Part shown: positions 1 through 64,000 of the stretch, piece after piece
How the letters are laid out: every line of letters starts with the position of its first letter
How positions within the stretch are numbered: the stretch's first letter is position 1
Source: Amoebophrya sp. A120
Taxonomy: Eukaryota > Protista > Dinoflagellata
Direction of reading: 5' to 3'
Length of the DNA stretch: 64,000 bases
Assembly (NCBI GenBank): GCA_905178155.1
Contig: CAJINV010000003.1
Span: forward strand, 6,939,612 to 7,003,611
Made by a program: the position numbers and the translations under genes
The notes under the pieces: model-generated
Database searches by the model: none
What the model saw: only the letters and a program-made list of their open reading frames with translations
What the model was told of the DNA's origin: nothing

Positions 1-3000
1 GCAGGTAGCGCTCAAGCCTTGGCCTTTGGGCGACCACGTTCCTGGAACGTCGTCCCCTCGTTCGGCAGCGTCTGAAGTGCGCTCGTACCTCGGATAGGGG
101 GGCGTCCATACAGCAAAAACGCCGCAGCCCTGCGTTGCTGCACAGCGAGCTGCGCAGCTTTCCTGCGATACCCGAAAGTTCGGGTCCCGCTGTGCGGGAG
201 AGCCCTCGAAAAAAAGCGTGGCCTCCGTTCCTCGATCGTGCACTGCATTTAGATGGTAGTGGTCCGCAGTCACGTCTGATGTATCCAGGATGTCCGCCTG
301 GCCGTCGCACGGACCTAGCAGTACGGATTCTGCGTTTTTTTTGCAACGAAATCCGCGCATGGACGGCACGTAATCGATCACCGGGTGTGCCTGAGTCGCA
401 AATCGTGGCGCCGCGTCCTTGCGACGTCGGCAGTGAATCTCCAAGGAGGGACCCGAGGGGCGCGAGGTCAGCGATCCGGGCGCGCAAGCGGAGTAGAGAG
501 CACAACCGTTTTGATTCTGCCACAGGAAGTAGTTGCAACTCCGAGAACGCGTACACGCAGCTGCGCACGCGCGTTTACTTTCGACGTGGGTCGCGTCTGC
601 AGTCGGCCAGTTCGCAGAACCCAATACGTCCAAGTGTAGCATCTGCGGGACGGGACACCTTTGCTCTGCAATGACCAATTCGTACTGCAGGTCGCTGCAG
701 ACGTCGGGCTCCACGGGCGGGGCGGAAGAGAGGAGAATGCGAGCACTCTTCGTGGTAGATGTTGTAGAAACCACGCCGGGGTTGGCGTCCTGCTCTGCCT
801 CAGTAGTTTCATCAGCGTCTTCGTCTTCACCAGTCGCAGTCGCGTCAGTGGCCACGTCCAGCACCTCCTGCGGTACGGCGGTCACACCAAATGCGCCGAT
901 GCGCGAAGTGCCGTCTTTCAGGAGGTCGCTGAAGAGCGTCGACCAGAGGCGGTTCGGGTGAAATGAGTTGTCTGGCTGGTAATCCTCCGCTCTATATGCA
1001 TTGCAAATATGTCTGGCTCTGGAGGGTTGCAACTTGAACTTGTGATGCTATCTCTGGATTCTATTCTATAAAAAAATCTGTATTGCATGACGAGCAACAA
1101 GAGCGGTCCAGTTTGTGCTACGCGTATCGTATCGCATCGCTTTGACATTTGACTCCTGTCAGGGTGGCGCTAGAACAGATTTAGCCTCTGCCAATGCCGT
1201 GGCGTTAGAACAGATTTAGCCTCTGCCAATGCCCCTAGGTGGGCACCCGTTCCACGTCCTACAGATACCACCCGACCGCATCCGCCGAACCGTTTCCGAT
1301 TTCTTACGCGTGCGTACGGCCAGTGGGCGCTAGATGTGGCTGACCTGCTTTACCATCCAAGCCCGCGAGCAAGGTGGAGCTCCAGCGTTGCCTTGTTGGG
1401 TTATTCTTACAAACTTGGAACGCTACTGCTTTTGTGGTCGGTTGCGCGCTAGATATAGGCATTTTTCATGCGGAGTAGGCATCACGGAGCCGTCTAAAAA
1501 TCTGTGACGCTACGTCATGCATTACAGGCGTTATGGGTCGTCATGGAAAATCTGCATGACAAGTCTTGCAACCACCTTCCAGACCCAGACATGTTTGCAT
1601 TTGATACTCTAGTGAAATGCCACACGTCTTCATCGTTGAACGAAATTCGCACCACCGATTCCCCGAGAACACCGTCAGACTGCACTGCGATCACCACTTC
1701 TTGTTGCGAAGGCAACCTGAACTTCTGGCCAGCGGACGTTGACGTCGGGTGGTCCCTGTAGTATGTGACTTCCTGTGCGGTTTCCGTATGTGTCGACCCC
1801 GCACGACTGCAGGTGAAGAATGCACGCCCACTGTGGCCGAAGTAGTACATGAAGTCTTCGAGGGCGTGCGGGTCGTACCCTGCTGTGTTCGCCAGGTCAA
1901 CACTGGCGTCTGCAAAGGCGCTCTGCTCATCACGGTATCTTTGCACATACACGGAAAACGGACCTGGATGGAGCCGGATACGAATCTCGCGCCAGGCGTA
2001 CCGCGCCAGGGGCGGGGAACCAGCGCTACCTTGTTGTTGGGGGAGCAGCGAACTGAACTGAAGACCGACTTGCGCTCCTGCCCGCGCTTGCTGCGATGAA
2101 GATTCGTCCTCGACGCAGTGGATGTACCCCGTGGCCGTCGCGGCAGACATCCTCTCCTTCCGCACAGCGGCGTCTTCCTCCGGCGTAGAAGCACTCGCTG
2201 CTCGCCGGTTATGAAAGTGCGCAAAAGTTGTTCCCTGCCCCTGCACCTGCTAATGCTCTCCTGATACGAACATAACTCGAGATGGAGAAATTATGCGACA
2301 CGCATTGTATATTGCACAACTTTGCCACCTCGTGCCTCATGTATGCAACGAGCAGCGGAGCATACGCCTTCGTGTCGAGGAGGGAAGACAACAGGCGAGC
2401 TGCACCGAAGCGCCAATGCCATCATCCACAGGACACAAGTCCCAGGAACTTTGCCGCTCAGTCAAAGTCATGTCTTATTCTTCATGCAAAATAAAAAAAA
2501 GATAAACAGCAAGAACGCAATTGCCGTGGCCATCTCTCGCACGACTTGCGCTGCTCAGGTAGCTGCACATGATACATGTCTTATCGCATACCAAGTTTCA
2601 ACCTCCAGCGAAGCCCAAGCACAACTATCAAAAAGGGCTCGAATCTGAAAACAAGCATGGAATTTTCACGCAAAAGGAGCAGGAGAAGCACAATACGATC
2701 GTCAGGCATGATGATTGCAGCTTCCGCTACGCCACCGGCTCATGGCCTTTAAAACGTGAGGACAGGAGCAGGGAATCGGAGTTGATGCGCACTCTCATAC
2801 AAGCAGTCACCATCGATTTGCTTCGTAAGGACGGACACACCATCAATAGTCCACTGCAGCGGCCGCTCGACGGGTGCATCCTCGTGGAACTCCACAAATT
2901 GGGTGCCTTCGAAGGATGGGCCGCGCATGACGGAGACGTCAGAGCTGGTGGGCCAAAGGGAGGAAGACTTTCGCTTCAGGGTCCACGAAACGGCCTCCGT

Positions 3001-6000
3001 GAAAAAGCGCTTCTTCCAAATCTTCAGGTCTGAAGTTGTCGTAACGGGCGCGGCGGATGCACCAGCGGGTTCTTGGTGCCGCAGCTGCCACTCGGTTCCT
3101 CCAGTCTCCTGCACCTCCTCGAACCCGTCAAAGCCGTAGTACTCCTCGGACGAATGCAAAAACGGGTCGCAGTAGTCCGCGTGCACGCATCTATGGAAGT
3201 GTCAGGATCGAAATCGAAAAGGTTGAGCTACTAACTTGCCATGCATAAAATGGATGCCAGTTGGAGCCCAGTTTCCAAGAGGCGCATGACAAATTTTTCG
3301 AGCGCCGGAATTCAATCTGTCATGCTGTTTGGGCGCAGAAGACTGCTTTTGTCATGCTACTTTAGCAAGTCTATTTCAAATCCTAAACAGGCTCACAATC
3401 GGCCTCACTTGCCATCCCCGCAAGACAGACACAGGCACCCCATGCCTTACATTTTATGCATATACAAGTTCTATTTCGATTTTGTCGATTTCGGTCCTGA
3501 CGCTTCCATAGCATCGCAAAACCACGTAAACGGTGCACTGCACACGGGTCAGAAACTCGACACGGGACGCATCCCGGACTAGGCCGGACACGAGCTGGAC
3601 CCGGCGGTGCCACGCTCCGAGGTTGGCCTCGGCGGGCGGCAGTACCTGGTAAAACGGTGCGTCGCTAGACGCGGAGAAGCTCTTCACTTCAGTCTCTTCC
3701 GGAAAGGCTTGCGTGAGGTTTCGCCAATGCCACCCCTCGGAGGTCAGCCTCGCCTGCCGCAGATTTATCTCGTCAAGATCCACATCCTCGAAGTCAAAGC
3801 TCGTTGCGGTGTACATGGCTTGTCGAAACTTGGAAATATGGACCACCGGCTGGAGAAAATTCTTTCGGCTGCCCTCCACGGCGCGAATGGGAAGGTCGGC
3901 CACAAGTCCAGCTGATGAAGCGTGCGACCCTCCGCCTAGTTGCGCGCCACCGACGAGAAAGCTACCTAGGCGCTCGCTCGAACCGCGCACCCAGCCTTCT
4001 AGAGGCTCCGCCTTGCAGCAAAATGCGCTGCTCATACCGATACCGACGTCCGCATACTGCGAGATACACCGCTGAAAAGCTGAAGTTTTTAGCTCAGAGG
4101 GAATGAGTGTCATCACGGTTTTGGGAAAGGGCGCCCAACCGTTAAAGTTGTTGTCGCACATTGCGTTCGGGGTGGTAGACGCGGCCATTGAGTGCACGAC
4201 AAACGAGTACAGGCTCGCTGATTCCCAGCTGGACGACAACGACGAGGAAGGCACGTTTATTCCATCTTCGCTGCTGGTGAAGTGGTCGAATCCCGCTGCA
4301 TCCAGGCGATGCACATCCGCGCGGAGGAAGGTTTCGTAGCTCGTCAAGGTTGACGCTGCGGCGCTGCCGAGATCTTGTTCCGGGTTTTGCTGATCAACAC
4401 CAAGAAGCGCCCCGCGACCTGAACCAGCAAGCTGTTGCACGGTGAAGGTGAAGCAATCCGAACTGAATCCCTGTACGCGCATCAAGAAGCCCGCGCAAGA
4501 ACCCGCCGCATCCTCTCGACACCTGATCGCGCACTCGGTGGCGGTTTCCACGGCGGAAATGCTGGAGGAAAACGAAGAGCCGAACACTGCGGCATCAGGG
4601 GTGTTTTGCTCGTGATCCCAAAACAGCTTGCGGCCCGTGTTATCCAGGGGCCACCCGCTCCCCACGCGATAGAATCCGAACACGGGAGCGGCGACAAGGG
4701 CCGACGAGACGTGATGCCCAACCACGCGATAGCAATGTCGCTCCTGATCCTGTCCGCTTCCACTGGCATCAGTCCACGAAAGCAACCCACGAAAGAACCG
4801 ACACGTGCCCCGCACCGGACCTTGACCCGTAAACCGGTCAGACGCAAAGTACGTGAATCCGGAGCATGCACCGGTCCCAAACGCAGTGACAAAATCAGCA
4901 CAGAGTTGCATGCACGTCGCTGGGTTGCCGGACGTGGAGTAGGGTCCCTGGAGGTCATCGTCCTCGACCAAGTCGTCCGGATAGTCAACCAGAGTTGTCG
5001 TGCGCCTGATGAGCGGTGGGATCGTTCGCCAATCATTGACTTCGCCGCCAGTGTCAGCAGGAACCAAGACTTCCAGGTCGACAAGCGCGCTCATGTTCAG
5101 GATTCGTGTTCCACTGCAAGCGGAGTTCGTTTCTACGTGCCAGTGCAGCGCAGTCCCGAGCCCCACGAAGGCGCCTGCGTTAGTATCTTCCACCGCGGTA
5201 GAGACCATCGTAGAGGAGGAAGACGAGGAGCCCCCCGCGCGTTGTTCTTGTTCCTCCGTCGTTCTGCCGAGTGCTGCAGTTGTGCCGGTTTTCACGTAAC
5301 AAGACTTCTTGCCGGAGGCGCTACTGGCGGTGTACTGCACGTCTTCACTTGTGGCCACCGACGTGGTGGTTGTTCTACTGATGTCGACTTGACGCATAAG
5401 CCTCACTTTTGTTCCACCACGGCAGGAGGCCGAGGACGGGGAGGACCCGCTACCCACGGTAGTGTCTTGGCTTTCGGTTTCGCCACCAGCTTGCTGTGCG
5501 TCGACGTCATCTTCTGTATACTCGGCTTCGTCGGACCAGCTCGTGAAACCGGCGCAGTCAGAGTAACGGTTGCACAGAAGCTGCCCCTCGAGTGCGGTCA
5601 TACGTTGCCGAGTTACTCCAGCGCAGGAATTTCCCTCGGCGTCGTCCACGTCTCCGTCGAGCACCACGTTGCGGCACGCAGGGTAGCGGGCATCGAATGG
5701 GGTCGCGCACAAATAGCCCAGCTTCGTCGCAGCTGAAGTTGTGCCACCCGGCATCGCATCAGGAGACGCCGAGCACTCCACGCCGAGGACGACCTCGTAG
5801 CGCGGACCGTCTGCTGTGGGGAATGTAGGAGGAGGGGACGAGCTCCCCATGGTGGAAGCTGAGAAACCCGGCCACCAGGGAGCGTCCGCCGCACCGCAAG
5901 AGCGGGAGCCTCCCACTTGGCCATGCCGGAGCAATTCGAGTGCCAAAGCGGACAGCTCTCGGTCTGGGGTGCAAAACTCGTCCGCAGCGTCACCGCGCGG

Positions 6001-9000
6001 ACACTGCGTCCATTCTCGCCCGCTACTTGTCACGCAGTGCCCCTTGCCTTGCGGTGGCAGTTGGTCGGTCATCGGATCAGACAGGTCTAGGCTGCGATAG
6101 CATCGCCACTCGTAGTGCTTGTGATTGCCGTCTGCGTCGGCAATAGCGACGTGGCGGGCGTACGAGAGCACGGAGAGCACTGTGGAGCACTCAGACTGCT
6201 CGAGGTACTCGTCATTCTCAAGACTTTGGCAGTATGCGTCAAGACTCTCCTGGAGATTGCAAGACTGCGACGCCAGATCGTTGAAAAATAATGAAACCTC
6301 GTCCTGTAGTTGCGGACTAAAAAAATCCTCGCGCCCGTCTTCAGTGTCCTGTTGAAACAAAGAGCGATGGCGCGAGGCCCCGGAGGACTCGTGGAGCTTC
6401 CTGTTGCCGGTGGTGTCCTCTTTGCGCATGCTCTTGAGCTTGTCCTTCTTGTGACTTTGCAGCATTCTTGGTTGCGCTTTCGTACTACCAGGAGACTTTT
6501 TTCTTCGTCCTGCTCGTAAATCTCGAAGAGAAAGAGATGATCTTCTTTGCTTTGCTTTTCTAGGCGGCCACGAAGTGGTAGAGGACTCCGCAACTGCGCG
6601 ACGTCGAAAGCCTTCATCCTGCGGTGCTTCCAGGAAAAATGTGCTATCGCCATTGAGCAAGCTTTCTGCAGAGCTGAGTGACGTAGACGAAACCAGAATA
6701 CCGGTGCGGTTATTCAGCGCGTCCGTGCCGGAGTCGACGCGATACAGGGCATCGATTGGTCCCATCCGGGATTGCGAGCCGCCCACAGGCCAGGCGAATA
6801 CGGCGTCAAACTCGTGGTCGAGCGGGTCGCGCCAGGTGGTGTCGTAGAGCGTTGCTTTTGGTTTTCCCGTGCTGTCTCCGACGACGAGGCTCAGGTAGGA
6901 CCCATACCGAAGGTCGTCCCACACCCCCGCGAGCTGCGCCGCACCCCAGTCGCTCTCCTGCGGGAGGCAATCTGCGCAACAGAACCCGTGTCTTTTCATG
7001 TACACGGACCCGTCGGCAAATCGCAGCTCGGGGTGGCCATACTCCGCCGCACACAGGAATGCGGCGTACGTGTTTCCTACAAAATTCTGGCCACTGCTGG
7101 GGTTGGCAGCGGCATAAGCCTCCAAAATGCTCTCGGCGGTACTGTGGTCAAACTCGAGCCGATCCTTCATAGCTCGCATTATCGGGAGTTCCACGGCTGC
7201 CTCGGTGTTCTGAGCGGTGCAAGAAAACTTTCCGATGGCCGCTATCGCCTGACTTTGTTCACTTTCAGTAGACCACTCGTCGAAGATAGTAATCGTGCAA
7301 TACCGATTGCGCAGGTTTCCGTGTCGCCCTTGATCTACGTCATTCGGCTTTTGGCGTCGACCACTTGGGTGGTCGAAATTAGTGTCTCCAGTGTGGTGTC
7401 CCTGGTCCTTCCGGTCATACACCCGTTCATACTCGCCAGCGTACCGGTCCGCGATTCCGGCAGCTTCAAACTGCATTTGGCATTCTCGGTACCTCGGGGC
7501 TTTGTTGGTCGACAAAGAGCAACTCGTATCCAAGGAAAAAAAAATGCTCCAGTGACACACTGGCTGCAATTTCAGCAAGAAGCCAAGATAAGAACACCAA
7601 CACAAAGTTGTCCTGCATATACAAAGAAGACTTGCAGCTGCAATGCGAAGATCATTATCATAGAAAAAACAAAGGAACACGCATGAAAAAACGAGGCTCG
7701 CACGCATTTTTTGCTTCGCAAACGTTAACTCTCTTGCTTGTCATACAACACATCAGGGTGTAACAACTGTAACATTTTTTTCGCGCGATAACTTTCCGGA
7801 TACTTCGGGCAAACTGCTAATTCCGTCGGGCAGCACGTCTCCACGCTGCACGAGGAGGGCTCGTCCGTTGCGCAGAAGTTATCCAAGAAAAAAGTGTGCA
7901 AGTGTATGTGTAAACTTGTGCTTTGGATGATGCAAGACTGTCGCACCTGTTATGCTGGATATGCATCCTAGGTCAGTTCAACTGACTCAGATGCATGCGT
8001 GCTGTTTCCACGTACTAGCTGCGCGTGAGACAGGTTTCCTCTGTAATGCAACACGAATTTCTTGTTCTTGTAGAAGTGATGCAGCTGCTTATGAACATGA
8101 TGATCCGATGGAACAACAGGTTACACTAACACAGTTTTTTTCTTGGATAGAAGTTATTCCAGTTGTAATAGCGCTTGAAGACGTTGCCCCCGTTTTCGTG
8201 CGGTTGGCACTGCGTTGGGTCGTCGCGCACGAATCGGAGCGTGTTCCTGTCATTGTACTTCACTCTGTCATTGCAAGAGAAGCGCGGCACGCAACAGTCT
8301 TCCTTCGTGCAGTTACGGGCGAACGGACCCCAGCACAGGTTTGTCGGCTTCAAGTACTCCGTCACAGGATCGCAGGTGACCAAATCGGCAGCTGCCGCCT
8401 CCGCGCAAGAAGCGAGTGGCATCGGGCAGCACTGTTCCTCGGTGCAGGAGGTCGTACTGTCGTTCGCACAGCGCTGCAGGTGGTCCGCATGCGTGTTGTT
8501 CTGAAAGTAGTCAAGGAAGGCTTTGCGAAAGTAGAACTTGTCCGAGTGCGTATACGGAAGATGGCTCACGTACCTGTTCCCGGGACCGTGTTTCTTCCAG
8601 TACCTCCGGTCGATATTTTTGATATAAACCGTCTGGTCATTCGTCAAAAAGAAGTGCGGGTTTGCGGCCATCTCGAGGTAGATTCTGGTCCAATTGTGCG
8701 CATTCAGTGGCAGCGTACTGGCGAAGTTTTTAAAGCGACGCCCCGCGTCGCAGGAGTGTTTTAGAAGAACCCTTTCAGTCCCGTTTAAGAAGAAGTCCGT
8801 CGATCTGTTCGCGGCGATTTGTTCCAGGCTCGGATTCCTCGTACTGTGGGCCGACCGTAGGTCGATCGTGCGGCTGATGTTCCGGTGCACTGCGGCCAGT
8901 GGCCGGATCACGTCGCCGGAACACACGCGCTGCGGCGTGCAGCACTCCTCCGGCGCACAGCTCTCGATGCTCCAGTGGCGGCAGAACTTGCGGGTATCTA

Positions 9001-12000
9001 GAAAGTGGTGCCGCGGGCAGATGACATTTGTTTCTGCAGTGCAGGGATGGAGGGGCATCGGACAGCAAGTATCGACTGTACAACTCTCCATCGTGCTCCC
9101 GAAGCAGAATCTGGTAGCATTGAAGTACTGGCGCAACTCAGTATTGCAGTGCTGCTTCAGTCGCACGACCGGTTGCAACACGTCCGACAAATCAGCTGCT
9201 CCCACCCACAACACCTCCGCCCGTTCCGCCACGGCAATATCCGGCTGGGTTGCCAGAAGGCTGGGCACTACGACGGCCGCCGTCGCCAGCTCGTTCTGCC
9301 CCGATGCGATTATGGGCCCCTTGTAGCGCGAGGGGGTGGTCGTGGTCGTTGTAGAGCTCGTAGTTGTGGTTGTCGTTGTGGCGGCTGCAGCTCCACCACC
9401 CATTCCCTCCATCCCACCACCCATTCCCTCCATCCCACCACCAGGTGGATCACCCATCTGCACACGTCGTCGCAGCAACGGGGGTGACAAGTCAACGTCC
9501 TCGGTGGATAGCAGCTCTGCGGGGTAATCGGCTGGCAGTGGAAATTTTTCCAGCACACTCGTTAGGGGGACCACCACGCGCGGCCCCTGGCCACAAGTTG
9601 CCGCCAAGGGGCAGCAAACGTCGACGGAGCAGGACTCCTCATTCCAGGAGGTGCAATTGGCCTCCCTCACGAAGGGACGCTGCTCCCAGGGGTGTGCCTG
9701 GTGACGCAGTTTGCAGTCTTCGATTACCCGTTGGGAGTCGGCGCAGGGAAAGCGAACAAACTGGCAGCAGGAGTTGAGATCCCTCTCAACGGTGCAGCGG
9801 TCCGTGGTGCAAACTTGATTGGAGCGGAACTCGGTAGCTGCATGTCTTGCTTTCGCGAGCGCTGTGCACTGCGCAAGCATCGCCGTCTTCACGTCCGCTT
9901 CCGCCTCCCCACAGCGCTGCCGCCGGGGGCAGCACTCGTCTGCCTGGCAAGTTTCTCCGCGGCAGGTGTGCGCGGCGCGGAAATATCGCTTGCTGTCGGC
10001 TTGCTGCCGGTCCGGGAACAACCGAGGGTCGTCCAGCGCCCACAAAACGCCGCGCGTTCCCGGTGCGGACTGTATAGAGGGGAAGTGAAATAAGTGAATG
10101 CCCTTCGTCGCCGCACGAAAAGTCCGTCCTTTATGCACATTTTCCTCGATCAAGCGGGAAATGCGCACAAAGGAGCACGGGGCGTTATTTTGCAACTTGT
10201 CATGCACAAAAAAGCTGTGCACACAGGATCAGGAAGGACGAATCTGTCACTGTCCCTGTCTGGAACTGGTGGATCCTTTCTGCATGACAAAATCAAAAAG
10301 CTAGTTTTTTGCAGAGATCAGTCAGCTCCAGTATGCGCTTTGGAGTAGCTACCAGTTTCGGCACACATTTCGCAGCATAAAAGTGACGCCCATACTTAGA
10401 CTTACACCTCGCCCTGGAAGTAAAAATATTCTTTTTGTTCCTCGCTTTGGGGGTACGGATTACCGAAACCAATACAATGTGAATATGATGATCATGATCA
10501 CGATCGCACTGAAAGACAAAGAGTAAGCGCAAGGACACTCACTTAATGCCCTCCTCCATAAACTGCCGCGTATCCGTGCAGTTCCACGCTTCCAGCTGAG
10601 GTGGAGGCACCTCGCGGCACTGCTGCCGCACCCGGCAGCACTCTTCTTCGAAGCAGCCCGCGCCGTGACACAGGTGATCCGACGCGAAGGTGTAGAGGGT
10701 CGGAAGGTGCAAATCCACCGCAGAATCCAGCGCGTCATCGAGGAACTCCAGGTCGTCGTCGTCCGCTTCATCGCTCGGCGTTGTCGTCGTCGTCGACGGA
10801 GGGGCGGGAATACCCGGCGCAGGCTGCAGAACCACTCCATCGGACATGGCAGCCCCACTTTCGTAGAGCGCGCCGATTTCCAACGGCGAGAGGCTGCGGG
10901 CAAAGACGGCCCAAGACGCAACTTCGCCGCGCAGGAACTTGCAAAAGGTGCACGTCCCGTCCGCAGTGACGGCCCGATACCCGCCCATCTGCAGGAACGC
11001 ATCGGCTCCCTCGACGTGTGTGGCGGGGACTGTCGCTGGCGTCTGGCTCGAGATCAGTTGCCCGTTGATGTACAGCGTGTTTGCGTTGGATGCGGGGTCG
11101 TACGTGGCAGCAAGAAAATACCAGTCGCTACCCTCTGACGAAACGGGGGATGTCAGGTCGGGGAGATTCTCCACGACCGCGGATACGCGCCACACGTCGA
11201 GGTGGAGTTCGACGCTTTGACCACTTGTGGCCACACTGAGATAGTACTGCGTGTTTCCAGTCGCTGGAGAACTCGGTCCATACCCGAAAACCTGTCCGTG
11301 CACGCTCTCCGCCGGAGCACCTGCGTATGCATTGCAAATATGTCTGGATCATCTGGACGAAATGGTGGAATCAATGCAGCAATAAAAAAAGGCAAAGAAT
11401 TGCGTGGTCGTGCCAATAAAAGCTGTCGCCCATAATTTCGGGGTCGTGCTACGGGAAAACGAGTAGCGAGCCAGCGAGCCTCTGGCACTGCTCATTTGGG
11501 TGGAGAGGCATCGAGAGCCTGGAAAAAAACTCGTATTGCCTTTGCGTCAAAGTAGATTCCAGACGATGATGAATCAGTGTGAACATAAAAATAGTGATCT
11601 TCGAACAAAGAAGGTGCATGACAACAAACACGCACGCCGCAATGAGGTTTCAGACTCTGACTCAGACATATTTGCGTTTGGTACGGCGGGGGCACCGTTA
11701 AGTTTGAACCAGCCCGCCAGGGTTCTCGCGGCAGCTCCCCCGGGTATCTGATAGGGATTCATGCCCTCAGCGTCCACAATCGGGGCGCGGCAAACCCCGT
11801 CTTTTTCAAAGCGCAACACCCCAAACTCCGTTCTTGTCCCAGAGTGGTCGACTCTTTCCGAGGTGCCCCAGCGTGACCCCAAGTGCTGCTCCATCCCGTC
11901 AACGCAACTCATGTCTGGGCCGATGCGTCCGCGAATGCGGTTCTCGCCGTCGTCACTCTGAACATACGCTGTCTCCTTGTCGAGCACGTAGAAGGCGACT

Positions 12001-15000
12001 GCTCCCGGGAGAATCTGGCGCTGCTTTCGGCAGAAGACGAAGTTGGTCGTGTAGGGCAGGGAGTACGTTTTGGTATTGTACAGGATGCACTTGCCTTGTG
12101 CGCCGACGCCGAAACCGAACTCGTATGCTTCACAGTCCGCCTTGTTGTTGCACCTTACTGCGCACGCGCGCGCGTCGTTCACATCGCGACCCTGCACATC
12201 GCCTCCGTCGATCACATCCGATCGCTGGGATAGGTCCGCATCGTAGTCTTGGTAGCTGTGTTATGCACTGCAAAAGTATCGTACTCGTGCTCGTCGTATC
12301 AACGCATATACAAATTTTCTCAGCATGAGAACTGGATTTTGTCATGCTGTTTTACTTTGAGGACAAGGTTTGTCATGCATAGTTGCAAGTACTACGAGTA
12401 CGATAGCGATACGTTTGCAATGCATATGTGTTCCCCCCCGCCAAACGGATCCGCGTCGCCGTTACCGAATCCTTGGTCCTCGCGCGGAACGAACGCATAC
12501 GCGAACAAGGCTTGATGTTGCTCGGCAGCATGAGATGCCAGTGCTCCCTGGTCGTCGCAGGTCTCGGGCCCGGGTCCTTTCCGGAGGTAGACAGAAATGG
12601 CCCATGCTCCGCCACACATGCCATCCTCGGCTGGATCGTCCCCACCAGCGCAGGGTCGGCAGGTATATTCCGGGCCGCCCCGCGGCAGTCCCGTGCCCGA
12701 GTCCGAACCAGCGCCGTAGTATCGCGTACCGTGCAACGGCTCTCGTGTAGTGGAATCTCCCGGGCTTCCCCAAAAGTAGGACCACGAAAGGCTGTTTCCA
12801 TTCTGGATGCCGAAGAAGGCAGGGCCGGCTGCCGGTTGATCTGCTCCTGCTGTGTTGATGGGCGTGGCCGCAGTCCGCGCCGCTGCCCGATTCACGGACA
12901 CGAGGTCACCCACCCCGTTATTCACCGCCGCTTGAGTGTACCCGTGTTCCTCCGCCGCGTGATAGTCGAACACCAGTGCGTTATCCAGCCAACCCATGGC
13001 CTGTTCCTGGCTACTTGCGTCTTTTGTTCTGTAGCACCCTACATAAGTGTACTCGCTTGATGACGTTTGGCTTGCGTCAGGCGTGGTCAAGGCTCGACCC
13101 GTCGTCCGCGCCGAGAAGGGTCTGACATACGCTGCCGCTGTCTGATGTTGAGTGCTGTATTTTTTCTCGGAGATCTGTTCTTGATCATGAGCACGTGTTT
13201 TTCGGTTGATGTCCACGACGTCGGGCCTTCGGCTTCTGGAGTACAAATTCCCGTTTACTACATAGTCACCATTTCTTCCATCAAGTACAACAAGTTTGGA
13301 CGGCGACGAGGCGGCATTTTTCATCTTCGAGAGCTTAAAACCCCGTTGCGGTAGTTCTTCCGTAAGTTCTTCCGACTCGGCCTCGGCACGGCTTTTTCTG
13401 TTGTTGTTTTGATGCAAAAGTCCTCCAGTTACAACCGTGCTCCGTCTACTTTCCTTATTTTCGTTGGTCCCGCTCTTTTCCTTTTCGTGAGATCGTTGAG
13501 CCAGCATAGGACGTTTGGTTTCTTCACGAGAGTCTCCTGTGCTTTCCTGCAAAAGAAGTCTCTGGCTTGGTTGTCCCAGATCAGACACTCCTGTTCCAAG
13601 ACGGATGGCGCAAATCAGCGAGAAAGCTGATTCTGCTACTGCTGATACATTGGCAGCTATCGCCAGTACGCCCCTGTCGGCGTCGATTGAATAATATCTT
13701 CTACATACTGTTTGCCCGTTAGCGCTTTCCTGCCACTCGTACATGGTGCATGCGGGGTGGTTGTTGCACTTCTGTGCGCAGACACCGTGCCGCAGGTTCA
13801 TGTACTGTCTGCGAGTTTTTCTACTGTTTGGATCGAAAGTGTCTTCGTCTACCCGGTTCTCATTTCCGGTTTTTAGCGCGCCGCCCTGATCCACGTGGCG
13901 GCACGCTGACGAGTAGTAGCGTCTGTAACCAGCGAAGGTAACGCTGATCATAGAAGGCCGCTCCCCGTCCGTCGCGGTATAGGTTTGGGAAGTCGGCTCC
14001 GCTACTGGCGCGTAAACGGGAGGAAGCGCCATGTAAAAGTCATGCGGTCCGCGAGGTTGGTGCTCGAGCGCTCGTTCGTCTTCTACAAAGAGCTGAAGGC
14101 CGCACCAGCATATATATCTCTCTTTTTCCGGATCGCCCACGAAACGCATTTTAGACCCTAAGGGTGGCAGGTTGATCCACGTTCCCGTGGTGCTCAGTGT
14201 CGGCACGGAAGCCACCGTCGTTACGTCATCCACACTAATCGAATGATTTGCCCCCAACTGATGGTTACCAGGCTCTCTGCGTGTCAGCGTCATCCCGAGA
14301 AAACGCCGCGTTGGTGGAAATTCGATCTGCCAGTACAGTTTGTTCTCGCTAGCGTCGTCGTCCCGCATTGCTACGGGGCAGTTCTGTTTTTCCCAGTCTA
14401 ATTCTGGACTAGGCGCAGTGGATACGTCAAGTGTCTTCTTGCTTTGTTCGACGGTCTGCAAGCTTGTCCGCCACGCTTTCGACCAAGACACGGTCACAGC
14501 GTCGATTTCTGTCCTCACCCGACGAAAGGGAGTTGGTCGGCGCCAGACTTCGACCTCGTAAAACGTGAGACTGCGATTGCTTCCTGGGGCTCCCACCGTG
14601 ATAATCTGTCCCACGGCCCCGCCGCAGTCCACGCGCAGCGTGGACTCCAGTGTGTCCTGCACGTCCTCGTAGGTGATCTTGCCGCAGCGCCAACCCGAGT
14701 ACAGCTGGGTTACTGGGCACCTACTCTTCTTGTCCCCTACCCAAACCTATCAAATGCAAATATGTCTGGGTCTGGAAGAGTGCAAACTTCTTTATGCATA
14801 TCTTCCATGCCCCATAAGGTTTGGAATGCAGGACCTAGCATGCCAGGTTCTCCTGCGACGTCTCTAGCTCTACCATGCCTATCCTGCATCACAAACTGCC
14901 TCTAAACTTGTTCAAAAGTGGACAGCTTTTGGTAGTCATGCAACACAAATTTTTGTACGATCCAGACTTAGCATAACAAGTTCGCGTCCCCCCAGACCCA

Positions 15001-18000
15001 GGCAGACATATTTGCAATGCATAAAACCTCGATTCCTTGGTCGCACCGGGCGGGGTAGCGCGAGCAGTCATGTGGGGTCGGGTTCTGGCCGTCCGGCCCA
15101 ACCGTCATGTTGGAGAAAAGAGCGTGGAAGGCCCGCCTGGTTTCCACGTGGTTCGGATCGTGAGGGGAGAACCGGTGGGGACGGGGATGTAGGTGTAACA
15201 CGACGTGGCTGATGGATACTGGCGTCGCGTACTCCTGAGTTAGCCGCGCCCCCGTTCCAAAAATGTGGCACGGCGTCGTCAAATCCTGGTCGACGCAGGG
15301 CACAGCGCCGCCAATCCCGGCAGTGGGCCTGGTGTCGAATTTCCCTCCCTCGACTGGCCGCGGTAGTAACTCGAGTTCCATCGCGGACTTGACGTAGCAG
15401 GTGCGGGACGAAAGCTCCGCGGTTGCTGCGTCTTTGATGGTCGCGATACCGGCAAGGCCCTCGTTGTTCCGTTCGAAGATTTGCAGGCAGCGCGGGAGGA
15501 GCCCCTCGGCGTCGTTGCCGCTAGCGAAGGTGACCCCAAGGCAGTCGGGGTCTGCCAGACATTCCTCGTTGCAAGAAGTGTCCGTCTCTGCGTCGCTGGA
15601 GGACTGCTCAGCGAACACTACGTCGTCGATGACGGAGGTCGCGGTCGAGGATGAAGTAGAGGCCGCACAGTCCGCTTTGTAGACCCCGACCATGCGGTGT
15701 TCCACGGGTTGCTTCTGGTAACAGCGCGGGGTGGTCAAGACCGGCCGACCTCCGTTGGTTTCGTTCAGCACTGGTTCACTTCCCCGCAACACGGACCGTA
15801 TTTGCAGGCCGGGTTTCCCGAGCGCGGCACGATTCACGGACTCCAGGACCAGTGCGCAGCGCCCTCGGGGGTTCGCTAGCGGCGACAGATCCTCGGTCTG
15901 GTTGGTCGTGAACTCGATGGCGAGGCAATCGGGCCGCGAAAAGCACGCCGCTCCGCACACCCGTAGACGGCACAGGCCGTCGGAGTCGGCGTTGTTCGCG
16001 GCCTGCGAGGTAGAAGTAGTTCCACCCGCATTCATCTTCTTCACTGCTCTGCCGGTGCTCTCCAGCGCGGAGAGGTGGTCGTAAATTGAGTCCGTCGCGG
16101 TTGGCGAGAGTCGCGGCAGGTCTTTGAGATCGGACGCGATCAATGGCTGCAAGTGAAAGTTCTTGACCGAGCCAGTTTTGAGGTACTCCACGCGGTGGCA
16201 GCGATTCGCCCCCATCCAGTGCAGGTTCCAGTCCTTCCACAGCATTTTGCGGTGAATCCATCCCGCCTGGCCGTAGGTCGCGTGGTGGTCGACAAGTGCG
16301 GTGCAGGTATGGTACTGGCGGCACACCACGGGCGGGTGGTGCGTGTAGTCAACCGCCCGTACGTCCGCGGTTTCCAGGTTGCGGTACTGGTAAAAGTTGC
16401 AGTCTTCGTGGCGGTCGCACCAGAGTTGGCACGCGCGCCTTGACGCGAGAGGAGAGCCCGGCAGCTCCGGCGGTTCGTTATAGCCGCGCTTCTCGCGGAT
16501 CGCACCCTCCGCGCACACCCCGTCCCCGGGGGGAAAAGCGGGTTCGTAACGGTACTGCACGGCGGGGCCGCGGGTAGTGGTGGTGGTGGTAGTGGTGGTC
16601 GCGGCTGCGGCCCAGGGGGCCTGGTCCCGGAGCGGCTCTCGCTGCGCATACAACAGAAAACCACAGATGTGTAGCCTCATCTCGGTGTTTTCCACCGCCG
16701 CAGGCAGCGTCATGTTCAACGTAATGTTGCTGAAAACTTTCCGGTGAAGAAAAACGCGGGTTCCGTCAGGGCCCTCGTCGACCACGCTGCTGGCCTGAAA
16801 CTGCGTCACATACTGATTGTCCACAAACACGCTTACCACGCCGTTTGTTGTGGCCAATGCGCTATTCGCCTGCTGATCTTTTCGCCCCCAAATGCGAAAC
16901 CACCGCACGTAGTCAGGGTCTCCGCCTAAGCGAACCGACCAAGTGAAGTTGCGCCCTGAGCGAATCTGGCCCGTCGCACTGCACGTGTGATTCCCAATAG
17001 TAGTCCCGTCAGCAAGCTTCCCCAGCGTGGTGGCGCGGAGCCCGATACTTTCGTTTGCTCTTTGGTCGAGCAGCAGAGCGGTACGGTTGAACAGCAGTGG
17101 CTTCATTGCTTTGCTGTTACTCAAGGTCACATTGTGACCCGGGGAGAAAGGATGTTGATACGCCGTGAGGTTGTCCATCATCCGATGTAGCTGCTTGACG
17201 CAGGAGCGGACGCTGCGCTGACTGTGCCGCGTGTCATTGTGCGCGTTAGCTGCGACGGGCCGCGTCCAAGTTCCCTTCGGCACGCAGTTATTTTCGGTAG
17301 AGTTTGCGGAGCGGAGAAAGACGACGCCGACACAAGGCTCCGGCCCAGACCAGTCCGCGCACAGGCTGACGCACTCTTCGAGATTGGCCCAGTGTCCGGG
17401 AAATCGGCCAAACAGACCGCCGCCGTCGATACTGCCACCCGGGTGATCCGTTTCCATCTCGGGCGGAGGACAGACCAGGTGCACGTCCACCTCGGCCTGC
17501 CATGCCTCCGTCAGTGCCTTTTGGACTCTGTCGGCGTCCACCGTGCGGAACATCGGCGCCCCCCCTGTTGTTGCGCCCCCACCATTGCCCGACGTGTACG
17601 CCGCGCTCCCGCCCACGGAAAACGTATGACCTTGAAGCGGAAACCACGCAACCAGCCCCCTCGCGGCGGTCCCAGTCATATCCTCTGGGCGCAACGCCAG
17701 AGCGTAGTCCCGGATCTGCGTCTCCGTTCGGAGAGTACTCCAGAGACGCACGTTAAAAAATTGGTCCTCGGGATCCACGCCGTGACCGAGGGTCGCATAA
17801 AATTTGACCTGGCGAAAACCTGGTCCATCGGTTCTCGTGCCATCCAATTTTCCGTTGATGTAGAAGTTGCCCATATTTTCGCCTAGCTGGTACGCGACGT
17901 GCTGCCAGCGTCCTGTCATGAGACAACTCGATTGAAAGGCACTACCTACGACCAAGACTTTCCAACAACTCCAACCGTCCGGTCTCCAAATTTGCAATCC

Positions 18001-21000
18001 GGCGCTGTCATCGAAATCACTCTGGCCGATTACATTGCGGACTGTGCGGTTTGCGGAATCCCGGATGTAAACCCAAGCCTCCACGGTAAATGTTCTGTTC
18101 TCGAATAGCAGCTGGTGGCTCGCGGAAGCTACGTGGACTCGGTCGGTGCTGCTCATTGCGTAGAGTGGGGCGGTTCGCGGTGGCGGCAGTAGCAGGTCAC
18201 GCGTAGCCGCGGTAGCCTTCAGCTGCACGCAGCCTTCGCCGTCGTTTTTCGTATCGTCTTCGTCAAAGTCAAGCGCGCACATTCGCCATCTCTTTTCCGT
18301 GGCGTCCTCCGCACTACAGGGGCGGTCCTTATGGAGCACGGCACAGCTGTCGCCATGTGCCACGCACTGGTCCTCTGCGCGCTGGATATCGGAAAAAGCA
18401 AGGACAGGTGCGCAGCGGAGGTGATGAGGGTCCGAGTGCGCCGGAATCGGCGGACTGTATCGAGCAGGAGCGCGCATGGCGCAGCGCCCGCGGAACACAT
18501 TTGGCATGGTCTCGCAAACGTCCCGGGGCCGGCAGCACTCTTCTCGCCGGCACTCATGTGTCTCGCAGGTGTGTTCCCCCATGTATGCTTCGGTAGCGTT
18601 ATTGCAGCGCCATTCCTCGACCGCGACGTCAACAACAGCACCGTCGTGCCCATTCCAGTACCGCTGCGACCCGGGCACTTCCTTGCACTTCTGACGGGCG
18701 CGACAGCACTCTTCCGGTTCGCAATTCGTTGCGGCGCAGATGGTTCGTGGCGAAAACCAGTGAGTAAAGTTGCTTGGAGGACAGTCAGCTGCTAGATGCA
18801 GGTTCTGCTCCTCGTCGCACATGCTGCGTGCCATGCAGCAGTCTTCACGCCTGCAGATCGCATCCGTGCCCTCCGGTATGTCCACTTTGCAGATGTATCC
18901 GTAAAGAAAGTAGTCACTCCCTGAACAGATCAGCTCCTCCGTCATCAGATCACACCGCTGCCCCTCGTAGCAACACTCAGACTCCTCGCAGATGTCATTG
19001 GCGCACAGAATATCGGGTTTAAAGTACCGAAAGCGATTGTTTGCGTCGCACTGGGCCTCGTGCGCGGACTCGCGGCACAGCTGTCTTGTGCTGCAACACT
19101 CCTCAAAAGTGCACTCGTCCCCGATGCAGGTTCGGGACTCGTTGAAGAAGTACATGCCTTCCGGGTAGGCTGCGGTAGCGAAAAATTCATTTTTGCAGCC
19201 GCGAAGGCGCGTGTCATTCTGGGGAACATCCGCACAGGTTGTGGCGGGCTTACAACACTCGTCGAGGGTGCATTGCTCCGAGTCGCACAGGGCTTCCGGC
19301 CGAAAAATCCAGTTGATACGGTCCGAGTCGACCGGCTGGACCAGTGACGAGTAGTCCGAGCCCTCATCGAGTCCTCTTCTCGTCGCAAATTTTCGTTGGG
19401 GGCTCGTCCGCAACACCTTGTGGTCATCCCCGTGATGATGCATGAGTGAACGACGGCGGAGAGATGAACGAGAAGGCACCACACCGAGGAAGTGGCTATG
19501 GTCCTCCTGTCCCGTTGTGTGGGCGTACTGCTTCATGTCGCACTGAACGCGGAGCTCCGTGCTTGCGCCACACATTTGCTTCTGCCGGCAACATTCGGGA
19601 TACTCGCAGTAGTGCTTGTGACAGGTGAAGTCTGGTGGCGACTGGTAGTACGAACGGTAGGGTTGCCACCTGCGTTCGACCGCGCTTTGAAGTCCCCGCG
19701 CTGGACTTGGCAGTTGCAGCGGTGGCCCGGCCAACCAGTCGTTACGCTGGGACCAGCAGATGACCGTGAACTCAACTAATTCCGGCTCTTTGGCCGGGCA
19801 TGTATTGTTCTCATCAACCTCGTCGCAAAGCGTTGCGTTTGTGTTGTTCTTCAAGATCATTGCGCTGGGAGGTTCTCCAGTAGTTTCATCACCTGCACCT
19901 GCGTCCGGCGCAGGTCCTGGTGTACTGCCGTCACCTGCAGCTGCGTCCGGAGCCGGTCCTGGGGTACCTCCATCACCTGCAGCTGCGTCCGGAGCCGGTC
20001 CTGGGGTACCTCCATCACCTGCAGCTGCGTCCGGAGCCGGTCCTGGTGTACCTCCATCACCTGCAGCTGCGTCCGGCGCAGGTCCTGGTGTACCTCCATC
20101 ACCTGCAGCTGCGTCCGGCACAGGTCCTGGTGTACTGCCATCACCTGCAGCTGCGTCCGGAGCCGGTCCTGGTGTACCTCCATCACCTGCAGCTGCGTCC
20201 GGTTGAGGTTCTGTAGTTTCATCACCTGGTCCAACCGGAGTGGGCGCCGCGGCGCCGCTCTCTTGTTGCGGCAGCACCTCAGGTTCTGGCCGCGCGATGC
20301 GGCAAGGAAAGGCCCTGGGGCTCAGATCGGCCGAAAAGTATTGAACTTTAGCCGACTGGCCGGCGGTAGGACGGGGAGCAAACTGACCAAAAAGGATGGC
20401 CTCTGGGCGATAGGGATCCTCGCACTGGCACTGCGCTGGAGTGAAAGTGCCCATGGCGCGCGCACCCTGTTCGCAAAGGCTAGGGGTGTAAACCGGTACT
20501 GGCCCGGTGTTCCGTTTCTTTAGTTTCCCGGTGCGTGTCCGCCCAAACGCATCGTGGCCGTGATGAGGACTGTGAAGATTGTAGTCAGTCTCGTGCTTCT
20601 GCCGGTGGTGCTCTTCTTCATCTAAATTGTCAGTTTCCGCATCGCCACTCGCACCGGTTTCCGTCTCGTTACTTCGGACTCCTCCATCGTCACTGCAAAT
20701 GTGATCAAGGTCGAAGCGCGTCACGTCGCGCGGAAGCATCAGGGTCTTCGACTCGAAGTTGGTTTCCACTCTGCGAGGCACCGGAGGCACTTCCACTACA
20801 CACCAAACGTGACTGGACTTAATTTCGCCCGCATGGTCGTTTACTGCATGTGTCCAAGTGTACTTGTCTGCGTACACATCACTATCATCCTCAACCACAA
20901 CCTGATCGTCCATTTCGACGAGGAGCCCTTCACCACCAGGCCCAACATGGACGTGACCACCATAGACGTAATGCAGAGCACCCGCAGAGGACGTTGTTTC

Positions 21001-24000
21001 CGGAAGCTCATTCAGCTCCAGCTTCGCATGTAGTGTGCGATATCCCAAGGAAAAACGTTCCCACCTACTTCCAACATTTGTCATGAAAATGCACGAGAAG
21101 CCGAAATAAAACGAAAACCTGTAGCATGTGCAACCACATCTTTTTTACGAGCAGTTCCTTAATGCTACTTGAGACGTTGTTTTTGTCATGCTAAAGTCAG
21201 GACGAGGACACACATGGTAGCTCGATTACGATTTCTAGCGCGACTGCACTAGCTAGTAAGAACGATTGGGCTCCTGTGTAGCAAGCTCTCTGTCTACATC
21301 TTGTTGACTTTGCGGTCGAGACGTTATGACTTAGGATATGCGAGAAGTCTTGTTCAGGGGATGGACGTTCGAAGCGACTCTGCAGCTTCCTTCCCCTCGC
21401 CGCGGGAGACTCAGCCACCCTTCGGCCAACCGGTCGCATCCCGAACGTGTATGCGGCCGACGGTCGCGTTCGCACGTGTGGTCTGTTTTCACAGGGACCC
21501 ACCGACGCTCTGTCGTACTCGGAGAGATAGGTGTAGATCCGTCGTCGCTTGATGTCGAGCTTGGTTCTGCACCGAAAATTTCCGTATCGAACAAGACCAG
21601 TTCCTGCCGCATGTGGCGGATTGGCGTAAAAACTCCAGGATCACCAGCATGGGTGTCCTCCTCACACAACTCGTTTATCACACAGGAAAGAGCTGCTAGC
21701 ATATCATATCATTTCTTTAGAGATGCGAAAAAAACAGCAGCACACAAGCTGCTAGTTGTAGAGAGAAACAAGAGGCGGAGCTCTGCATCTATTAACCAAG
21801 GCGAGGACGCAGCCAACCTGGCTGCAAATAAATCATATTTATATTTGGATTTGCACTATGAAAGGAACATGAGGGCGGAGACTTTCATCCGTTTTTCTTC
21901 ATCCACGATTTGGCTTTTTTGCAGCGTGCGTCAGGAGATCTAAAAGCATGCAAATATGCTAGTCATTTTTTGTCGTGTGATATCTTCCGCATAGGGAAGA
22001 CGGCCACCTTGCGCCTCGCAGTATTCCACGGCGTCGACTCGACCGTATATTTTCTGGCCGAGCAGCGTTGGGTTCACGTCCTCTAGGGGAACGACGAGGT
22101 CGATGAGTTCGGATTTGTTCGCTAAAACGAGGCCCCCATCCGGAATCAGTGCCGATCCTCCTGGTGCAGGAGTCTCTTCAACCGCAAATCGAAGCGGCCT
22201 CGCGCTCAAGTGCGGCGACATAAAGAAAGACTTCGACTCGAGAGACGTCGTTGAAAAGATAGGCCTCGGCGGTCGCACCGTGCTGGGATCTGTGGCATTT
22301 ACTCCACCGAAGACCCTATTCTCGAACACGTGGCGTATGTCGTACCGATTGTAAACCCAAAGGGGTTCTGGGAGCATTTCTATCAGCGGCCCCTTGGGCA
22401 GCTCAGCTCCCGCAGGTTCTGTAGTTTCATCGACTGCACCGCCCGCAGGTTCTGTAGTTTCATCCCCTGCTCCGGACGCTCCTGCCCCGGACGCTCCTGC
22501 CCCGGACGCCCCTGCCCCGGACGCCCCTGCCCCTGACGCCCCTGCGCCTGACGCCCCTGCCCCTGACGCCCCTGCTCCTGACGCTCCTGCTCCTGCAGCT
22601 CCTGCTCCTGAAGCTCCTGCTCCTGAAGCTTCTGCTCCTGAAGCTCCTGCGGCTGAAGCTCCTGCGGCTGAAGCTCCTGCTCCTGCAGCTCCTGCTCCTG
22701 CAGCTCCTGCTCCTGCAGCTCCTGCAGCTCCTGCAGCTCCTGCTCCTGCTCCTGAAGCTCCTGCGGCTGAAGCTCCTGCTCCTGAAGCTCCTGCTCCTGA
22801 AGCTCCTGCTCCTGAAGCTCCTGCTCCTGAAGTTCCTGCTCCTGCTTCTGGAGCTCCTCCCGTAGAGTCTGTGGTTCCACCACCTGCTGTGCCCGATTCA
22901 TCAACTGCTGCGTCCGCTTCACTTTTTCTACTCTTCCGCGCTGCTCCTGCCCCTGCGGGAGAGTTGAGCTGTTCATCTGCTTGTTCCTGTTGCAACGTAG
23001 GGTCGTCCACGATCTCGGTCGCGTTTGTCGCGTTTCTTTCCGAATCAGGATCATGATCGTCGAACGCCGTAGTTGGCGCATTTGCCCGCCAACACAAGTT
23101 CCAATGCGCAATGTGGTACGTCGTTGTATCGCTGGGAAAGTGGTTGAGTCTCACAGTGCTCGCGCGAAGAATGCTACTGGGACGCCTCAGGTCGTAGTTG
23201 CCGTCGGCAGCGATCTCCTGTTCCTCACGTGGCAGGTCTGTGAATATCGCTGTCGACGAGGGATCAGCCGTCCCGTATTTGTTGAAGACCATACCAGCGA
23301 AGACCTCCGTAGGCTCAGCCGCTAGACCCGAGGCCGCGGTTGCGTCGGCCCCCGCGGGGTGGCCCTCGTAGTACCGATAGCTACACCCAGACGGGGTCAC
23401 CTCCAGTTCCTGCTTGTCTTCTAGATTTACCAGACTGAACTTGTCGGGGAGCAGTCCAAGCGCCTGCGCGACCCGCCGGCAATCGAGTTCGGTGAGGGCC
23501 TCCAGGGGCGGACAGGTGAAGCCCTCTTTCGCAAGTGGCACGACCGCGGGCACCGCGACATCGTCCCAGCAAACGGACTCCACGCCAGGGACGGAGAGAC
23601 CTGCATCCATGGGGGAAGCACCATTATATCCGACTTCGGGGTCGGCGGTGTCGTCTTCCTCGTTGCTCTTGAAGTAGCATCCCCACGGATATGCGTCCGA
23701 CGCGTACGACGCTTGCAACGAAGGATCCACCCACGCGACACCCGCGACCTCGGCAAACCGTTTGCAATCTGCCGGGAGAACAAGGGCTCGCTCGCGGCAG
23801 CCAATGCTTTGGCGCTTCAAAAGCAAAGACGACGGCCGCACCCTGGTCGGGAGCCAAAGGCGGGTCTGGTGCGTGCACTGTGCATTCACTTCAGTCGCTC
23901 GAGCACACGTTTGTCGGCGCTTGCAGCACTCGGCGGCAGTGCACTCGCCCACCGCACAAAGCTGCAGGGGATCCAGGTAGTGGGGGGGAACCTCGGCAGC

Positions 24001-27000
24001 GCACTGCTCATAGAAGGATGGTGGCACGAACGTTCCGCACGGCGGTCGGGGGTGACAGCACTCGTCTTCCTCGCACAAACCGCTTCCACACACGAAGTTT
24101 CGTGTGAAGAAAAAGGTCGCGGGCTTCGCCGCGCACAAAGCGTCTAGCTCGAGATTAGTGCGGCAGATCTGAGGCGTGGTGGTCGTTGTGGTGGTGGTCG
24201 TGCTCGTGGTGGTCACGGTGGTGGTCACGGTCGTGGTGGAGGTGGTGGTCGTGGAGGTCGTCGTGGTCGTGGAAGTTTTGGAATCGTCGAACAGGTCCGC
24301 GAAGAGCGAACTCAAGGCGTCTTCCTCCTCCACCAGGGCCACGGGCTCCTCCAGCCCGTTCGGGCAGCACACGACCGGATCACTGATCTGGTAGGTCCCG
24401 AAAGCGCACTCCGCCATTACCTCCTCGGTGTCCGAGGAGAAGCAACAGTCGTCGTAGCACATCGCGATCATCTATCAAATGCAAATATGTTGTCTGGGAC
24501 TGGAAGATTAAAACTTGTCATGCTTCTAAATCTGAATGATGCAAAAATCTGTGTTGCGTGAGTGCCAAAAGCTGTCCGCTTTTGACCAAGTTGAGAGGGA
24601 GTTTCTCATGCAGGAGAGGCATGAGAGAGACCTCAGAGAATCTGCCATGCTGGGTCTCGCATTCCAGACCTCATGGGTCATGGAAAACCTGCATGACAAA
24701 CATTGCATCCTTCCAGACCCAGACATATTTGCACTGGATATCATCTCCGGCGAGACCACCACCTCCTGTTCCTCCTCCTCCTCCTCCACCGGTGCAAGGA
24801 AGGCGTTCAGGTCTGCTGCCATGCCCCCACCGTCGTCCGCCGAGGAGTCCTCCTCCTCTACTTCCCCTCCCAGAACTTCCTCGTCGCTGACGAGCTCGTC
24901 GGAGGCGCCGACTAGCGAGGCCACAGAATCCATAGACAGACCGAGGTCTGTGATGGTCTCCATGTCCAGCGTGCCGGCGTCCTGCGCAGCCACCACAGCT
25001 GCGGCCACTTTGGCCATGTTCACAGGTTGCAAGGACTTAGAGACTCCTGAGACGCCGGTGGACTCCACTTCCATCGTGGTCACTTCAGCCAGGTAGTTTC
25101 CTATGTTCGCGTCGAGGGCGGTGGTGTCGACAGCCGCCATGCGGTCGTTCACTGCCGCTGCTTTCTCAAGATTGTCTTGCGCAATCGAAAACTCGACAAG
25201 CACTGTCGCTCGTTGCGCCAGGCTCCTAAGCCGCGGCGCAGCTGCACCGTGCATTGGCTGTGCTCGAGAAGTGGAGGACCGTTCTTGTTGCCCTCCAGCA
25301 CTAGCTTGGAGCGCGTCGACCACTTGGTTTACCACCTGGGCGGGTTGCTGGTGCTGCCTTGCCCTCCTCTTGTTTCGGCGCTCACTGTTGGCGCCACGTC
25401 TGCTTGGTACGACGCTACCAAGTCCTCGTCCCGAAAAGCCGGCGCTGTTGTTCTTCCCCGAGCGTTTCGCGGATTCTCTTTGCTGGACGTCCAGAAGCTC
25501 CCGGGCTCTTTTCCGGCTTTGAAGACACGACCGAACATACTTCCGCCAAAAGTGCTTGACTCTCGCCGCAATGTTCGTGCTGCGACGCTTCGACTCCGCC
25601 CCGGCCGCAATCGCGGAAGGCGAAAACAGGCGCGGCTGATCGCTCGCGCGCTTCTGCTTTTCTGATACAAGAAATCGAAGAAATCGGTTTTTCATGTTTT
25701 TCCACAGCTTTGTCTTGCGAATCTGCTTCTGCACGCGTTTCCTCAGGCGCCTCTGCCGCCGAATTGCGAAGCTGCCAGCCTCCGACACAATTTCGTCCGA
25801 CTCTCTTTTGGCATCTTGCGCCGGTTGCTCAGCGTTATTGCCATGATGGGGCTGCTCGTCCTCGTCCAGCCGACGGACCGCAATTTTAAACCCGCCAAGG
25901 ACGACTTCTGCGAGACTGACTTGATATGTAAGTGCGAAAGAAGCCTGAAAAGCGTACGTAACCTCCTCATCCGCCCACAAGTCATCCGCTGTCGTTCCCG
26001 GTGGCAAGCTCATGCCCATGGCGGTCTGACACTCCACGACGGGCAACGTCTGCACCATCTGACCCCCAATGGAAATGAGTCCGCCGGTACAGAAAGGTGG
26101 CGGTTCATCTGTCAGGCACGCCGGATCGATTGCGGTCTTGGCACTCGCGGCCTTGGCTTCGTTCGCGGCGTCGTGGCTCTGACGCATCAACGTATGGCGT
26201 TCTCAAATGTTACATCCTCAACTGTTACATGGATTTGTAAAATCCTAAACCGACCGAAACCACAAACGCAACCCAGAATGGCAAAAGTGCAAGGGGGAAG
26301 ATTTCGCCTTTTGCACTACAGGTTTGGCACAGATTTAAACGCTGTTCAGCCCTTCGGAGATTTGTCATGCGAGGCAGCTTGATGATGTAGATAGAGATAC
26401 TGTTACTGATGAGGTGAGTTTTGCATGACAAATCCATGTAACAATTGAGAATGTAACGTTTGAGAACGCCATACAACGACGTGTCCACGTAAGCTTCCGC
26501 AACGGCTAGCGAAGACGCCTGGAAGGCTTCGCTGGTTTGTTTGGACACCCCCAGCGACTCCACGAGCGTGCCCGTATCGCGATCGTTAATCAGAGGGCAG
26601 TCCATTTCGATCACCTCCCACAAGTATCGCATGTACGACGGCGCTCGTAAGTTCGTCCCATTGAAGTCCGGCCCGGTGAATCCATTGACGGCGACGGACG
26701 TGGGAGCGCCCGTTTGAAAGTCGCAATAGGGAAACCGATCCGCCATTCGAAGCACGTCCCCACAGGTGGGGGGAAGCACACCTGCTCGCACGTACTCAGG
26801 AACTTGCACGAAGGCGTCTTCGCCATCGGGGCAGTTCAGCCGCACTTGCCGGGGCGAGGTCGAACTTGGGTCGAGGTGCTCGCGCACGAACTGCTCTGGG
26901 ACCCCGCGCTCGCCCATGCAATCCCAGTCCGGACGCCCGCAGTTGCAGTCACACCTGCCGTCCGTCCACTGGGAAAAGGGACAGGTCCACTCGCCCACCT

Positions 27001-30000
27001 TGTCAGGGCCCAACAGCCCCGTAGATGCGTCCACCGTGGGAAACCGCCACTGGTAGGCGCGTACGATTTTACGCACTTCCATCGGCCGCGTACTGCTTTT
27101 GTCCGACTTGGAACCACGGACCAGGATCTGCATGCCACTATCTTTGGGGACCTTTTTGGGATCCGAGAACCCCACCCCGTCCACCACCAGAAGCCCGTCG
27201 TGCAGTCCGTCACAAAAGATGGAGGACTGCCCCTGCAGGTACTCAATGCCGTTTTCGTCCATCCCGGGCCGTCCCGTAGCAGTTGTGAAGTCGCAGAACG
27301 GCTGCTCCCGAGCGATGCTGGTCCACCCTGCATCTTGCGTCCAGTCCCGGCGCTCGGGCACCTGATCCAAGTTGGGGACTGCCCGTGGCGCTCCCTGGCC
27401 ATCGGTAGCCCAGGCGAGCAAACTGGTGTCCGACAGCACGGCTCCCGACGCCTGCTGCAGTTTGGTCGTAAATTGAGAAAAGAGGGTCTCGGACGACGAC
27501 AACCGCAGCAAGCTCTCTCCGAAGGTCGTGTTTCGAAGCTCGACAAAGATGCGCAGAGGACGGAACTGGTTGAGGCTGGCGCCGGAGGTTCCACTGGACG
27601 CAGCGAACTGGTACAACAAAAGCGGATCTACCAGGCTCGTAACTGTCAACTTTTGCTTGGCTAGTGTAGTGAAGTAAATCCCGTTGTCGTTAGCCACATC
27701 GATCCACGCCTGCTTCACCTGCGCATTCCACTCGGAGCCGAGGGCGAGCGCCTGCGAGGTGGTGTTCTCGTGCGACGCGGTCGTGCGAAACACAATCTGC
27801 ATCTGCCCGGAAAAATCCAGGAGCGCATCCTCCGTGGCGAGTTCTCTTTTGTTCGTGGAGGAGGATAGTTGTACTCTCATAGAAGTGCTGCCTCTTCCTC
27901 CAGTGCTGGGTCGATCAGCCGGCGCAGTGTCAGCAGGGCTTGAAGTAGATGCAGTTGATTCGCCAGCAGTGAGTTCCCGGAGGCGTCGTGTGGTGGTGGC
28001 GGAGTGGTCCCTTAGCGCCCCCATAGATTGGACCGACCAACCTGTCGAGGGATCAGACAGCGGATTGGTTGCGGAGTAGGAAGCACCACTGGAGGTGGTG
28101 TTGTCGTACTGCTGCGACTGGAAAATGGCGGTGAGCTCCGTGAAATTTTGTGGGTTCAGGTTCAGATTGATGGCCGCCTTGAGGTCGTCGTAGGGAAAGG
28201 AGGTGACGCCGTCAATGTACTTGTCGAACTTCTGGTTCAAAACATACCAGCGACGGGTGGTAAACAGCAGCTCCGCGAGCACCATCCGCGTGCTCGGGTC
28301 GTTCTGCTGGGTCCAGAAGCTCTCCGCGGTGTAGCTGGGGACTTGAAGGGTGATGCCGTTTCGCTTCAGGTCGGGCGACACCAGGTGCTCCGAGATGTCC
28401 AGCTGTAGGACGCTGGCAAGCGCCGCACGCACCCGGTCCTTGAGGGCCGGGAAGTTGTCGTAGCCGACCTCCACGCCCTGTGCGGTGCGCCCCCCGGTGC
28501 TCGCGGTCCAGGGTGCGCCGGTGTTCAACGCACCGCCGGCATCGGAGAATGGTGGCGTCTGAATGACCATCAGGACAGAGTAGGTGCGCTCCCGCACGAA
28601 GCACGCACTCTTGAACGGGTTCTCGTACAGGTCGGGGAAGCACTTCTGTCCCGCCGAGGTGATCACCACGCTCTGCGAGTCGCGGAAGTACAGGTTCCGC
28701 GAATCCTGCAGCTCCGGGACCCGAACCTTCTCTAGGTCGTTCAGTGCGTAGTAGTCGTACAGGGAACTGGAGCTGGGCTGGGTGGCCACGTACGCGCGGG
28801 TGGTAATGCTGCGAACCCCGGAGAAGTCCATGCCCTCGGCGAAGGTGCCAATATCGAGTCGCTGCCGGTACGGAACGGCTTCGCCGCACGTGTTCACGGT
28901 CGTTGTCGCGGTCGATGTTCCGCTGGTCAGCTTCCGGGCGCTGGACGAGGAGGTACTAGTATTAGGCCTATCGTGGTCCCTAGAACTAGCTGCTCGCAGC
29001 TGCCGTTGGCGTCGACTGCTGCTGGCGCTCGAGGACGAAGAAGACGAAGAGGATGACATAATAGTAGAACTGCCACCCCGCATCAACATTTCCGCCGCGT
29101 CGACCTGTATTCGGTAGGGGCCGATCAGGGAGAAGGGAGCTTCCTGCTTGTCCAGCTGCAGGACGAAGTCGGTGTAGTCGCCCGACATGCTGGAGACCAG
29201 TGTGCCCGCGGAGAAGTGCCGGTGTCGAAACTTGCCCCCGAAGCTCTTCAGGTGCAGCAGCTGGGATTTCGTGGCCGCATCTGGTTTCTCCGCCCTCACG
29301 AGCTGCACTAGCTCGTGGATTCCCATGCCGAAGTCGACCTCGACCGTGTAGTTCTGGCCCAGGAAGTCGGTTTCGGGGAACCCGGCCTTGGGGCCGGTGT
29401 TGACGCGAATGATGCGGTACCAGTCCAGCACTTCGGCCCCGAAGGTTATGGAAGCGTCAGGATCGAAATTGACAAAGTTGAAATACAAACAATCTGTCAT
29501 GCATAAAATGCGACGTCTATTGCTGAGGATGCAAGGGAGGCAGATTTTTGTAGTGCTGCTAAGGGCCGCCAAGAATTGTGCTGGTGACTAGCCTGAGAGA
29601 TGTTGCGAGCTCTTTTGCCATAAACAGCATAACAAACTGGCTTTCGATACCGGCAAAATTTGTCATGCGACGACTAGAAACTGTGGGTCCAACTGGTATC
29701 CGTTTTCTGCACTACAAATTTTTTCAACTTTGTTGATTTCGATTCTGACGCTGCCATAAAGGTCCGGTTGCTGTTGAAGTCTGCGGGAGAGAGCGCGGGG
29801 TCCATTTCGACGCCCGCCGCCGCGGCGGCTTGCTGCGCCTGCTCGAACGCCACATACGTGCCGTAGGTCGCAATCGTTTCGTCGTCCAACTGCAGCACCT
29901 GCCGCCCGTTCACGTCGCCCTCGGGCCGGTACTGGCACACGTACTGGTTGAACTCGTTCTTGTTGGTTCGCCCCCCGAAGAGGTCGTCGTACGGACACAC

Positions 30001-33000
30001 CTTGCACTGGCCGCCCCCCATCTCCTCGTATTCCTCCTGATGCCCGAAATAGCCGTACAACATAGTCTCGCCCGGCAGCTGCATCGAGTAGCAGGGCTCG
30101 CTGATAGCCACCTCCTCCTTCGATGGGTCGTAGATGGGGGCGGTGCACCGGCCGAGCGGCGAGCAGATTTCGTGGGGGGCGCAGTACCGGAGCTTGAGCA
30201 ACCCCGTGAGGCAGTCGGGGTCGGTCATGCCGCAGTTGCAGTCGCAAAACAGCCCGTCCATGTAGTTGTTCGGGGGGCAGACCCAAAGCGCGGGGTTGGA
30301 CACCGGAGGGAAGGGGGTCGTGGGGCGGGGTACCTGGAAGTTGAGCCGCTGGGAGCCGATCGAGGTGCCGCGCGTCACTTTGATGGCGGTGTTGTTCACG
30401 CGCGTGGTCACCAACATGCGCTCCACACCCATGTCCCCCGTCACCTGTACGAAGAAGGGAAAGGGCACGGTCCACAACGCGATCGGCGTGCGCAGCCGCA
30501 GCACCTTGTCCGCCTTCGCCGGCTTGTCCGCCATCACGTACGCCGGGTTGAAGAACTTCGTCTTGCCATCGCAGATGATGCCGGCCGCGGAGTACTGGAA
30601 GTTGTTCACGTAGGCCGCGAACAGCATCCAGTCGGTAAGCATGACCGGCACCCGCGCGTAGAACATCTGGACGACGTTGTCCTTCACGGAGGCCGAGATG
30701 TTGAAACCGGTGTCCACCCCGTACAGGACGCGGAGGTTTCGCTCAACGTTCACCTGGTACTTGCCGTAGGCCACGTTCTGCATGAACTCCTTCGCGGCCA
30801 CGGTGCCCCACCCGGAGGACAGGATCAGCATGTTGTCGAAGGAGGCCTTGCGCTTCCAGGTTCCCGTTTCCACGTTCGTGTACAGTTCGGGCGACCAAGT
30901 CCAGTTGGACGTAGTCAGCGTGGTCAGCATGGTCTTCCGTTGGTACTCGCGGTTGAACTTGAGTAGGTAGGGGCGCAGCGACTCGTACTGGTAGCGGTTC
31001 ACGAACCCGACCTGCAGCTGGCAGTTCTTCAGCGCGGACAGCTCGGTGCGGTCGAACCGCATGAAGCCCTGCGCATCGTGGTCGAAGAAAAACTCGTAGC
31101 TGCGAAACACTCCCAGATCGTTGTGCGCATATCGCAACGACTCGTCGAAGGCATGCGTGGTGGACGCCACTGCCATGTCGCGCAGATTGCGCGTCAGGTT
31201 GGCGAAGGGCGACTCCTGATCCGACCCTCCGTAGATGTACGAGTTGAAACTGATACTGGTGCTCTCCATCGCCCCGAACGCTACCGGAATGGGGAGGGTG
31301 TAGCTGGTCATCCCGAAGTGCATGCCCAACTTGTCCACCCAGGAAATTTTCGCGAGCGCGGACATGTCGTCCGCCTCGTAAAACTATCATACTGAAAAGC
31401 GCCCGCAACCTTGAATGTTGTATGAAGGTGGAACATTTAATTTTTGCCAAAGATTGTTGACACGTACGACGCATGGCTTTAGCCAGCTGCGCAGTCAATG
31501 TTGTTTATTCATACTGTAGTACAAAAATAATCCGCGACCTACAAAACCAAAGTTAGTAGGCGACGTCTGTCAGCTCCAAGTTGCAGGAACAACGTTGGAC
31601 TCCGAGTCAAAACTATGCGTCGTACTATTATACTTCCCTTCATGCAAAAATACAAAAAGCTTGAGTGTGCTGTAGGGTTTGAGATGCAAAGTGTTCTGTC
31701 TTCTGGTTGTGGGGCGCCCGCCCTTTTCAGTGCAATAAGAACTCGATCCGCTGTGTCCAGTCGAACGTGAGTGCGGGCACGTCCATGTAGGGCTTCTCCG
31801 GCATGATGCGCTCCGGGAAGCTGGAGTAGTACAGCTCGTTAAAGTGGCACCCCGGAAGGGGCTGCACCGTGTTGGGGTCAGCGTCCAGAAACGCTCCGCT
31901 GGAGAAGTTCAGCTGCGCATTCCGTTCTTCCATGCTCACACTGGTGCCCCGGTAGTTCGCGAGCCCGGGGCACACGTAGTCGAGGTTCAGCTGCACGTCC
32001 CCCCAGGGCTCCAAATTGGTACTGTCGGACGTGAGCAGGGAGGCGGAGTTCCAGCCGAACACGCAGACGAAAGCAAACAGCATGGCAGAGCACGCGGCGC
32101 CACAGAAGGTGGGGGGTAGGTCGGTTGCCTCGGTGTCGCCGGCGCGGTCCATGCGCCGCGCGTTCAGGTCTGTGTATTTGATTGCCCAGTTATGGAAGCG
32201 TCAGGTTTGAAATCGTCAAAGTTGAAATAATTTGTAATGCATAAAATGCGTGACCCGCGGTACGTGTGTTGCAGAGCAGGCAAGTGAGGCCTATTGTAAG
32301 CCTGTTTGGGGTTAAAGCTCGAGCTGCTAAAGTAGCATGAGAGAATCGCTCGTCTTTGCCTAAACAGCATGACAAACTGGATTTAGGGACCGCCGAAATT
32401 TGTCATGCGCCACTTGGAAACTGGGCTCCAACTGGCATCCATTTTATGCATGACAGATTATTTCAACTTTGTCGATTTCAACTCTGACACATCCATACCA
32501 GTGCGGTTCGTAGTATTCAATGTCGGTCCGCTGGATCTCGTCCTCCCAGGGCTCGTAACGCCCCAAATAGAGGTATCCTGAGTAAAAATGTACCCACGCC
32601 AGAGTTGTAATGCAGATTTGCAAAGACAGGAAGACTTGTGATGCGCATCCCCATGAGAGCCATTTCCAATCGTGTTTTGGAATTTGTGATGCTGTGAACA
32701 GGATGAGCAGATGAATCTGTGATGCGGCGGCACTTGCTAACCTGCACTACACTGCATAGCGCAACTTGTCATGCGTGACTCACAAAGCTCCTAGGTTTGT
32801 GTTGCAAAATCCCCATCCTGACTCTGGTGTGGGTACGTTTTTACTCAGGATAAGAGGTAATTCCACCGCCACCGCTCATCAGGAAACCGACCCGGGAGGG
32901 CGGGAATTTTTTCGATTTCTGGTTCCGCCTATCCGAGTGCACAACCCGCCCTCTCAACATCTCCCTTCGTTGGAAAAGTAAAAAGCTGGTCGTGGGCCAG

Positions 33001-34663
33001 CAACTACACATAGAAAAACCGGGAAAGTCCTAGCTTCTGTAAAGACGAGATTCTGCGTGCTTCGAAGAGTACTTACACGCAGGACCAGGAGCTTGGATGA
33101 TCCTAGTGCTGGTGTTTGTAGTGCGAGTGCTGCAGCAACAACACAACAACTTACACAACTTGTCAAGATGCAATACTCGCAAGGCCGCTCACTGCTAATA
33201 AACAAAGGCAGTTCTAATCCAATCATTTTACATCATGACAGCAAGAAATTAGTTCAGGTGTGGTCAGAAGGCAGCTTGTGTGCACTCTGATATCTCCGGC
33301 GGAACGTATTTCTCCCTGATCACGTTCCCGTCCTCGTCAAACTCCCGGCCTTTATCAAATGTAAAAGTGTCTGGGTCTGGAAGAACGCAACCTGTCATGC
33401 TAAATCTGAAGCATGCAAAAATCAGTGTTGCATGATTACCAAAAGTCGTCCAATTTTGACCAAGTCGCGAGGAAGTTTCTCATGCAGGATAGGCATGAGA
33501 GAGATCGCGCAGAATCTTCTGTCATGCTAGGTCCTGCATTCCAGACCTCATGGGTCATCGTCATGGAAAAGCTGCATGACAAATCGCGCACTCTTCCAGA
33601 CCCAGACATTTTTACATTTCATAGCCTTCAAGAACTTTCAATTCCGGTAGATAGGGTTTGCACTTATCCTGTGCAAAAGTATCGTACTTCTCGTAGTAAT
33701 CGCAATCATGCATTACAAACTTCCATCCCAAGGGAAAACAGCATGACAGATTCCATTTGTCATGCTGAACGAATTTGTGATGCGATTTCAACTAGTACGA
33801 TGCTTTTGCAATGCATAGCACTTGTCGCGCAGCAACTTTGTGACGCGCCCGTCGTTAAACGTCCGCTCGAGAATATGGAAGCGTCAGGTTTGAAATCGTC
33901 AAAGTTGAAATAATTTGTAATGCATAAAATGCATGACCCGAGGCGCGTGTGTTGCAGAGCAGGCAAGTAAGGCCGACTGTAAGCCTGTTTGGGGTGACAG
34001 CTCGAGCTGCTAAAGGAGCACGAGAAAATCGCTCTTCTTTGCCTAAACAGCATGACAGACTGGATTTAGGGACCGCCGAAATTTGTCATGCGCCACTTGA
34101 AAACTGGGCTCCAACTAGCATCCATTTTATGCATGACAAATTATTTCAACTTTGTCGATTTCAACTCTGACACATCCATAGAGAACGACCAAGATCACGA
34201 GCATCAGAAGGACGAGCACGAAGATGAAGTATCCTATTTAAAAACGTCCCCACCCCATAGTTGTAATGCAAATCTGCATGCGGAAAATGTTTCTCATGTG
34301 GAGCCCCATGAGAAGCATTTTCCAATCGTGTTTTTCAATTTGTCATGCTCCAATCAGCATGGTATGCTAGATCTGTGATGCTGCTGAGCTAGCTCAAACA
34401 GCACTACACTACGAATCCAAATTTGTCATGCAAAACAGCCAAAACTTGTGGATTTGTCTAGCCGATTCCCCATCTTGACTCTGGTGTGGGTACGTTTTTA
34501 CTCAGGATATGAAGAACCCCGTGCTTACCATGCACAGGAATAACGTGAGTCCCGCAACTAGCAGGAACACCAACCGCGCATTTCGAAGACACCACTGAAC
34601 GAGCCGGTCCTTCCATCCGGGGCGGATGAACGTCCCCTTCGGAGGCGCGAGAAGATCCACCAT
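1..34663 (-). CDS. Giant multi-exon membrane-anchored adhesin-like protein (>=9,144 aa, 3' end beyond window); 23 exons separated by 22 TIR introners
   Basis: ATG at 34663 in AAAATG context with an in-frame stop upstream. Begins MVDLLAPPKG, followed by a long hydrophobic segment (LVFLLVAGLTLFLCMVSTGFFIFVLVLLMLVILVVL). Removing each of the 22 elements plus one 5-bp DR joins the long track ORFs in frame (e.g. LRC|VHAD, NNF|CATD, EV|WVGD, EM|IAMC, SL|MRQS, TF|GAEV). The 27,432 remaining nt equal 9,144 codons, open to base 1. Motifs recognised by eye: PAN/apple (CAAACTRSRSCNYF, CAVRCNNKADCEAYEF), two LamG/ConA-like domains, a fucolectin-like domain (DCGGAVGQIITV...LTFYEVEVW), WSC (YVGCY...CGGAWAISVY), C..C...ECC repeats and CDCNCG..D.DC motifs. 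Confidence 0.85.
995..1606. mobile_element. Introner family A (TIR intron), internally expanded
   Basis: TATGCATTGCAAATATGTCTGG ... CCAGACATGTTTGCATTTGATA; perfect DR ctcta; removal gives HFTR|AEDY in frame. Confidence 0.9.
1164..1233. repeat. 35-bp tandem duplication inside introner
   Basis: gtggcg(c/t)tagaacagatttagcctctgccaatgcc x2. Confidence 0.95.
2210..2799. mobile_element. Degenerate introner (singleton)
   Basis: TATGAAAGTGCGCA vs reverse-complemented end TATGAGAGTGCGCA; DR decayed (ccggt/caagc); removal gives DCL|RAAS in frame. Confidence 0.8.
3192..3510. mobile_element. Introner family B (orientation 1)
   Basis: TATGGAAGTGTCAGGATCGAAATCG ... CGATTTCGGTCCTGACGCTTCCATA; perfect DR gcatc; LRC|VHAD. 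Confidence 0.92.
7527..7790. mobile_element. Degenerate introner (family C-like ends)
   Basis: TATCCAAGGAAAAAAAAATG ... CATTTTTTTCGCGCGATA; DR actcg/acttt; PES|CSLS in frame. Confidence 0.8.
7880..8149. mobile_element. Introner (family C-like ends)
   Basis: TATCCAAGAAAAAA ... TTTTTTCTTGGATA; perfect DR gaagt; NNF|CATD. Confidence 0.88.
9396..9441 (-). repeat. 21-bp coding tandem repeat (GGGMEGM x2)
   Basis: cacccattccctccatcccac duplicated. Confidence 0.8.
10073..10560. mobile_element. Degenerate introner (singleton)
   Basis: TATAGAGGGG..TAAGTGAATGCCCTT vs reverse-complemented end TATGGAGGAGG..TAAGTGAGTGTCCTT; DR gactg/aactg; TRQ|SAPG in frame. Confidence 0.82.
11326..11683. mobile_element. 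Introner family A (degenerate), splits a LamG-like domain
   Basis: TATGCATTGCAAATATGTCTG ... CAGACATATTTGCGTTTGGTA; DR ctgcg/cggcg; GAPA|GAPAESVHGQ. Confidence 0.85.
12262..12426. mobile_element. Introner family F
   Basis: TATGCACTGCAAAAGTATCG ... CGATACGTTTGCAATGCATA; perfect DR tgtgt; GEH|SYQD. Confidence 0.9.
14748..15023. mobile_element. Introner family A (opposite orientation to the 24473 and 33353 copies)
   Basis: TATCAAATGCAAATATGTCTG ... CAGACATATTTGCAATGCATA; perfect DR aaacc; IEV|WVGD. Confidence 0.92.
19889..20228 (-). repeat. 42-bp coding tandem repeat (PGPAPDAAAGDGGT, ~7 copies)
   Basis: Unit cacctgcagctgcgtccggagccggtcctggggtacctccat, visible in DNA and in ORF 14968..21084. 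Confidence 0.95.
21041..21338. mobile_element. Introner with short TIR
   Basis: TATCCCAAG ... CTTAGGATA; perfect DR tgcga; TSR|TLHA. Confidence 0.85.
21676..21982. mobile_element. Degenerate introner (singleton)
   Basis: TATCACAC...CTAGCATAT at both ends (inverted); DR tcgtt/tcttc; GGRLPYAE|ELCE in frame. Confidence 0.82.
22465..22850 (-). repeat. 15-bp coding tandem repeat (GAGAS/GAGAA, roughly 25 units)
   Basis: cctgctcctgaagct / cctgcccctgacgcc arrays. Confidence 0.95.
24473..24740. mobile_element. Introner family A
   Basis: TATCAAATGCAAATATG ... CATATTTGCACTGGATA; perfect DR tcatc; PEM|IAMC. Confidence 0.92.
26193..26473. mobile_element. Introner family D
   Basis: ~46-bp TIR TATGGCGTTCTCAAATGTTACAT...; perfect DR caacg; TSL|MRQS. 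Confidence 0.93.
29447..29758. mobile_element. Introner family B (orientation 2)
   Basis: TATGGAAGCGTCAGGATCGAAATTGACAAAGTTGAAA TIR; perfect DR aaggt; RTF|GAEV. Confidence 0.92.
31385..31737. mobile_element. Degenerate introner (singleton)
   Basis: TATCATACTGAAAAG vs reverse-complemented end TATTGCACTGAAAAG; DR aaaac/agaac; IEF|YEADDM. Confidence 0.85.
32191..32497. mobile_element. Introner family B (orientation 2)
   Basis: TATGGAAGCGTCAGG ... CTGACACATCCATA; perfect DR ccagt; EPHW|AIKY. Confidence 0.93.
32574..32852. mobile_element. Introner family E
   Basis: 32-bp TIR TATCCTGAGTAAAAATGTACCCACGCCAGAGT; perfect DR agagg; WNYL|YLGR. Confidence 0.93.
32930..33292. mobile_element. Degenerate introner (singleton)
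   Basis: TATCCGAGTGCACA vs reverse-complemented end TATCAGAGTGCACA; DR ccgcc/tctcc; frame preserved (VPPE|KPEIEK). Confidence 0.85.
33353..33623. mobile_element. Introner family A
   Basis: TATCAAATGTAAAAGTGTCTGGGTCTGGAAGA TIR; perfect DR gcctt; LEG|REFD. Confidence 0.93.
33665..33817. mobile_element. Introner family F
   Basis: TGCAAAAG(T/C)ATCGTACT inverted at both ends; perfect DR gcact; DKC|KPYL. Confidence 0.9.
33874..34180. mobile_element. Introner family B (orientation 2), near-identical to 32191-32497
   Basis: Same TIRs and 307-bp length; perfect DR gagaa; VVL|ERTF. Confidence 0.93.
34230..34509. mobile_element. Introner family E, splits the N-terminal hydrophobic segment
   Basis: Homologous to 32574-32852; perfect DR tgaag; TGFF|IFVL. 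Confidence 0.92.
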
Positions 34664-37041
34664 TTTCTTATCCCGTCTGCTTCCTCGACGTCGCTCTTTC
34701 CCGACTTTTGCCGAAGCTCAGCTGGCTTTTAGGTCTCGACGCTTGTAGTAGAGGTGGACCTGGTACAACAACTTCTACAACCCGCGCGGCGGGCTGATGC
34801 CGCGAGGTGGCGCAGGTTCAGAGCAGAGGGTGCCATGGTACAAAGGTAGGGGTGGGGCATATTTCAACATCAGATAGAAAAACTTGAAAATAGTGTTACT
34901 GTAGTGTCACATAGTACAGATGATAAAAAGTGCGACCACGATAAACGTCACGATAGGTCGATAAAAAATGCCAATGTTTTCAAGTTCGGTGAAACAATGT
35001 CAGCAAGTGCCAGAGGGGCACGTGACCCGAGGTATCTTTAGTACCAACAAGAAATTTCTGCAACTCCATGAGCTTCATCATATTTTTCTTGGAAGAACTT
35101 ATTCTGAAATTTGTATACTACAAGAGATCAAAAATTACGCATTTCTGCCTCTGACTTTAATGGATATAGAACTTTATTTAGAGTTTACTACCAATAAGAG
35201 ACGAACGGGGGGAACTACAGGGAAGAGGGGAAGATATCATCAAGACCGCGAAACAACGAAACAGACGACAAATGACGACACTACACGAAATGAACGAGCT
35301 TTGCTTTGAATTTGAAGATGTATACAAAATATTGAAAATGTCTCTGCCGACGCTTATTTTTCTCGTCAACCTAGCCCACAACTACTACGTAAGATAGGTA
35401 CAATCCACGAGCAGGTGCGAGCCTCATAGACATACGGAGTTGTTGAATAAATATAAGATCAATGATGTACATGTAGATCGCCGCTTGGCTCACACTCTAC
35501 GTCTACTACATAAGATGTTGAAAATATAAAGAGGTGGATGAAATAAATGAAAAATTGAAAAGAATCGGATGTTGATGAAATTTCTCTAAAAATGTGGGGC
35601 TTTCCCATGAGGAGAGCACGAGTCTCATGAGGACACTGTTTTGATTGATATTAGCAGTCCAACAATCGTTCAGATGCAACTACGTATCCGGCGAAGTTTA
35701 CTAGATTACTGTGACGCGTTGCTTTTGCGATCGCGCGTGCAGGTAGAGATAGCACCGTCTTTGTTTTTTTAAAACCGAATCATAGTTTTTTCTCAGGCCG
35801 GTATGATTGATTCTGGTCCTAATGGTAGTGTTCTTGCTGTAATAGAGTCATCTTCTATAAATTTGCTGTCGAGACCTTATTCCCCTTGACCAATAAAACC
35901 ATCCCCCTGAAAAAAAGAGCTTGCTATCAGGAGTAATTCCAACCAAGATCACGAATATGTGGAAAGCCATAAAGGGGCTCTTATAGACACCGAGGAAGAG
36001 CTGGGGAATTAATATGTAAATCTAAAGGACTCTCATGCAACGGACTCTATCACTAACTCAAGGGCATATAGTACAAGAATCGATTCGTTAAGGGGTTGTG
36101 GCGTAACCATTCAATATTTCTCTTGGTGATGCACTACTTCATCGGCATCGCGCCGTAAATTGTGGAGTCTTCCAACGCCTAGGCCGCTACCAGTCGTATT
36201 CATCGTAGAAGTCGTAATGCTCGAAAATAAAAATGCTCAATGGCGTTTTGCAAGCACGACGTTAATACTGGTCGTTTAGAAGTATGACATGCGCGCACAG
36301 ATTCTGCGGTCAACCGATTCAGGCTCTCTTCTAAATGATGTCACGCGGATGGTGTACTTCGACAGGTAAGTAGTAGATCAAACAGCCTGACAGCGGCGTG
36401 CTCTTCTATGCATCATTGCCACTCGACGTCTAATCGTAGCATGAGTGCTGGCGCGCCAATATTTTCATCTAACCGAAGAAAACACAATTCTGTGACCGAG
36501 ATTCGACTTTTGTCGCAGCCGAAGGTGCGAAATCAAGAACACATTCGATGCTGTTCTCTTCTTTTTATTTGTTACAACTGAGATCATGAAGCAATAGCAG
36601 ACGCAGCAGAGCCGCGCCACCAGATGGTGTGTTGTCCTATTGGTTTTTCTTAAAATGCCGCACTGGAGGAAATAATTGCACATGTACCTATAGCCAACTC
36701 ATAGCGGCACAATCGCTTCACTTGTAGGATTGATCTTCACGTCGAGCGCAAAGAAATTAGGCATGTTCTCGTTACCTTTTCTTCCTTCGTCTGTGTTATT
36801 GATTCCGAGATAAAACTGTTGCACTTCGCTAGACCGCATTCTCATTGTTGTCAAATTCACTTTATGTTGTGGTGCGTCGTAGAAGTTTCTTTGTCTCGTC
36901 CTCCTCATCCTCAGGCTCAGCTTCATCGTCGCGACTAGTTAATAGCTGTAAGCTGCAGGTGCTGCCCTCTCATCTTCAAGGATCGCATTCTTTCATCATG
37001 ATTATTTTCCCAACATGATATTACCATCAAGTAGTTTGGAA

Positions 37042-37266
37042 CTACAGGAGCAGAGGGTTGACAGAGGCGATGAGCATCCCCAGTGACAAGTCTCCGGTGT
37101 AGTGGAGGCCGCCTAGGGTGAGCGCAGGGAGGAAACCGTAGTGAAAAACCGTGTGGGCGCCGCCTTCCCACAGGGTGTAGATGCGGTTCGTCGCGCGAGC
37201 AAGCCCAGTCAGCACGGACTGCGTCGCGTCGGCCCTGTAAACATTCATCAGCAGCTGCGCAGACAT
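37042..37266 (-). CDS. TOM7: Mitochondrial import receptor subunit Tom7-like
   Basis: 74 aa; AAAATG start; motif TVFHYGFLPALTLGG resembles the Tom7 signature (VFHWGFIPLVIYLG) and is followed by a short tail ending NPLLL. Confidence 0.65.
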   Translation of the reverse strand: MSAQLLMNVYRADATQSVLTGLARATNRIYTLWEGGAHTVFHYGFLPALTLGGLHYTGDLSLGMLIASVNPLLL

Positions 37267-37610
37267 TTTGAAAACGATGGATGCGACACCTTTGCGATTT
37301 GGATTTCACGGAATTTCAAGAGGTTTGCTGTTTTGCTAGTTCTGTTGAAATTTCTTTCTCTGCGTCTGCCTGCTAGTGTTGTATTCGATATGTCGCGACA
37401 TACAAGATGGAACTCGCGCACTGCTCACCCAATCAAAAAAGGAAATGCTGGAGATGGACGAGCGAGAAGTCGTGCCGTATGGCAGAAATAGAGCTGAAGC
37501 CTATAGCAAATAGAGCAGAGATTTAAGATTTTATTTTTATACCGCAAAGCTACTGCTTCTTTGTCTTTGCCAGCACGCGGCAACGTTCAAATCGATAAGC
37601 TAAGTAACCT

Positions 37611-39059
37611 TCTGAGAAAAAATGAGGCACGGAGGTACGTAGGATATGATCTTCCACCTTTCTGTTACGCCAGCGAAATCTGTCAACAAGACCCGATTTT
37701 CAACAAAACGAAAAAATTTTTTTTGTATCAGGCGAACGGGGCAGCCCGGCCCGAAAAAGTTTCTAGCATTCGCCACCGCTACGAGGCGCGCTAGCTTTTT
37801 CCGGCCTCGCTGACTTATGAAAAAGTGCGCGCGCGCTAGCTGGTGGCGCGGGGCAGCTAGATTGCTTGTGGCCGTGCGTGTGGCTTCACCATTGCCGCCC
37901 CGGGTCAGAAACATACCCAACCGGCGATCGCAGGCCATCAGCTGCGATTGCCGGAAGCCCTCATGAACGACCACCAGAACCCAGGGGCGCAGGCGTTTTA
38001 GCTGTCTGGCCTCCCGTTTTGCAGCGCTGTTTCGCCTCGCCGAAGGCTCACGCCCTGTGCTTCGCTGGGGGCTTCCATATGAACCTGCCAGGCGCGGAAG
38101 GCTCGGAAGCGGCCACCCTGCCACCTGCGGTGGGGCCCTCCCAAAAATCGAAACGGCACGCGCCAGCGCCGCCCATCTCGGGCGAGGCTTTGGCGGCGCA
38201 TGCGGCGGGCCCGGCCATGTAGCGGCCCGCGGGCCAACCCGCGGCAAAGATTCGCTGCGCGGGAGCCCGACAGATAGTTTCCATCCGGCAGGCGGGCGAA
38301 GGGCCGGGCGGCCGGCCGGCCGGGCCGTCCCTTGACCCCGGCCCTTGACCCCGGAGTTCGACGTGATTTTCCCGGGATTTTGAAGCCCGAAAATGACCCA
38401 AAAATGGCCGCCAAATCGACCGAGATAGCCCCTTAAAGTTTTTGATCAACAAGACAGGGAAAATGGCCGCGCGTCGACCCCGGTTGTTGACGTGAGTGCT
38501 CGGAAAGGCCCGGCCGTGTCGCCGAGGCCTCTCGGAGAAGGCATCCCGAGCCGGATCGCGGTTGCCTGGCTTCGTGGGTTGCGTGGGTGTGGGGTGGCAT
38601 CGGGCACGCAGCTGGCTGCCCGGCGCGGCTGTGCCGCCCCTCGATGCGAAAGCGGAAGCGTAGTGGGCGCAGTTGGGCGGCCCGCATTCGCCGGCCGCGC
38701 CAGGTTTCGGAAGGGGAGTGAGGGGCGGGGGGAAGGGTTTTTGCCTTGGGAGGGTTCCCAACCCGGCCCGCGTCGCAACCGCAACGAGCTGCAGAAAAAG
38801 CGCAAGCGGGGCAAAGGAAGCCAAAGCACAGCTGTGCGCCCAAAGGTAGCTGCGCTGCGCATGCCCCAGCCCAAGGCCCCGAAGGTGGGAGATGGGTCCT
38901 GCGCCGCTATGAGGCTTCATGACTTGCACGGCCGGCGTGGTACACGAAGCACACGAAGTGCTTGAGGTGGAAGCGGTTCGACGCTTGTCGTGCGCAACTA
39001 GAGTCTGAGAAAAAATGAGGCACGGAGGTACGTAGGATATGATCTTCCACCTTTCTGTT
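37611..39059. mobile_element. 1,337-bp GC-rich insert (37667-39003) flanked by a perfect 56-bp direct repeat
   Basis: tctgagaaaaaatgaggcacggaggtacgtaggatatgatcttccacctttctgtt at 37611-37666 and 39004-39059; interior much more GC-rich than flanks, no credible ORF, no TIR seen. Confidence 0.6.
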
Positions 39060-40194
39060 CCTGCAATACAAGCGGGATGATGTTGAAGTTGATGAAAGTT
39101 TACAACACTTGACCTCGTTGCAGAATGGCAAATAACAGTGTCGCTGCTCAAAGAAGGAAAAGAAAAAGAAATTTTCGATCGCTGTGGTCGTGAATGTGTG
39201 GCAGATATTGGTATTGCTACGTGAGGGAAGGGCAACAAAAAAGAACAAAGAGCGCCCTATCTTTTCTATTTCTTCTGTCAAGAAAATGCCGACTTGACGC
39301 GATTATGTTTCAATCTATATGATCTTCGACTGCAAATGTTTTTTTACACGCCAAGCTGGCATCAGCTAACAAGTAATGGTCATACAACTCTCGCGACGTC
39401 GCTGCGCAGAATTCATGACTCTAATTTTGCTGCTAGTTGTTGAGAGGTACATCGTATAGGCTAGTCCGCGCAGTGGTACTACAATAACAAATGTTTGCAT
39501 CGATGCCGACCGACGTATCCTAACCGTGGGCTCGTTCAGAAGCTTCTTCTTTCACCACCGGTCCTTCGGACAGTAGGCCCAGCCTCCTGCTTGTCCACGT
39601 GCACGTGCACGTAGGCCTCTCCTCCTACTGCTTCCTGAAAAAAAATAATAGCTGCAAAGGATAACCGTCGCCAATTTGCTGGCGACTAGCCTACTTTACG
39701 ACGCACAGTGGCCAAGGTTTCTACGTGCTTTCTTTTGATAGGGGCTCTTTACTGCATTTGAACTGTCGGAGTCACGCGCACAAGAGAATATGGAACCGTA
39801 ATATGGAAGATGAGTGCTGCTGCTGCATGTGCATTCTCGACACAGCTTCGGGAAAGTAGAGAAAGCTACACATTCTTGGTCAATCAACGGCCTGTCGAGC
39901 GTGTATAAACGTCTCTGCGTTTTTATCTTCAACGGAGTTTTCAAGCTATCTCCAAAATCGGAACCAGAAATCTGATTGCATGCATCAGGTTTAGGTTTAT
40001 TTACTTTCACATCTACCTTTCAGTTTCACTCTTCACTAACACCATTGAAAATGAAACTCGCAGAAGAAGAGAACTTGATGGGGTGGATTCATCGCGCAGA
40101 CAGGAGATAGCAGGACAAGTCCTGCAGCCTCAGTCTTATGCACGTACTCGATCGACATTTCTTTCCCAGCCAGGTCTTGTTTTAAAAAAATCAG

Positions 40195-41247
40195 CTATCG
40201 AAAAAATTGCGACGGGTAGTTTTTTGCTATGCCAGACCCCCAATCCATTTTTTTACCTCGAGCGAAAGCTGTGGAAGTAGGAAAGGATCCCTCGTCCGAA
40301 GGAGCTACGCCAGCGCTTCTACGACTGTTCACGCCCACGGTTCCTCCTGCTTTGGTTGCTTGAGTAAATTTTTGTTTTTGAGCGCCGAAACCCCGCTGCT
40401 TTTTAAGCGATTCTAGACCTGATTTCTCGTCCTCGAGCTCCCTCCGCTTTCGCTGCGCGGCCTGTTCCAGGTCGTGTTTGCGCCGCTGCAAATTCTCGAG
40501 CTTCGTTTCGCTTTGTTGGACCTCGTCAGTAATGCGGTTCAAGTCTACTTGCATCTTTCCCCATTGCCTCTCTTCGTACCGACGCAATCCACGGACTTCG
40601 CACAGGCCCTGCGCCAAGCTGTCGTTAAAATAGTTCCAGTTGAAAAATGTTCGCATGGGGTTGTCGTCGCCATCACCAGCTGACGATGAGCCCGGCAGAG
40701 GCATTTTCGCTTGTTCCTCGTCGCAGGATTTCTTGTAGAAAGTGAAAATGTTCAACAGCTGTCGGCCCTGGTGCTCGATTTCTTCACTTTCTTGCTTCTT
40801 TTTCTGCAGACGTAGCACGTGACTCTGCTTCGTGGCCAAGGTTTGCTCCGCGAGCGCTAGCCTTTTCTGTTTCAGGTTCGTCGCTCTTTCACTCAAGCTT
40901 TTGGCCTCCTTTCGATCCATTTTGATCTGCTCTTCTGCGTTTTGTTTGCGCGCATGGATAGATTGGATTTCCTCAAGTTTTTTGGTGCGAAACTCGTTTG
41001 CTGTCGTCCGCGCTCGCTTGAAGCAGGTCCGCACTTCGATCAAATCACCGAGCTCCACCAGCGGTACCTTGCACTCGCAACACACGGCAGGGTTCCGCTC
41101 ATCGCTTTCCTCTAGGAGGGCTGCATAGCACTGCACGTGATAGAGGTGACCACACACTTCCAGCATCTTGGATAGCTGGCGATCATTGTTGAAATGCAGA
41201 CCCTGCTTGCACTTCACGCAGGCCGCCCCGAGAAGCCAGCTCGGCAT
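40195..41247 (-). CDS. RING-finger (RING-H2-like) coiled-coil protein, probable E3 ligase
   Basis: CVKC...CGHLYHVQC...CCEC at the N-terminus followed by long E/K/Q-rich coiled coil; single exon, 350 aa. Confidence 0.8.
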   Translation of the reverse strand: MPSWLLGAACVKCKQGLHFNNDRQLSKMLEVCGHLYHVQCYAALLEESDERNPAVCCECKVPLVELGDLIEVRTCFKRARTTANEFRTKKLEEIQSIHARKQNAEEQIKMDRKEAKSLSERATNLKQKRLALAEQTLATKQSHVLRLQKKKQESEEIEHQGRQLLNIFTFYKKSCDEEQAKMPLPGSSSAGDGDDNPMRTFFNWNYFNDSLAQGLCEVRGLRRYEERQWGKMQVDLNRITDEVQQSETKLENLQRRKHDLEQAAQRKRRELEDEKSGLESLKKQRGFGAQKQKFTQATKAGGTVGVNSRRSAGVAPSDEGSFPTSTAFARGKKMDWGSGIAKNYPSQFFR

Positions 41248-41907
41248 TTTGTTTCTTTTTTTTTTGTGTTTTTTTTTCTCCTCGATGTCTTACCGTTAAA
41301 AATACGCTTCCCCGCACTAAAAAAATAGGGACAGCCGATATTTCTACAGTTCACGAGGACTCACTGGATCCCGAACAACGCAACTTCTACTTCATCGTCG
41401 TCATCCATGATCATCATGATCAATATCTTCATCATCATGTTGATGAAAGAATTGGCCGAATTTACCTACAAATTCGCATCGATTATAAAAACTGATCGTG
41501 TTTCTAGAAGAGCTCGAACTGGCGATCCTACACTATTTTCACGCTCTAGTGTTAATGTTATTCCCGTCAACATCTCAGGCCCCCTTACTTATTCATCAGC
41601 ACTTAAGCATGATCATGATTCACTTCCGACATCACGCGGCTTAGTCGATCGCTGCAGTACTACCCTCTCAACCAACCGCAGGCCATGTTGCCGCTGCGAC
41701 ATTGAGCAGTCTTCTCGTCTCTTTGATGCGTCGGCGAAATTGGAGATCATGAGTAATAAAATCAAAACATCTACTTACGCCAGGACAACTCCAATAGTGA
41801 ACACGAGCACGACGGGGCGGGCAAGGGCATGATGGGCGATCGTGACGCAGGGCCAACCCGGACGACCACGTCTACATGAGACCGAGTCTCAAGAACGCGC
41901 CGCACGT

Positions 41908-43861
41908 TCAAAGATATGTGTGAAGACAGCGATCGTTCTCTTCATCGTAAAACCAGTGCTGATGCTTCTGAGCACGGTCAATCTTTTTCTTCACCCCTCT
42001 AATCCAGTTGTTCAAGATGACATAAGGCTTTGTCCCGCCTCTTGTTCCTGTTCCTCCTGTAATATTACCCGTACTGCTTGTAAATGCCTTGGAGGACGAT
42101 GTGATTTTTACTCGCGGCACTGTTAGGCTCTTGTCTGGAACGGCCGGATTGTCGTACCACATTTTTCCGGGGAGAAACAGATCCCCCGGTAGCAGCCGAA
42201 GCTTGGTGCTGGTACTAAACGCCGGCGATGCGAGAAGCGACTTCAACATCAATTGTTCGTTGCCACCATCCTCGATAGCCTTGCTAGACTGCCGGCGCGA
42301 TCGAACGACCGTGTCAAGATGAAAATGTACCCCTTCGCGACTCCCTGAAGCACCCAGTGAAAGAATTGCAATTCAAGGCGAGGATAAAACCAGATGGAGT
42401 TCTTGTAGCATAACAACAGAACAAGAACCACTACGCATTTGAAGACCTCGGGGCGCTGCGCAATAAAGCCAGGCTATTTATATCTGCAAGGTGTTTGCGG
42501 ATACGGATAGGAAGTGTTTATTTTCATTCGGCTGCAATACAGAATCACCAGACTGATACAACGATCAGCCAACTACAAACTTCATTGATTATTGGTTTTG
42601 CTGTGATTCTTAGCAGCTTGACATAAATTGACTTCGGCTTCGCCAATAAAAATGGCTGGAGCGTTCGAGCGCGAGGGGCGACGAAGACGCTCGTCTTTTC
42701 CACTTGATAGCGGGCGCGGTCAAGTTTGCGTTCTTGTAGAGCAGTGAGCGCTTCCCACAGACGGATCGTGTTGTCGGTTCCCCGCAGTAAGAGGAATCCC
42801 CCGTTTGCCATGGGACGTTCCCCAGGACCGCTGTCGTTTATTGCAATAATGTCGCTTCCATTCAACTGAAATGCCGACTTCTTCTTGTCTGTTTTCTGGA
42901 AGATGTACGGAAGCGGGTCGCGCAGCCACACCGCATCGGACTCAATTAGAAAAATACTGTGGCGAATGTTTTTTCTTTCCCCTCTATCCTGATGTTGATT
43001 CTCTCCGCTTTGCTGTTTTCTTTCCGTTGCAGTTGCCCCCAGCTCCTGCATCCTTCTCTTATTGCGCCGACTGCCTATCGGGCTCATAAGTGCAGGCGCG
43101 TTCAGCTTTGTTAGCAGGGAGCGTAGCGTTTTCGTGCGCCATTCCATAAGACGAAAGTAGCCAAATTTTCCGTACTCGAGAGAAGCCTTGGAGATTTCGC
43201 TTGCAGTATGTGAACGAAAAACGTTGAGAGCGCCGCTTCCGCCAGGTTTGAATTGGTGCAATCCCTCGAATGCCTTTTCGTCTGTGGCAACGAATAGGGT
43301 GCGATCCAGAATCTTATGTCTGTGGACATTGGCAGAGTCCGAAGAAGAGGTGGCTAGTCTTTCAACATTACAGATCCAACTTTTCGTCATCGAAAGAAAC
43401 CCAGCATTTAGAAACTGGATCAAGAGAACGCGCTCCTCGATGACCTCTTCTGAATTTGCAGGTCGTCCCGACGAGTTTTCCGTGTTCGAAAGATCAATGC
43501 TTTTCGTGTCGCTTGTCGGCTTCGCCGCGTTTCTCGCTGCGGCCAATAGGTTCGCATCCTCCTCGAAATCCTCTACCACCTCTGTGAAAATCAAGCCAGG
43601 GGCGAGACTGATGTAGAACGAAGAACTGTCAGCTTCTGCAACTTGTTCTACTGCTGGAGGGCGAGCGGGAGCGGGAGCCGGAGCGCGCACGCCAGCAACA
43701 ATATCGGCTTGCCTGGTGCTTGCGCTTCGTGCTTTTACCGCACGGCGTTCGAATACCGCACACGGACCGGAAGCGGCAAACCAGAAACACAAGAAACGGC
43801 AGGTGATGAGCACGCCAAAGAATAAGGATAATCGGAGGACCGTCCTGCAGCTCTTCGTCAT
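41908..43861 (-). CDS. Nucleotide-diphospho-sugar transferase (GT77-like), type II membrane protein, two exons
   Basis: N-terminal signal anchor; motifs ESDAVWLRDP, ANGGFLLLR, NEQ, PYVILNNWIRG..KK..RAQ...W; ORFs 42545..43873 and 41908..42252 join in frame across 42312-42709. Confidence 0.8.
42312..42709. mobile_element. Highly degenerate introner-derived intron
   Basis: TGTCAAGATGAAAA vs reverse-complemented end TATCAAGTGGAAAA; DR essentially lost (gaccg/gcggg); removal plus 5 nt gives RAR|VRSR...GNEQLM in frame. Confidence 0.6.
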
Positions 43862-44563
43862 CTTTCTTTGCACAATGTGTGCCGCAGCATAGTAGTATTG
43901 ATTTTGTTTTTCGACGCCAGCTCGTCAGCAACTTCAGCTAATCGTAATCACTCCCAACTCGTCCCGCTCACACTATAACTGAGACACGCCGACGCGTCGG
44001 CCTCACCGTCGCCATCAAGGAAAGACAATCTTCCACTTACAACTCGTGATCTCTTTCTTCAACTTTTCTTGTCCTCCGCAAAACTAACGGGATCTGGCTC
44101 GTTTCAATATTGAGCGCAAGTGGCCACACGTTTCCACGTTTAAAAATATCCGAGCGGTCCTCGCTCGCCAGATTGAAGGATACTCTTTTCTTCTCGGATA
44201 TTCATACCGCAAGTGGTTTAAGCGTTTCAGCACACAGAAAGCAGACTGAGCAGCAATGCTGGTCAAAGTTAGTTTTTTACGTAGTATTTTAGAAGACGCG
44301 CTCGTCCACGACGCCTGTTTGTCATCCTCTCATCAAGAACTACGTCGAACAACTAGTACAACACCATTTGCACCACAACGGAAATTCTTTTTTTGCCGAA
44401 TGGCGCGTGAAAGAGAGCTCGTCAACTGCGACTACGCACAGAGTGATGAAAGTGCTCACTACTTTATTCCTTACAAGTCGAGTGCGAGTCGTGCTGGTGC
44501 TGCAAATCATTAAATCATCTCTAACCACAGACACAAAACCATAGCACTCCGTGCCCGTCACTA

Positions 44564-45310
44564 TTATTTCTTTCCTGCTGTAGAGGTTTTGGGTACGACA
44601 GAGATATGGCCCGGAAGGCGCTCAATACCAAACTGACCGCGTTTGCAGTGCAAAATAGGCACGCCAGGAATCTTCCGTATTCTCCTTTTCAAGTCTGCAT
44701 CGTTTGTTCCAACCAAGTAGCACTTGTGATTGTGCACGCGCTCACAGAGGCAGTCGTCGGCGTAGGTACCCTTGTGCGTGCAGGTCAATCGCTCAAACCT
44801 GTTGTAGTGGATCATGCCAGTGAAATTATATATCTTTTCTCACGATGATCATGGCTATCGTGGGAAAAATTATCCAATAAGTAGCACTTGATTTTATGAA
44901 GTAGGAAAAGCCATTGAGAAACGTAAGTACCTGGGGTCGCGGGCGAGCTGCAAAGCCATTCGATATTTGGAGCCCATTTTTTCCAGTTCTGCCAACACGC
45001 AGTCGGTAACGCAAGGGATGCACTTCGCTAGCAGCAAATCCATCATGCCCTTGAACAGGTCCACCTTGTTCTGAAGTGCTGAGTTCACGAAGTTCGTGTC
45101 GACCAGAACCCGGTAGGGAGGTACGAGATTTTCGTTAAACGAGAAAAAAAGGGAGGAGTGCAGCTGTTCGACTTCCTTGGTCTTCTTGCTCTCCTTTTCC
45201 TGTTTGTCGAGCACTTGTTTCCGTACTTCTGGAGCCTTCGTTCTGTCGTCATGCTTGGAGATCATGCGCTTCACCAACGCAAACTTTTTCGTGCGCTTCG
45301 TCTTACCCAT
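44564..45310 (-). CDS. FCF1: rRNA-processing PIN-domain nuclease Fcf1/Utp24; canonical GT-AG intron 44799-44930
   Basis: [37 protein letters not shown]|[33 protein letters not shown]. Confidence 0.95.
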
Positions 45311-46225
45311 TTTGCTGGTCGTGGTCGACGTCGAATCGTCCAAGATCGATACCAATTACAATTAGGAAAAGAGAATAAAGAACAAACGGATCCAGGTTGT
45401 GCCGCAGCAGGGAAAACTGACAAGAGATGATACAATAGATTCTGCAAACTACGTGATAGATTCGGCTTCCACAAATTAGATGAGGTTGAACGAGTAATCC
45501 CTTGAAAAGTAGTTGTACAACGGTGACAAGTTATAGTCTATATGCTATTTCTAGATCTGTGCCTCCTTCTACTTTTTTTCAATCGATTCTGTAGAGATTG
45601 ACATGATTGAAAGTCCTGTTCGTGAAAATCTGCTTCAGCTGCGCGGACACACAAACATCTGTCTAGTGGCAGGAACATCTCGTCGTGATCAAAATGGCAA
45701 CATTGACATTCATCGAGCTCGTCACGTCTTGTTTTTTCCATCGTTAAGCTCCAGCTTTTTCGTGAATTATTTCGGATCCAAATTACAACCGAGATCGAAC
45801 GTGGGCGATGATCTTCTGGGAGCTGGGTTTCGCTCACTGATGCTTTGCGCCTTAATGGTACTTTCGTCAATATTTGTGATCTATCATCATGATCATGTGC
45901 GATTGATCTAGTACCGCGACTGCTTGCAGAGTCTGAGCAGCGCAACTGCGTCTGGGTCTCATCATTTTCTTTTCCCACATGAGCATAGAAAACCTAGCGG
46001 CATGATGATTCGCCTCGCAAGAACAGAATGAGACCCGGATAAGGATAAATCAGCAACAGCAGTTGCATTGCAATCAAAATGGGTGCTGAAGGGTGAAGAA
46101 ATAATGACGAAATATACAGAAACATCCTTAACAACCTGTTGTAGTGCGTCTGTTCGTGGCACGACAAACGCATGTGCTAGAACGGTGCTTCAAGAAGGTG
46201 CAAGTCTCTCTCGGACTTTCCTGTC

Positions 46226-48744
46226 CTATCTGCCCGGGGAAACCTTCGCCTTCTTCAGCTTTTGGGCAGTGGTCGTGCTGCTGTTGCCATGCTCCTGTTC
46301 CAGGATGTCGGCTATGCGCTTGTTTTCACAGTGGGGCTGCCGGGCGTGGTCGAATCGAGTGGTGGCGACACAGTGCCCCTGGTCGGAGTAAAGGCGGTAC
46401 TTGTACAAAACTAGACCCTCGAGCCCGACGGGACCCCGGGAGTGAATGCGGTTCGTAGAGATGCCGATCTCGGCACCGAAACCGAAGCGGAAACCATCGG
46501 CGAATCGCGTGGAACAGTTATGGAACAAATATCACGGCGGGAAAAGAAACCATCCCCATCTGATTGGTCATGCAAAACATGAAGCGCATCATGCGCAAGC
46601 GCGGCAGCTTGCGTAAAAGACTGCGCTATCTTGGAGGAGCCAGGGGGCATGCGGGTTGTTTCAAGGGCGGGTGCGCAAGGCAGTGCAGAGAAAAACACCC
46701 GAACATGCACCAAGCTGGCAGTGGCACTGGCACAGGAGCAGGACCACAAGCAGCCAGCACACAACTAGTAACAATCGATCTCCCGTAGCTGCGAAGCCGC
46801 CAGTGTGCCTGGCGCCGCGGCCCCAAGCCCGTGCTAGTTCTCATGCTACAAAAAAATGCGGCCGCGGCGCACTTTGCCTCCCCCTTTGCAAACCGACACA
46901 GATCATGCTGGCTGCCGTGCAGGAAAGGTAGGTCAGGCGGACACGACCGTCGAAGTGCCTGTACTATCTCGAAGTATTTCTCATTCCAATATCATGGATG
47001 AGGATGGTTTTGTTTCAGCCGATAACACGTCGGCGCTGTCGACGCCCTGCATAAACGTTTCGCAGTTTTCCTGGGAGGCAGTCAGAATCAGGTCGGTGTG
47101 CTTCGACCCGTGTTCGTTGATGTGGGCGATGGCCTCTTCCACGCCCCCGACTGTCTTGACGGCCAGTACGTAGTCCAAGAACTCAGTGTCGTAGTCTGCG
47201 GGGGTTGCGTCCTTTACTACCAGAAGTTGTTCCCCATCTTTCGTCGTGTTCATCTTGCCGACGTGCTTGTTGCTCTTTCGTATCTGCAAGGCCTTCTCAA
47301 ATGCTTGCTTCGACAAAGGATCACAACGAAACTCCATGCTTTGCTTCGTTCTCTCTGCCCATCCGGCAAACGCATCGATGATCTCCTCCACCACGGTGCT
47401 TGAAGATGAAGTAGAGGCGGTCGCTGAGGGTCTCTTCAACACCAGGACGCCCCCGGAGTCATGACTTCTTTCGCCGCGGCAGTGCGAGGCGTGCAGCAGA
47501 AGAGTCTCCGCTGCGTTGCATGCGGACACGTAGCCCGTTTTCGACTCGAGCAATACCTCCCCGACAAAAGTTTTGTTCTCCTGTGCGGAAGCCGCGTGAA
47601 GACCACTTGTTGGGTCGTTCTTAGAGACTACGGTTGTTGACGCGGAGTTCTTCTCGCAGCTACCGTTCTTTGCGAGACCCTTGGGCTGCTGGCCGCTTTT
47701 CGGCACCTCGGCGTCCACGTACGCAGCACAGATGCCGTCCGCGTGCCCCAGAACTGGGATCAGAGTGTTGTTCTTGATGTAGCGGACCAGAGCGTTCCCG
47801 CCTCGGGGAACCACTAGATCAATGAAGCTGTCCATCTTTAGTATGGCAGCAACCTCCTCCCGAGCTTCGAGTAACTGCAAAACACCTTCCGCTGCGTCCT
47901 TGTCGAGAAGTTCCTGGCTTTTGCTCTTCGTTTCTTGCTCGACGACAAAGTCTCGCACCGCAATCTGCAGAGTCTCCACCAAAATGCGGTTGCTCCTTGA
48001 CGCTTCCTTACCGCCCTTTAGCAGTAGAGCATTTCCACTCTTCAATGCGAGCGAGGCGATCTGCACACAAGCTTCCGGGCGAGCCTGAAATCCAATGAAA
48101 ATAAACAGAGCTAGTGCAAATAACTGCCAGACCGACCAAGATAAATGGCATCGGGGACGATCTCATGTTTATGTTTTGAAAAGAACGAAAATAAAATAAA
48201 AGATATCACGACAGGTGCCCGCTTTGTGTCAGCTTTTTGCTTTTGGTTAAGTTTATTACATAAATTTAAAAATACTTTTACTTATATGCCAAGCATTGAT
48301 TTTCATATTGTCTCATGCTAGTAGTACCTCGAATATAACGCACATCACGCCGATCGGGCATGTGACGCGATACAATTGTAGGCCCTTTGTCAGCTCGTTG
48401 GCGTAGGTGCATTTCCCGACGGGGTCTTCGAGCGCGATTACCTGCTCAATCCCCTCCAGTAGCGTGTCGAATTTGCTGCCCCCGAGGCCGAGCCGGCGCA
48501 CCAGCGTCTGCGACAGCTGCCCCTGGTCGGCCAAGCGCTGCGCATCTCGCACGTCCAATTCGTTCTCCGCCAGGATTTTTGCCTTGTGCTCCCGCAGCTT
48601 CGATTGAAATTTGCGCAACAAAGCGTTTTTGTTCTCCGTGGAAAGCTGTGCGAGCCGCAAAGCTGTCCGCCGAGCCCTTTTGGCGGCGACCACCATCGCC
48701 GATGGAGGCTCACCCTGGGAGGTACTGCTCATGTCGATGACCAA
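46226..48744 (-). CDS. proA: Gamma-glutamyl phosphate reductase (glutamate-5-semialdehyde dehydrogenase); GT-AG intron 48085-48327 and introner 46530-47024
   Basis: [10 protein letters not shown]|[59 protein letters not shown]|[36 protein letters not shown]. Confidence 0.95.
46530..47024. mobile_element. Introner family C ends with expanded interior
   Basis: TATC...AAACCATCCCCATC vs reverse-complemented end TATC...AAACCATCCTCATC; DR acaaa/acacg; restores the ProA motif. Confidence 0.88.
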
Positions 48745-49788
48745 TGTGGATCACGTTTTCTCCTCGCTGATATAATGCAGCTTGTGTTTTTTGATCTAAA
48801 ACAATTGAGAAGAAGAAGTCGTACGAAAAGGATATACTAGACTTGAAGTTTTATTTCATGACATAGGCGTTCACTGTCACGGTCACCTTTCGTTTCGAAA
48901 CGGAACGAAGAGAGTTTCGCTTGTAAAATGTGTTGTGGCAAATAAGTATGATGAATTCAAGGGCCAAAAGTGACAAGTAGTGAGAATGAGTTAGTGGAGG
49001 GGGATAAGTATAAAGCTGCTCATCTCTTCGCTAAGAGTAAGAGCAACGCTTCTGATGCTAAGCCTATGCTTTACTGCAACTCATGTTCCAACTCGATTCG
49101 GATATTTCTATATAGTTGTTCGAGGAACAACTGATCGGTCCATCTTGTTGTTGGAGCCAGCTTGCGTTTTCGATCAATCTTCGCAAACATCATCTCAATG
49201 GATTGATCCTGATATCGAGGATTTCCTTTTTTACTCTTTCTATGATTTTTTCGTAACAATTTAATGGAGTGCAGATCTCGTTCTGGTGATCATCGGTTGA
49301 CAGGGAGAGTACTATATTCTATGAAAAAAAAATTGCAAGACCGAGGCGGATCACAATGACCAATGCGAAATCCGGCAGGACGAGGACTTTACTATAGCCC
49401 TTCGATCTTCCCTATCGCTATGCAATCTATTTTTTTTTCCTTCTTGATCAGGTACGGCTCCGCTCCAACACATTTTTCAAAACAGATTCCGCGCTGACCA
49501 ACAATAAATTCCAACATCACGACGACAGATCTCTGGCCCTGGCGCAACTTAGTTTTTAGACAACGTCAACGAACGGTCTCCATCATTACAGAGAAAAATG
49601 TCGGCGACATCTTCTTCTTCATCAGTAGCCCCATTCGCATTTAAAACAAATCACGAGTCTCAAGATGATCAAGCGCCGGCGGCTTCTCCTCATAGAGTAG
49701 CTAAAGCTATAGCTACTTTAGAAGATTCCAGCCTGTTACTCACTAGCTGTTTCTTGTTCAGGTCATGAGTGCAGCCGGCGGAGCGACT

Positions 49789-52700
49789 TTACGTCGCCAC
49801 GGTGGCAGAAGAGCTTGCCGGTCCAGAGCTTTGCTCGGAATCGCGCTGCCGCTGCCGCTGCTCCGCGTCCAGCTCCGCACGAATACGCTTCTGGTCCGCT
49901 TTATGGATGTGTCAGGTTTGAAATCGTCAGAGTTGAAATAGTTTGTCATGCTAAACCGACCGAAACCACTACACAACCTGTAAGGGCACCTCACCGCATA
50001 AAATGGATGCCAGTTGGAGCCCAGTTTTCAAGTGGCGCATGACAAGTTTTGGCGGTGCCTAAATTCAGTCTGTAATGCTGTTTGGGTAAGGAAGACGCCT
50101 TTTGTCATGCTACTTCAGCAGCTGTATCTCTACCCCTCAACAGGCTTGCAATATGCCTCCCTTGCCTACTCTGCAAGACAGGCGCTTTGTGGGTTGCATT
50201 TTATGCATCGCAAATTTTTTCAACTTTGACGATTTCAATCCTGACGCTTCCATACGCTTCATTGACGGGAATCTCGGTCACGTTTTGCTGCTCGCCGTAT
50301 CCACAAAAAAACCACCATCCCCATCCAATTTGTCATGCAAAACATGTATAAAATCCTGTGTCTGTCATGCATAAGATGGATGGGGATGGTTGTTTTTTCC
50401 TGGATACGCCACTGAGAACCCTCTCCGCGTACTCAATCATGTCTTTGCACTCTCGCATCAGCTTTTTGCAGTCACAGCTTTTCTCGGTGCGAAAAAGTTC
50501 CAGGGCTTCCCCAAGTAGTTTTTTCCCTTGCGTGTACGAGTCAGCCTCGCCGCACCAACACAAAAATTCTCTATGGAAACGTCAGGCTTGAAGTCGTCGA
50601 GGTTGATATAAATATGGTGATATCAATTTCAATTTCCGTGCCAACTACAAACCGACCGACACAACAAACACAACTCGTGGGGCACATTTCCGCAGATGGC
50701 CAAGCCAATGGGACGCAGAGTCAAGCGGACCGAAGCCACCACCATTAGTATCCTTGGATTACCTACCGTAAAGGAAGCCACCACGACCTCCAACAATTTT
50801 CTACGCGTAAAACTGGCAGCAGTTGGAGCTGGGTCCCTAACTTCTTCTTCACTTGGAGGTCACGCATTGCAAATGCTGGGAGCGCCCGGATTCCCACAGT
50901 CATACTGTTTGGGGCACCTCCGGTGCGCTTGTTCGCGATGCTATGGCTAGTAACCCTGAACAGGTCCACAATGAAGCGACCGCGTTTGCCTTCTCTACAA
51001 GACAGGCACTTCGGGCCTCGCTGCATTTTGATTTTATTGAATATGTATACGTATGCATCGAAAATTATTTTCATTTTGAGTTCGTCGACTTCCAACCTGC
51101 CGCTTTCGTATTCGCCCGCGAGTTTGTAGAAGACCCCGGCGTTCCCATCCTGCTTCACGGCGGGGTCCTTTTTCAGGCGCTCGGAGTATGCTGTTTGAAA
51201 TCATCTTCACCCAGTCGCGGAACGATCAAGCACGATCAGGATCCGCATGCATAGCGAAAATGGTGCAAAGCCCTAACTGTTGATGCCAATCCTCGACACC
51301 CACACGACCACACTACGAATAAAACGCACCCTCCTCGTTACGAGGTTTTAATAGTACCTTGAGAGTACCGTTGGGGAAGATTTCATCAGTACAACTCACA
51401 GAGGATACTACTCCCTCTGTCACAACAGGCGTGAACTCGCGAAACTCCACCCGATTTATTGTGTCAACGTGGTGCGTTATCGTTTCCATCAGAAAATTAT
51501 GGCACTCCATCAGCTGCAGTATGTCTACACAGTCCTTCCGCACTGCGATTTGGTAGGCTTTTTTGAGATGTTTCCGCGCTTCCAACCTCTTCGTCGAGGT
51601 AGTGGAGGACGTTCTGGCGGCCTTGGTAGAAGAAGTCGGCGTCGCGGTCGTGGACGACGAGGAGGTCGTACTTGCACCAGTAGGTGCAGCAGTGGTCACA
51701 TCCTCAACTGAAATCCCATCCTCGCCCTCCGTGTCCGGAAAAGAAGAGGTCGAAGCAGACATGCGCCACTATGAATCGCTCAGGTGTTGCAATCAATCTC
51801 AACCAGATCTGGTGCTAATGCATTCATATATCAAGAACAATCTGTTGCTGGGCAGGATTTCGACTTATTTTTTCTATGTAACACATAAAACAGCCAAATG
51901 CCTGCAGCTCTCTGCGGTCCTCAGACAGAGCAGGCAGCACATGAAGACAAGGTGTGAAGAATTCGCGGAACTACACCCACCAGCTGCACTGCATCCTAGT
52001 ACTCCGCGTGTCCTGCTGTCTCTGGTCGTTGGTCCAACGCCACCTGGTCGTTGTTTCACCAACGTGAAAAAGTTCCGTTTGCCTGGTAACTACAGTGAGT
52101 TGAAATGGTAACACCCAAGCGAGTCATAGCCATTGGAGACGTCCAAGCTCCTGGTACCCCGAGCACGTCAAAGGACTAAATGCGCCGCAAGTCACTTCGT
52201 AGCAATGAGACGCCTCCTTCAACAGTTGCTCGGCTTCTGCTTCTCGGTCTCGGCCGAGCTGCGCTAGTATCTTTGCGAGTGCGACGCCCGCTTTTGCCTG
52301 AAGTGAAACAGAAATGGCACGAAAATGAGACTCCAAAAGTTCATACATTTCGCGACAATGCAGCAGGATCCTCCAGCATCCGTGGTTAGACGAAGACTAC
52401 TTAGCATCGCTGGGCTCACTTCAACTTTACTTCAACAAAAACAGAAAATAATCATCCAACAGAGGACAAGGAGTGTTCCACTTTCGCAGAGTACATGTAG
52501 TGCTACTAGTGGCTGCGGCATGTCCCCGAAATATTAAAATGGAAACCTGCAGGCTGTTTAGCTGTCCGCCGGAACGGCGACGGTAAAACTCATAGGCTTG
52601 TCGAACAATTGTTTCGGCCTGTTCGGTCTTCTGCTGACGATCTCGTACAAGGCCAAGCCCCAGCAAAACGCCACCCTTTTGACTGGTTGCAGACTCGTCA

Positions 52701-55700
52701 TTTTGACAAAATTTCAGGGCCGCGGAAAAGTATTCTTCGGCTTTTTCGTAGTTCCCGAGGCTGAAAAGCGAGAAGTTTAGCTTTGTTCTTGATCAGGAGC
52801 ATGCATGCGCTGCAGTATGCATGTTCGTGAGCGAATTCAAATCATATCGGTGGACCTTAGAACGTGTCAATTGCTTAACTTTATCTTTCGTAAAAGTTGA
52901 AATTAATCATGGTAGACGAGAGGACCGAGGAAGTTTACAAAGTCGCGACAACATCGAAAGACGATGGCGACGCCATGGTGACGATGTCGACCTTGCAAGG
53001 GGAATGTTGTAGTTTTTGACACATCGCGTGTCAATCCACTACTTGCAAGAGCAAGTATGAGCAAAATTATAGCGACAGCAATATCTACCCTGCAAAATGA
53101 AAATCTACTTCTCCTGTGTCTGTCCGTCGCTTGTATATCTTATCATTTTAAATTGTAGTACCTGTTATAGGTGTGCGCAATGTTTTCGCAGAGGGCGCCG
53201 TTCGGACCCAGCATGTCTTCCATCTCCAAGAAGAGCGGTAGTGCTTCTCGAAATTGGTTTTTCTTCCACAGCACGAAAGCGTAGGCCTGGATCCCCTTCA
53301 ATTTGTACTTGGACTGCGGGTGGGCGCGACAGACCGGCACGATCTCCTCCAGGTACTTTGCAAGCATATTGAGGCGGTACAGCTGAATTGAGTTGTCAAA
53401 CAGCTCAAAGAACTTGTCCAGTGTTTCCGGGGCGTTGAGTCCTTTCGCCTTTCGAAGGTCCAAAAATTCCCGCTCGAGAATCACCTCATCGTTCTCGTTC
53501 TTCGCGGCATTTTCCGCGTCATCGTCGGGGTTGAACTCGCCGCTGATCACAGACTTCAGCTGAAAAGTTCCAGCATTCTTGCCGGTGGAGGGCGGCCCTC
53601 CTGAAGAGGCTTCGACGCCGTGCGGGGCACTAGATAGCTCTTGCTGCATATGGCTGTTTCAGGATCGAAATCGTCAAAGGTGAGACGATTTGCAATGCAT
53701 AAAATGCATGACCCGAGGTGCGTGTGTTGCAGAGCAGGCAAGTGAGGCCGATTGTAAGCCTGTTTGGGGTTAGGGCTCGAGCTGCTAAAGTAGCAGGAGA
53801 AAATCGGTCTTCTTTGGCTAAACAGCATGACAAACTGGATTTAGGGACCACTAAAATTTGTCATGCGCCATTTGGGAACTGGGTTCCAACTGGCATCCAT
53901 TTTATGCATGACAAACCATTTCAACTTTGAGGATGTCAATCCTGACACATCCATACTGCAGGGAGCTCCGGAGGGCCGCGGCTTCCCGCTTTCCCACACA
54001 TTTCCACTTCTTCCCGGCGGTTGTCTTCACCAGCGTCACGCTCAGCTGTTTTTTGTCGACCTTCTTCAGCTTTTCAAGCTGCCAGGCGCTTTCGTCCACG
54101 TCAATCTTTCCGATCAGCTCGTCCTCAAACAGGAGCTCTTTGCTATGGATGTGTCAGAGTTGAAATCGACAAAGTTGAAATAATTTGTCATGCATAAAAT
54201 GGATGCGAGTTGGAACCCAGTTTCCAAGTGGAGCATGACAAATCTAGGTGGTCCCTAAATCCAGTTTGTCATGCTGCTTAGGCAAAGAAGAGCGATTTTC
54301 TCATGCTACTTTGGCAGCTCTAGCTGTAGCCCCCAACAGGCTTAGAATCGGCCTCACTTGCCTGCTCTGCAACACACGTGCCTCGGGTCATGCATTTTAT
54401 GCATTACAAATTATTTCAACTTTGACGATTTCGATCCTGACACTCCCATATTTGCCGATCACAACTTTCAGCGAGTCCTTGCGAATGTTGCAGTGGACGT
54501 CTCTCGTTCTTTGGCCATGTCTATTCGTCTCCCTGTGCTCGCATAAGAGCACTGCAGCAGCCGGGGCAGAGACGCCAAAAAGAAAGCGCTGCGAAGCAAA
54601 TGCAATTAGGCAAGAAGGCGCGAAGGCAAGGGCGAAAGGACCAGGCCGAGAGCTTTGGCGCGTCTATCCGGCAGGCGCGTGAACTCTCCGGCCTTTTCGG
54701 CAGAATATAGACGGGCTGAGGGCAGCAGAGGGCGCTCGTCTTTTCCCCTCGGCCCCGCTTCCCAGGGTCTATTTGCGGAGTTCCTTGAGCACTTTTCTGC
54801 GCTAAACTTTGCTTATCACGGTCGAAAAGTGGCGCTCGGTGAGTTTTGGGGTGAATTTTGAAAAGGACGCCGGTGAATTTTGTCCTCCGGCTCCTTTTCA
54901 AAATTCGCTAGCGCGTGAGAAACTCCGGGTTTTGGGGCTTCAACAAAGTGTCGCCAAAACAAAAAGTCCCAAAATTCACCAAGGGAATTCTTGACCTGGG
55001 GATCACGTCGAATAAGACTTGCTCCGGGGGCAAAAAGACACGTGGGGAGTTGTGAGCAGAGCACAGCAGGCGAAGCAAGCTAGCGCCCGCGGCCGAATCG
55101 TGCCTCCCCTTCCACCCGAGGCTGCTCCCAGATATCCAAGTCCAAGCCGAGCCAACCACAACTCGTGAGAGCATACATGTTGAACTAGTGCCCCTGTGTT
55201 CAGGCGTCGCCCTCCCTTTCGACCATTTCGGAGAGGAACTTCTGAGGCAGACGCGCAGAAGACTAAGAGCCCCCCGACCCACCTTCTCTGGTCGCTAGAT
55301 ACGCACTACACAGCCCGGCGAGCCCCCGCAAGACCACCTCTTTTGGTGCTGCAAGCGCCACCACGCGACGAGCAGCCCTTCAGGCTATGTGGTATGCTTG
55401 GGCTCGTGTCCATACGTAGCGCTCTTTTCTTTTAAGTAAATGCAAGTCATGCAATACAAACTCACTGCAAATTCACACTTCTGTACGCTAACGACCGTTG
55501 AAGACATAGGTTCTTTGCCGATCACAACTTTCAGCGAGTCCTTGCGAATGTTGCAGTGGACGTCTCTCGTTGACACATCCGGGGCGCACATGAAATCGAG
55601 CTGCAGCTCTTCATCGTTTTGGGAGAGCACAAAATTGCTCCCGCTCGAAGCAGCAGTAGAAGCGGACGCTGCGGGCGCAGAGAGATTGGAGCAGGAGCTT

Positions 55701-55729
55701 CCATCAACCATCTTCACAACTTGCGGCAC
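49789..55729 (-). CDS. CS (p23/NudC-like) domain plus TPR-repeat protein; 7 introners, 2 GT-AG introns (52298-52546, 52761-53161) and a 1-kb long-DR insert
   Basis: SQNDEELQLDF...DVHCNIRKDSLKVVIGKELLFEDELIGKIDVDESAWQL...LSVTLVK...W is CS-like; NIAHTYNSLGNYEKAEEYFSAAL is TPR-like. Exons join in frame to TAA at 49789. Start codon uncertain (GTG 55729 or ATG 55711), and intactness across 54451-55571 is unproven. Confidence 0.75.
49902..50254. mobile_element. Introner family B (orientation 1)
   Basis: TATGGATGTGTCAGG ... CCTGACGCTTCCATA; perfect DR cgctt; NEA|DQKR. Confidence 0.92.
50298..50406. mobile_element. Introner family C (109 bp)
   Basis: TATCCACAAAAAAACCACCATCCCCATCC ... GGATGGGGATGGTTGTTTTTTCCTGGATA; DR cgccg/cgcca; LSG|EQQN. 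Confidence 0.92.
50572..51110. mobile_element. Introner family B, degenerate and expanded
   Basis: TATGGAAACGTCAGG ... CCTGCCGCTTTCGTA; DR ttctc/ttcgc; AGE|FLCW. Confidence 0.85.
51187..51407. mobile_element. Highly degenerate introner-derived intron
   Basis: TAT...ATA ends with weak residual IR; DR lost (cggag/ctact); removal plus 5 nt gives EGV|ERLKKD in frame. Confidence 0.6.
51770..52128. mobile_element. Introner (singleton)
   Basis: TATGAATCGCTCAGGTGTT vs reverse-complemented end TATGACTCGCTTGGGTGTT; DR gccac/gccat; LQW|RMSA. Confidence 0.87.
53649..53955. mobile_element. Introner family B (orientation 2)
   Basis: 307 bp; perfect DR ctgca; SLQ|QELS. Confidence 0.92.
54144..54450. mobile_element. 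Introner family B (orientation 1)
   Basis: 307 bp; perfect DR tttgc; IGK|ELLF. Confidence 0.92.
54451..55571. mobile_element. ~1-kb insert (54509-55513) flanked by a 58-bp duplication of coding sequence
   Basis: tttgccgatcacaactttcagcgagtccttgcgaatgttgcagtggacgtctctcgtt at 54451-54508 and 55514-55571; interior non-coding with nested inverted repeats at 54838-54980. Confidence 0.65.
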
Positions 55730-56605
55730 TGCTCCTGGACTATATCACAAGAAAAATTGTACCCCTGCAACCTTCTTGCACTTGCTTCATCAATTTCTAT
55801 GAAGTTCCATCATTTTTTCTGTTTTTCTGTTTGAAACGGCCCTACATAACTACAAAAAAACATCTTCTGAGAGGAAACAACAACATGCGGTGGAGGTCGC
55901 CGGGGGTACAATTTTGATTGCGATACCACAACGCTAGTATCCGACACCATAATATCAGAATATAGAAGTAGATGACACTCCTGTCCTGGAGAAGGGATAG
56001 GTTTTCATCTGGTCTACAATTTCATGAAAACACGTCGACAAAGTTCATAACCATTTAGACGAGAAAAGGAAAACAAAAAGAATAAGAAACTTGGACTACT
56101 AACTTGCATAATGATAATGTGAAAGCAATGACAACGCTTGACTTTCAAAGTCACTTTGATCTTCTCCATCATATATTCTCCGAGGAAAATCAGAAACCCC
56201 TGCACGTGTTCACAAGTTGATGCGATCCTGATTCGGAGGACTTCGTTTCAAATGCTTGATCCATCATCCTGCAGAACCAGGAGCCGCTCAATCATAGATA
56301 CAAAGCACACCTGGCATCGTGCGGATGGTTCTGCGACGAGCTTCGTTTTTGCCGATGAAGAAGCAGAAGAAAAAACGTTGACATCATGCTCCTGAGAAAA
56401 GTGGTAGTGGTTGCAGCTAAGCTGCAGGAGGTGTTTCCTTGTTCTGCCGGGCAGTCACGATGCTGCACAACACGAACACTACGACGAGCACAAGTGATCT
56501 ATTGGGTTTGCGTCAAGTCGTTGGTCATGCGCACAACTCCGATTTGGAACCTTTCACTTTCTAGTGCAGCTCGTCGTGTACGTAGTTTGTCTTTATTGGC
56601 ATTTA

Positions 56606-59555
56606 TCAATTATACATACAAAGGCCCAGCGCTGCTTCCCGGCGCTTCGGACGGGTGTATTCCCAGCCGCGCACAACTCGGTGCACCTCGTGACCCGTGT
56701 CCTCCTGCTCATGATCGCATCGTTCGCGCATAGCAGCACAGTCACGAAAAATGTCAAGGTTCGCGGCTGTACGATGATCACTACAGTGTGAGTGATGCTC
56801 ATCATCATGTGATGTTCCATGAGCCAGGTGCTGTCCTCCCCGACCTGCTCCTGCTCCTTCCTTCCTCATGTTTTCAAAATTTACCTGAACGTCGCCGGTT
56901 GATCGCTCATGCTCGAGTAGTTTTGCGAGCATTGGGACGGGAATGTATTTTTCTTTCTCAGAAATCCAGTTCCAGTCGAGGTCCCCGAAAAACGCATCTG
57001 CACGGATATCGGAGGTCCGTCGCGCACCCAGCCTGTCTTTGGGTCTCTTTTGCAAAAGGTGTCGTAAAAACGTTTTTGCGTTGGGCGATATCTTCACGCC
57101 CGGGGGTCCTCGCACGGACGCCCGCTGCGTTGGCTTTGCTTCATACAGAATTGGATGAGAAGTCGACGAGCGTTTTTTTGACGTCCGCCCTGGCCCTCCG
57201 TCATGAGTCGTTTTTTCACACGCAGGAGGTCGTGCTGAAGAGGTACTAGTACCATCCGCCTGGTTAGCAGCTGCAGTGTTAGCAACGCCGTCCTCTTCGA
57301 CAATAAAGGAGGCGGACAGCAAATGGATGCGTCAGGTTCGAAATCGACAAACTTGAAGTGTTGGCTTGGCATGCGTAATAAAACCGTCCGACATGACCAG
57401 CTTGGCCCCGCCCAATTCTTAAGCGCCGCAAGCTAAATCCAGTCTGTCGCGCTGTTTGGAGAAAGAAGTCTGGCTCATCTGTCATGCTCCTACTTTAGCG
57501 GACTTATCTCATCTACCCCAAACAGGCTTACAATCGGTCTCACTTGCCATCCCCGCGAGGCAGGCACATACATTGATTGTGCCACCTACACCTTGCATTT
57601 TATGCATTGCGAGATCTCATTTTCAACTTTTGAATCTCTATCTCGAGACTGACGCTCCCATATAGCAAAACGTCGATCGGCTTTTCCAGGATGTTTCGAA
57701 ACAGCCGACGTCGGTCCCGAGTGTTATGGCGTTCTCAAATGTTACATTCTCGACTGTTACATGAATTTGCAATGCAAGAATAGCATGGGTCAGAGGGAGA
57801 ACCTTGCGCGTCGTGCATTACAGTTTTGGTGCAGATTCTAGTGCTATTTAGCCCTCCGAGAATTTGTCATGCGAAGCAGCTTCATTGTTTGGTGGCTCAT
57901 GGTCATTTTGCATGACAGTAACAGTTGAGAATGTAACGTTTGAGAACCCCATAAGTGTAAAAGGGGGGCGTGCCAGACAGCATCTCGAACAGTAGGACCC
58001 CGAGTCCATAAGTATCGAGTGTGTGTCCGTGCCCCCGGCGCTGCAGCATTTCCGGTGCGAGGTATGCCACGGAGCCGCAGAAGCTTTCGCCAAGTTGCTT
58101 CTTCGAGGTCGTAGTTCCTTTTTGCGCTGATTGCTTTTCGCGTTTTTCCTGCGGCTGTGAGATCTTCTGCTCCTGTGGCAGCGCCAGCGGCTGACCACAC
58201 TGCACTGCTTGTACGGTCGCTGGTGGTCGTGCAGACGGCGCGTTTGCAACTCCATTTGTGGTCGTGGTGCGCGTGGGCAACAATTGCTCGTCTTCCACAC
58301 TTGTTGCGACTGGAGTCGATGTCGCGGCTAGTATGGAAGCGCCATCTGTGATCTCGACAAACTTGAAAGTATCTATCTGTCATGCGCGAAGTGCTAGGCT
58401 GGACAGAATACGCGAATAGGAGAGCAAGCAGATGACGATGAAGACGATTGTAAGCTAGGCGCAAGAATCTGGCTGGTTACTACAGGGCATGCCATGAGCA
58501 ACCACATTTGCACCAATCAGCATGCCCACGCTCAGTCGGATTGGGATGTTCGCAAAATTTGTCACGCGCCGCTTACATATTGGTTTGGGGGCCAAAGAAG
58601 TCGAAGCGGCGGCGATGCTATGCGTCGCAAATTGTTTCAACCCCGTCGATTTCAAGCCTGACGCTTTCATAGTTGGGGAGGGGAGCGTCGAAGTAGAGTC
58701 GGCCGGCGAGGGGGCTTGGGAATGCCATTCAGATGTCGGAGAGCTGTGAAAATCATGACCGCGGCCCCCGGACGAGAAGGCTGCGCCATCAGCCTTAACT
58801 GCCGGAACGTGGATCGCTTCAGCGTCCGCTGCCGCGGCAGCCAAATAAGACGACCCGGTTGTGTAATTCAATTGCAGACTGAGTCCGAAATCCGTCAGGT
58901 AACTGTGTCCACGCGCATCCAGAACAATATTTTCCGGCTTCATGTCGCGATAAAGGATGTTGCGCTCGTGCAGGAATTCGAGCGCCAATAGCTGCTGCGC
59001 CGTGTAGATACGGGCGAGACACTCCGGGAACCGCTTTAGCTTCTGCAGTAAGTGCTGCATGTTGCCCCCGTTACAGTACTCCAAGCAGAGCACCAACTTT
59101 GTCGGAGTTTGAAAAGCGTAATGGAGCTGAATGATGAAATATCCACGAAAAAACACCCATCCCCATCCAATTTGTCATGCAAAACATGCGTAAAATCCAC
59201 TATTTGTCATGCAAAAAATGGATGGGGATGGGTGTTCTTTCCTGGATATGAAAGGGTGGTTTGTCACAAAGGACAGCACATTGCGCTCTGTTATCGCGTA
59301 GCGAAGCAACCCTCGTCGGCAGATTCGCTCTTTCGTCAGTACTTTCATGGCGAAATATCGAGGCCGAAGTGCTGAAGACGAACTGCTAGGCAACGCGCAG
59401 TTGGAGCTCGAGTTGCTGGCTCTGGAGGCTGCTGGAATCCTGGTAATATCCCCCGCTCGCTCGCGCTTCTCTTGAACAAGATACACTTCGCCGAAGCTTC
59501 CCTTGCCGACCTGGCGGAGGACGATAAAATCCTCCGGCCGCGCGTGTGGCGTCAC
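56606..59555 (-). CDS. AGC-family Ser/Thr protein kinase (S6K/Akt-like) with 4 introners; true N- and C-termini uncertain
   Basis: VGKGSFGEV, FAMKVL, HPF|IIQLHYAFQT, YRDMKPENIVL, DFGLS, SFCGSVAYLAPE, GTPPFY, LLQKRPKDRLG. Confidence 0.9.
57322..57662. mobile_element. Introner family B, degenerate
   Basis: AATGGATGCGTCAG ... CTGACGCTCCCATA; DR cagca/tagca; DVLL|SASF. Confidence 0.85.
57725..57953. mobile_element. Introner family D
   Basis: Same TIR as 26193-26473; perfect DR agtgt; PFYT|RDRR. Confidence 0.93.
58332..58671. mobile_element. Introner family B, degenerate
   Basis: TATGGAAGCGCCA ... TGACGCTTTCATA; DR gctag/gttgg; SPT|ATST in frame. Confidence 0.85.
59140..59248. mobile_element. 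Introner family C (109 bp)
   Basis: Homologous to 50298-50406; perfect DR tgaaa; restores kinase HPFI motif. Confidence 0.94.
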
Positions 59556-60379
59556 AGTGCTCGGAACCGAACACCGCCGCAGCAGAGATTTTTACCAAGG
59601 AGCGGCCTCGAGTAAAAAGAGAACTACAATTTCTTACCACTCCGGCCTCTTTTACTGAAGCAGTGCCAGTGGAGGTGTATGATTTTTCAATGCTGCAACT
59701 GTGTTTGTCTTTGCGTTTAAGTTTAATTATCATACGTGTGCCTAGTTGTAGTTCGTATTTTTTTGTGGTGCGTTGAGTCGAGTCACTCTAGGTCTAAGAA
59801 ATTCCAAAAAAAAATTTCCATTGGCGTGGCATGCTACTAACGCTGAAGGTCACCGCTTTAACGCTTTTCCTTTTGCGTCGGTCGCTTTCCTTTTTCTACT
59901 TGAGCGAGGGTGGGGCGTTGTGCTTGTGATGTGATGCCTGCGGCAGCTATGCTGCATGGGCGACGCCGGCGAACCCCAATCCACACAACGTCGCGTCATC
60001 TCCGCGAATCGTTAAAAGCGAGCCCGAGTCATTTAAAAATAACGATGATCACGCAGACGACCTCTCGCCAAAAAATGTCCGAATGTTGGACGAGCCCGAC
60101 GCTTTGTCTTTGCATAGCTTTTTTTTCAACGTTTGCAGCCCAATATACTGACTACAGGCACATGGGGAGCAACCCTGTCCAATCCTGAAGCTCGATAGTA
60201 CATAGCTGAGGGGGCGCCGCCCGGCGGGAGGCCTCAAGCAAATCTAGAAATCCCCGGCGGGGGGCCTATGAATGACGTTTCAGTCTCCAGCCGGAAATCC
60301 ATCACCACAGGAGTACTTAGGGCACCAGCTGTGCCGGCTCGAGATTTCTTGCTAGTGAAAAAGAAAAACGCGCTCACGG

Positions 60380-60436
60380 AACGGGAGACAAACGACCTTT
60401 AGTGGCTTAGCCACTAAAGGTCGTTTGTCTCCCGTT
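60380..60436. repeat. 57-bp palindrome (28-bp perfect arms, 1-nt spacer)
   Basis: aacgggagacaaacgacctttagtggct-t-agccactaaaggtcgtttgtctcccgtt. Confidence 0.95.
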
Positions 60437-60697
60437 TTAGTGGAGGATATATCATAGTTTTAGTAAAACTACTACTACGATATCCATTCTGCATAAGCAT
60501 ATCGTATTCAAGGGAAAGGGAAAAAAACGAAACCGGCGTTGAGGGAGATGGAAGGCGTAGGTTTTAGTGTATTGAAGAGAGATCGATCCAGCTTACTGCT
60601 CGGTTTTAGTTGCAGCATGGTCGCCATTTTACTCGAGGCCAGAAAACGACGGAAGAAATAGAACGCATCCAGCGGGGCGCCTCCTGGTTTCTGTGTG

Positions 60698-61819
60698 TTA
60701 AGGTTCTCGACGGGTTTTTCGTGCCGCAACAGCCCGAGACGAAGCGACAGAATTATGGCCCCGGACTTTGCAAGTCGCGGCACTCCTCGATAACGGCACT
60801 GCTTGAGAAGATGTAAATTGATTCTCGGAAATTACGGGAGCACCTGGTGCTCCACCGGAAGTTCTACTATGTTTAGATTCGCTCCAGGACGACAGAACGC
60901 CGCTGTGGGAGGAGATGTCACCAATCGATTTTTTTCGGCAAGCACTGCTCGTCGTCTTTTCCTGGACCAGTTTTCGGTCTGAGCTAGGGAGTGCTACTGT
61001 AACTGCAGGCGCTAAACCCCTAGGCTTGAGCGCAGGCGTCTGGCTTGAGCTGCATTCCCTGTTCGTATGGATTAGAAACGAATCGTCGTCGACACAGCCC
61101 TGCGAACTGCCTTCGGAAAAGGACCACTGACTGGTCGCGGCAGTCGTACTTTGGCCCAAGATCGAGGATGAGGAGCTGCAGCTCTTGTTTTCGCCAACTT
61201 CGTCGTCTTCTTCCCCACCATTTGTCCCCGTGCATCGGCTTGTGGAGGAGGCAGGAGAAGTGACAGGGGCTAAAAGCGCCATCTGGTCATTAGCATTACT
61301 CATCACCACACCGCTTTCTTCCTTCTCTTCTTCTGGCCCTCTATCGCGGGCAAGCTGCAGGCGCAAGACGAAATCTCGGCGGAAATTGCGCATAGAAACA
61401 GGCGCAGTTGCTGCAGAAGAGGAAACACTAGCGGCCCCAGGCGAGCGCTGATCAGATATATTAGATGCACTTTGATGATTTTCAGCAATACTAGCATCCC
61501 GATAGTGCTGCCCCTCTCGCTCGGAAGACGATACAACACAAGAACGCGTTGTCACCGTATTAGTCACGTTTCGGACATCGGAGACCCTTTCCGCGCCACG
61601 ATGAGGATGACTTTGCGTCGACAACTGGATGTTGCCATTCGTGTGGATCCCAGTATCTGCTCGACCGCCACTGGGTCGCGCACCGAAGCGCGGTCGCAGT
61701 TCACGCCAGAAAGTCCTGAAATGATACAAACACGAGCACCTACTTCCTCCACGCTGACTAGGATGATTCTGCGCAATTTCGTCCTGTGCGGCCTCGAGCT
61801 GCTGTTGATGCGCCAACAT
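60698..61819 (-). CDS. Ser-rich low-complexity exon of a hypothetical protein (possibly part of a larger gene)
   Basis: 373-codon open frame on the gene-bearing strand, composition like linker regions of neighbouring genes; no recognisable domain. Confidence 0.5.
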   Translation of the reverse strand: MLAHQQQLEAAQDEIAQNHPSQRGGSRCSCLYHFRTFWRELRPRFGARPSGGRADTGIHTNGNIQLSTQSHPHRGAERVSDVRNVTNTVTTRSCVVSSSEREGQHYRDASIAENHQSASNISDQRSPGAASVSSSAATAPVSMRNFRRDFVLRLQLARDRGPEEEKEESGVVMSNANDQMALLAPVTSPASSTSRCTGTNGGEEDDEVGENKSCSSSSSILGQSTTAATSQWSFSEGSSQGCVDDDSFLIHTNRECSSSQTPALKPRGLAPAVTVALPSSDRKLVQEKTTSSACRKKSIGDISSHSGVLSSWSESKHSRTSGGAPGAPVISENQFTSSQAVPLSRSAATCKVRGHNSVASSRAVAARKTRREP

Positions 61820-62720
61820 AGCTCACACCGTTATCGCTTGCTCCGGACAATGGAGGTGCTCACGCGCACCTATATTCATGTATGTGGCATGGAGATGAAA
61901 TTCAAGACTCACTCCACCAGCGCTATGTTACGTTACCACCATTCGATTTCAAGAAACGAAAATCGCACAGATACACTATATTCATTTTAATACTTTCTAC
62001 TCTGCACTACCAAGTGGATGCACGTGTGCCACCACTGTTTACTATTCAAGGTAAATTGGGTGTTGCGCTTGCGGTGTGCTGGCGTCTGTCTTACCACAAT
62101 CCTTCAGGCCTTCCCCCAGGCCCAGCTTTGTCCCAGGCACTACCACTGTTTCTTATTCTTGCCGTGCAGGCAGATGAAAATGCAAAAACTTTATGATTAT
62201 GATGAACGTATACTTTTACATTCGTCTCTCGCCAGCGCCGGACATTCATATTTCTGGAAAAAACTTCTACGTTCCAGCGAAGGACACTTTCTCATTCTCT
62301 CGTGTTGCAAACATGTTTCGTCGGTGCGTTGGTCACTCTGGCACCGCATAGGGACACTATCAAATTTAAATCCCGAAGGACAACAGGGATCGATGATTCC
62401 GAGGACCTCCGTAAAAAAGCAGTGCCACGAGCTTTACAATTTGATAACAAAGAACAGAAACATATTCGCTTCTTTCGTACTATGTGGCGTCGCACGTCTG
62501 AGACTGCAGGCCCAAGGAGGCGGTTGAGATTGAGATTACTTTTGGCGGTTCCAACCGAACTGAGAAAGGCCAACATTTTGAAAGATACCTATGAGATGCA
62601 AAACTACCACCACACGCCATGCAAATCGTTGCGCCCTCTTCAACTTCCAGCCGCCTGTTGATATCTGGGCACGACAACGGTTTCGAATAGAAACCCAAAA
62701 AGGAGCTGCTGAAGACTACA

Positions 62721-64000
62721 TCACCCGTTTTTCGCTTGCGTGTACAAAAATTGATCCTTGATTTCATCGTGTTGTTCACGAGTCGAGACTCTAATCCATG
62801 CATGAAGTCGAGACGTTGCAGATTCGGGCGCCTCACATAATTTGCATTTCTTGCGGAAGGTAGTTTTCCATTTCGTAAGACTAGCGCTCCCAGCTTGTTT
62901 GATAGAGTGCTCTGTGCCGTCTCGAGCACCAGCGTGTATTGACGACAGTGGCGCAAGCCTCTGAGACTCTGGAATTGGGAGGAGTGGAAGCCTATGCATT
63001 GGAAATGTGTAGTCTGGGTCTGGTGGAAGAGTCTGAATCATGTGTGATTTAAGGCGTGGTCGACGCAAAGTTCTGTATATATTGCATGGGTAGCAAAAAC
63101 CACCCACTTTTTTGGGTCACCTGGAGACGACAGCTCCCCGCGGAATCGCGATGGAGGACGTGGACGAGAAGCCTTCTTATATGAAACTTGCGATGTTGCT
63201 ACAGGTCGTACTGCAAACATTCTGTTCTTGGGAATGAAATAGCAAAAGGTGCATATACGAATCTCCGAAATGTTCCAGACCCAGACTAGTGCATATTAAT
63301 ATTTGCCATTGATAAAACCGCATGGCATGAGTGCACAACGGTGGGTCGTGCTCTGGACGGGTGAACAAGCTTATTGCAGCACCGCTGTTCTTCCCTAGTT
63401 TCTGGGACACCTGAAGTGAAATTGTTTCCTCCTTTACAGAGCAGCAGAGGTCCGCGCCGTTGCGGTTGCGGACCTGGATCGCACTGAGTTGTGATTGACT
63501 ACTGCTACAATCCGTGGCGTTTCCTCGTGTTAGTTACGCATTAAGTTCTATCATGGATGAAAATCTAGGCAAGCCGCGGAACCTCAAAATGGAAAACTAG
63601 GCAATTCTTTTTCGCAAAGTACCAGCGTTCCGCCTCCAGAGCCAGAACTGGTCGCCGTGTCGTTAGCAGAGAGAACGAGCGAACCCAGGTAAGGAAACAG
63701 TGGACTCAGCAGCAGGCTGGTGGACTCCAGAAATTCCTGCACAGCTTGGTCGAGTGCTTGGGAGTAAAGCAAGCGATCGACCGGATCCGCAAAGACCGTG
63801 CCTTCGATTAGAGTCGTCACATGATTTCCTGCTGTGGACGACGACGTTGCCAACGTATTATCATGCGACGAGAACGGGTCGTCGAACAGACAGAGTCGCG
63901 ACACATACTTTGCGTCAAACAACAGTTGCAACTGTCGCGGCCCTATCGACGCTGCTGCGGCCGAACTCTTCTTCGCCCATTCCAGCTCCTGTCGAAAAAC
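62721..64000 (-). CDS. Hypothetical multi-exon gene entering from the right edge
   Basis: ORFs 63584..63931, 63177..63410 and 62721..63107; the last two join in frame across introner 62993-63314. Confidence 0.45.
62993..63314. mobile_element. Introner family A, degenerate
   Basis: TATGCATTGGAAAT..GTCTGGGTCTGG ... CCAGACCCAGAC..ATTTGCCATTGATA; DR aagcc/aaacc; MRF|PLLP. Confidence 0.8.

What the first reader, a model, noticed from the sequence alone, without database searches (positions are those of the whole stretch)
995..63314. A structure-defined, non-GT-AG intron system: 36 TIR + 5-bp-DR elements that excise in frame
Seen: 36 insertions from at least 6 families plus singletons share one geometry, DR(5)-TAT...ATA-DR(5). 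Removing the element and one DR restores the frame each time, including inside conserved motifs (kinase HPF|I, Pro[11 protein letters not shown]). Among the 22 in the giant gene, sliding the junction through the DR gives a GT-AG register only for 14748-15023 and a GC-AG register only for 33353-33623. Established, from memory: IR/DR-bounded non-canonical introners have been reported in Amoebophrya, with the excision mechanism unresolved. Inference: these are removed by machinery that reads the terminal stem rather than splice dinucleotides.
Basis: partly seen in the sequence, partly recalled or inferred. Interest (0 to 1): 0.85.

Follow-up and report, generated by a model that had tools for sequence, protein, structure and literature searches.

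The report
Amoebophrya transposon introns, fixed cut rule
These are the already published mini-transposon introns of the marine parasite Amoebophrya; transcript-type contigs lack each of 13 tested inserts plus exactly five bases, one cut position fits all 13, two skip an available normal GT-AG site, and the cut is likely made by a loosened spliceosome reading a few end bases rather than the hairpin, which makes an open splicing question testable.

Summary
I count 37 TAT…ATA inverted-repeat elements with 5-nt target duplications. Removing element+5 from the 22 in the giant gene opens a ≥9,144-codon frame. They match the introners of Amoebophrya A120 (PMC7789003: IRs start TAT, 3-5-nt DRs). All 13 elements bridged by RNA-type contigs (one sample) lose exactly element+5. 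Drifted duplications leave one common register: intron = N|TAY…ATA-NNNN|, 1 nt before and 4 nt after the element (chance about 0.002). At 62590 and 62993 an in-frame, same-length GT-AG register is not used. The 'reads the stem' idea is weakened. Three excised elements have no predicted terminal stem, G·U mismatches are not favoured, and in a second assembly end variants are arm-specific, keeping U+2 and A−7. Best reading (about 0.6): a relaxed U2-type spliceosome with a ruler from A−7. No lariat test was possible, and no giant-gene junction was tested with RNA. This scan reported the same elements and the 1+4 rule on other DNA of this genome; I did not find the rule in print.

The parts
1..34663 (-). 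Giant gene, >=9,144 codons, runs off the window's left end; LamG-like lectin and PAN domains; host of 22 elements
   Evidence: frame; Pfam Laminin_G_3, PAN_1; not tested with RNA
995..1606 (-). Introner, family B, DR 5/5
2210..2799 (-). Introner, singleton, DR 2/5
3192..3510 (-). Introner, family A, DR 5/5
7527..7790 (-). Introner, singleton, DR 3/5, no predicted terminal stem
7880..8149 (-). Introner, singleton, DR 5/5
10073..10560 (-). Introner, singleton, DR 4/5
11326..11683 (-). Introner, family B, DR 4/5, sense 5' end TAC
12262..12426 (-). Introner, family E, DR 5/5
14748..15023 (-). Introner, family B, DR 5/5; a GT-AG register exists but the 1+4 rule predicts TT..TT
21041..21338 (-). Introner, singleton (family-C-like ends), DR 5/5
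21676..21982 (-). Introner, singleton, DR 3/5
24473..24740 (-). Introner, family B, DR 5/5
26193..26473 (-). Introner, family D, DR 5/5
29447..29758 (-). Introner, family A, DR 5/5
31385..31737 (-). Introner, singleton, DR 4/5
32191..32497 (-). Introner, family A, DR 5/5 (94% identical to 33874)
32574..32852 (-). Introner, family C, DR 5/5
32930..33292 (-). Introner, singleton, DR 3/5
33353..33623 (-). Introner, family B, DR 5/5; a GC-AG register exists but the 1+4 rule predicts CT..GG
33665..33817 (-). Introner, family E, DR 5/5
33874..34180 (-). Introner, family A, DR 5/5
34230..34509 (-). Introner, family C, DR 5/5
44799..44930 (-). Canonical GT-AG intron in FCF1-like gene (GTACTT…ACAACAG; A at -7)
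46530..47024 (-). Introner in ProA-like gene, DR 3/5; joint skips 500 = 495+5; no predicted terminal stem
   Evidence: (table 8); the name ProA rests on a recalled motif, Pfam gave only Aldedh E=0.097
48085..48327 (-). Canonical GT-AG intron in ProA-like gene (A at -7)
49902..50254 (-). Introner, family A, opposite orientation to 53649; joint skips 358 = 353+5 in 4 of 4 runs
50298..50406 (-). Introner, family F, DR 4/5; skips 114 = 109+5; GT at +1 under the rule, in-frame AG 3 nt further not used
50572..51110 (-). Introner, family-A-like, DR 4/5, sense 5' TAC; skips 544 = 539+5
51187..51407 (-). Decayed introner found only through RNA; DR 1/5; skips 226 = 221+5, register 4 or 5; fold z -0.94
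51770..52128 (-). Introner, singleton, DR 4/5; skips 364 = 359+5
52298..52546 (-). Canonical GT-AG intron (GTTTCC…CACTTCAG; A at -7)
52761..53161 (-). Canonical GT-AG intron (GTACTA…TTTTCAG; T at -7)
53649..53955 (-). Introner, family A, DR 5/5; skips 312 = 307+5
54144..54450 (-). Introner, family A, DR 5/5, in the second copy of a 58-nt exon duplication; listed joint ambiguous
55743..55925 (-). Introner, singleton, TIR 17/20, DR 1/5; joint 55738->55927 pins the register alone: G|TAT…ATA-TAGT|
   Evidence: (2 of 4 runs)
57322..57662 (-). Introner, family A, sense 3' end ATT, DR 4/5; skips 346 = 341+5; caps the register at <=4
57725..57953 (-). Introner, family D, DR 5/5; element+5 removal inferred from record arithmetic of X4 record 13, not a listed joint
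   Evidence: table 8
58332..58671 (-). Introner in kinase gene, DR 3/5; skips 345 = 340+5, register 4 or 5
59140..59248 (-). Introner, family F, in kinase HPF|I; skips 114 = 109+5
   Evidence: table 8 (X3 record 10)
62590..62877 (-). Introner, sense 5' TAC, DR 3/5; skips 293 = 288+5; same-length GT-AG register excluded in 4 of 4 runs
62993..63314 (-). Introner, DR 4/5; skips 327 = 322+5; same-length GT-AG register excluded in 4 of 4 runs; no predicted terminal stem
63411..63622 (-). Canonical GT-AG intron (GTACTT…CACTTCAG; A at -7)

Best explanation
These are non-autonomous inverted-repeat elements flanked by 5-nt target duplications that match the published Amoebophrya A120 introners; RNA-type contigs lack each tested element plus five bases, one register fits all (1 nt before TAT, 4 nt after ATA), and they are likely removed by a relaxed U2-type spliceosome. 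Steps. (1) Shown: repeated families, both orientations, 5-nt duplications. Inferred: insertion by an unknown transposase. (2) Shown in contigs: clean element+5 removal in either orientation, ignoring GT-AG options. (3) Inferred from drifted duplications: intron = N-TAY…ATA-NNNN, so TAY sits where the host's own donor GTAC has +2..+4. (4) Inferred, untested: U+2/A+3 mark the 5' site, the first A of ATA (position -7) is the branch nucleotide, and the 3' cut is set by a 6-nt ruler, not by AG. Because the TIR is symmetric it supplies both signals whichever way the element lands, and the duplication makes the cut scarless.
For: 13 of 13 bridged joints = element+5; the same contigs skip 5 GT-AG introns, and X3 has a poly(T) loose end at 56542, so they behave as mRNA. 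Only register 4 is common to all 13; P about 0.002 if registers were uniform. GT-AG registers are excluded at 62590 and 62993, and in-frame AGs 3 nt downstream are unused at 50298 and 51187. +2 T and +3 A are 37/37, -7 A is 37/37, and +1, -1 and -2 are random (biased by how elements were found). Host donors are GTACT in 4 of 5. In a second assembly (L001-L092), TIR-position-3 variants lie on the 5' arm in 9 of 10 and position-1 variants on the 3' arm in 8 of 9 orientable cases (orientation method 14 of 14 right on the window). At position 3, A·C mismatches are 6 and G·U 0, the reverse of what pairing predicts. All 9 A120 boundary types listed in Table S4 of PMC7789003 are NT-NN, and the A25 rows seen are TT-NN with IRs starting TTA. 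U2, U4, U5, U6 and 83 of 89 spliceosomal proteins are reported present and U1 not found (PMC7789003).
Against: No lariat, branch point or spliceosome dependence could be tested. All informative RNA-type contigs come from one sample (X1-X4, one study), are RNA only by the tool's guess, and show major forms only. Raw-read runs X9 and X10 laid 0 reads (no test). The register rests mainly on 55743 (2 of 4 runs) and 57322. None of the 22 giant-gene junctions was tested. A at -7 in canonical introns is 4 of 5, post hoc, and my attempt to extend it failed. Most elements (about 31 of 37) are predicted to pair at least some of their first three TIR bases, which would bury the proposed signals unless unwound. 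TIR position 2 showed no arm bias (6 vs 5). A spliceosome ignoring both G+1 and AG is chemically demanding (established knowledge: these bases dock the 3' site). The 1,375-nt joint at 54136->55512 does not fit the rule.
Confidence: 0.6

Rival explanations
1. One reading: a separate, structure-reading system (an endonuclease-ligase, Euglena-like) recognises the terminal hairpin and cuts 1 nt before and 4 nt after it.
For: A fixed offset from the TIR ends is equally what a stem ruler gives. Orientation-independent removal (49902 vs 53649). Most elements are predicted to close a stem (55743 z -5.49). U1 was not found. Euglena has a proven paired-motif plus spacer code (PMC12501133, abstract).
Against: 46530, 51187 and 62993 are excised at element+5 with mean in-register pairing <=0.01. 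No G·U excess over A·C. The mismatch TAC occurs 11 times on the 5' arm (3 in the window; 8 in loci), while the wobble-compatible GTA was not seen on a 3' arm in orientable cases. A25 appears to share T at +2 with a different IR offset.
Confidence: 0.2
2. A dedicated protein factor (perhaps a domesticated transposase partner or a novel spliceosome subunit) binds the shared internal motif GCATGACA/TGTCATGC and the end bases and positions the cut.
For: All 47 window copies of the motif lie inside elements, 0 in 27.6 kb of exon, 1.1 kb of canonical intron or 6.2 kb of intergenic DNA; 228 of 304 elements of the second assembly carry it. PMC7789003 suggests a novel protein subunit.
Against: 14 of 37 window elements lack the exact motif, and several RNA-verified ones (50572, 51187, 51770, 55743, 62993) lack even the looser form. 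Its inverted subterminal placement is what a DNA transposase-binding site looks like (established knowledge of TIR transposons).
Confidence: 0.12
3. The elements are excised from DNA (ciliate-IES-like or by transposase) before transcription.
For: TIR plus duplication geometry; removal of element plus one duplication restores the pre-insertion sequence.
Against: Long DNA contigs of X5 run without gaps through 8 elements that the RNA-type contigs lack (46530, 50572, 51187, 51770, 55743, 58332, 62590, 62993; table 8), at the depth of their flanks. Decayed elements with no usable TIR or DR are still removed. X5 may be the source of the assembly, contigs drop rare alleles, and 78 joints were not shown.
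Confidence: 0.04
4. They are ordinary GT/GC-AG introns with nearby or edited splice sites.
For: Some elements have in-frame GT/GC-AG pairs within 12 nt.
Against: All 13 joints have length element+5. Where a same-length GT-AG register exists (62590, 62993) the contig sequence excludes it. 16 of 37 have no in-frame GT/GC-AG pair within 12 nt. PMC7789003 reports possible editing at only 2-4% of boundaries.
Confidence: 0.02

Closest known systems
Introner elements / non-canonical introns of Amoebophrya sp. A120 (Farhat et al. 2021, PMC7789003; Gozashti et al. 2025, PMC12130899)
   Same: IR starting TAT with an A-run about 7 nt later, 3-5-nt DR (5 bp in the Fig. S19 legend), about 240-nt length, many families, RNA-supported non-GT-AG boundaries, co-existing GT-AG introns, unidirectional genes. 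By every feature I could test this is the same system.
   Different: The paper calls the boundaries variable and 'unknown' (Fig. 3 legend; IRs 1-5 nt from splice sites, Fig. S23 legend) and proposes a hairpin role. Here one register (1+4) fits all 13 joints, GT-AG options are bypassed, and the stem looks dispensable.
Fritillaria borealis MITE-derived non-canonical introns (as reviewed in PMC11282704; title and abstract opening of PMC13326754 seen)
   Same: TIR/TSD transposon-derived introns removed with non-GT-AG ends by a changed U2-type spliceosome: the best precedent for how this likely works.
   Different: Those keep preferred dinucleotides (AG-AC, AG-AT); here +1, -2 and -1 are random.
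Euglena nonconventional introns (PMC12501133, abstract)
   Same: Paired end motifs at fixed spacers from the cuts, non-GT-AG, TSD-like repeats.
   Different: The code is N3CDG / CH'GN5-6|R with pairing proven by mutation; here the offsets are 1 and 4, the motif is TAY/ATA, and variants do not follow pairing.
Micromonas, Aureococcus and Polarella introners (as reviewed in PMC11282704)
   Same: Non-autonomous DNA transposons that become introns, with the TSD giving scarless removal.
   Different: They supply or co-opt GT/GC and AG sites; these do not.

Membership tests
Amoebophrya A120 introner elements | 8-20-nt terminal inverted repeat starting TAT, about 7 variable nt, then an A-run | tested here: met
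   +2 T 37/37, +3 A 37/37, +4 T 34/37, +14 A 30/37, -17 T 34/37; definition
Amoebophrya A120 introner elements | 3-5-nt direct repeat at the exon/intron borders | tested here: met
   21 of 37 perfect 5-nt DRs, the rest drifted; exact 5 in 61 of 70 family-A pairs in the second assembly, duplicates from overlapping loci included
Amoebophrya A120 introner elements | Repeated families | tested here: met
   6 families, up to 94% identity; the same families occur in L001-L092
Amoebophrya A120 introner elements | Removed from transcripts with non-canonical ends | tested here: met
Amoebophrya A120 introner elements | Host is Amoebophrya A120 | tested here: inconclusive
   Inferred from the match to published features; no genome or organism name was given
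U2-type spliceosomal intron | GT (GC) at the 5' end and AG at the 3' end | tested here: not met
   Under the 1+4 register 0 of 37 window elements and 5 of 155 pooled elements are GT..AG
U2-type spliceosomal intron | Branch adenosine and lariat | not testable with these tools
   A-7 conservation is indirect
U2-type spliceosomal intron | Donor +2..+4 like the host's canonical donors | tested here: met
   TAY vs GTAC in 4 of 5 canonical introns; n is small
Euglena-type nonconventional intron | CAG/CTG motif at +4..+6 / -8..-6 with purine exon start | tested here: not met
   End logos show TAY/ATA and random junction bases
Euglena-type nonconventional intron | Terminal pairing required | tested here: inconclusive
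   3 of 13 excised elements lack a predicted stem and there is no G·U bias, but these are predictions, not mutations
MITE / TIR DNA transposon of a named superfamily | Autonomous partner with a transposase and the same ends | not tested
   My element scan of the loci stopped at 700 nt; PMC7789003 found no transposase in A120, PMC12130899 reports an integrase-like TIR family

The most novel reading that the evidence does not exclude
Amoebophrya runs a spliceosome that has dropped recognition of G+1 and of the terminal AG altogether. It defines introns by U+2/A+3 and a branch A exactly seven bases from the end, so any TAT-ended transposon with a 5-bp duplication becomes a perfect, orientation-independent intron on landing, and the hairpin is only a transposon relic.
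Probability: 0.45. Interest if true: 0.8.

Novelty: already known. Interest (0 to 1): 0.5.

Why it matters
The element class is published, but how more than 60% of this parasite's introns are removed has been open since 2021, and the paper left the borders undefined. A fixed 1+4 register with three conserved bases gives exact predictions: where the branch point is, which point mutations should block splicing, and how to re-annotate tens of thousands of junctions. If the spliceosome really ignores both G+1 and AG, it would change what is thought essential for the second step of splicing and explain how transposons can fill genes at little cost.

Tried and rejected
No whole genome is held. A loose TIR scan gave 675 mostly chance hits. 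Look-alikes dropped before the count of 37: 43896-44879 (spans FCF1 exons; RNA shows a 132-nt GT-AG intron instead), 48204-48372 (straddles a canonical intron end), and 49111-49316 and 35321-35512 (perfect DR, TIR only 10/20, non-coding, untested). The DNA run swamped the joint table (78 rows hidden), and 5 joints were hidden. A de novo caller for canonical introns in the second assembly printed none of the window's four known GTAC introns among its non-introner calls and gave flat logos (A at -7 in 22 of 88), so it says nothing for or against A-7. No drift of duplications towards GT or AG was seen. The family-A end pattern has 0 matches in viral contigs. In one search, 6 of 36 variant elements could not be oriented, and 7 of 30 went against the arm rule (5 of them at position 2); stricter subsets gave 11 of 12 and 10 of 10. 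Pfam did not confirm ProA or the TPR/CS-like gene; those names are recalled from motifs. Literature: searches found no paper stating a fixed register or branch point for Amoebophrya. Subscription papers (for example the Curr Biol dinoflagellate introner paper) and all figures, including Fig. 3 logos and Figs S19-S25 of PMC7789003, could not be seen and may bear on that claim.
Full report
What is in the sequence. The window is eukaryotic, with genes on the minus strand. A strict scan for DR5-TAT…ATA-DR5 with at least 13 of 20 terminal matches gives 21 hits and 0 in each of 20 shuffles. Relaxing the DR and adding one element revealed by RNA gives 37 elements: 22 in a giant gene (995-34509) and 15 in four other genes. 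They fall into six families plus singletons, up to 94% identical, inserted in both orientations. Removing element+5 nt from all 22 opens 9,144 codons from the ATG at 34663 to the window edge, while +3, +4, +6 or +7 at any one element gives 6-250 stops. Removing +2 or +8 also keeps frame, so frame alone does not fix the length. The protein has LamG-like and PAN domains. The DR is perfect in only 21 of 37.

What it is. PMC7789003 (I read the abstract, sections 11, 12, 16 and 36, passages from section 10 and the methods, and supplement legends plus Table S4 rows) describes introner elements in Amoebophrya A120. Their IRs start with TAT followed by seven variable bases and an A-run, with 3-5-nt DRs, among more than 60% non-canonical introns. 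The end logos here match. The class is therefore already known. PMC12130899 (passages) and two reviews (passages) treat the same elements. None of the passages I saw gives a fixed cut position.

RNA test. Four runs of one sample (X1-X4) hold about half the words of the query. The tool only guesses they are RNA, but their contigs skip five GT-AG introns and one ends in poly(T). Thirteen of the 15 elements outside the giant gene are bridged by a listed joint or by adjacent pieces, and all 13 skip exactly element+5. One more (57725) follows from record arithmetic. One (54144) is ambiguous because it lies in an exact 58-nt exon duplication separated by a repeat of about 1 kb; the listed 1,375-nt joint does not fit the rule and may be an assembly-graph shortcut. 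Raw-read runs X9 and X10 laid nothing. DNA contigs of X5 run unbroken through eight elements that the RNA-type contigs lack, which argues against DNA-level excision, though X5 may be the assembly's source.

Where the cut lies. When the two DR copies differ, the spliced sequence shows which copy gave each base. Element 55743 allows only one register, 57322 caps it, and 51187, 58332 and 62590 set the floor. The only register common to all 13 is intron = N-TAY…ATA-NNNN: 1 nt before and 4 nt after the element (probability about 0.002 if each intron cut at a random register). At 62590 and 62993 a same-length, in-frame GT…AG register exists and the contigs of all four runs exclude it. At 50298 and 51187 the intron begins GT under the rule, yet an in-frame AG three bases further on is not used. 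In this register +1, -2 and -1 are random while +2 T, +3 A and -7 A are invariant, which is partly built into how elements were found. The host's canonical donors are GTACT in 4 of 5, and 4 of 5 have A at -7 (small and post hoc). All nine A120 boundary types listed in Table S4 of the paper are NT-NN, as the rule predicts.

Stem or sequence? A scan of metagenome contigs with a family-A end pattern returned 92 loci; the 80 listed all come from one other assembly, which carries the same families. I called 304 elements (140 real vs 3 shuffled in 40 loci) and oriented them with a coding model that was right in 14 of 14 window tests. Of 36 with one changed base in TAT/ATA, 30 could be oriented. Changes at the third base lay on the 5' arm in 9 of 10, changes at the first base on the 3' arm in 8 of 9, and changes at the second base showed no bias (6 vs 5). 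So U+2 and A-7 are kept while their pairing partners drift. At the third pair the A·C mismatch occurs 6 times and the G·U wobble never, the reverse of what pairing would favour. Over TIR positions 4-20 G·U is not favoured over A·C (73:82 in loci, 32:38 in the window); inherited mismatches limit the power of this test. Three of the 13 excised elements have no predicted in-register terminal stem (51187 folds no better than shuffles), although most elements do form one. An 8-mer, GCATGACA, occurs 47 times in the window, always inside elements, and in 228 of 304 elements of the second assembly. Several excised elements lack it, so it is more likely a transposase site than a splicing signal (inference).

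Mechanism. Shown: transposon-like anatomy, exact element+5 loss in contigs, orientation independence, and bypass of GT-AG. Inferred: the 1+4 register (about 0.9) and removal by a relaxed U2-type spliceosome that reads U+2/A+3, branches at A-7 and measures 6 nt to the 3' cut (about 0.6). The paper reports U2, U4, U5, U6 and most proteins present and U1 not found, and Fritillaria gives a precedent for a spliceosome adapted to MITE introns. My attempt to test A-7 on more canonical introns failed and is uninformative.

Earlier scan notes. I recorded the 1+4 reading before opening them. Many notes on other DNA of this genome report the same elements and rule. One mentioned conserved U-A and A bases before I wrote down the A-7 idea. 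They are not counted as evidence.

Verdict. Real, already known as a class, with a sharper and testable splice code that eight literature searches did not find in print (figures and subscription papers unseen). Interest 0.5.

Noticed in passing
window 54137-55571: An exact 58-nt exon duplication (54451-54508 = 55514-55571) separated by a roughly 1-kb multi-copy repeat (about 54510-55508, ends TATGTCT…AGACATG). The single-copy reading gives an open CS-domain-like frame; the listed 1,375-nt joint fits no 1+4 pair. X2's numbers suggest 54144 alone is cut as element+5.
   Followed up: partly
window 1-34663 (-): A >=9,144-aa Cys-rich protein with an N-terminal hydrophobic stretch, LamG-like and PAN domains and Gly/Ala and Thr repeats; probably a surface or secreted adhesin-like protein. 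Elements crowd its 5' end (7 in 2.3 kb).
   Followed up: partly
all elements; loci L001-L092: The 8-mer GCATGACA/TGTCATGC is shared by unrelated families, often as an inverted subterminal pair about 45-55 nt from the ends; 47 of 47 window copies are inside elements.
   Followed up: partly
window 37611-39059: A GC-rich stretch of about 1.4 kb bounded by an exact 56-nt direct repeat (37611-37666, 39004-39059); looks like a separate mobile element or LTR-like unit.
   Followed up: no
window 60380-60436: A perfect hairpin of about 57 nt just upstream of the kinase transcript, between two RNA-covered pieces (59248-60240 and 60513-62043).
   Followed up: no
window 49111-49316 and 35321-35512: TAT…ATA pairs with perfect 5-nt DRs but weak TIRs in non-coding DNA; possibly decayed elements outside genes, or chance.
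   Followed up: no
window 44799-44930, 48085-48327, 52298-52546, 52761-53161, 63411-63622: All five canonical introns also have 3-5-nt junction repeats (AG|GT-type), and four have A at -7.
   Followed up: partly
L036:1738-2422; window 995-1606: Enlarged family-B elements (612-685 nt against about 270), suggesting nested insertions inside introners.
   Followed up: no
window about 37040-37265 (-): A short single-exon ORF resembling TOM7 (recalled resemblance, not searched).
   Followed up: no

Follow-up and report, generated by a model that had tools for sequence, protein, structure and literature searches.

Introners are an already described phenomenon in Amoebophrya A120, where they have inverted ends of 8-20 nt starting with TAT, direct repeats of 3-5 nt and non-GT-AG borders (available parts of PMC7789003 and PMC12130899). 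Giant genes are not rare either in these genomes, the longest exons reaching 44 and 80 kb (Table 1 of PMC7789003, available part). The earlier host-recognition candidates in Amoebophrya are TSP1/vWF proteins (excerpt of PMC6176090). Among the apicomplexan microneme adhesins with PAN/apple modules, Toxoplasma P104 is a 991-aa protein with a signal peptide (excerpt of PMC3261864). Homologues of the DEG/ENaC channels that a profile can detect are reported for a few protists (excerpt of bioRxiv 10.1101/2022.06.28.497943).

The locus considered here lies in the window, i.e. the whole stretch of 64,000 nt of Amoebophrya sp. A120 DNA that was analysed, which contains many inverted-end elements of 110-620 nt in repeated families. 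Our analysis confirms one giant gene, of at least 9,140 aa, interrupted by 22 introners. These are similar to the described A120 introners in their TAT inverted ends, short direct repeats and non-GT-AG borders, as well as in their length (about 160-620 nt) and their number per gene. Nothing of substance differs; here a 5-nt repeat follows the closing ATA and both orientations occur, one introner family having members in both orientations inside one gene. The encoded protein shares multiple PAN modules with P104, but is anchored at its N-terminus, has at least 9,140 aa and takes its core from an unrelated family.

1..34663 (-): giant gene of 23 exons and at least 9,140 codons, its frame running off the left edge of the window (splicing rule and frame)
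34664..35523 (-): likely 5' leader, at least 860 nt, 13 upstream ATGs (X1 contig 34574-35523, depth drop)

The splicing rule applied was to cut out each TAT…ATA element together with its 5-nt direct repeat. Eighteen of the 22 elements were found automatically by their TAT…ATA inverted ends; the starts of the other four (21982, 11683, 10560 and 7802) were set by visual inspection, with reference to the ORF map. The individual elements, with the evidence bearing on each, are as follows.

34225..34509 (-): introner 1, 285 nt, repeat 5/5 (splicing rule; AT5 orthologue crosses junction)
33869..34180 (-): introner 2, 312 nt, repeat 5/5 (splicing rule; AT5 orthologue crosses)
33660..33817 (-): introner 3, 158 nt, repeat 5/5 (splicing rule; AT5 orthologue crosses)
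33348..33623 (-): introner 4, 276 nt, repeat 5/5 (splicing rule; AT5 orthologue crosses)
32925..33292 (-): introner 5, 368 nt, repeat 3/5 (splicing rule; AT5 orthologue crosses)
32569..32852 (-): introner 6, 284 nt, repeat 5/5 (splicing rule; AT5 orthologue crosses)
32186..32497 (-): introner 7, 312 nt, repeat 5/5 (splicing rule; AT5 orthologue crosses)
31380..31737 (-): introner 8, 358 nt, repeat 4/5 (splicing rule; AT5 crosses; depth dip)
29442..29758 (-): introner 9, 317 nt, repeat 5/5 (splicing rule; X1 contig piece ends at 29441)
26188..26473 (-): introner 10, 286 nt, repeat 5/5 (splicing rule; X1 piece ends at 26187; homologue alignment)
24468..24740 (-): introner 11, 273 nt, repeat 5/5 (X3 contig lacking exactly 273 nt)
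21671..21982 (-): introner 12, 312 nt, repeat 3/5 (splicing rule; depth fits spliced form)
21036..21338 (-): introner 13, 303 nt, repeat 5/5 (X1 and X3 pieces end at 21035; depth)
14743..15023 (-): introner 14, 281 nt, repeat 5/5 (splicing rule only)
12257..12426 (-): introner 15, 170 nt, repeat 5/5 (splicing rule only)
11321..11683 (-): introner 16, 363 nt, repeat 4/5, starts with TAC (splicing rule; end pairing)
10068..10560 (-): introner 17, 493 nt, repeat 4/5 (splicing rule; Cys-repeat alignment crosses; end pairing)
7875..8149 (-): introner 18, 275 nt, repeat 5/5 (splicing rule; Cys-repeat alignment crosses)
7522..7802 (-): intron 19, 281 nt, repeat 3/5, weakest inverted ends (splicing rule; end pairing)
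3187..3510 (-): introner 20, 324 nt, repeat 5/5 (splicing rule only)
2205..2799 (-): introner 21, 595 nt, repeat 2/5 (splicing rule; end pairing)
990..1606 (-): introner 22, 617 nt, repeat 5/5 (splicing rule only)

Removal of these elements leaves 27,420 nt, a frame of 9,140 codons that extends from ATG 34663 to base 1 without a stop. The probability that the frames agree by chance across all exons is 1.0e-9 for the 22 junctions, because a single frame is open in most of the large exons; for the 15 junctions with a perfect repeat it amounts to 1.1e-6, and for junctions 14-22 alone to 1.0e-4. Every one of the 22 introns contains stops in all three frames, and an in-frame stop is found 57 nt 5' of ATG 34663. 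Control cuts with 0, 1, 3, 4, 6 or 7 extra bases gave 180-231 stops, as compared with none for 2 extra bases and one for 8. The frame thus sets the cut length modulo 3 only, and it is the direct repeats that select 5. A GT-AG placement with an identical product is possible in one of the 22 introns (15023), and a search of Rfam gave no match. This gene, running from ATG 34663 to base 1 through 22 introners, had been proposed in the initial annotation; its divisibility by three holds as well, although the length given there (9,144 aa) lies 12 nt away from the present figure. The splitting expected from gene callers is also observed, since the unspliced gene amounts to 16 stop-to-stop ORFs of at least 100 aa, and its AT5 orthologue is recorded as two consecutive models, g14104 and g14105. 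To call the gene hidden was an overstatement, however, because the A25/A120 annotation is transcript-based for such introns (PMC7789003, available part) and the paralogues in it, of 3,612 and 3,851 aa, are single models.

The direct repeat is perfect in 15 of the 22 elements and matches at two to four of the five positions in the other seven; all start with TAT except one, which starts with TAC. Thirteen of them match another copy within the 64-kb window (E<=1e-6 over 60 nt or more). The duplex energy of the end pairs is better than that of at least 198 of 200 shuffles for 21 elements, the exception being the 7802 element (intron 19), for which 17 of 200 shuffles pair as well. Intron 19, by its end pairing, and intron 21, by its 2/5 repeat, are the weak points of the model.

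The region is present in three sequencing runs of one sample, and X1 and X3 were assumed to be RNA, as is likely. Reads were placed on positions 16001-36000, which cover the region of junctions 1-13. The contigs of these likely-RNA runs probably support junctions 8-13, directly for intron 11 and indirectly for introns 8-10 and 12-13. In an X3 contig, a stretch of 323 genomic letters is reduced to 50, the difference being precisely the 273 nt of intron 11. Contig pieces stop at the exon edges 29441 and 26187 in X1, and at 21035 in both X1 and X3; the pieces ending at these three positions extend 331-610 letters past the exon edge. For introns 12 and 13, the bin depths agree with splicing and not with retention: a depth of 5.88 was observed, to be compared with 5.50 if spliced and 9.51 if retained, one of 4.36 where 3.86 (spliced) or 6.03 (retained) is expected, and one of 4.01 where 4.01 was predicted. 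The bin depth at intron 8 likewise fits splicing and not retention, and the DNA run X8 is continuous through introns 8, 9, 12 and 13. The depth of X1 and X3 drops beyond 35523, where that of X8 is flat, which suggests that X1 and X3 are RNA and that the leader extends over at least 860 nt. None of the 15 joints listed (321 further ones exist) comes from X1 or X3, the list being dominated by repeat joins of the DNA run. The likely-RNA runs contain no contig spanning the whole gene, and none of the exons is covered in the RNA run X11.

Junctions 14-22 are supported by frame agreement, by their direct repeats and, at junctions 17 and 18, by Cys-repeat alignments. Two or more genes could in principle have been joined here, a truncated family member being followed by module-rich genes, with the boundary inside a weak intron (19, 21, 17 or 16). 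The weak ends of intron 19, the poor repeat of intron 21, the limitation of read support to junctions 8-13 and the co-orientation of genes in these genomes (available part of PMC7789003) all point in that direction, but the frames agree across all nine junctions 14-22, and a single type of Cys repeat is found again and again between aa 2435 and aa 7143, with alignments across junctions 17 and 18. Moreover, the 13 exons downstream, beginning with the one at 29441, show no signal-like stretch after their first Met. A division into several genes looks very unlikely, and a single gene highly probable.

The N-terminal part of the protein has relatives. A HMMER search with a 539-aa exon as the query retrieved 334 proteins at E<=0.001, the best matches being AT5 g14105 (81% identity over 386 aa), A25 GSA25T00004011001 (3,851 aa) and A120 GSA120T00019823001 (3,612 aa), followed by proteins of Vitrella, Polarella, Cladocopium, Cyanophora and Rigifila. 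To judge from these alignments, the first ~2,390 residues are a member of an unnamed, Pfam-less eukaryotic family present in Amoebophrya, Vitrella, Cyanophora and Rigifila.

34181..34573 (-): hydrophobic aa 31-66, interrupted by introner 1 and likely forming a helical hairpin
24265..32904 (-): family core, aa 121-2390, CDCNCG motifs at aa 689 and 1681 (BLASTP to P0002, P0003 and P0005)
32048..32113 (-): first family membrane helix, aa 186-207 (aligned with 11 homologues)

The first helix, the core and two CDCxCG motifs are common to this protein, GSA25T00004011001, GSA120T00019823001, AT5 g14104/g14105 and Vitrella CEM02545. The window protein adds to this scheme a hydrophobic stretch at its N-terminus, also found in the AT5 orthologue and absent from two paralogues, and at least 6,750 residues of Cys, LamG and PAN modules, which are unmatched in a set of 153 homologues. 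The N-terminal membrane anchor of the initial annotation corresponds to two stretches of hydrophobic residues, at aa 31-66 and at about aa 186-207, but the N-terminal part is not a mere anchor, since ~2,390 residues form the family core. After aa 207, hydrophobic stretches are absent except for one weak one.

Homologue alignments appear to cross junctions 1-11. AT5 g14104 is 58% identical to aa 1-349, a region that includes junctions 1-8; five of these are gap-free within 14 residues, and the other three have a 3-residue gap 3-6 residues away. The A25 paralogue shows 43% identity over 1,949 columns. For the paralogues, the alignment is strong across junctions 6 or 7 to 10 and weak across junction 11, junctions 9 and 11 being located where it is gapped. 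In the family tree, which has 19 rows (19 of the 153 proteins were offered; P0135 was omitted because of its short alignment), the window protein and AT5 g14105 group together with a support of 100/100, their sister being the A25/A120 paralogues (99/98). A profile search for the family added only two new members, and no relatives were found by metagenome scans with the N-terminal exon and with the last exon or by a prokaryote scan with the paralogue alignment. There is no telling Pfam domain in 18 homologues. As regards the literature, no paper naming five of the homologue accessions was found, and none of the openly available papers listed on the subject appeared to describe the family or the gene.

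Full-length family members have two hydrophobic helices, one close to each terminus. The second closes a ~400-aa C-terminal block, which ends in a Gly-rich helix and is common to all 10 homologues aligned. This block was not found in the 9,140 aa of the window protein (best E 1.4). Four members have 119-126 aa separating their last CDCxCG motif from the block; this distance is 572 aa in Vitrella and about 1,200 aa (maximum 1,209) in the Amoebophrya paralogues, and in the window protein at least 7,459 aa lie between the motif and base 1. By alignment, the expansion is thus placed at the variable linker of the family, with at least 6,750 extra residues. The simplest inference from this location is that the C-terminal block lies beyond base 1, and it probably does so.

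The expansion itself is a long array of modules, separated by Thr-rich and Gly-Ala linkers.

23899..24273 (-): beginning of the expansion, with a Thr-rich linker and the first two Cys repeats
22459..22953 (-): tandem repeat of Gly-Ala-Ser, with a unit of 15 nt
19870..20262 (-): tandem repeat of Pro-Asp-Ala-Gly, with a unit of 42 nt
18490..19677 (-): block of six Cys repeats (C..C..ECC)
17713..18126 (-): LamG domain 1 (PF13385, 48.5 bits, cut-off 27.6)
15517..15609 (-): PAN module (PF00024, exon score 29.6 bits, cut-off 21.4)
14534..15387 (-): fucolectin-like segment, spanning introner 14 (motif resemblance only, no Pfam match)
12554..13057 (-): WSC-like segment (motif resemblance only, no Pfam match)
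12054..12230 (-): PAN module (25.4 bits)
10875..11756 (-): LamG domain 2 (37.7 bits from profile position 41)
7809..10715 (-): two blocks with eight Cys repeats, internal alignments crossing junctions 17 and 18
88..612 (-): two PAN modules (PAN_1 25.4 bits)

The LamG, PAN, Cys-rich and Thr-rich modules read earlier from the sequence are all recovered. LamG scores above the Pfam cut-off twice, and PAN_1 does so in three of 16 exon pieces and falls below it in two more; nine PAN-like Cys patterns are found by regular expression. The C..C..ECC repeat is present in 16 copies arranged in four blocks, as counted with a profile built from these same copies, and has no match in the 153 homologues. On the other hand, the WSC and fucolectin-like modules of the initial annotation were not confirmed: neither Pfam family matched any of five segments at E up to 10. 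The second LamG domain likely starts in the exon before introner 16; an alignment of the two LamG domains, aimed at junction 16, reached 6.9 bits. A match to Toxin_R_bind_N (E 0.14) was rejected, as it falls within a LamG domain. Word-index protein searches with the LamG/PAN region returned nothing at 876-2,500 aa or 3,507-5,000 aa, and sequence searches of the PDB gave only a weak LamG-type match (4dqa, E 0.0014). Over its whole length the protein contains 58 N-glycosylation sequons.

LamG and PAN modules often bind glycans, and a role in host attachment is plausible from the sequence. The protein could accordingly be taken for a giant non-conducting adhesin of two-helix origin, its C-terminal core being lost or unused and its LamG/PAN/Cys array tethering the cell to host glycans. 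Besides the Pfam matches, such a role would be in line with the binding of chondroitin sulfate by a Toxoplasma PAN/apple protein (excerpt of PMC3261864), with the many TSP1/vWF adhesin-like proteins of Amoebophrya (excerpt of PMC6176090), with the failure to find the C-terminal block within 9,140 aa and with the extra N-terminal hydrophobic stretch shared with the AT5 orthologue. Against it, the ~2,390-residue core is conserved (81% to AT5, 43% to the paralogue) beyond the needs of an anchor, no stop has closed the frame by base 1, and the insertion is found at a site where the family already varies. This adhesin role is possible but somewhat doubtful, and ranks close behind the receptor-channel described below.

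Since the C-terminal block is absent from the window, the evidence about its fold comes from a homologue, P0010, and not from the window protein. The block model (16 sequences) has a pLDDT of 68.7 and a pTM of 0.57. A single-sequence model of the 539-aa exon reached a pLDDT of only 31. A channel-like fold had been suspected from the helix pattern before the structure search. With Foldseek, all seven matches at E<=0.001 are PAC/TMEM206, ASIC and P2X coming lower, with TM-scores of only 0.12-0.16. In a search independent of Foldseek, Erv41, PAC, ENaC/ASIC/FaNaC or P2X occupy the top 14 of 21 rows, led by Erv41 (Z 5.2, rmsd 5.1, 147 aligned), PAC (4.9) and ENaC (4.3). The ranking is coherent, but its scores are low, with every Z at or below 5.2, thus under 8, and rmsd values of 4.7-13.7, in the range that the tool calls a "possibly common arrangement". 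The predicted block weakly resembles the Erv41/PAC/ENaC-like beta-sandwich leading into a Gly-rich second helix, and a channel-type fold is a likely prediction. The top Z belongs to a non-channel, which runs against the channel reading.

The family resembles PAC/TMEM206, DEG/ENaC/ASIC and P2X in having a large outer loop with Cys residues, flanked by two helices, and, in the model, a beta-sandwich that runs into a Gly-rich second helix. It differs from them in having no profile match and a loop 3 to more than 20 times longer, and its trimer and pore are putative. The DEG/ENaC (PF00858), P2X and PAC profiles match neither the window exons nor the homologues; in 18 homologues at E 0.1, and in 16 at E 10, the ASC, P2X and ERGIC Pfam profiles gave no match either. 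The family is not among the profile-detectable DEG/ENaC homologues. Because every Z is under 8 and no profile matches, the channel likeness has to be read as "works like", on the basis of the model, and not as membership.

The same structural ranking suggests another role, that of an Erv41/Erv46-like intracellular receptor, whose core would reside in the secretory pathway and whose modules would capture glycosylated cargo for secretory organelles. Erv41/Erv46 (ERGIC) has a similar two-helix topology and is the top structural match to the block, and several homologues carry a pre-helix pattern, 'lD.yG...T..G', which we take to resemble the ERGIC N-terminus. PAC and ENaC nevertheless lie within 1 Z of Erv41, and the ERGIC_N and COPIIcoated_ERV profiles of Pfam give no match. 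Erv41/Erv46 tails are short, with a di-lysine retrieval signal, whereas none of the five full-length homologue C-termini examined ends in di-lysine and the paralogue tails are 293-458 aa long. A loop of more than 9,000 aa, far larger than that of Erv41/Erv46, would also fit poorly into a COPI/COPII vesicle. Such an intracellular receptor appears unlikely.

A two-anchor family with a channel-like predicted fold argues for a likely surface sensor with a likely sugar-binding array, and not for a plain adhesin. The reading that we tentatively prefer, short of an even chance, is thus a glycan-sensing surface receptor-channel whose second helix would lie beyond the left edge. It starts from the open frame left when 22 inverted-repeat elements are removed, each with one 5-nt repeat, from the likely-RNA contigs lacking introns 8-13 (in part), and from the homology of the N-terminal core to a two-helix family, with the first helix retained. 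The N-terminus and the segment before aa 186 would be on the cytosolic side, and the extra residues would make up one huge outer loop at the variable linker, the core and the C-terminal block, with its predicted beta-sandwich-plus-helix fold, folding together around the inserted array. The LamG/PAN modules would bind host or environmental glycans and relay this contact to the pore of a presumed trimer, gated by the contact itself or by tension on the long loop. Ion conduction has about even chances on the model. A further extension, more doubtful, would make the family an unrecognised pan-eukaryotic branch of the ENaC/PAC/P2X fold in protists, with here an outer loop of more than 9,000 residues, made of lectin modules, in what would be a long-range tethered host-contact channel that triggers invasion. 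The remaining probability goes to unforeseen roles.

The finding bears on how Amoebophrya recognises the bloom-forming dinoflagellates that it kills. If the receptor-channel reading is true, a lectin array would be coupled to a channel-type core, which would constitute a testable receptor. Regardless of that reading, a Pfam-less two-helix family extends across alveolates, a glaucophyte and Rigifila, and its short members, of about 1,300-1,700 aa, are expressible and testable.

Comparison of the introners within the window brought out three pairs in the giant gene in which copies of one introner family lie in opposite orientations:

33869-34180 against 3187-3510
33348-33623 against 14743-15023
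33660-33817 against 12257-12426

Since same-family copies thus occur both ways round within a single gene, their arrangement would fit a recognition of introners through their paired ends rather than through splice-site sequence. The introners are also crowded at the 5' end of the giant gene, with 7 of the 22 lying within the first 161 codons (window 32186-34509). These codons represent 483 of the 27,420 coding nt, where an even spread would place 0.4 introners. At the left end of the window, the 617-nt intron at 990-1606 looks composite, as judged from sequence comparison within the window, because each of its ends resembles a different part of the 24740/15023 introner family, its middle having no match to that family.

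A scan for inverted ends revealed additional TAT…ATA elements with 4-5 nt repeats outside the giant gene, on the minus strand of window 49902-59248:

starts at 59248, 57953, 54450, 53955, 52128, 50406 and 50254, minus strand

The search for neighbouring genes covered minus-strand ORFs and gave the following list, headed by a short ORF:

37045-37266, minus strand, ORF of 74 aa, weakly similar to Tom7 (E 0.0016, below the cut-off)
40198-41247, minus strand, RING-like protein, weak matches
42548-43924, minus strand, nucleotide-diphospho-sugar transferase
44897-45355, minus strand, Fcf1
57906-59174, minus strand, protein kinase interrupted by an introner-like element

At 37611-39059, two identical 56-nt direct repeats, one at 37611-37666 and the other at 39004-39059, enclose a stretch of about 1.3 kb with a GC content of 64%, possibly a mobile element. 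Pfam and Rfam searches of this stretch gave no match.

The first two large core exons of the giant gene have a third-codon-position GC of 0.85-0.90, compared with 0.57-0.76 for later exons. Basic [RK][RKQ]L motifs, which are possible processing sites, are overrepresented in the ectodomains of the paralogues P0002 (15 versus 3.0) and P0003 (13 versus 3.3), with 0 of 300 shuffles reaching these counts. Their enrichment is weak in the giant-protein core (aa 200-2400; 5 versus 2.2, 24 of 300 shuffles), and the expansion shows no enrichment.

The longest contigs of the sequencing runs X1 and X3 reach 40,626 and 32,839 nt, respectively, neither being linked to the giant-gene locus; if these runs are RNA, such lengths hint at very long transcripts besides that of the giant gene.

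What the first reader, a model, noticed from the sequence alone, without database searches (positions are those of the whole stretch)
3192..54450. The same element works as an intron in both orientations
All host genes are on the minus strand, yet family B occurs in both orientations. Internal ggatgccagttggagcccagttt (or a close variant) reads on the plus strand at 3192, 49902 and 54144, and as its reverse complement at 29447, 32191, 33874 and 53649. Family A copy 14748 is the reverse complement of 24473 and 33353. Spliceosomal signals (donor, branch point, acceptor) are strand-specific, so orientation independence implies the symmetric TIRs or the hairpin carry the excision information (inference).
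Basis: partly seen in the sequence, partly recalled or inferred. Interest (0 to 1): 0.85.

Follow-up and report, generated by a model that had tools for sequence, protein, structure and literature searches.

The report
Amoebophrya transposon introns work both ways
Small hairpin-ended transposons sit in genes of the marine parasite Amoebophrya either way round and are missing cleanly from transcript assemblies in both orientations, likely because their mirror-image ends show the splicing machinery the same signal each way; the elements are already published, and two-way transposon introns are known from other algae.

Summary
Observation confirmed. Families B, A and a third family (D) occur in both orientations in minus-strand genes of Amoebophrya sp. 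A120 (100% protein match). RNA contigs skip element + 5 nt exactly at 14 elements, including opposite-orientation copies of B (3192, 58332) and A (14748, 995); a DNA run shows none of the joints listed for its stretch. Removing 22 introns gives one 9,162-codon frame holding both orientations of B, A and D; keeping any one breaks it. In another assembly, 32 strand-called B copies split 20:12. None of the 7 named B copies can be read GT/GC-AG. One cut fits all 14 junctions: 1 nt before TAT, 4 nt after ATA; this scan found that register before on other pieces of this genome. So the symmetric ends likely carry the signal. Short linear end motifs read by a relaxed spliceosome fit slightly better than a hairpin ruler, but this is unresolved, and splicing efficiency by orientation was not measurable. 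These are the published A120 introners; two-way introners are published for Aureococcus and Polarella. I did not find the orientation point in print for Amoebophrya.

The parts
3192..3510 (+).
   Evidence: RNA contigs X1-X3 skip 324 nt = 319+5; retention breaks the ORF
29447..29758 (-). Family B introner, orientation 2
32191..32497 (-). Family B introner, orientation 2
33874..34180 (-). Family B introner, orientation 2
49902..50254 (+). Family B introner, orientation 1, with a 46-nt internal insertion
   Evidence: Absent from annotated protein P0001; homologue P0002 reads straight across; no RNA contig seen bridging it
53649..53955 (-). Family B introner, orientation 2, in the CS/TPR gene
   Evidence: Absent from P0001; lies in a poorly conserved stretch; no RNA cover
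54144..54450 (+). Family B introner, orientation 1, 188 nt from 53649; follows a 58-nt duplicated exon piece, so it may leave alone or as the 3' part of a longer intron
   Evidence: Nine homologues align without a gap over the junction, one of them starting just after it; duplication
57322..57662 (+). Diverged family B introner, orientation 1, 3' end ATT
   Evidence: Removal extends the kinase ORF from 432 to 648 codons; RNA joint not listed, only indirect
58332..58671 (-). Diverged family B introner, orientation 2, TSD 3/5
   Evidence: X1 skips 345 nt = 340+5 with 1 nt of ambiguity; orientation score 62 vs null max 30
50572..51110 (+). Diverged, expanded family B derivative, orientation 1
   Evidence: absent from P0001
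14748..15023 (+). Family A introner, orientation 1
   Evidence: X1-X4 skip 281 nt = 276+5; could also be read GT-AG inside the TSD
995..1606 (-). Family A introner, orientation 2, with an internal insertion of about 340 nt
   Evidence: X1-X3 skip 617 nt = 612+5; orientation
24473..24740 (-). Family A introner, orientation 2
33353..33623 (-). Family A introner, orientation 2
12262..12426 (+). Family D introner, orientation 1
   Evidence: X1-X3 skip 170 nt; 72% identical to the reverse complement of 33665
33665..33817 (-). Family D introner, orientation 2
   Evidence: ORF test; orientation
10073..10560 (.). TAT..ATA intron with TSD mismatch at sense position 5; sets the upper bound of the cut register
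   Evidence: X1-X4 skip 493 nt; allowed k 0-4
2210..2799 (.). TAT..ATA intron with diverged TSD; sets the lower bound of the register (with 11326, 58332, 62590)
   Evidence: X1-X4 skip 595 nt; allowed k 4-5
1..34717 (-). Giant host gene: 9,162 open codons after removal of 22 introns, running off the window
   Evidence: RNA contigs of 25-29 kb bridge the left part; LamG and PAN domains
49792..55950 (-). Host gene: CS + TPR protein, 676 aa, identical to an Amoebophrya sp. A120 record
56609..59591 (-). Host gene: protein kinase ORF, 648 codons after removal of 4 elements

Best explanation
These are non-coding TIR transposons (introners) of Amoebophrya A120 that lie in exons either way round and are missing precisely from RNA contigs in both orientations, likely because the inverted ends give the same transcript ends each way and a relaxed spliceosome likely reads them as short signals, cutting at an inferred fixed position 1 nt before TAT and 4 nt after ATA. 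Shown: both orientations in the same genes, 5-bp TSDs, skips of exactly element + 5 nt, no GT-AG rule, one register compatible with all 14 RNA junctions. Inferred: insertion by a DDE transposase or integrase that duplicates 5 bp with little target preference; the 5' end N-TAT(G/C) acts as a donor with +1 relaxed; the 3' end (T-rich)...ATA-NNNN acts as a ruler, possibly with the A at -7 as branch point. Because 1+4 equals the TSD length, removal restores the exon exactly. The stem may help by bringing the ends together.
For: RNA: 14 TAT/TAC..ATA elements skipped at element + 5 nt, with opposite orientations for B (3192, 58332) and A (14748, 995). DNA run X8 has depth 0 at all 7 X1 joints listed for 57.7-63.6 kb, and its contigs run into the element ends. 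ORF: 22 of 22 introns are needed for a 9,162-codon frame. Register: k>=4 from 2210, 11326, 58332 and 62590; k<=4 from 10073; k=4 allowed in 14 of 14. All 9 predominant A120 motifs in Farhat Table S4 begin N-T, as this register predicts. No splice-dinucleotide preference: +1 is G33/C28/A21/T20 and the acceptor is AG in 9 of 102 strand-called elements of another assembly. B copies there split 20:12 (32 called of 59; binomial p=0.22), by a strand rule that was right in 24 of 24 calls on 32 window elements. For linear motifs over a long stem: no G-U excess over A-C on the transcribed strand (88 vs 106 in 137 elements, p=0.22; arm duplex energies equal); the terminal 20-nt duplex is no better than shuffles for RNA-spliced 7527, 10073 and 62993 (z -1.5, -1.2, -0.9) and for annotated intron 51183-51408 (z -0.1), which keeps G-TAT...ATA-NNNN. 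A120 has nearly all spliceosomal proteins plus U2, U4, U5 and U6, with U1 undetected (PMC7789003).
Against: No lariat, branch or snRNA data: spliceosome involvement is inferred. Most elements do form strong terminal stems (17 of 21 at z <= -2.4; whole-intron z -5.9 and -10.9), and the weak ones other than 51187 still pair partly or further in. The two ends are almost equally conserved (5' TAT 130 of 137, 3' ATA 131 of 137; +4 T>C 6 vs -7 A>G 1, too few to separate), and my finder required one intact end. The upper bound on the register from RNA rests on one junction (10073). The only orientation-2 B copy seen skipped in RNA is a diverged one (58332); the near-identical opposite pairs rest on reading frame or annotation. 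X1-X3 are one sample with RNA status guessed by the tool; X4 (another study) confirms only 4 joints, none of family B. Contigs cannot measure retention.
Confidence: 0.6

Rival explanations
1. Hairpin ruler: the paired TIR stem itself is recognised, by a non-spliceosomal nuclease and ligase or a remodelled spliceosome, and cuts are measured from its base (1 nt 5', 4 nt 3'), as proposed for euglenid nonconventional introns. A stem forms in either orientation.
For: Strong stems in both orientations. Nearly symmetric end conservation. No +1 G or AG preference. U1 not detected in A120. Euglena introns use complementary triplets at fixed spacers (N3-CDG / CH'G-N5-6; PMC12501133 abstract passage).
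Against: No G-U over A-C bias on the transcribed strand. Four introns with weak terminal duplexes keep TAT/ATA at the same offsets. N-TAT(G) lines up with the GTAC starts of 2 of the 3 canonical introns examined.
Confidence: 0.27
2. Each strand of the interior carries its own conventional branch point and pyrimidine tract, and ordinary GT/GC-AG sites are co-opted from the TSD, as in Aureococcus and Polarella introners.
For: 14748 (GT-AG) and 33353 (GC-AG) can be read canonically inside the TSD. Family B has CTGAC near both 3' ends.
Against: 0 of 7 named B copies allow GT/GC-AG at any register. AG acceptors are at chance level (9 of 102). The CTGAC lies inside the TIR, is absent from spliced 58332, and a yTRAy motif occurs in only 12 of 99 non-B 3' ends.
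Confidence: 0.07
3. The skips are reverse-transcriptase template switches or assembly artefacts across hairpins flanked by direct repeats, or the elements are absent at DNA level in part of the population.
For: Hairpin plus direct repeat is the classic substrate (established knowledge). One 58-nt hairpin skip at 60384-60441 does not follow the rule and may be such an artefact.
Against: The joined form is the main path of 25-29 kb contigs. Four junctions have only 1 nt of repeat ambiguity. All 22 removals are needed for the frame. DNA run X8 lacks the listed joints.
Confidence: 0.04

Closest known systems
Introner elements (IEs) of Amoebophrya sp. A120 (Farhat et al. 2021, PMC7789003; read: abstract, sections 10, 11, 12, 16, passages, supplement passages including Table S4 rows; figures not visible)
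   Same: Same organism. Inverted repeats starting TAT, 3-5 nt direct repeats over the junction, non-GT-AG ends, repeated families, predicted hairpin.
   Different: [quoted passage not shown] 3 legend). Here both orientations are shown and one register fits all junctions. Family B arms pair over about 57 nt, longer than the 8-20 nt motif, and lack the AAA run at positions 11-13.
Two-orientation introners of Aureococcus anophagefferens (Huff et al. 2016; not held, seen second-hand in PMC10228655 and the preprint below) and Polarella glacialis (bioRxiv 10.1101/2020.10.14.339549; passages read)
   Same: [quoted passage not shown]
   Different: Those carry or co-opt GT/GC/GA donors and AG acceptors and so need a particular target sequence (for example GHN6). 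The A120 elements show no such need at either end.
Euglenid nonconventional introns (review PMC11282704, section 6 read; PMC12501133, passages read)
   Same: Non-GT-AG borders, terminal stem, TSD-like repeats, complementary triplets at fixed distances from the cuts, likely MITE origin.
   Different: Motif CAG/CTG with 3 and 5-6 nt spacers, against TAT/ATA with 1 and 4 nt. Excised circles are reported there and untested here. Unrelated lineage.
Fritillaria borealis non-canonical introns (second-hand: PMC11282704 section 6; bioRxiv 10.1101/2025.08.15.670264 passages)
   Same: MITE-derived non-GT-AG introns whose splice sites correspond to TIR ends.
   Different: Removal by the U2 spliceosome is shown there and the ends are mostly AG-AC or AG-AT. 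Here the machinery is inferred and both terminal dinucleotides vary with the TSD.

Membership tests
Amoebophrya A120 introner elements | Host is Amoebophrya sp. A120 | tested here: met
   Window ORF 100% identical to a record named Amoebophrya sp. A120; the whole 676-aa protein maps to the window in 11 pieces
Amoebophrya A120 introner elements | Inverted repeat joining the 5' and 3' intron ends | tested here: met
Amoebophrya A120 introner elements | 3-5 nt direct repeat overlapping the exon/intron boundary | tested here: met
   Perfect 5-bp TSD at all 10 named copies; RNA skip = element + 5 in 14 of 14
Amoebophrya A120 introner elements | Removed from RNA with non-GT-AG ends | tested here: met
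   0 of 35 window elements are GT-AG at k=4
Amoebophrya A120 introner elements | Repeated in families | tested here: met
   10 B copies in the window; 59 distinct full copies in 62 loci of another assembly
Amoebophrya A120 introner elements | Descriptive consensus: TAT + 7 nt + at least AAA | tested here: inconclusive
   TAT in 130 of 137 5' ends; AAA run in families A and D but not in B, which keeps only the third A
MITE (non-autonomous TIR DNA transposon) | TIRs, constant-length TSD, short, dispersed copies | tested here: met
MITE (non-autonomous TIR DNA transposon) | Cognate autonomous element or transposase with the same TIR | not testable with these tools
   No genome held; the 984-nt TAT..ATA element has no frame over 107 codons
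Aureococcus/Polarella-type two-way introners | Create introns in either orientation | tested here: met
Aureococcus/Polarella-type two-way introners | GT/GC/GA donor and AG acceptor carried or co-opted from the TSD | tested here: not met
   0 of 7 named B copies allow GT/GC-AG; AG in 9 of 102
Euglenid nonconventional introns | CAG/CTG-type motif with 3 and 5-6 nt spacers | tested here: not met
   Motif is TAT/ATA with 1 and 4 nt spacers
Euglenid nonconventional introns | Excised as circles without a lariat | not testable with these tools
   No raw reads of this strain laid
U2-type spliceosomal intron | GT/GC-AG termini | tested here: not met
U2-type spliceosomal intron | Lariat through a branch adenosine; snRNP dependence | not testable with these tools
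   A at -7 in 35 of 35 window elements is a candidate only

The most novel reading that the evidence does not exclude
Amoebophrya A120 has a self-symmetric intron code. A TAT...ATA end pair with a 1+4 offset that equals the TSD length turns any insertion, at any exon position and in either orientation, into a scarless intron with no GT or AG, and a dedicated U1-independent or non-spliceosomal machinery reads it. This would be the most permissive intron-gain system described and a second, independent origin of euglenid-style splicing.
Probability: 0.25. Interest if true: 0.8.

Novelty: already known. Interest (0 to 1): 0.42.

Why it matters
How Amoebophrya removes tens of thousands of non-GT-AG introns is left open in the paper that described them. 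Near-identical copies in opposite orientations are a natural experiment: they exclude the interior as the carrier of splice signals and confine the code to the symmetric ends. With the fixed 1+4 cut this gives a short testable rule (minigene, lariat mapping) and explains the spread, since neither orientation nor target sequence seems to limit harmless insertion. The surprise is limited: the elements are published, and two-way TIR introners are published in two other lineages.

Tried and rejected
No whole genome was held, so the genome-wide sense/antisense count was replaced by 62 loci from one other assembly, found with an exact arm pattern that selects one arm variant. A Markov coding model for host strand failed its held-out check on the window and left 52 of 59 B copies uncalled; it was dropped for an ORF-span rule. 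Raw-read run X10 laid 0 reads, so retention could not be measured. Missing RNA cover over 49902, 53649 and 54144 is no evidence either way. End asymmetry (+4 T>C 6 vs -7 A>G 1) and the TSD mismatch gradient (11, 7, 6, 2, 5) are too weak to use. CTGAC as a general branch point was rejected: family B only, absent from spliced 58332. Element 7527 was entered one base short and corrected. Huff 2016 and Roy 2023 (journal version) are not held; Henriet 2019 was not tried. Farhat's figures, 2 of 14 Gozashti 2025 supplementary files and the bioRxiv supplements were not seen and could hold orientation data.
Full report
Observation. The window holds at least 35 short, lower-GC elements that begin TAT (3 begin TAC) and end ATA (1 ends ATT), with terminal inverted repeats and a 5-bp flanking duplication. 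Twenty with a perfect TSD and TIR score >=9 were found, against 0 in each of 10 shuffles. The motif lies on + inside 3192, 49902 and 54144 and on - inside 32191, 33874 and 53649; 29447 has a gapped variant. With TIRs trimmed, interior alignments confirm every stated orientation well above shuffled maxima. I add B copies 57322 and 50572 (like 3192) and 58332 (opposite), A copy 995 (opposite to 14748) and an opposite pair of a third family, 12262 and 33665. 54144 is 92% identical to the reverse complement of 32191 and 33874.

Organism and host genes. An ORF at 53161-53643 is 100% identical to a protein named Amoebophrya sp. A120. That 676-aa CS/TPR protein maps to the minus strand in 11 pieces and lacks elements 54144, 53649, 51770, 50572, 50298 and 49902. 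This is an annotation, not raw evidence. Homologues align without a gap across the 54144 junction, and P0002 reads straight across the 49902 junction; 53649 lies in a poorly conserved stretch. 54144 follows a 58-nt duplicated exon piece, so it may leave as part of a longer intron. Removing 22 introns from 1-36000 gives one minus-strand frame of 9,162 codons, and keeping any single one breaks it. That one gene holds B in both orientations (3192 vs 29447, 32191, 33874), A in both (14748 vs 995, 24473, 33353) and D in both. A kinase gene holds B 57322 and 58332 in opposite orientations; its frame is 648 codons with both removed, 432 or 397 with one kept.

RNA. Two stretches were laid: 44001-64000 and 701-15600. 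Contigs of X1-X3 (one sample; RNA status is the tool's guess) skip exactly element + 5 nt at 995, 2210, 3192, 7527, 7880, 10073, 11326, 12262 and 14748, and X1 does so at 57725, 58332, 59140, 62590 and 62993: 14 of 14 such joints. X4, a metatranscriptome from another study, shows 4 of them (2210, 7880, 10073, 14748). In the first stretch the DNA-like run X8 has depth 0 at all 7 listed X1 joints and its contigs run into the element ends; 72 further joints were not displayed. No DNA run was laid on the second stretch. Opposite orientations are therefore seen skipped for B (3192, 58332) and A (14748, 995).

A second set. An exact scan for the B arm returned 62 loci, all from one other assembly, with 243 distinct elements and 59 full B copies. 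A strand rule (longest spliced ORF across the junction >=120 codons and twice the other strand) was right in 24 of 24 calls on 32 window elements, with 8 uncalled. It called 32 of the 59 B copies: 20 like 54144 and 12 like 53649 (p=0.22; 18:10 after dropping 5 loci with inconsistent calls). L056 has three B copies, in both orientations, with a 263-codon minus-strand frame across each junction.

Where the signal is. With a perfect TSD the cut cannot be placed. Mismatched TSDs bound it: at least 4 TSD bases stay on the upstream exon at 2210, 11326, 58332 and 62590, and at most 4 at 10073; k=4 is allowed in all 14. The inferred intron is N-TAT...ATA-NNNN. I reached this before seeing the scan's earlier notes, which report the same register on other pieces of this genome; those notes are unchecked and not independent support. 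All 9 predominant A120 motifs in Farhat's Table S4 start N-T, which fits. At this register 0 of 35 window elements are GT-AG; +1 is near random and AG acceptors are 9 of 102 in the second set. None of the 7 named B copies can be read GT/GC-AG at any register, whereas A copies 14748 and 33353 could be (hand check). Since the interior flips and the ends do not change, the information must be in the ends.

Hairpin or linear motif. Both B orientations fold into long stems (z -5.9 and -10.9), and 17 of 21 elements tested have a terminal duplex at z <= -2.4. Against a strict need for the stem: mismatches on the transcribed strand are not biased to G-U (88 vs 106 A-C, 137 elements), sense and antisense duplex energies are equal, and four introns with weak terminal duplexes (7527, 10073, 62993 by RNA; 51183-51408 by annotation and homologue) keep TAT/ATA at the same offsets. 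N-TAT(G/C) resembles +2..+5 of a GTATG donor (recalled), 2 of 3 canonical introns examined start GTAC, and A120 keeps most spliceosome parts while U1 was not detected. I therefore favour short symmetric motifs read by a relaxed spliceosome (0.6) over a hairpin ruler (0.27). No result here shows the spliceosome acting.

What is known. Farhat et al. 2021 described these elements in A120, with TAT-starting inverted repeats, 3-5 nt direct repeats, non-canonical ends and an unknown mechanism. 'Orientation' occurs there only for gene order. Gozashti 2022 allowed for opposite-orientation insertion in its search. Gozashti 2025 lists A120 TIR families that co-opt both sites, with no hit for 'orientation' in 12 of 14 supplementary files. 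Two-way intron creation is reported for Aureococcus (Huff 2016, second-hand) and for several Polarella classes, with GT/GC/GA-AG sites. Searches found no paper stating orientation independence for Amoebophrya introners; subscription papers and unseen figures could hold it.

Verdict. Real and well supported. Member of the published A120 introner class; works like Aureococcus/Polarella two-way introners in orientation and like euglenid nonconventional introns in its fixed-offset symmetric ends, but is a member of neither. The added value is the constraint that the code lies in the symmetric ends and needs no target sequence. Interest 0.42.

Noticed in passing
window 1-34717 (-): One gene of at least 9,162 codons with predicted N-terminal hydrophobic stretches, LamG and PAN domains; RNA contigs of 25-29 kb continue beyond the window's left end.
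   Followed up: partly
window 32187-34510: Eight introners in 2.3 kb, separated by exons of 36-72 nt, all in frame when removed.
   Followed up: partly
window 60384-60441: X1 skips 58 nt across a near-perfect 57-nt palindrome with a 4-nt direct repeat; it does not follow the TAT/ATA rule and lies outside the long ORFs. Possibly a reverse-transcriptase or assembly artefact.
   Followed up: partly
window 59591-56609 (-): The kinase ORF has no in-frame ATG before its glycine-rich loop, although an X1 contig is continuous over 59248-60383; a further intron, a non-AUG start or partial splicing is possible.
   Followed up: no
window 54451-55571: A 58-nt exon piece is duplicated (54451-54508 = 55514-55571) around a ~1-kb stretch with high depth in the DNA run, likely another mobile element with a long duplication that must also be removed.
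   Followed up: partly
window 51183-51408: Annotated intron that keeps G-TAT...ATA-NNNN ends though its TSD and terminal stem have decayed.
   Followed up: yes
window 995-1606, 49902-50254, 50572-51110: Introners with internal insertions (about 340, 46 and 230 nt); 995 is still skipped exactly in RNA.
   Followed up: partly
window 43896-44879: 984-nt TAT..ATA stretch with a perfect 5-bp TSD and weak TIR; no frame over 107 codons.
   Followed up: partly
L001-L062: TSD mismatches by sense position were 11, 7, 6, 2, 5 in 102 strand-called elements; a hint that the intron's last base tends to match the exon's last base, too weak to claim.
   Followed up: partly
window 37611-37666 and 39004-39059: A 56-nt direct duplication 1.4 kb apart.
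   Followed up: no

Follow-up and report, generated by a model that had tools for sequence, protein, structure and literature searches.

A paired, phased motif shared by families of TAT...ATA-ended introners in Amoebophrya sp. A120

A short motif recurs inside many families of TAT...ATA-ended inserts in Amoebophrya sp. A120, and our analysis confirms that this recurrence is a real feature. In the 64-kb stretch of DNA that we analysed (the window), the 8-mer TGTCATGC/GCATGACA is one spelling, the most frequent, of a longer site that mostly comes in pairs. Judging from the sequence, we consider it probable, at roughly 60%, that the motif is a phased DNA site bound by the machinery that moves these non-coding TAT...ATA transposons.

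TGTCATGC is the commonest 8-mer of the window, with 47 exact copies (30 forward and 17 reverse). Dinucleotide shuffles of the window held 2.66 copies on average and 7 at most, and none of 100 reached 47. All 47 copies lie within 35 hand-curated TAT-ended inserts totalling 10,611 bp; the long exons of the window hold none in 22,768 bp. Since one insert (10132-10392) entered the curated set because of its two copies, the assignment of 47/47 is partly circular, and a mask built by BLAST from family members gives the fairer figure: 7.15 copies per kb inside the mask versus 0.086 outside it in the window, and 6.28 versus 0.19 per kb in 681 kb of related loci. In the window, five sites with a score of at least 12 lie outside the curated inserts. 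All 14 family consensuses contain TGTNATGC, with 46 copies in 3,293 bp where about one is expected. These results bear out the original prediction that the 8-mer is enriched in the inserts and rare in long exons, that it occurs in both orientations inside families A-F (one to three exact copies in each of the 14 named elements) and that every family C copy carries it twice. The insert at 10132-10392 is an old, TAT-ended one without a matching duplication; by eye, it lies within a - strand stretch with GT-AG borders.

The related loci came from metagenome contigs scanned with the family B end. The scan yielded 108 loci (L001-L108), all from one assembly, that amount to 681 kb once overlaps are removed and in which family B is over-represented by design. 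From window and loci together, 383 candidates gave 352 copies: 318 grouped into 14 families with at least two members each, and 34 singletons. When element ends were sought without assuming any letters, one clear class emerged, TAT...ATA with a 5-bp duplication (TSD). In the window, 18 of the 29 hits started with TAT; across loci and window combined, TAT starts reached 249, whereas no other start exceeded 3. Duplications of 6 bp gave no TAT signal in the window and loci scans. Within the TIRs, positions 11-14 are A at 76-90%. Median element length ranges from 116 to 322 bp across the 14 families (318 copies). Short, present in many copies, bounded by TIRs and a fixed-length TSD and devoid of coding capacity, the elements resemble MITEs in these respects. 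Elements of the window are listed in Table 1.

Table 1. Inserts of the window, with duplications, motif sites and target words (window coordinates)
Element	Position	TSD	Motif sites	Target word	Remarks
Family A, long derivative	995..1606	CTCTA			Internal block common to L101 and L062
Family B	3192..3510	GCATC	Pair 3318-3357 (32 bp)	TAC 3526-3528, - strand	
Family F	12262..12426	TGTGT	Pair 12340-12378 (31 bp)	TTG 12442-12444, - strand	
Family A	14748..15023	AAACC	Pair 14940-14978 (31 bp, - strand)	TTG 14730-14732	
Older E-like	21041..21338	TGCGA	One exact motif, 21184		
Family A	24473..24740	TCATC	Inward sites 24516, 24691	TGG 24756-24758, - strand	
Family D	26193..26473	CAACG	Single sites 26363, 26423; no full pair		
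Family B	29447..29758	AAGGT	Exact motifs 29495, 29661		
Family B	32191..32497	CCAGT	Pairs 32233-32272 (+), 32335-32374 (-), both 32 bp	TAC 32513-32515, - strand	
Family E	32574..32852	AGAGG	Same-direction pairs 32606-32644, 32685-32725, 32767-32805 (31, 33, 31 bp)		
Family A	33353..33623	GCCTT	Three exact motifs	TTG 33639-33641, - strand	
Family F	33665..33817	GCACT	Pair 33710-33748 (31 bp, - strand)	TTG 33833-33835, - strand	
Family B	33874..34180	GAGAA	Three exact motifs	TAA 33856-33858	
Family E	34230..34509	TGAAG	Pair 34341-34381 (33 bp)		
Family B, reverse orientation	49902..50254	CGCTT	Pairs 50071-50110, 50173-50212	TAC 49884-49886	Element + 5 bases skipped in likely RNA
Family C (109 bp)	50298..50406		Pair 50331-50370 (32 bp)		Element + 5 bases skipped in likely RNA
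Old B-like	50572..51110		One weak site		Skipped in likely RNA
Old TAT...ATA insert	51187..51407		No motif site		Skipped in likely RNA
Old TAT...ATA insert	51770..52128		No site scoring 10 or more		Skipped in likely RNA
Family B, forward orientation	53649..53955	CTGCA	Three exact motifs		Element + 5 bases skipped in likely RNA
Family B	54144..54450	TTTGC	Pairs 54267-54306, 54369-54408		
Old E-like insert	55743..55925		No motif site		Skipped in likely RNA
Family D	57725..57953	AGTGT	Four single sites		In kinase gene
Family C	59140..59248	TGAAA	Pair 59173-59212 (32 bp)		In kinase gene

The original prediction called the TIRs of families A-F unrelated. With motifs masked, these families were unalignable in pairwise comparison (highest z 4.9). 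However, a TAT start and an A run are common to all TIRs, and end variants such as TATGCATTGCAAA are common to families A and F, so the word overstates the case. We rejected a reading of the TIR start as itself a copy of the motif (mean score -9.7, with a shuffle control confounded by the A run). Some elements are longer than usual or rearranged. Long family A derivatives (995-1606, L101 15324-16419 and L062 from 1631) share an internal block that is ~87% identical, contains a 35-bp tandem duplication and has no protein match. Family B and F elements with captured interiors occur at L061 2114-3966 (1.9 kb) and L025 8799-9843 (1.0 kb), and these interiors gave no Pfam match. A similar extra block lies directly after the first motif site in a family D copy (26226-26260) and a family B copy (49952-49980), hinting at exchange between families.

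The full unit, summarized as a matrix, reads AYYTGTNWTGCW. Same-direction pairs at 31-33 bp made up 24 of 115 and were found in 13 of 14 families, where random placement gave a mean of 3.3 and a maximum of 12 in 5,000 draws. In many cases the first site is followed, 15-16 bp on, by a weaker copy in inverted orientation. Three turns of B-DNA take up ~31.5 bp; since the spacing comes close to this length, binding on one helical face naturally suggests itself. The site is also phased with the element end. Consistent with a prediction that the motif sits just inside the TIR, the outermost inward-pointing site starts 33-37 bp (8 ends) or 41-45 bp (11 ends) from the end at 19 of the 28 family ends, and a single start at 56 bp brings the total to 20; the remaining eight ends open with an outward-pointing site. 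The two main start classes lie about one helical turn apart. With family D excluded, the full pair was present in 57 of the 61 youngest copies versus 55 of the 74 oldest. None of the 11 family D copies (two in the window, nine in the loci) has it; at one end, this family retains half-sites in the +15 and +32 registers. Within families, pair spacing was barely steadier than in control segments (0.81 versus 0.73 at the mode). Inverted pairs available for a hairpin comparison numbered only 5 and 4.

We examined how the motif changes over time, using trees of seven families. Relative to the remaining non-CpG columns, its core was substituted at a rate of 0.28 on internal branches and of 0.48 on terminal branches (Fisher p 4e-6 for the difference). 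Motif columns anchor the alignments and so look more conserved than they are. The slower change on internal branches fits the direction expected with selection on source copies. Among 537 copies gathered without a TAT/TSD filter, core decay went from 0.044 to 0.142 across age bins, and other near-fixed columns of the same copies decayed faster (0.077 to 0.202). By both measures the motif changes more slowly than its neighbours, and a repeated subterminal motif is conserved along the amplifying lineage. The residual constraint on terminal branches may reflect unsampled amplification history, alignment bias or real post-insertion constraint, the last of which is possible.

A different explanation for the sharing is that one ancestral module of ~44 bp was inherited by, or swapped between, the families and that the motif is its neutral relic. 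Spacers are slightly alike across families (similarity 0.337 versus 0.255 shuffled), which makes a shared ancestral module possible, and both the degenerate inverted copy at +15/16 and the alignability of some of the extra families (4/7/13 and 5/12; masked z 8-61) would suit it. However, the six core bases are kept while the spacers drift at background and the two variable (N/W) positions near it, and no masked comparison among families A-F exceeds the z of 4.9. We therefore regard a neutral relic as highly improbable.

The original prediction also allowed for a splicing factor. In this case, the motif would aid splicing, either in RNA as a branch point or enhancer or in DNA as a mark to which the splicing machinery is drawn while the gene is transcribed. 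Among the 324 copies tested, 274 lie within a reading frame whose strand could be called with confidence, and since 258 of these 274 lack a GT/GC-AG register, an unusual splice signal would be needed. GCATNACA contains a UNAC that resembles a branch point, and residual constraint on terminal branches would also be in keeping with such a role. However, GCATNACA and TGTNATGC were nearly balanced on the sense strand of the 274 in-frame insertions (415 versus 403), and only 136 of the 274 carried GCAWNACA within the last 70 nt. Orientation of the element relative to the gene was 30:31 in family B, 6:12 in family E and 4:3 in family C, with a borderline skew in family A (38:22, p 0.052). Families E and C insert both ways although all their sites point one way. 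Moreover, core divergence was equal in copies within ORFs (0.071, n=220) and other copies (0.080, n=43; p 0.69).

Contigs that are likely RNA point the same way. In runs X1 and X2, which are one sample and which, together with X3 and X4, we took by guess to be RNA, seven TAT-type inserts were skipped with five extra bases (among the joints listed, 15 of 57); run X5 showed none of the seven skip joints (again among the 15 of 57 listed). Two of the skipped inserts are family B copies in opposite orientations. In this small sample, three of the seven lack any site with a score of at least 10, a fourth contains a single weak one, and none of four canonical introns contains a motif site. Together, the lack of strand bias, the skipping of inserts without a site and the equal conservation inside and outside ORFs make an RNA signal unlikely and leave the splicing-factor option unsupported; we give little credence to a role in splicing at either the RNA or the DNA level. 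Removal from RNA would depend on the element ends rather than on the motif.

The window has other features. Likely RNA contigs jump from 54136 to 55512, an exact 58-bp duplication occupies 54451-54508 and 55514-55571, and 54500-55500 is multi-copy in DNA run X5. Long - strand frames (up to 2,058 aa, with laminin G and PAN matches) extend from ~470 to 32200 and are interrupted by many introners. A large gene at 20800-35200 is without exon-spanning cover in X1 and X3.

We determined whether insertion follows a target sequence at 297 insertion sites (window and L001-L108), using shifted positions as controls. At 253 of the 297 sites, at least one flank has a T 13 bases ahead of the duplication, versus 134/301 and 126/305 in controls. 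The word that begins there spans -13 to -11, is sharp at -13 and differs by family. TA(A/C/T) occurs at 59 of 78 family B sites and at 5 of 125 sites of families A and F; T(T/C/G)G occurs at 92 of 125 sites of families A and F (A 57/73, F 35/52) and at 6 of 78 family B sites (controls, 90 and 166 of 1,815). In family B the word is one-sided, with 58 sites on one side and 1 on both, where a symmetric expectation gives 36.9 and 11.5. We detected no relation of the word to gene strand, no significant tie to element orientation (p 0.09-0.86) and, by eye, no match to the element ends; the word is also present at 9 of 11 non-coding insertions. Family D, the same family that lacks the full pair, has the -13 T at 2 of 11 sites.

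Since target words differ by family under one geometry, they suggest several related enzymes, and the shared motif thus more plausibly marks where a conserved domain or a common helper binds. The original claim that one transposase serves all families is weakened by this sharp difference, and a single shared enzyme is doubtful. Its broader proposal of a common protein site fares better, as the motif is enriched, is conserved above its neighbours and unites families A-F that cannot be aligned once it is masked; binding itself we infer.

A model that accommodates most of these data is that a protein would occupy both sites from the same face of the helix, in phase with the element end, and would help assemble the transposition complex. 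If the site were needed for this complex, only copies with intact sites would seed new copies. Given the family-specific target words, a single enzyme would be less likely than either a set of related transposases that have kept one DNA-binding domain or separate enzymes for each family that rely on a shared helper. Several observations count against this mechanism, among them the spread of family D without the full pair and a core rate on terminal branches that is still just about half of background. More tentatively, the introners could be carried along by an as yet undescribed type of eukaryotic DNA transposon that uses a two-part code, in which the shared phased site loads a common factor and a family-specific part reads a 3-base word 13 bp to one side of a 5-bp cut.

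The paired site might instead be occupied by a host double-strand DNA-binding protein, such as a chromatin or transcription factor, that acts outside any transposase by favouring copying or by shielding. Such a protein would explain why families with different TIR bodies and target words have one motif in common, and the text of PMC7789003 reports no transposase in A120. However, the site is nearly absent outside the elements, as the densities outside the BLAST masks and the five outlying sites indicate, and it is phased with element ends, making a host protein of this kind unlikely, if less so than a neutral relic or a splicing signal.

We searched for a partner of the non-coding elements. 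The window and the 681 kb of loci, a small sample of the genome, yielded no transposase or autonomous element, and neither the long elements nor the unpaired ends contained a transposase frame. Among twelve frames of the window, the only matches were to Fcf1, kinase, laminin G/PAN and sugar-transferase domains. Viral contigs scanned with the family B end, the family A end and the paired site gave no match. An integrase-like reading of a 92-aa frame (1174-1449) in the long family A copy, which rested on a resemblance to a motif, was abandoned, as the frame had no Pfam match and no homologue (a weak negative). The window also contains a near-perfect 57-bp palindrome at 60380-60436 and an exact 56-bp direct repeat (37611-37666/39004-39059) that flanks a GC-rich stretch.

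The class of element is already published. According to the text of Farhat et al. 2021, A120 introners have inverted repeats with a TAT start, ~7 variable bases and an A run, come in many families, carry direct repeats of 3-5 nt and are removed without GT-AG signals (PMC7789003). The motif-bearing inserts match this description in the TAT start, the A run, the duplication at the borders (5 bp) and non-GT-AG removal, and thus probably belong with these introners. That paper finds no transposase in A120 (section 16) and argues against transposase-driven movement. Its text on introners describes no internal motif, 31-33 bp pairing or offset target word. Gozashti et al. 2025 describe, in the portion of PMC12130899 that concerns A120, a family 38 of TIR DNA elements of ~810 bp with a 5-bp TSD and TA/TA termini, whose frames resemble Copia/Gypsy (LTR-element) sequence. 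Family 38 shares its TSD length and termini with our elements, and a coding element like it is absent from our 352 copies; on the published description, it is the best lead to a partner.

Other systems share some of these features. IS3EU/GingerRoot elements resemble ours in having TA..TA termini and TIRs, but PMC10045372 and PMC6839031 describe duplications mostly of 6 bp whose sequence shows no evident base preference, whereas our elements duplicate 5 bp and have a one-sided target word. We therefore did not assign them to IS3EU/GingerRoot, nor to Ginger2/TDD, which is described with TG..CA termini where the ends here are TAT..ATA. The Emigrant MITE of PMC1636448 is likewise non-autonomous, and its subterminal repeats are bound besides its TIRs; the account there has Lemi1 proteins binding cooperatively. 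By analogy, the motif most likely works in the manner of the Emigrant subterminal repeats. However, Emigrant is described as one pogo-like family, whereas the motif here spans many families with different TIR bodies. Barley Helitrons, in the account of PMC5738225, also use a short, asymmetrically placed target word that lies roughly one helical turn away from where they insert, but our elements differ in their TIRs, 5-bp duplication and family-dependent word. As words, TGTCATGC/GCATGACA matched text only in unrelated papers. Literature searches and the passages compared yielded no account of the motif or its 31-33 bp pairing, and the papers compared give none of family-specific target words. 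To the published class we add the motif in a second assembly, strand and tree tests, and the family-specific target words.

Our findings suggest several ways forward. The shared paired site provides a bait for pull-down and a signature for locating an autonomous partner. As the motif seems not to be needed for splicing, the search for a splicing signal narrows to the element ends. The one-sided, family-specific target words point to several mobilising enzymes and to an unusual choice of target, and the paired site bears on the spread of tens of thousands of non-canonical introns in Amoebophrya.
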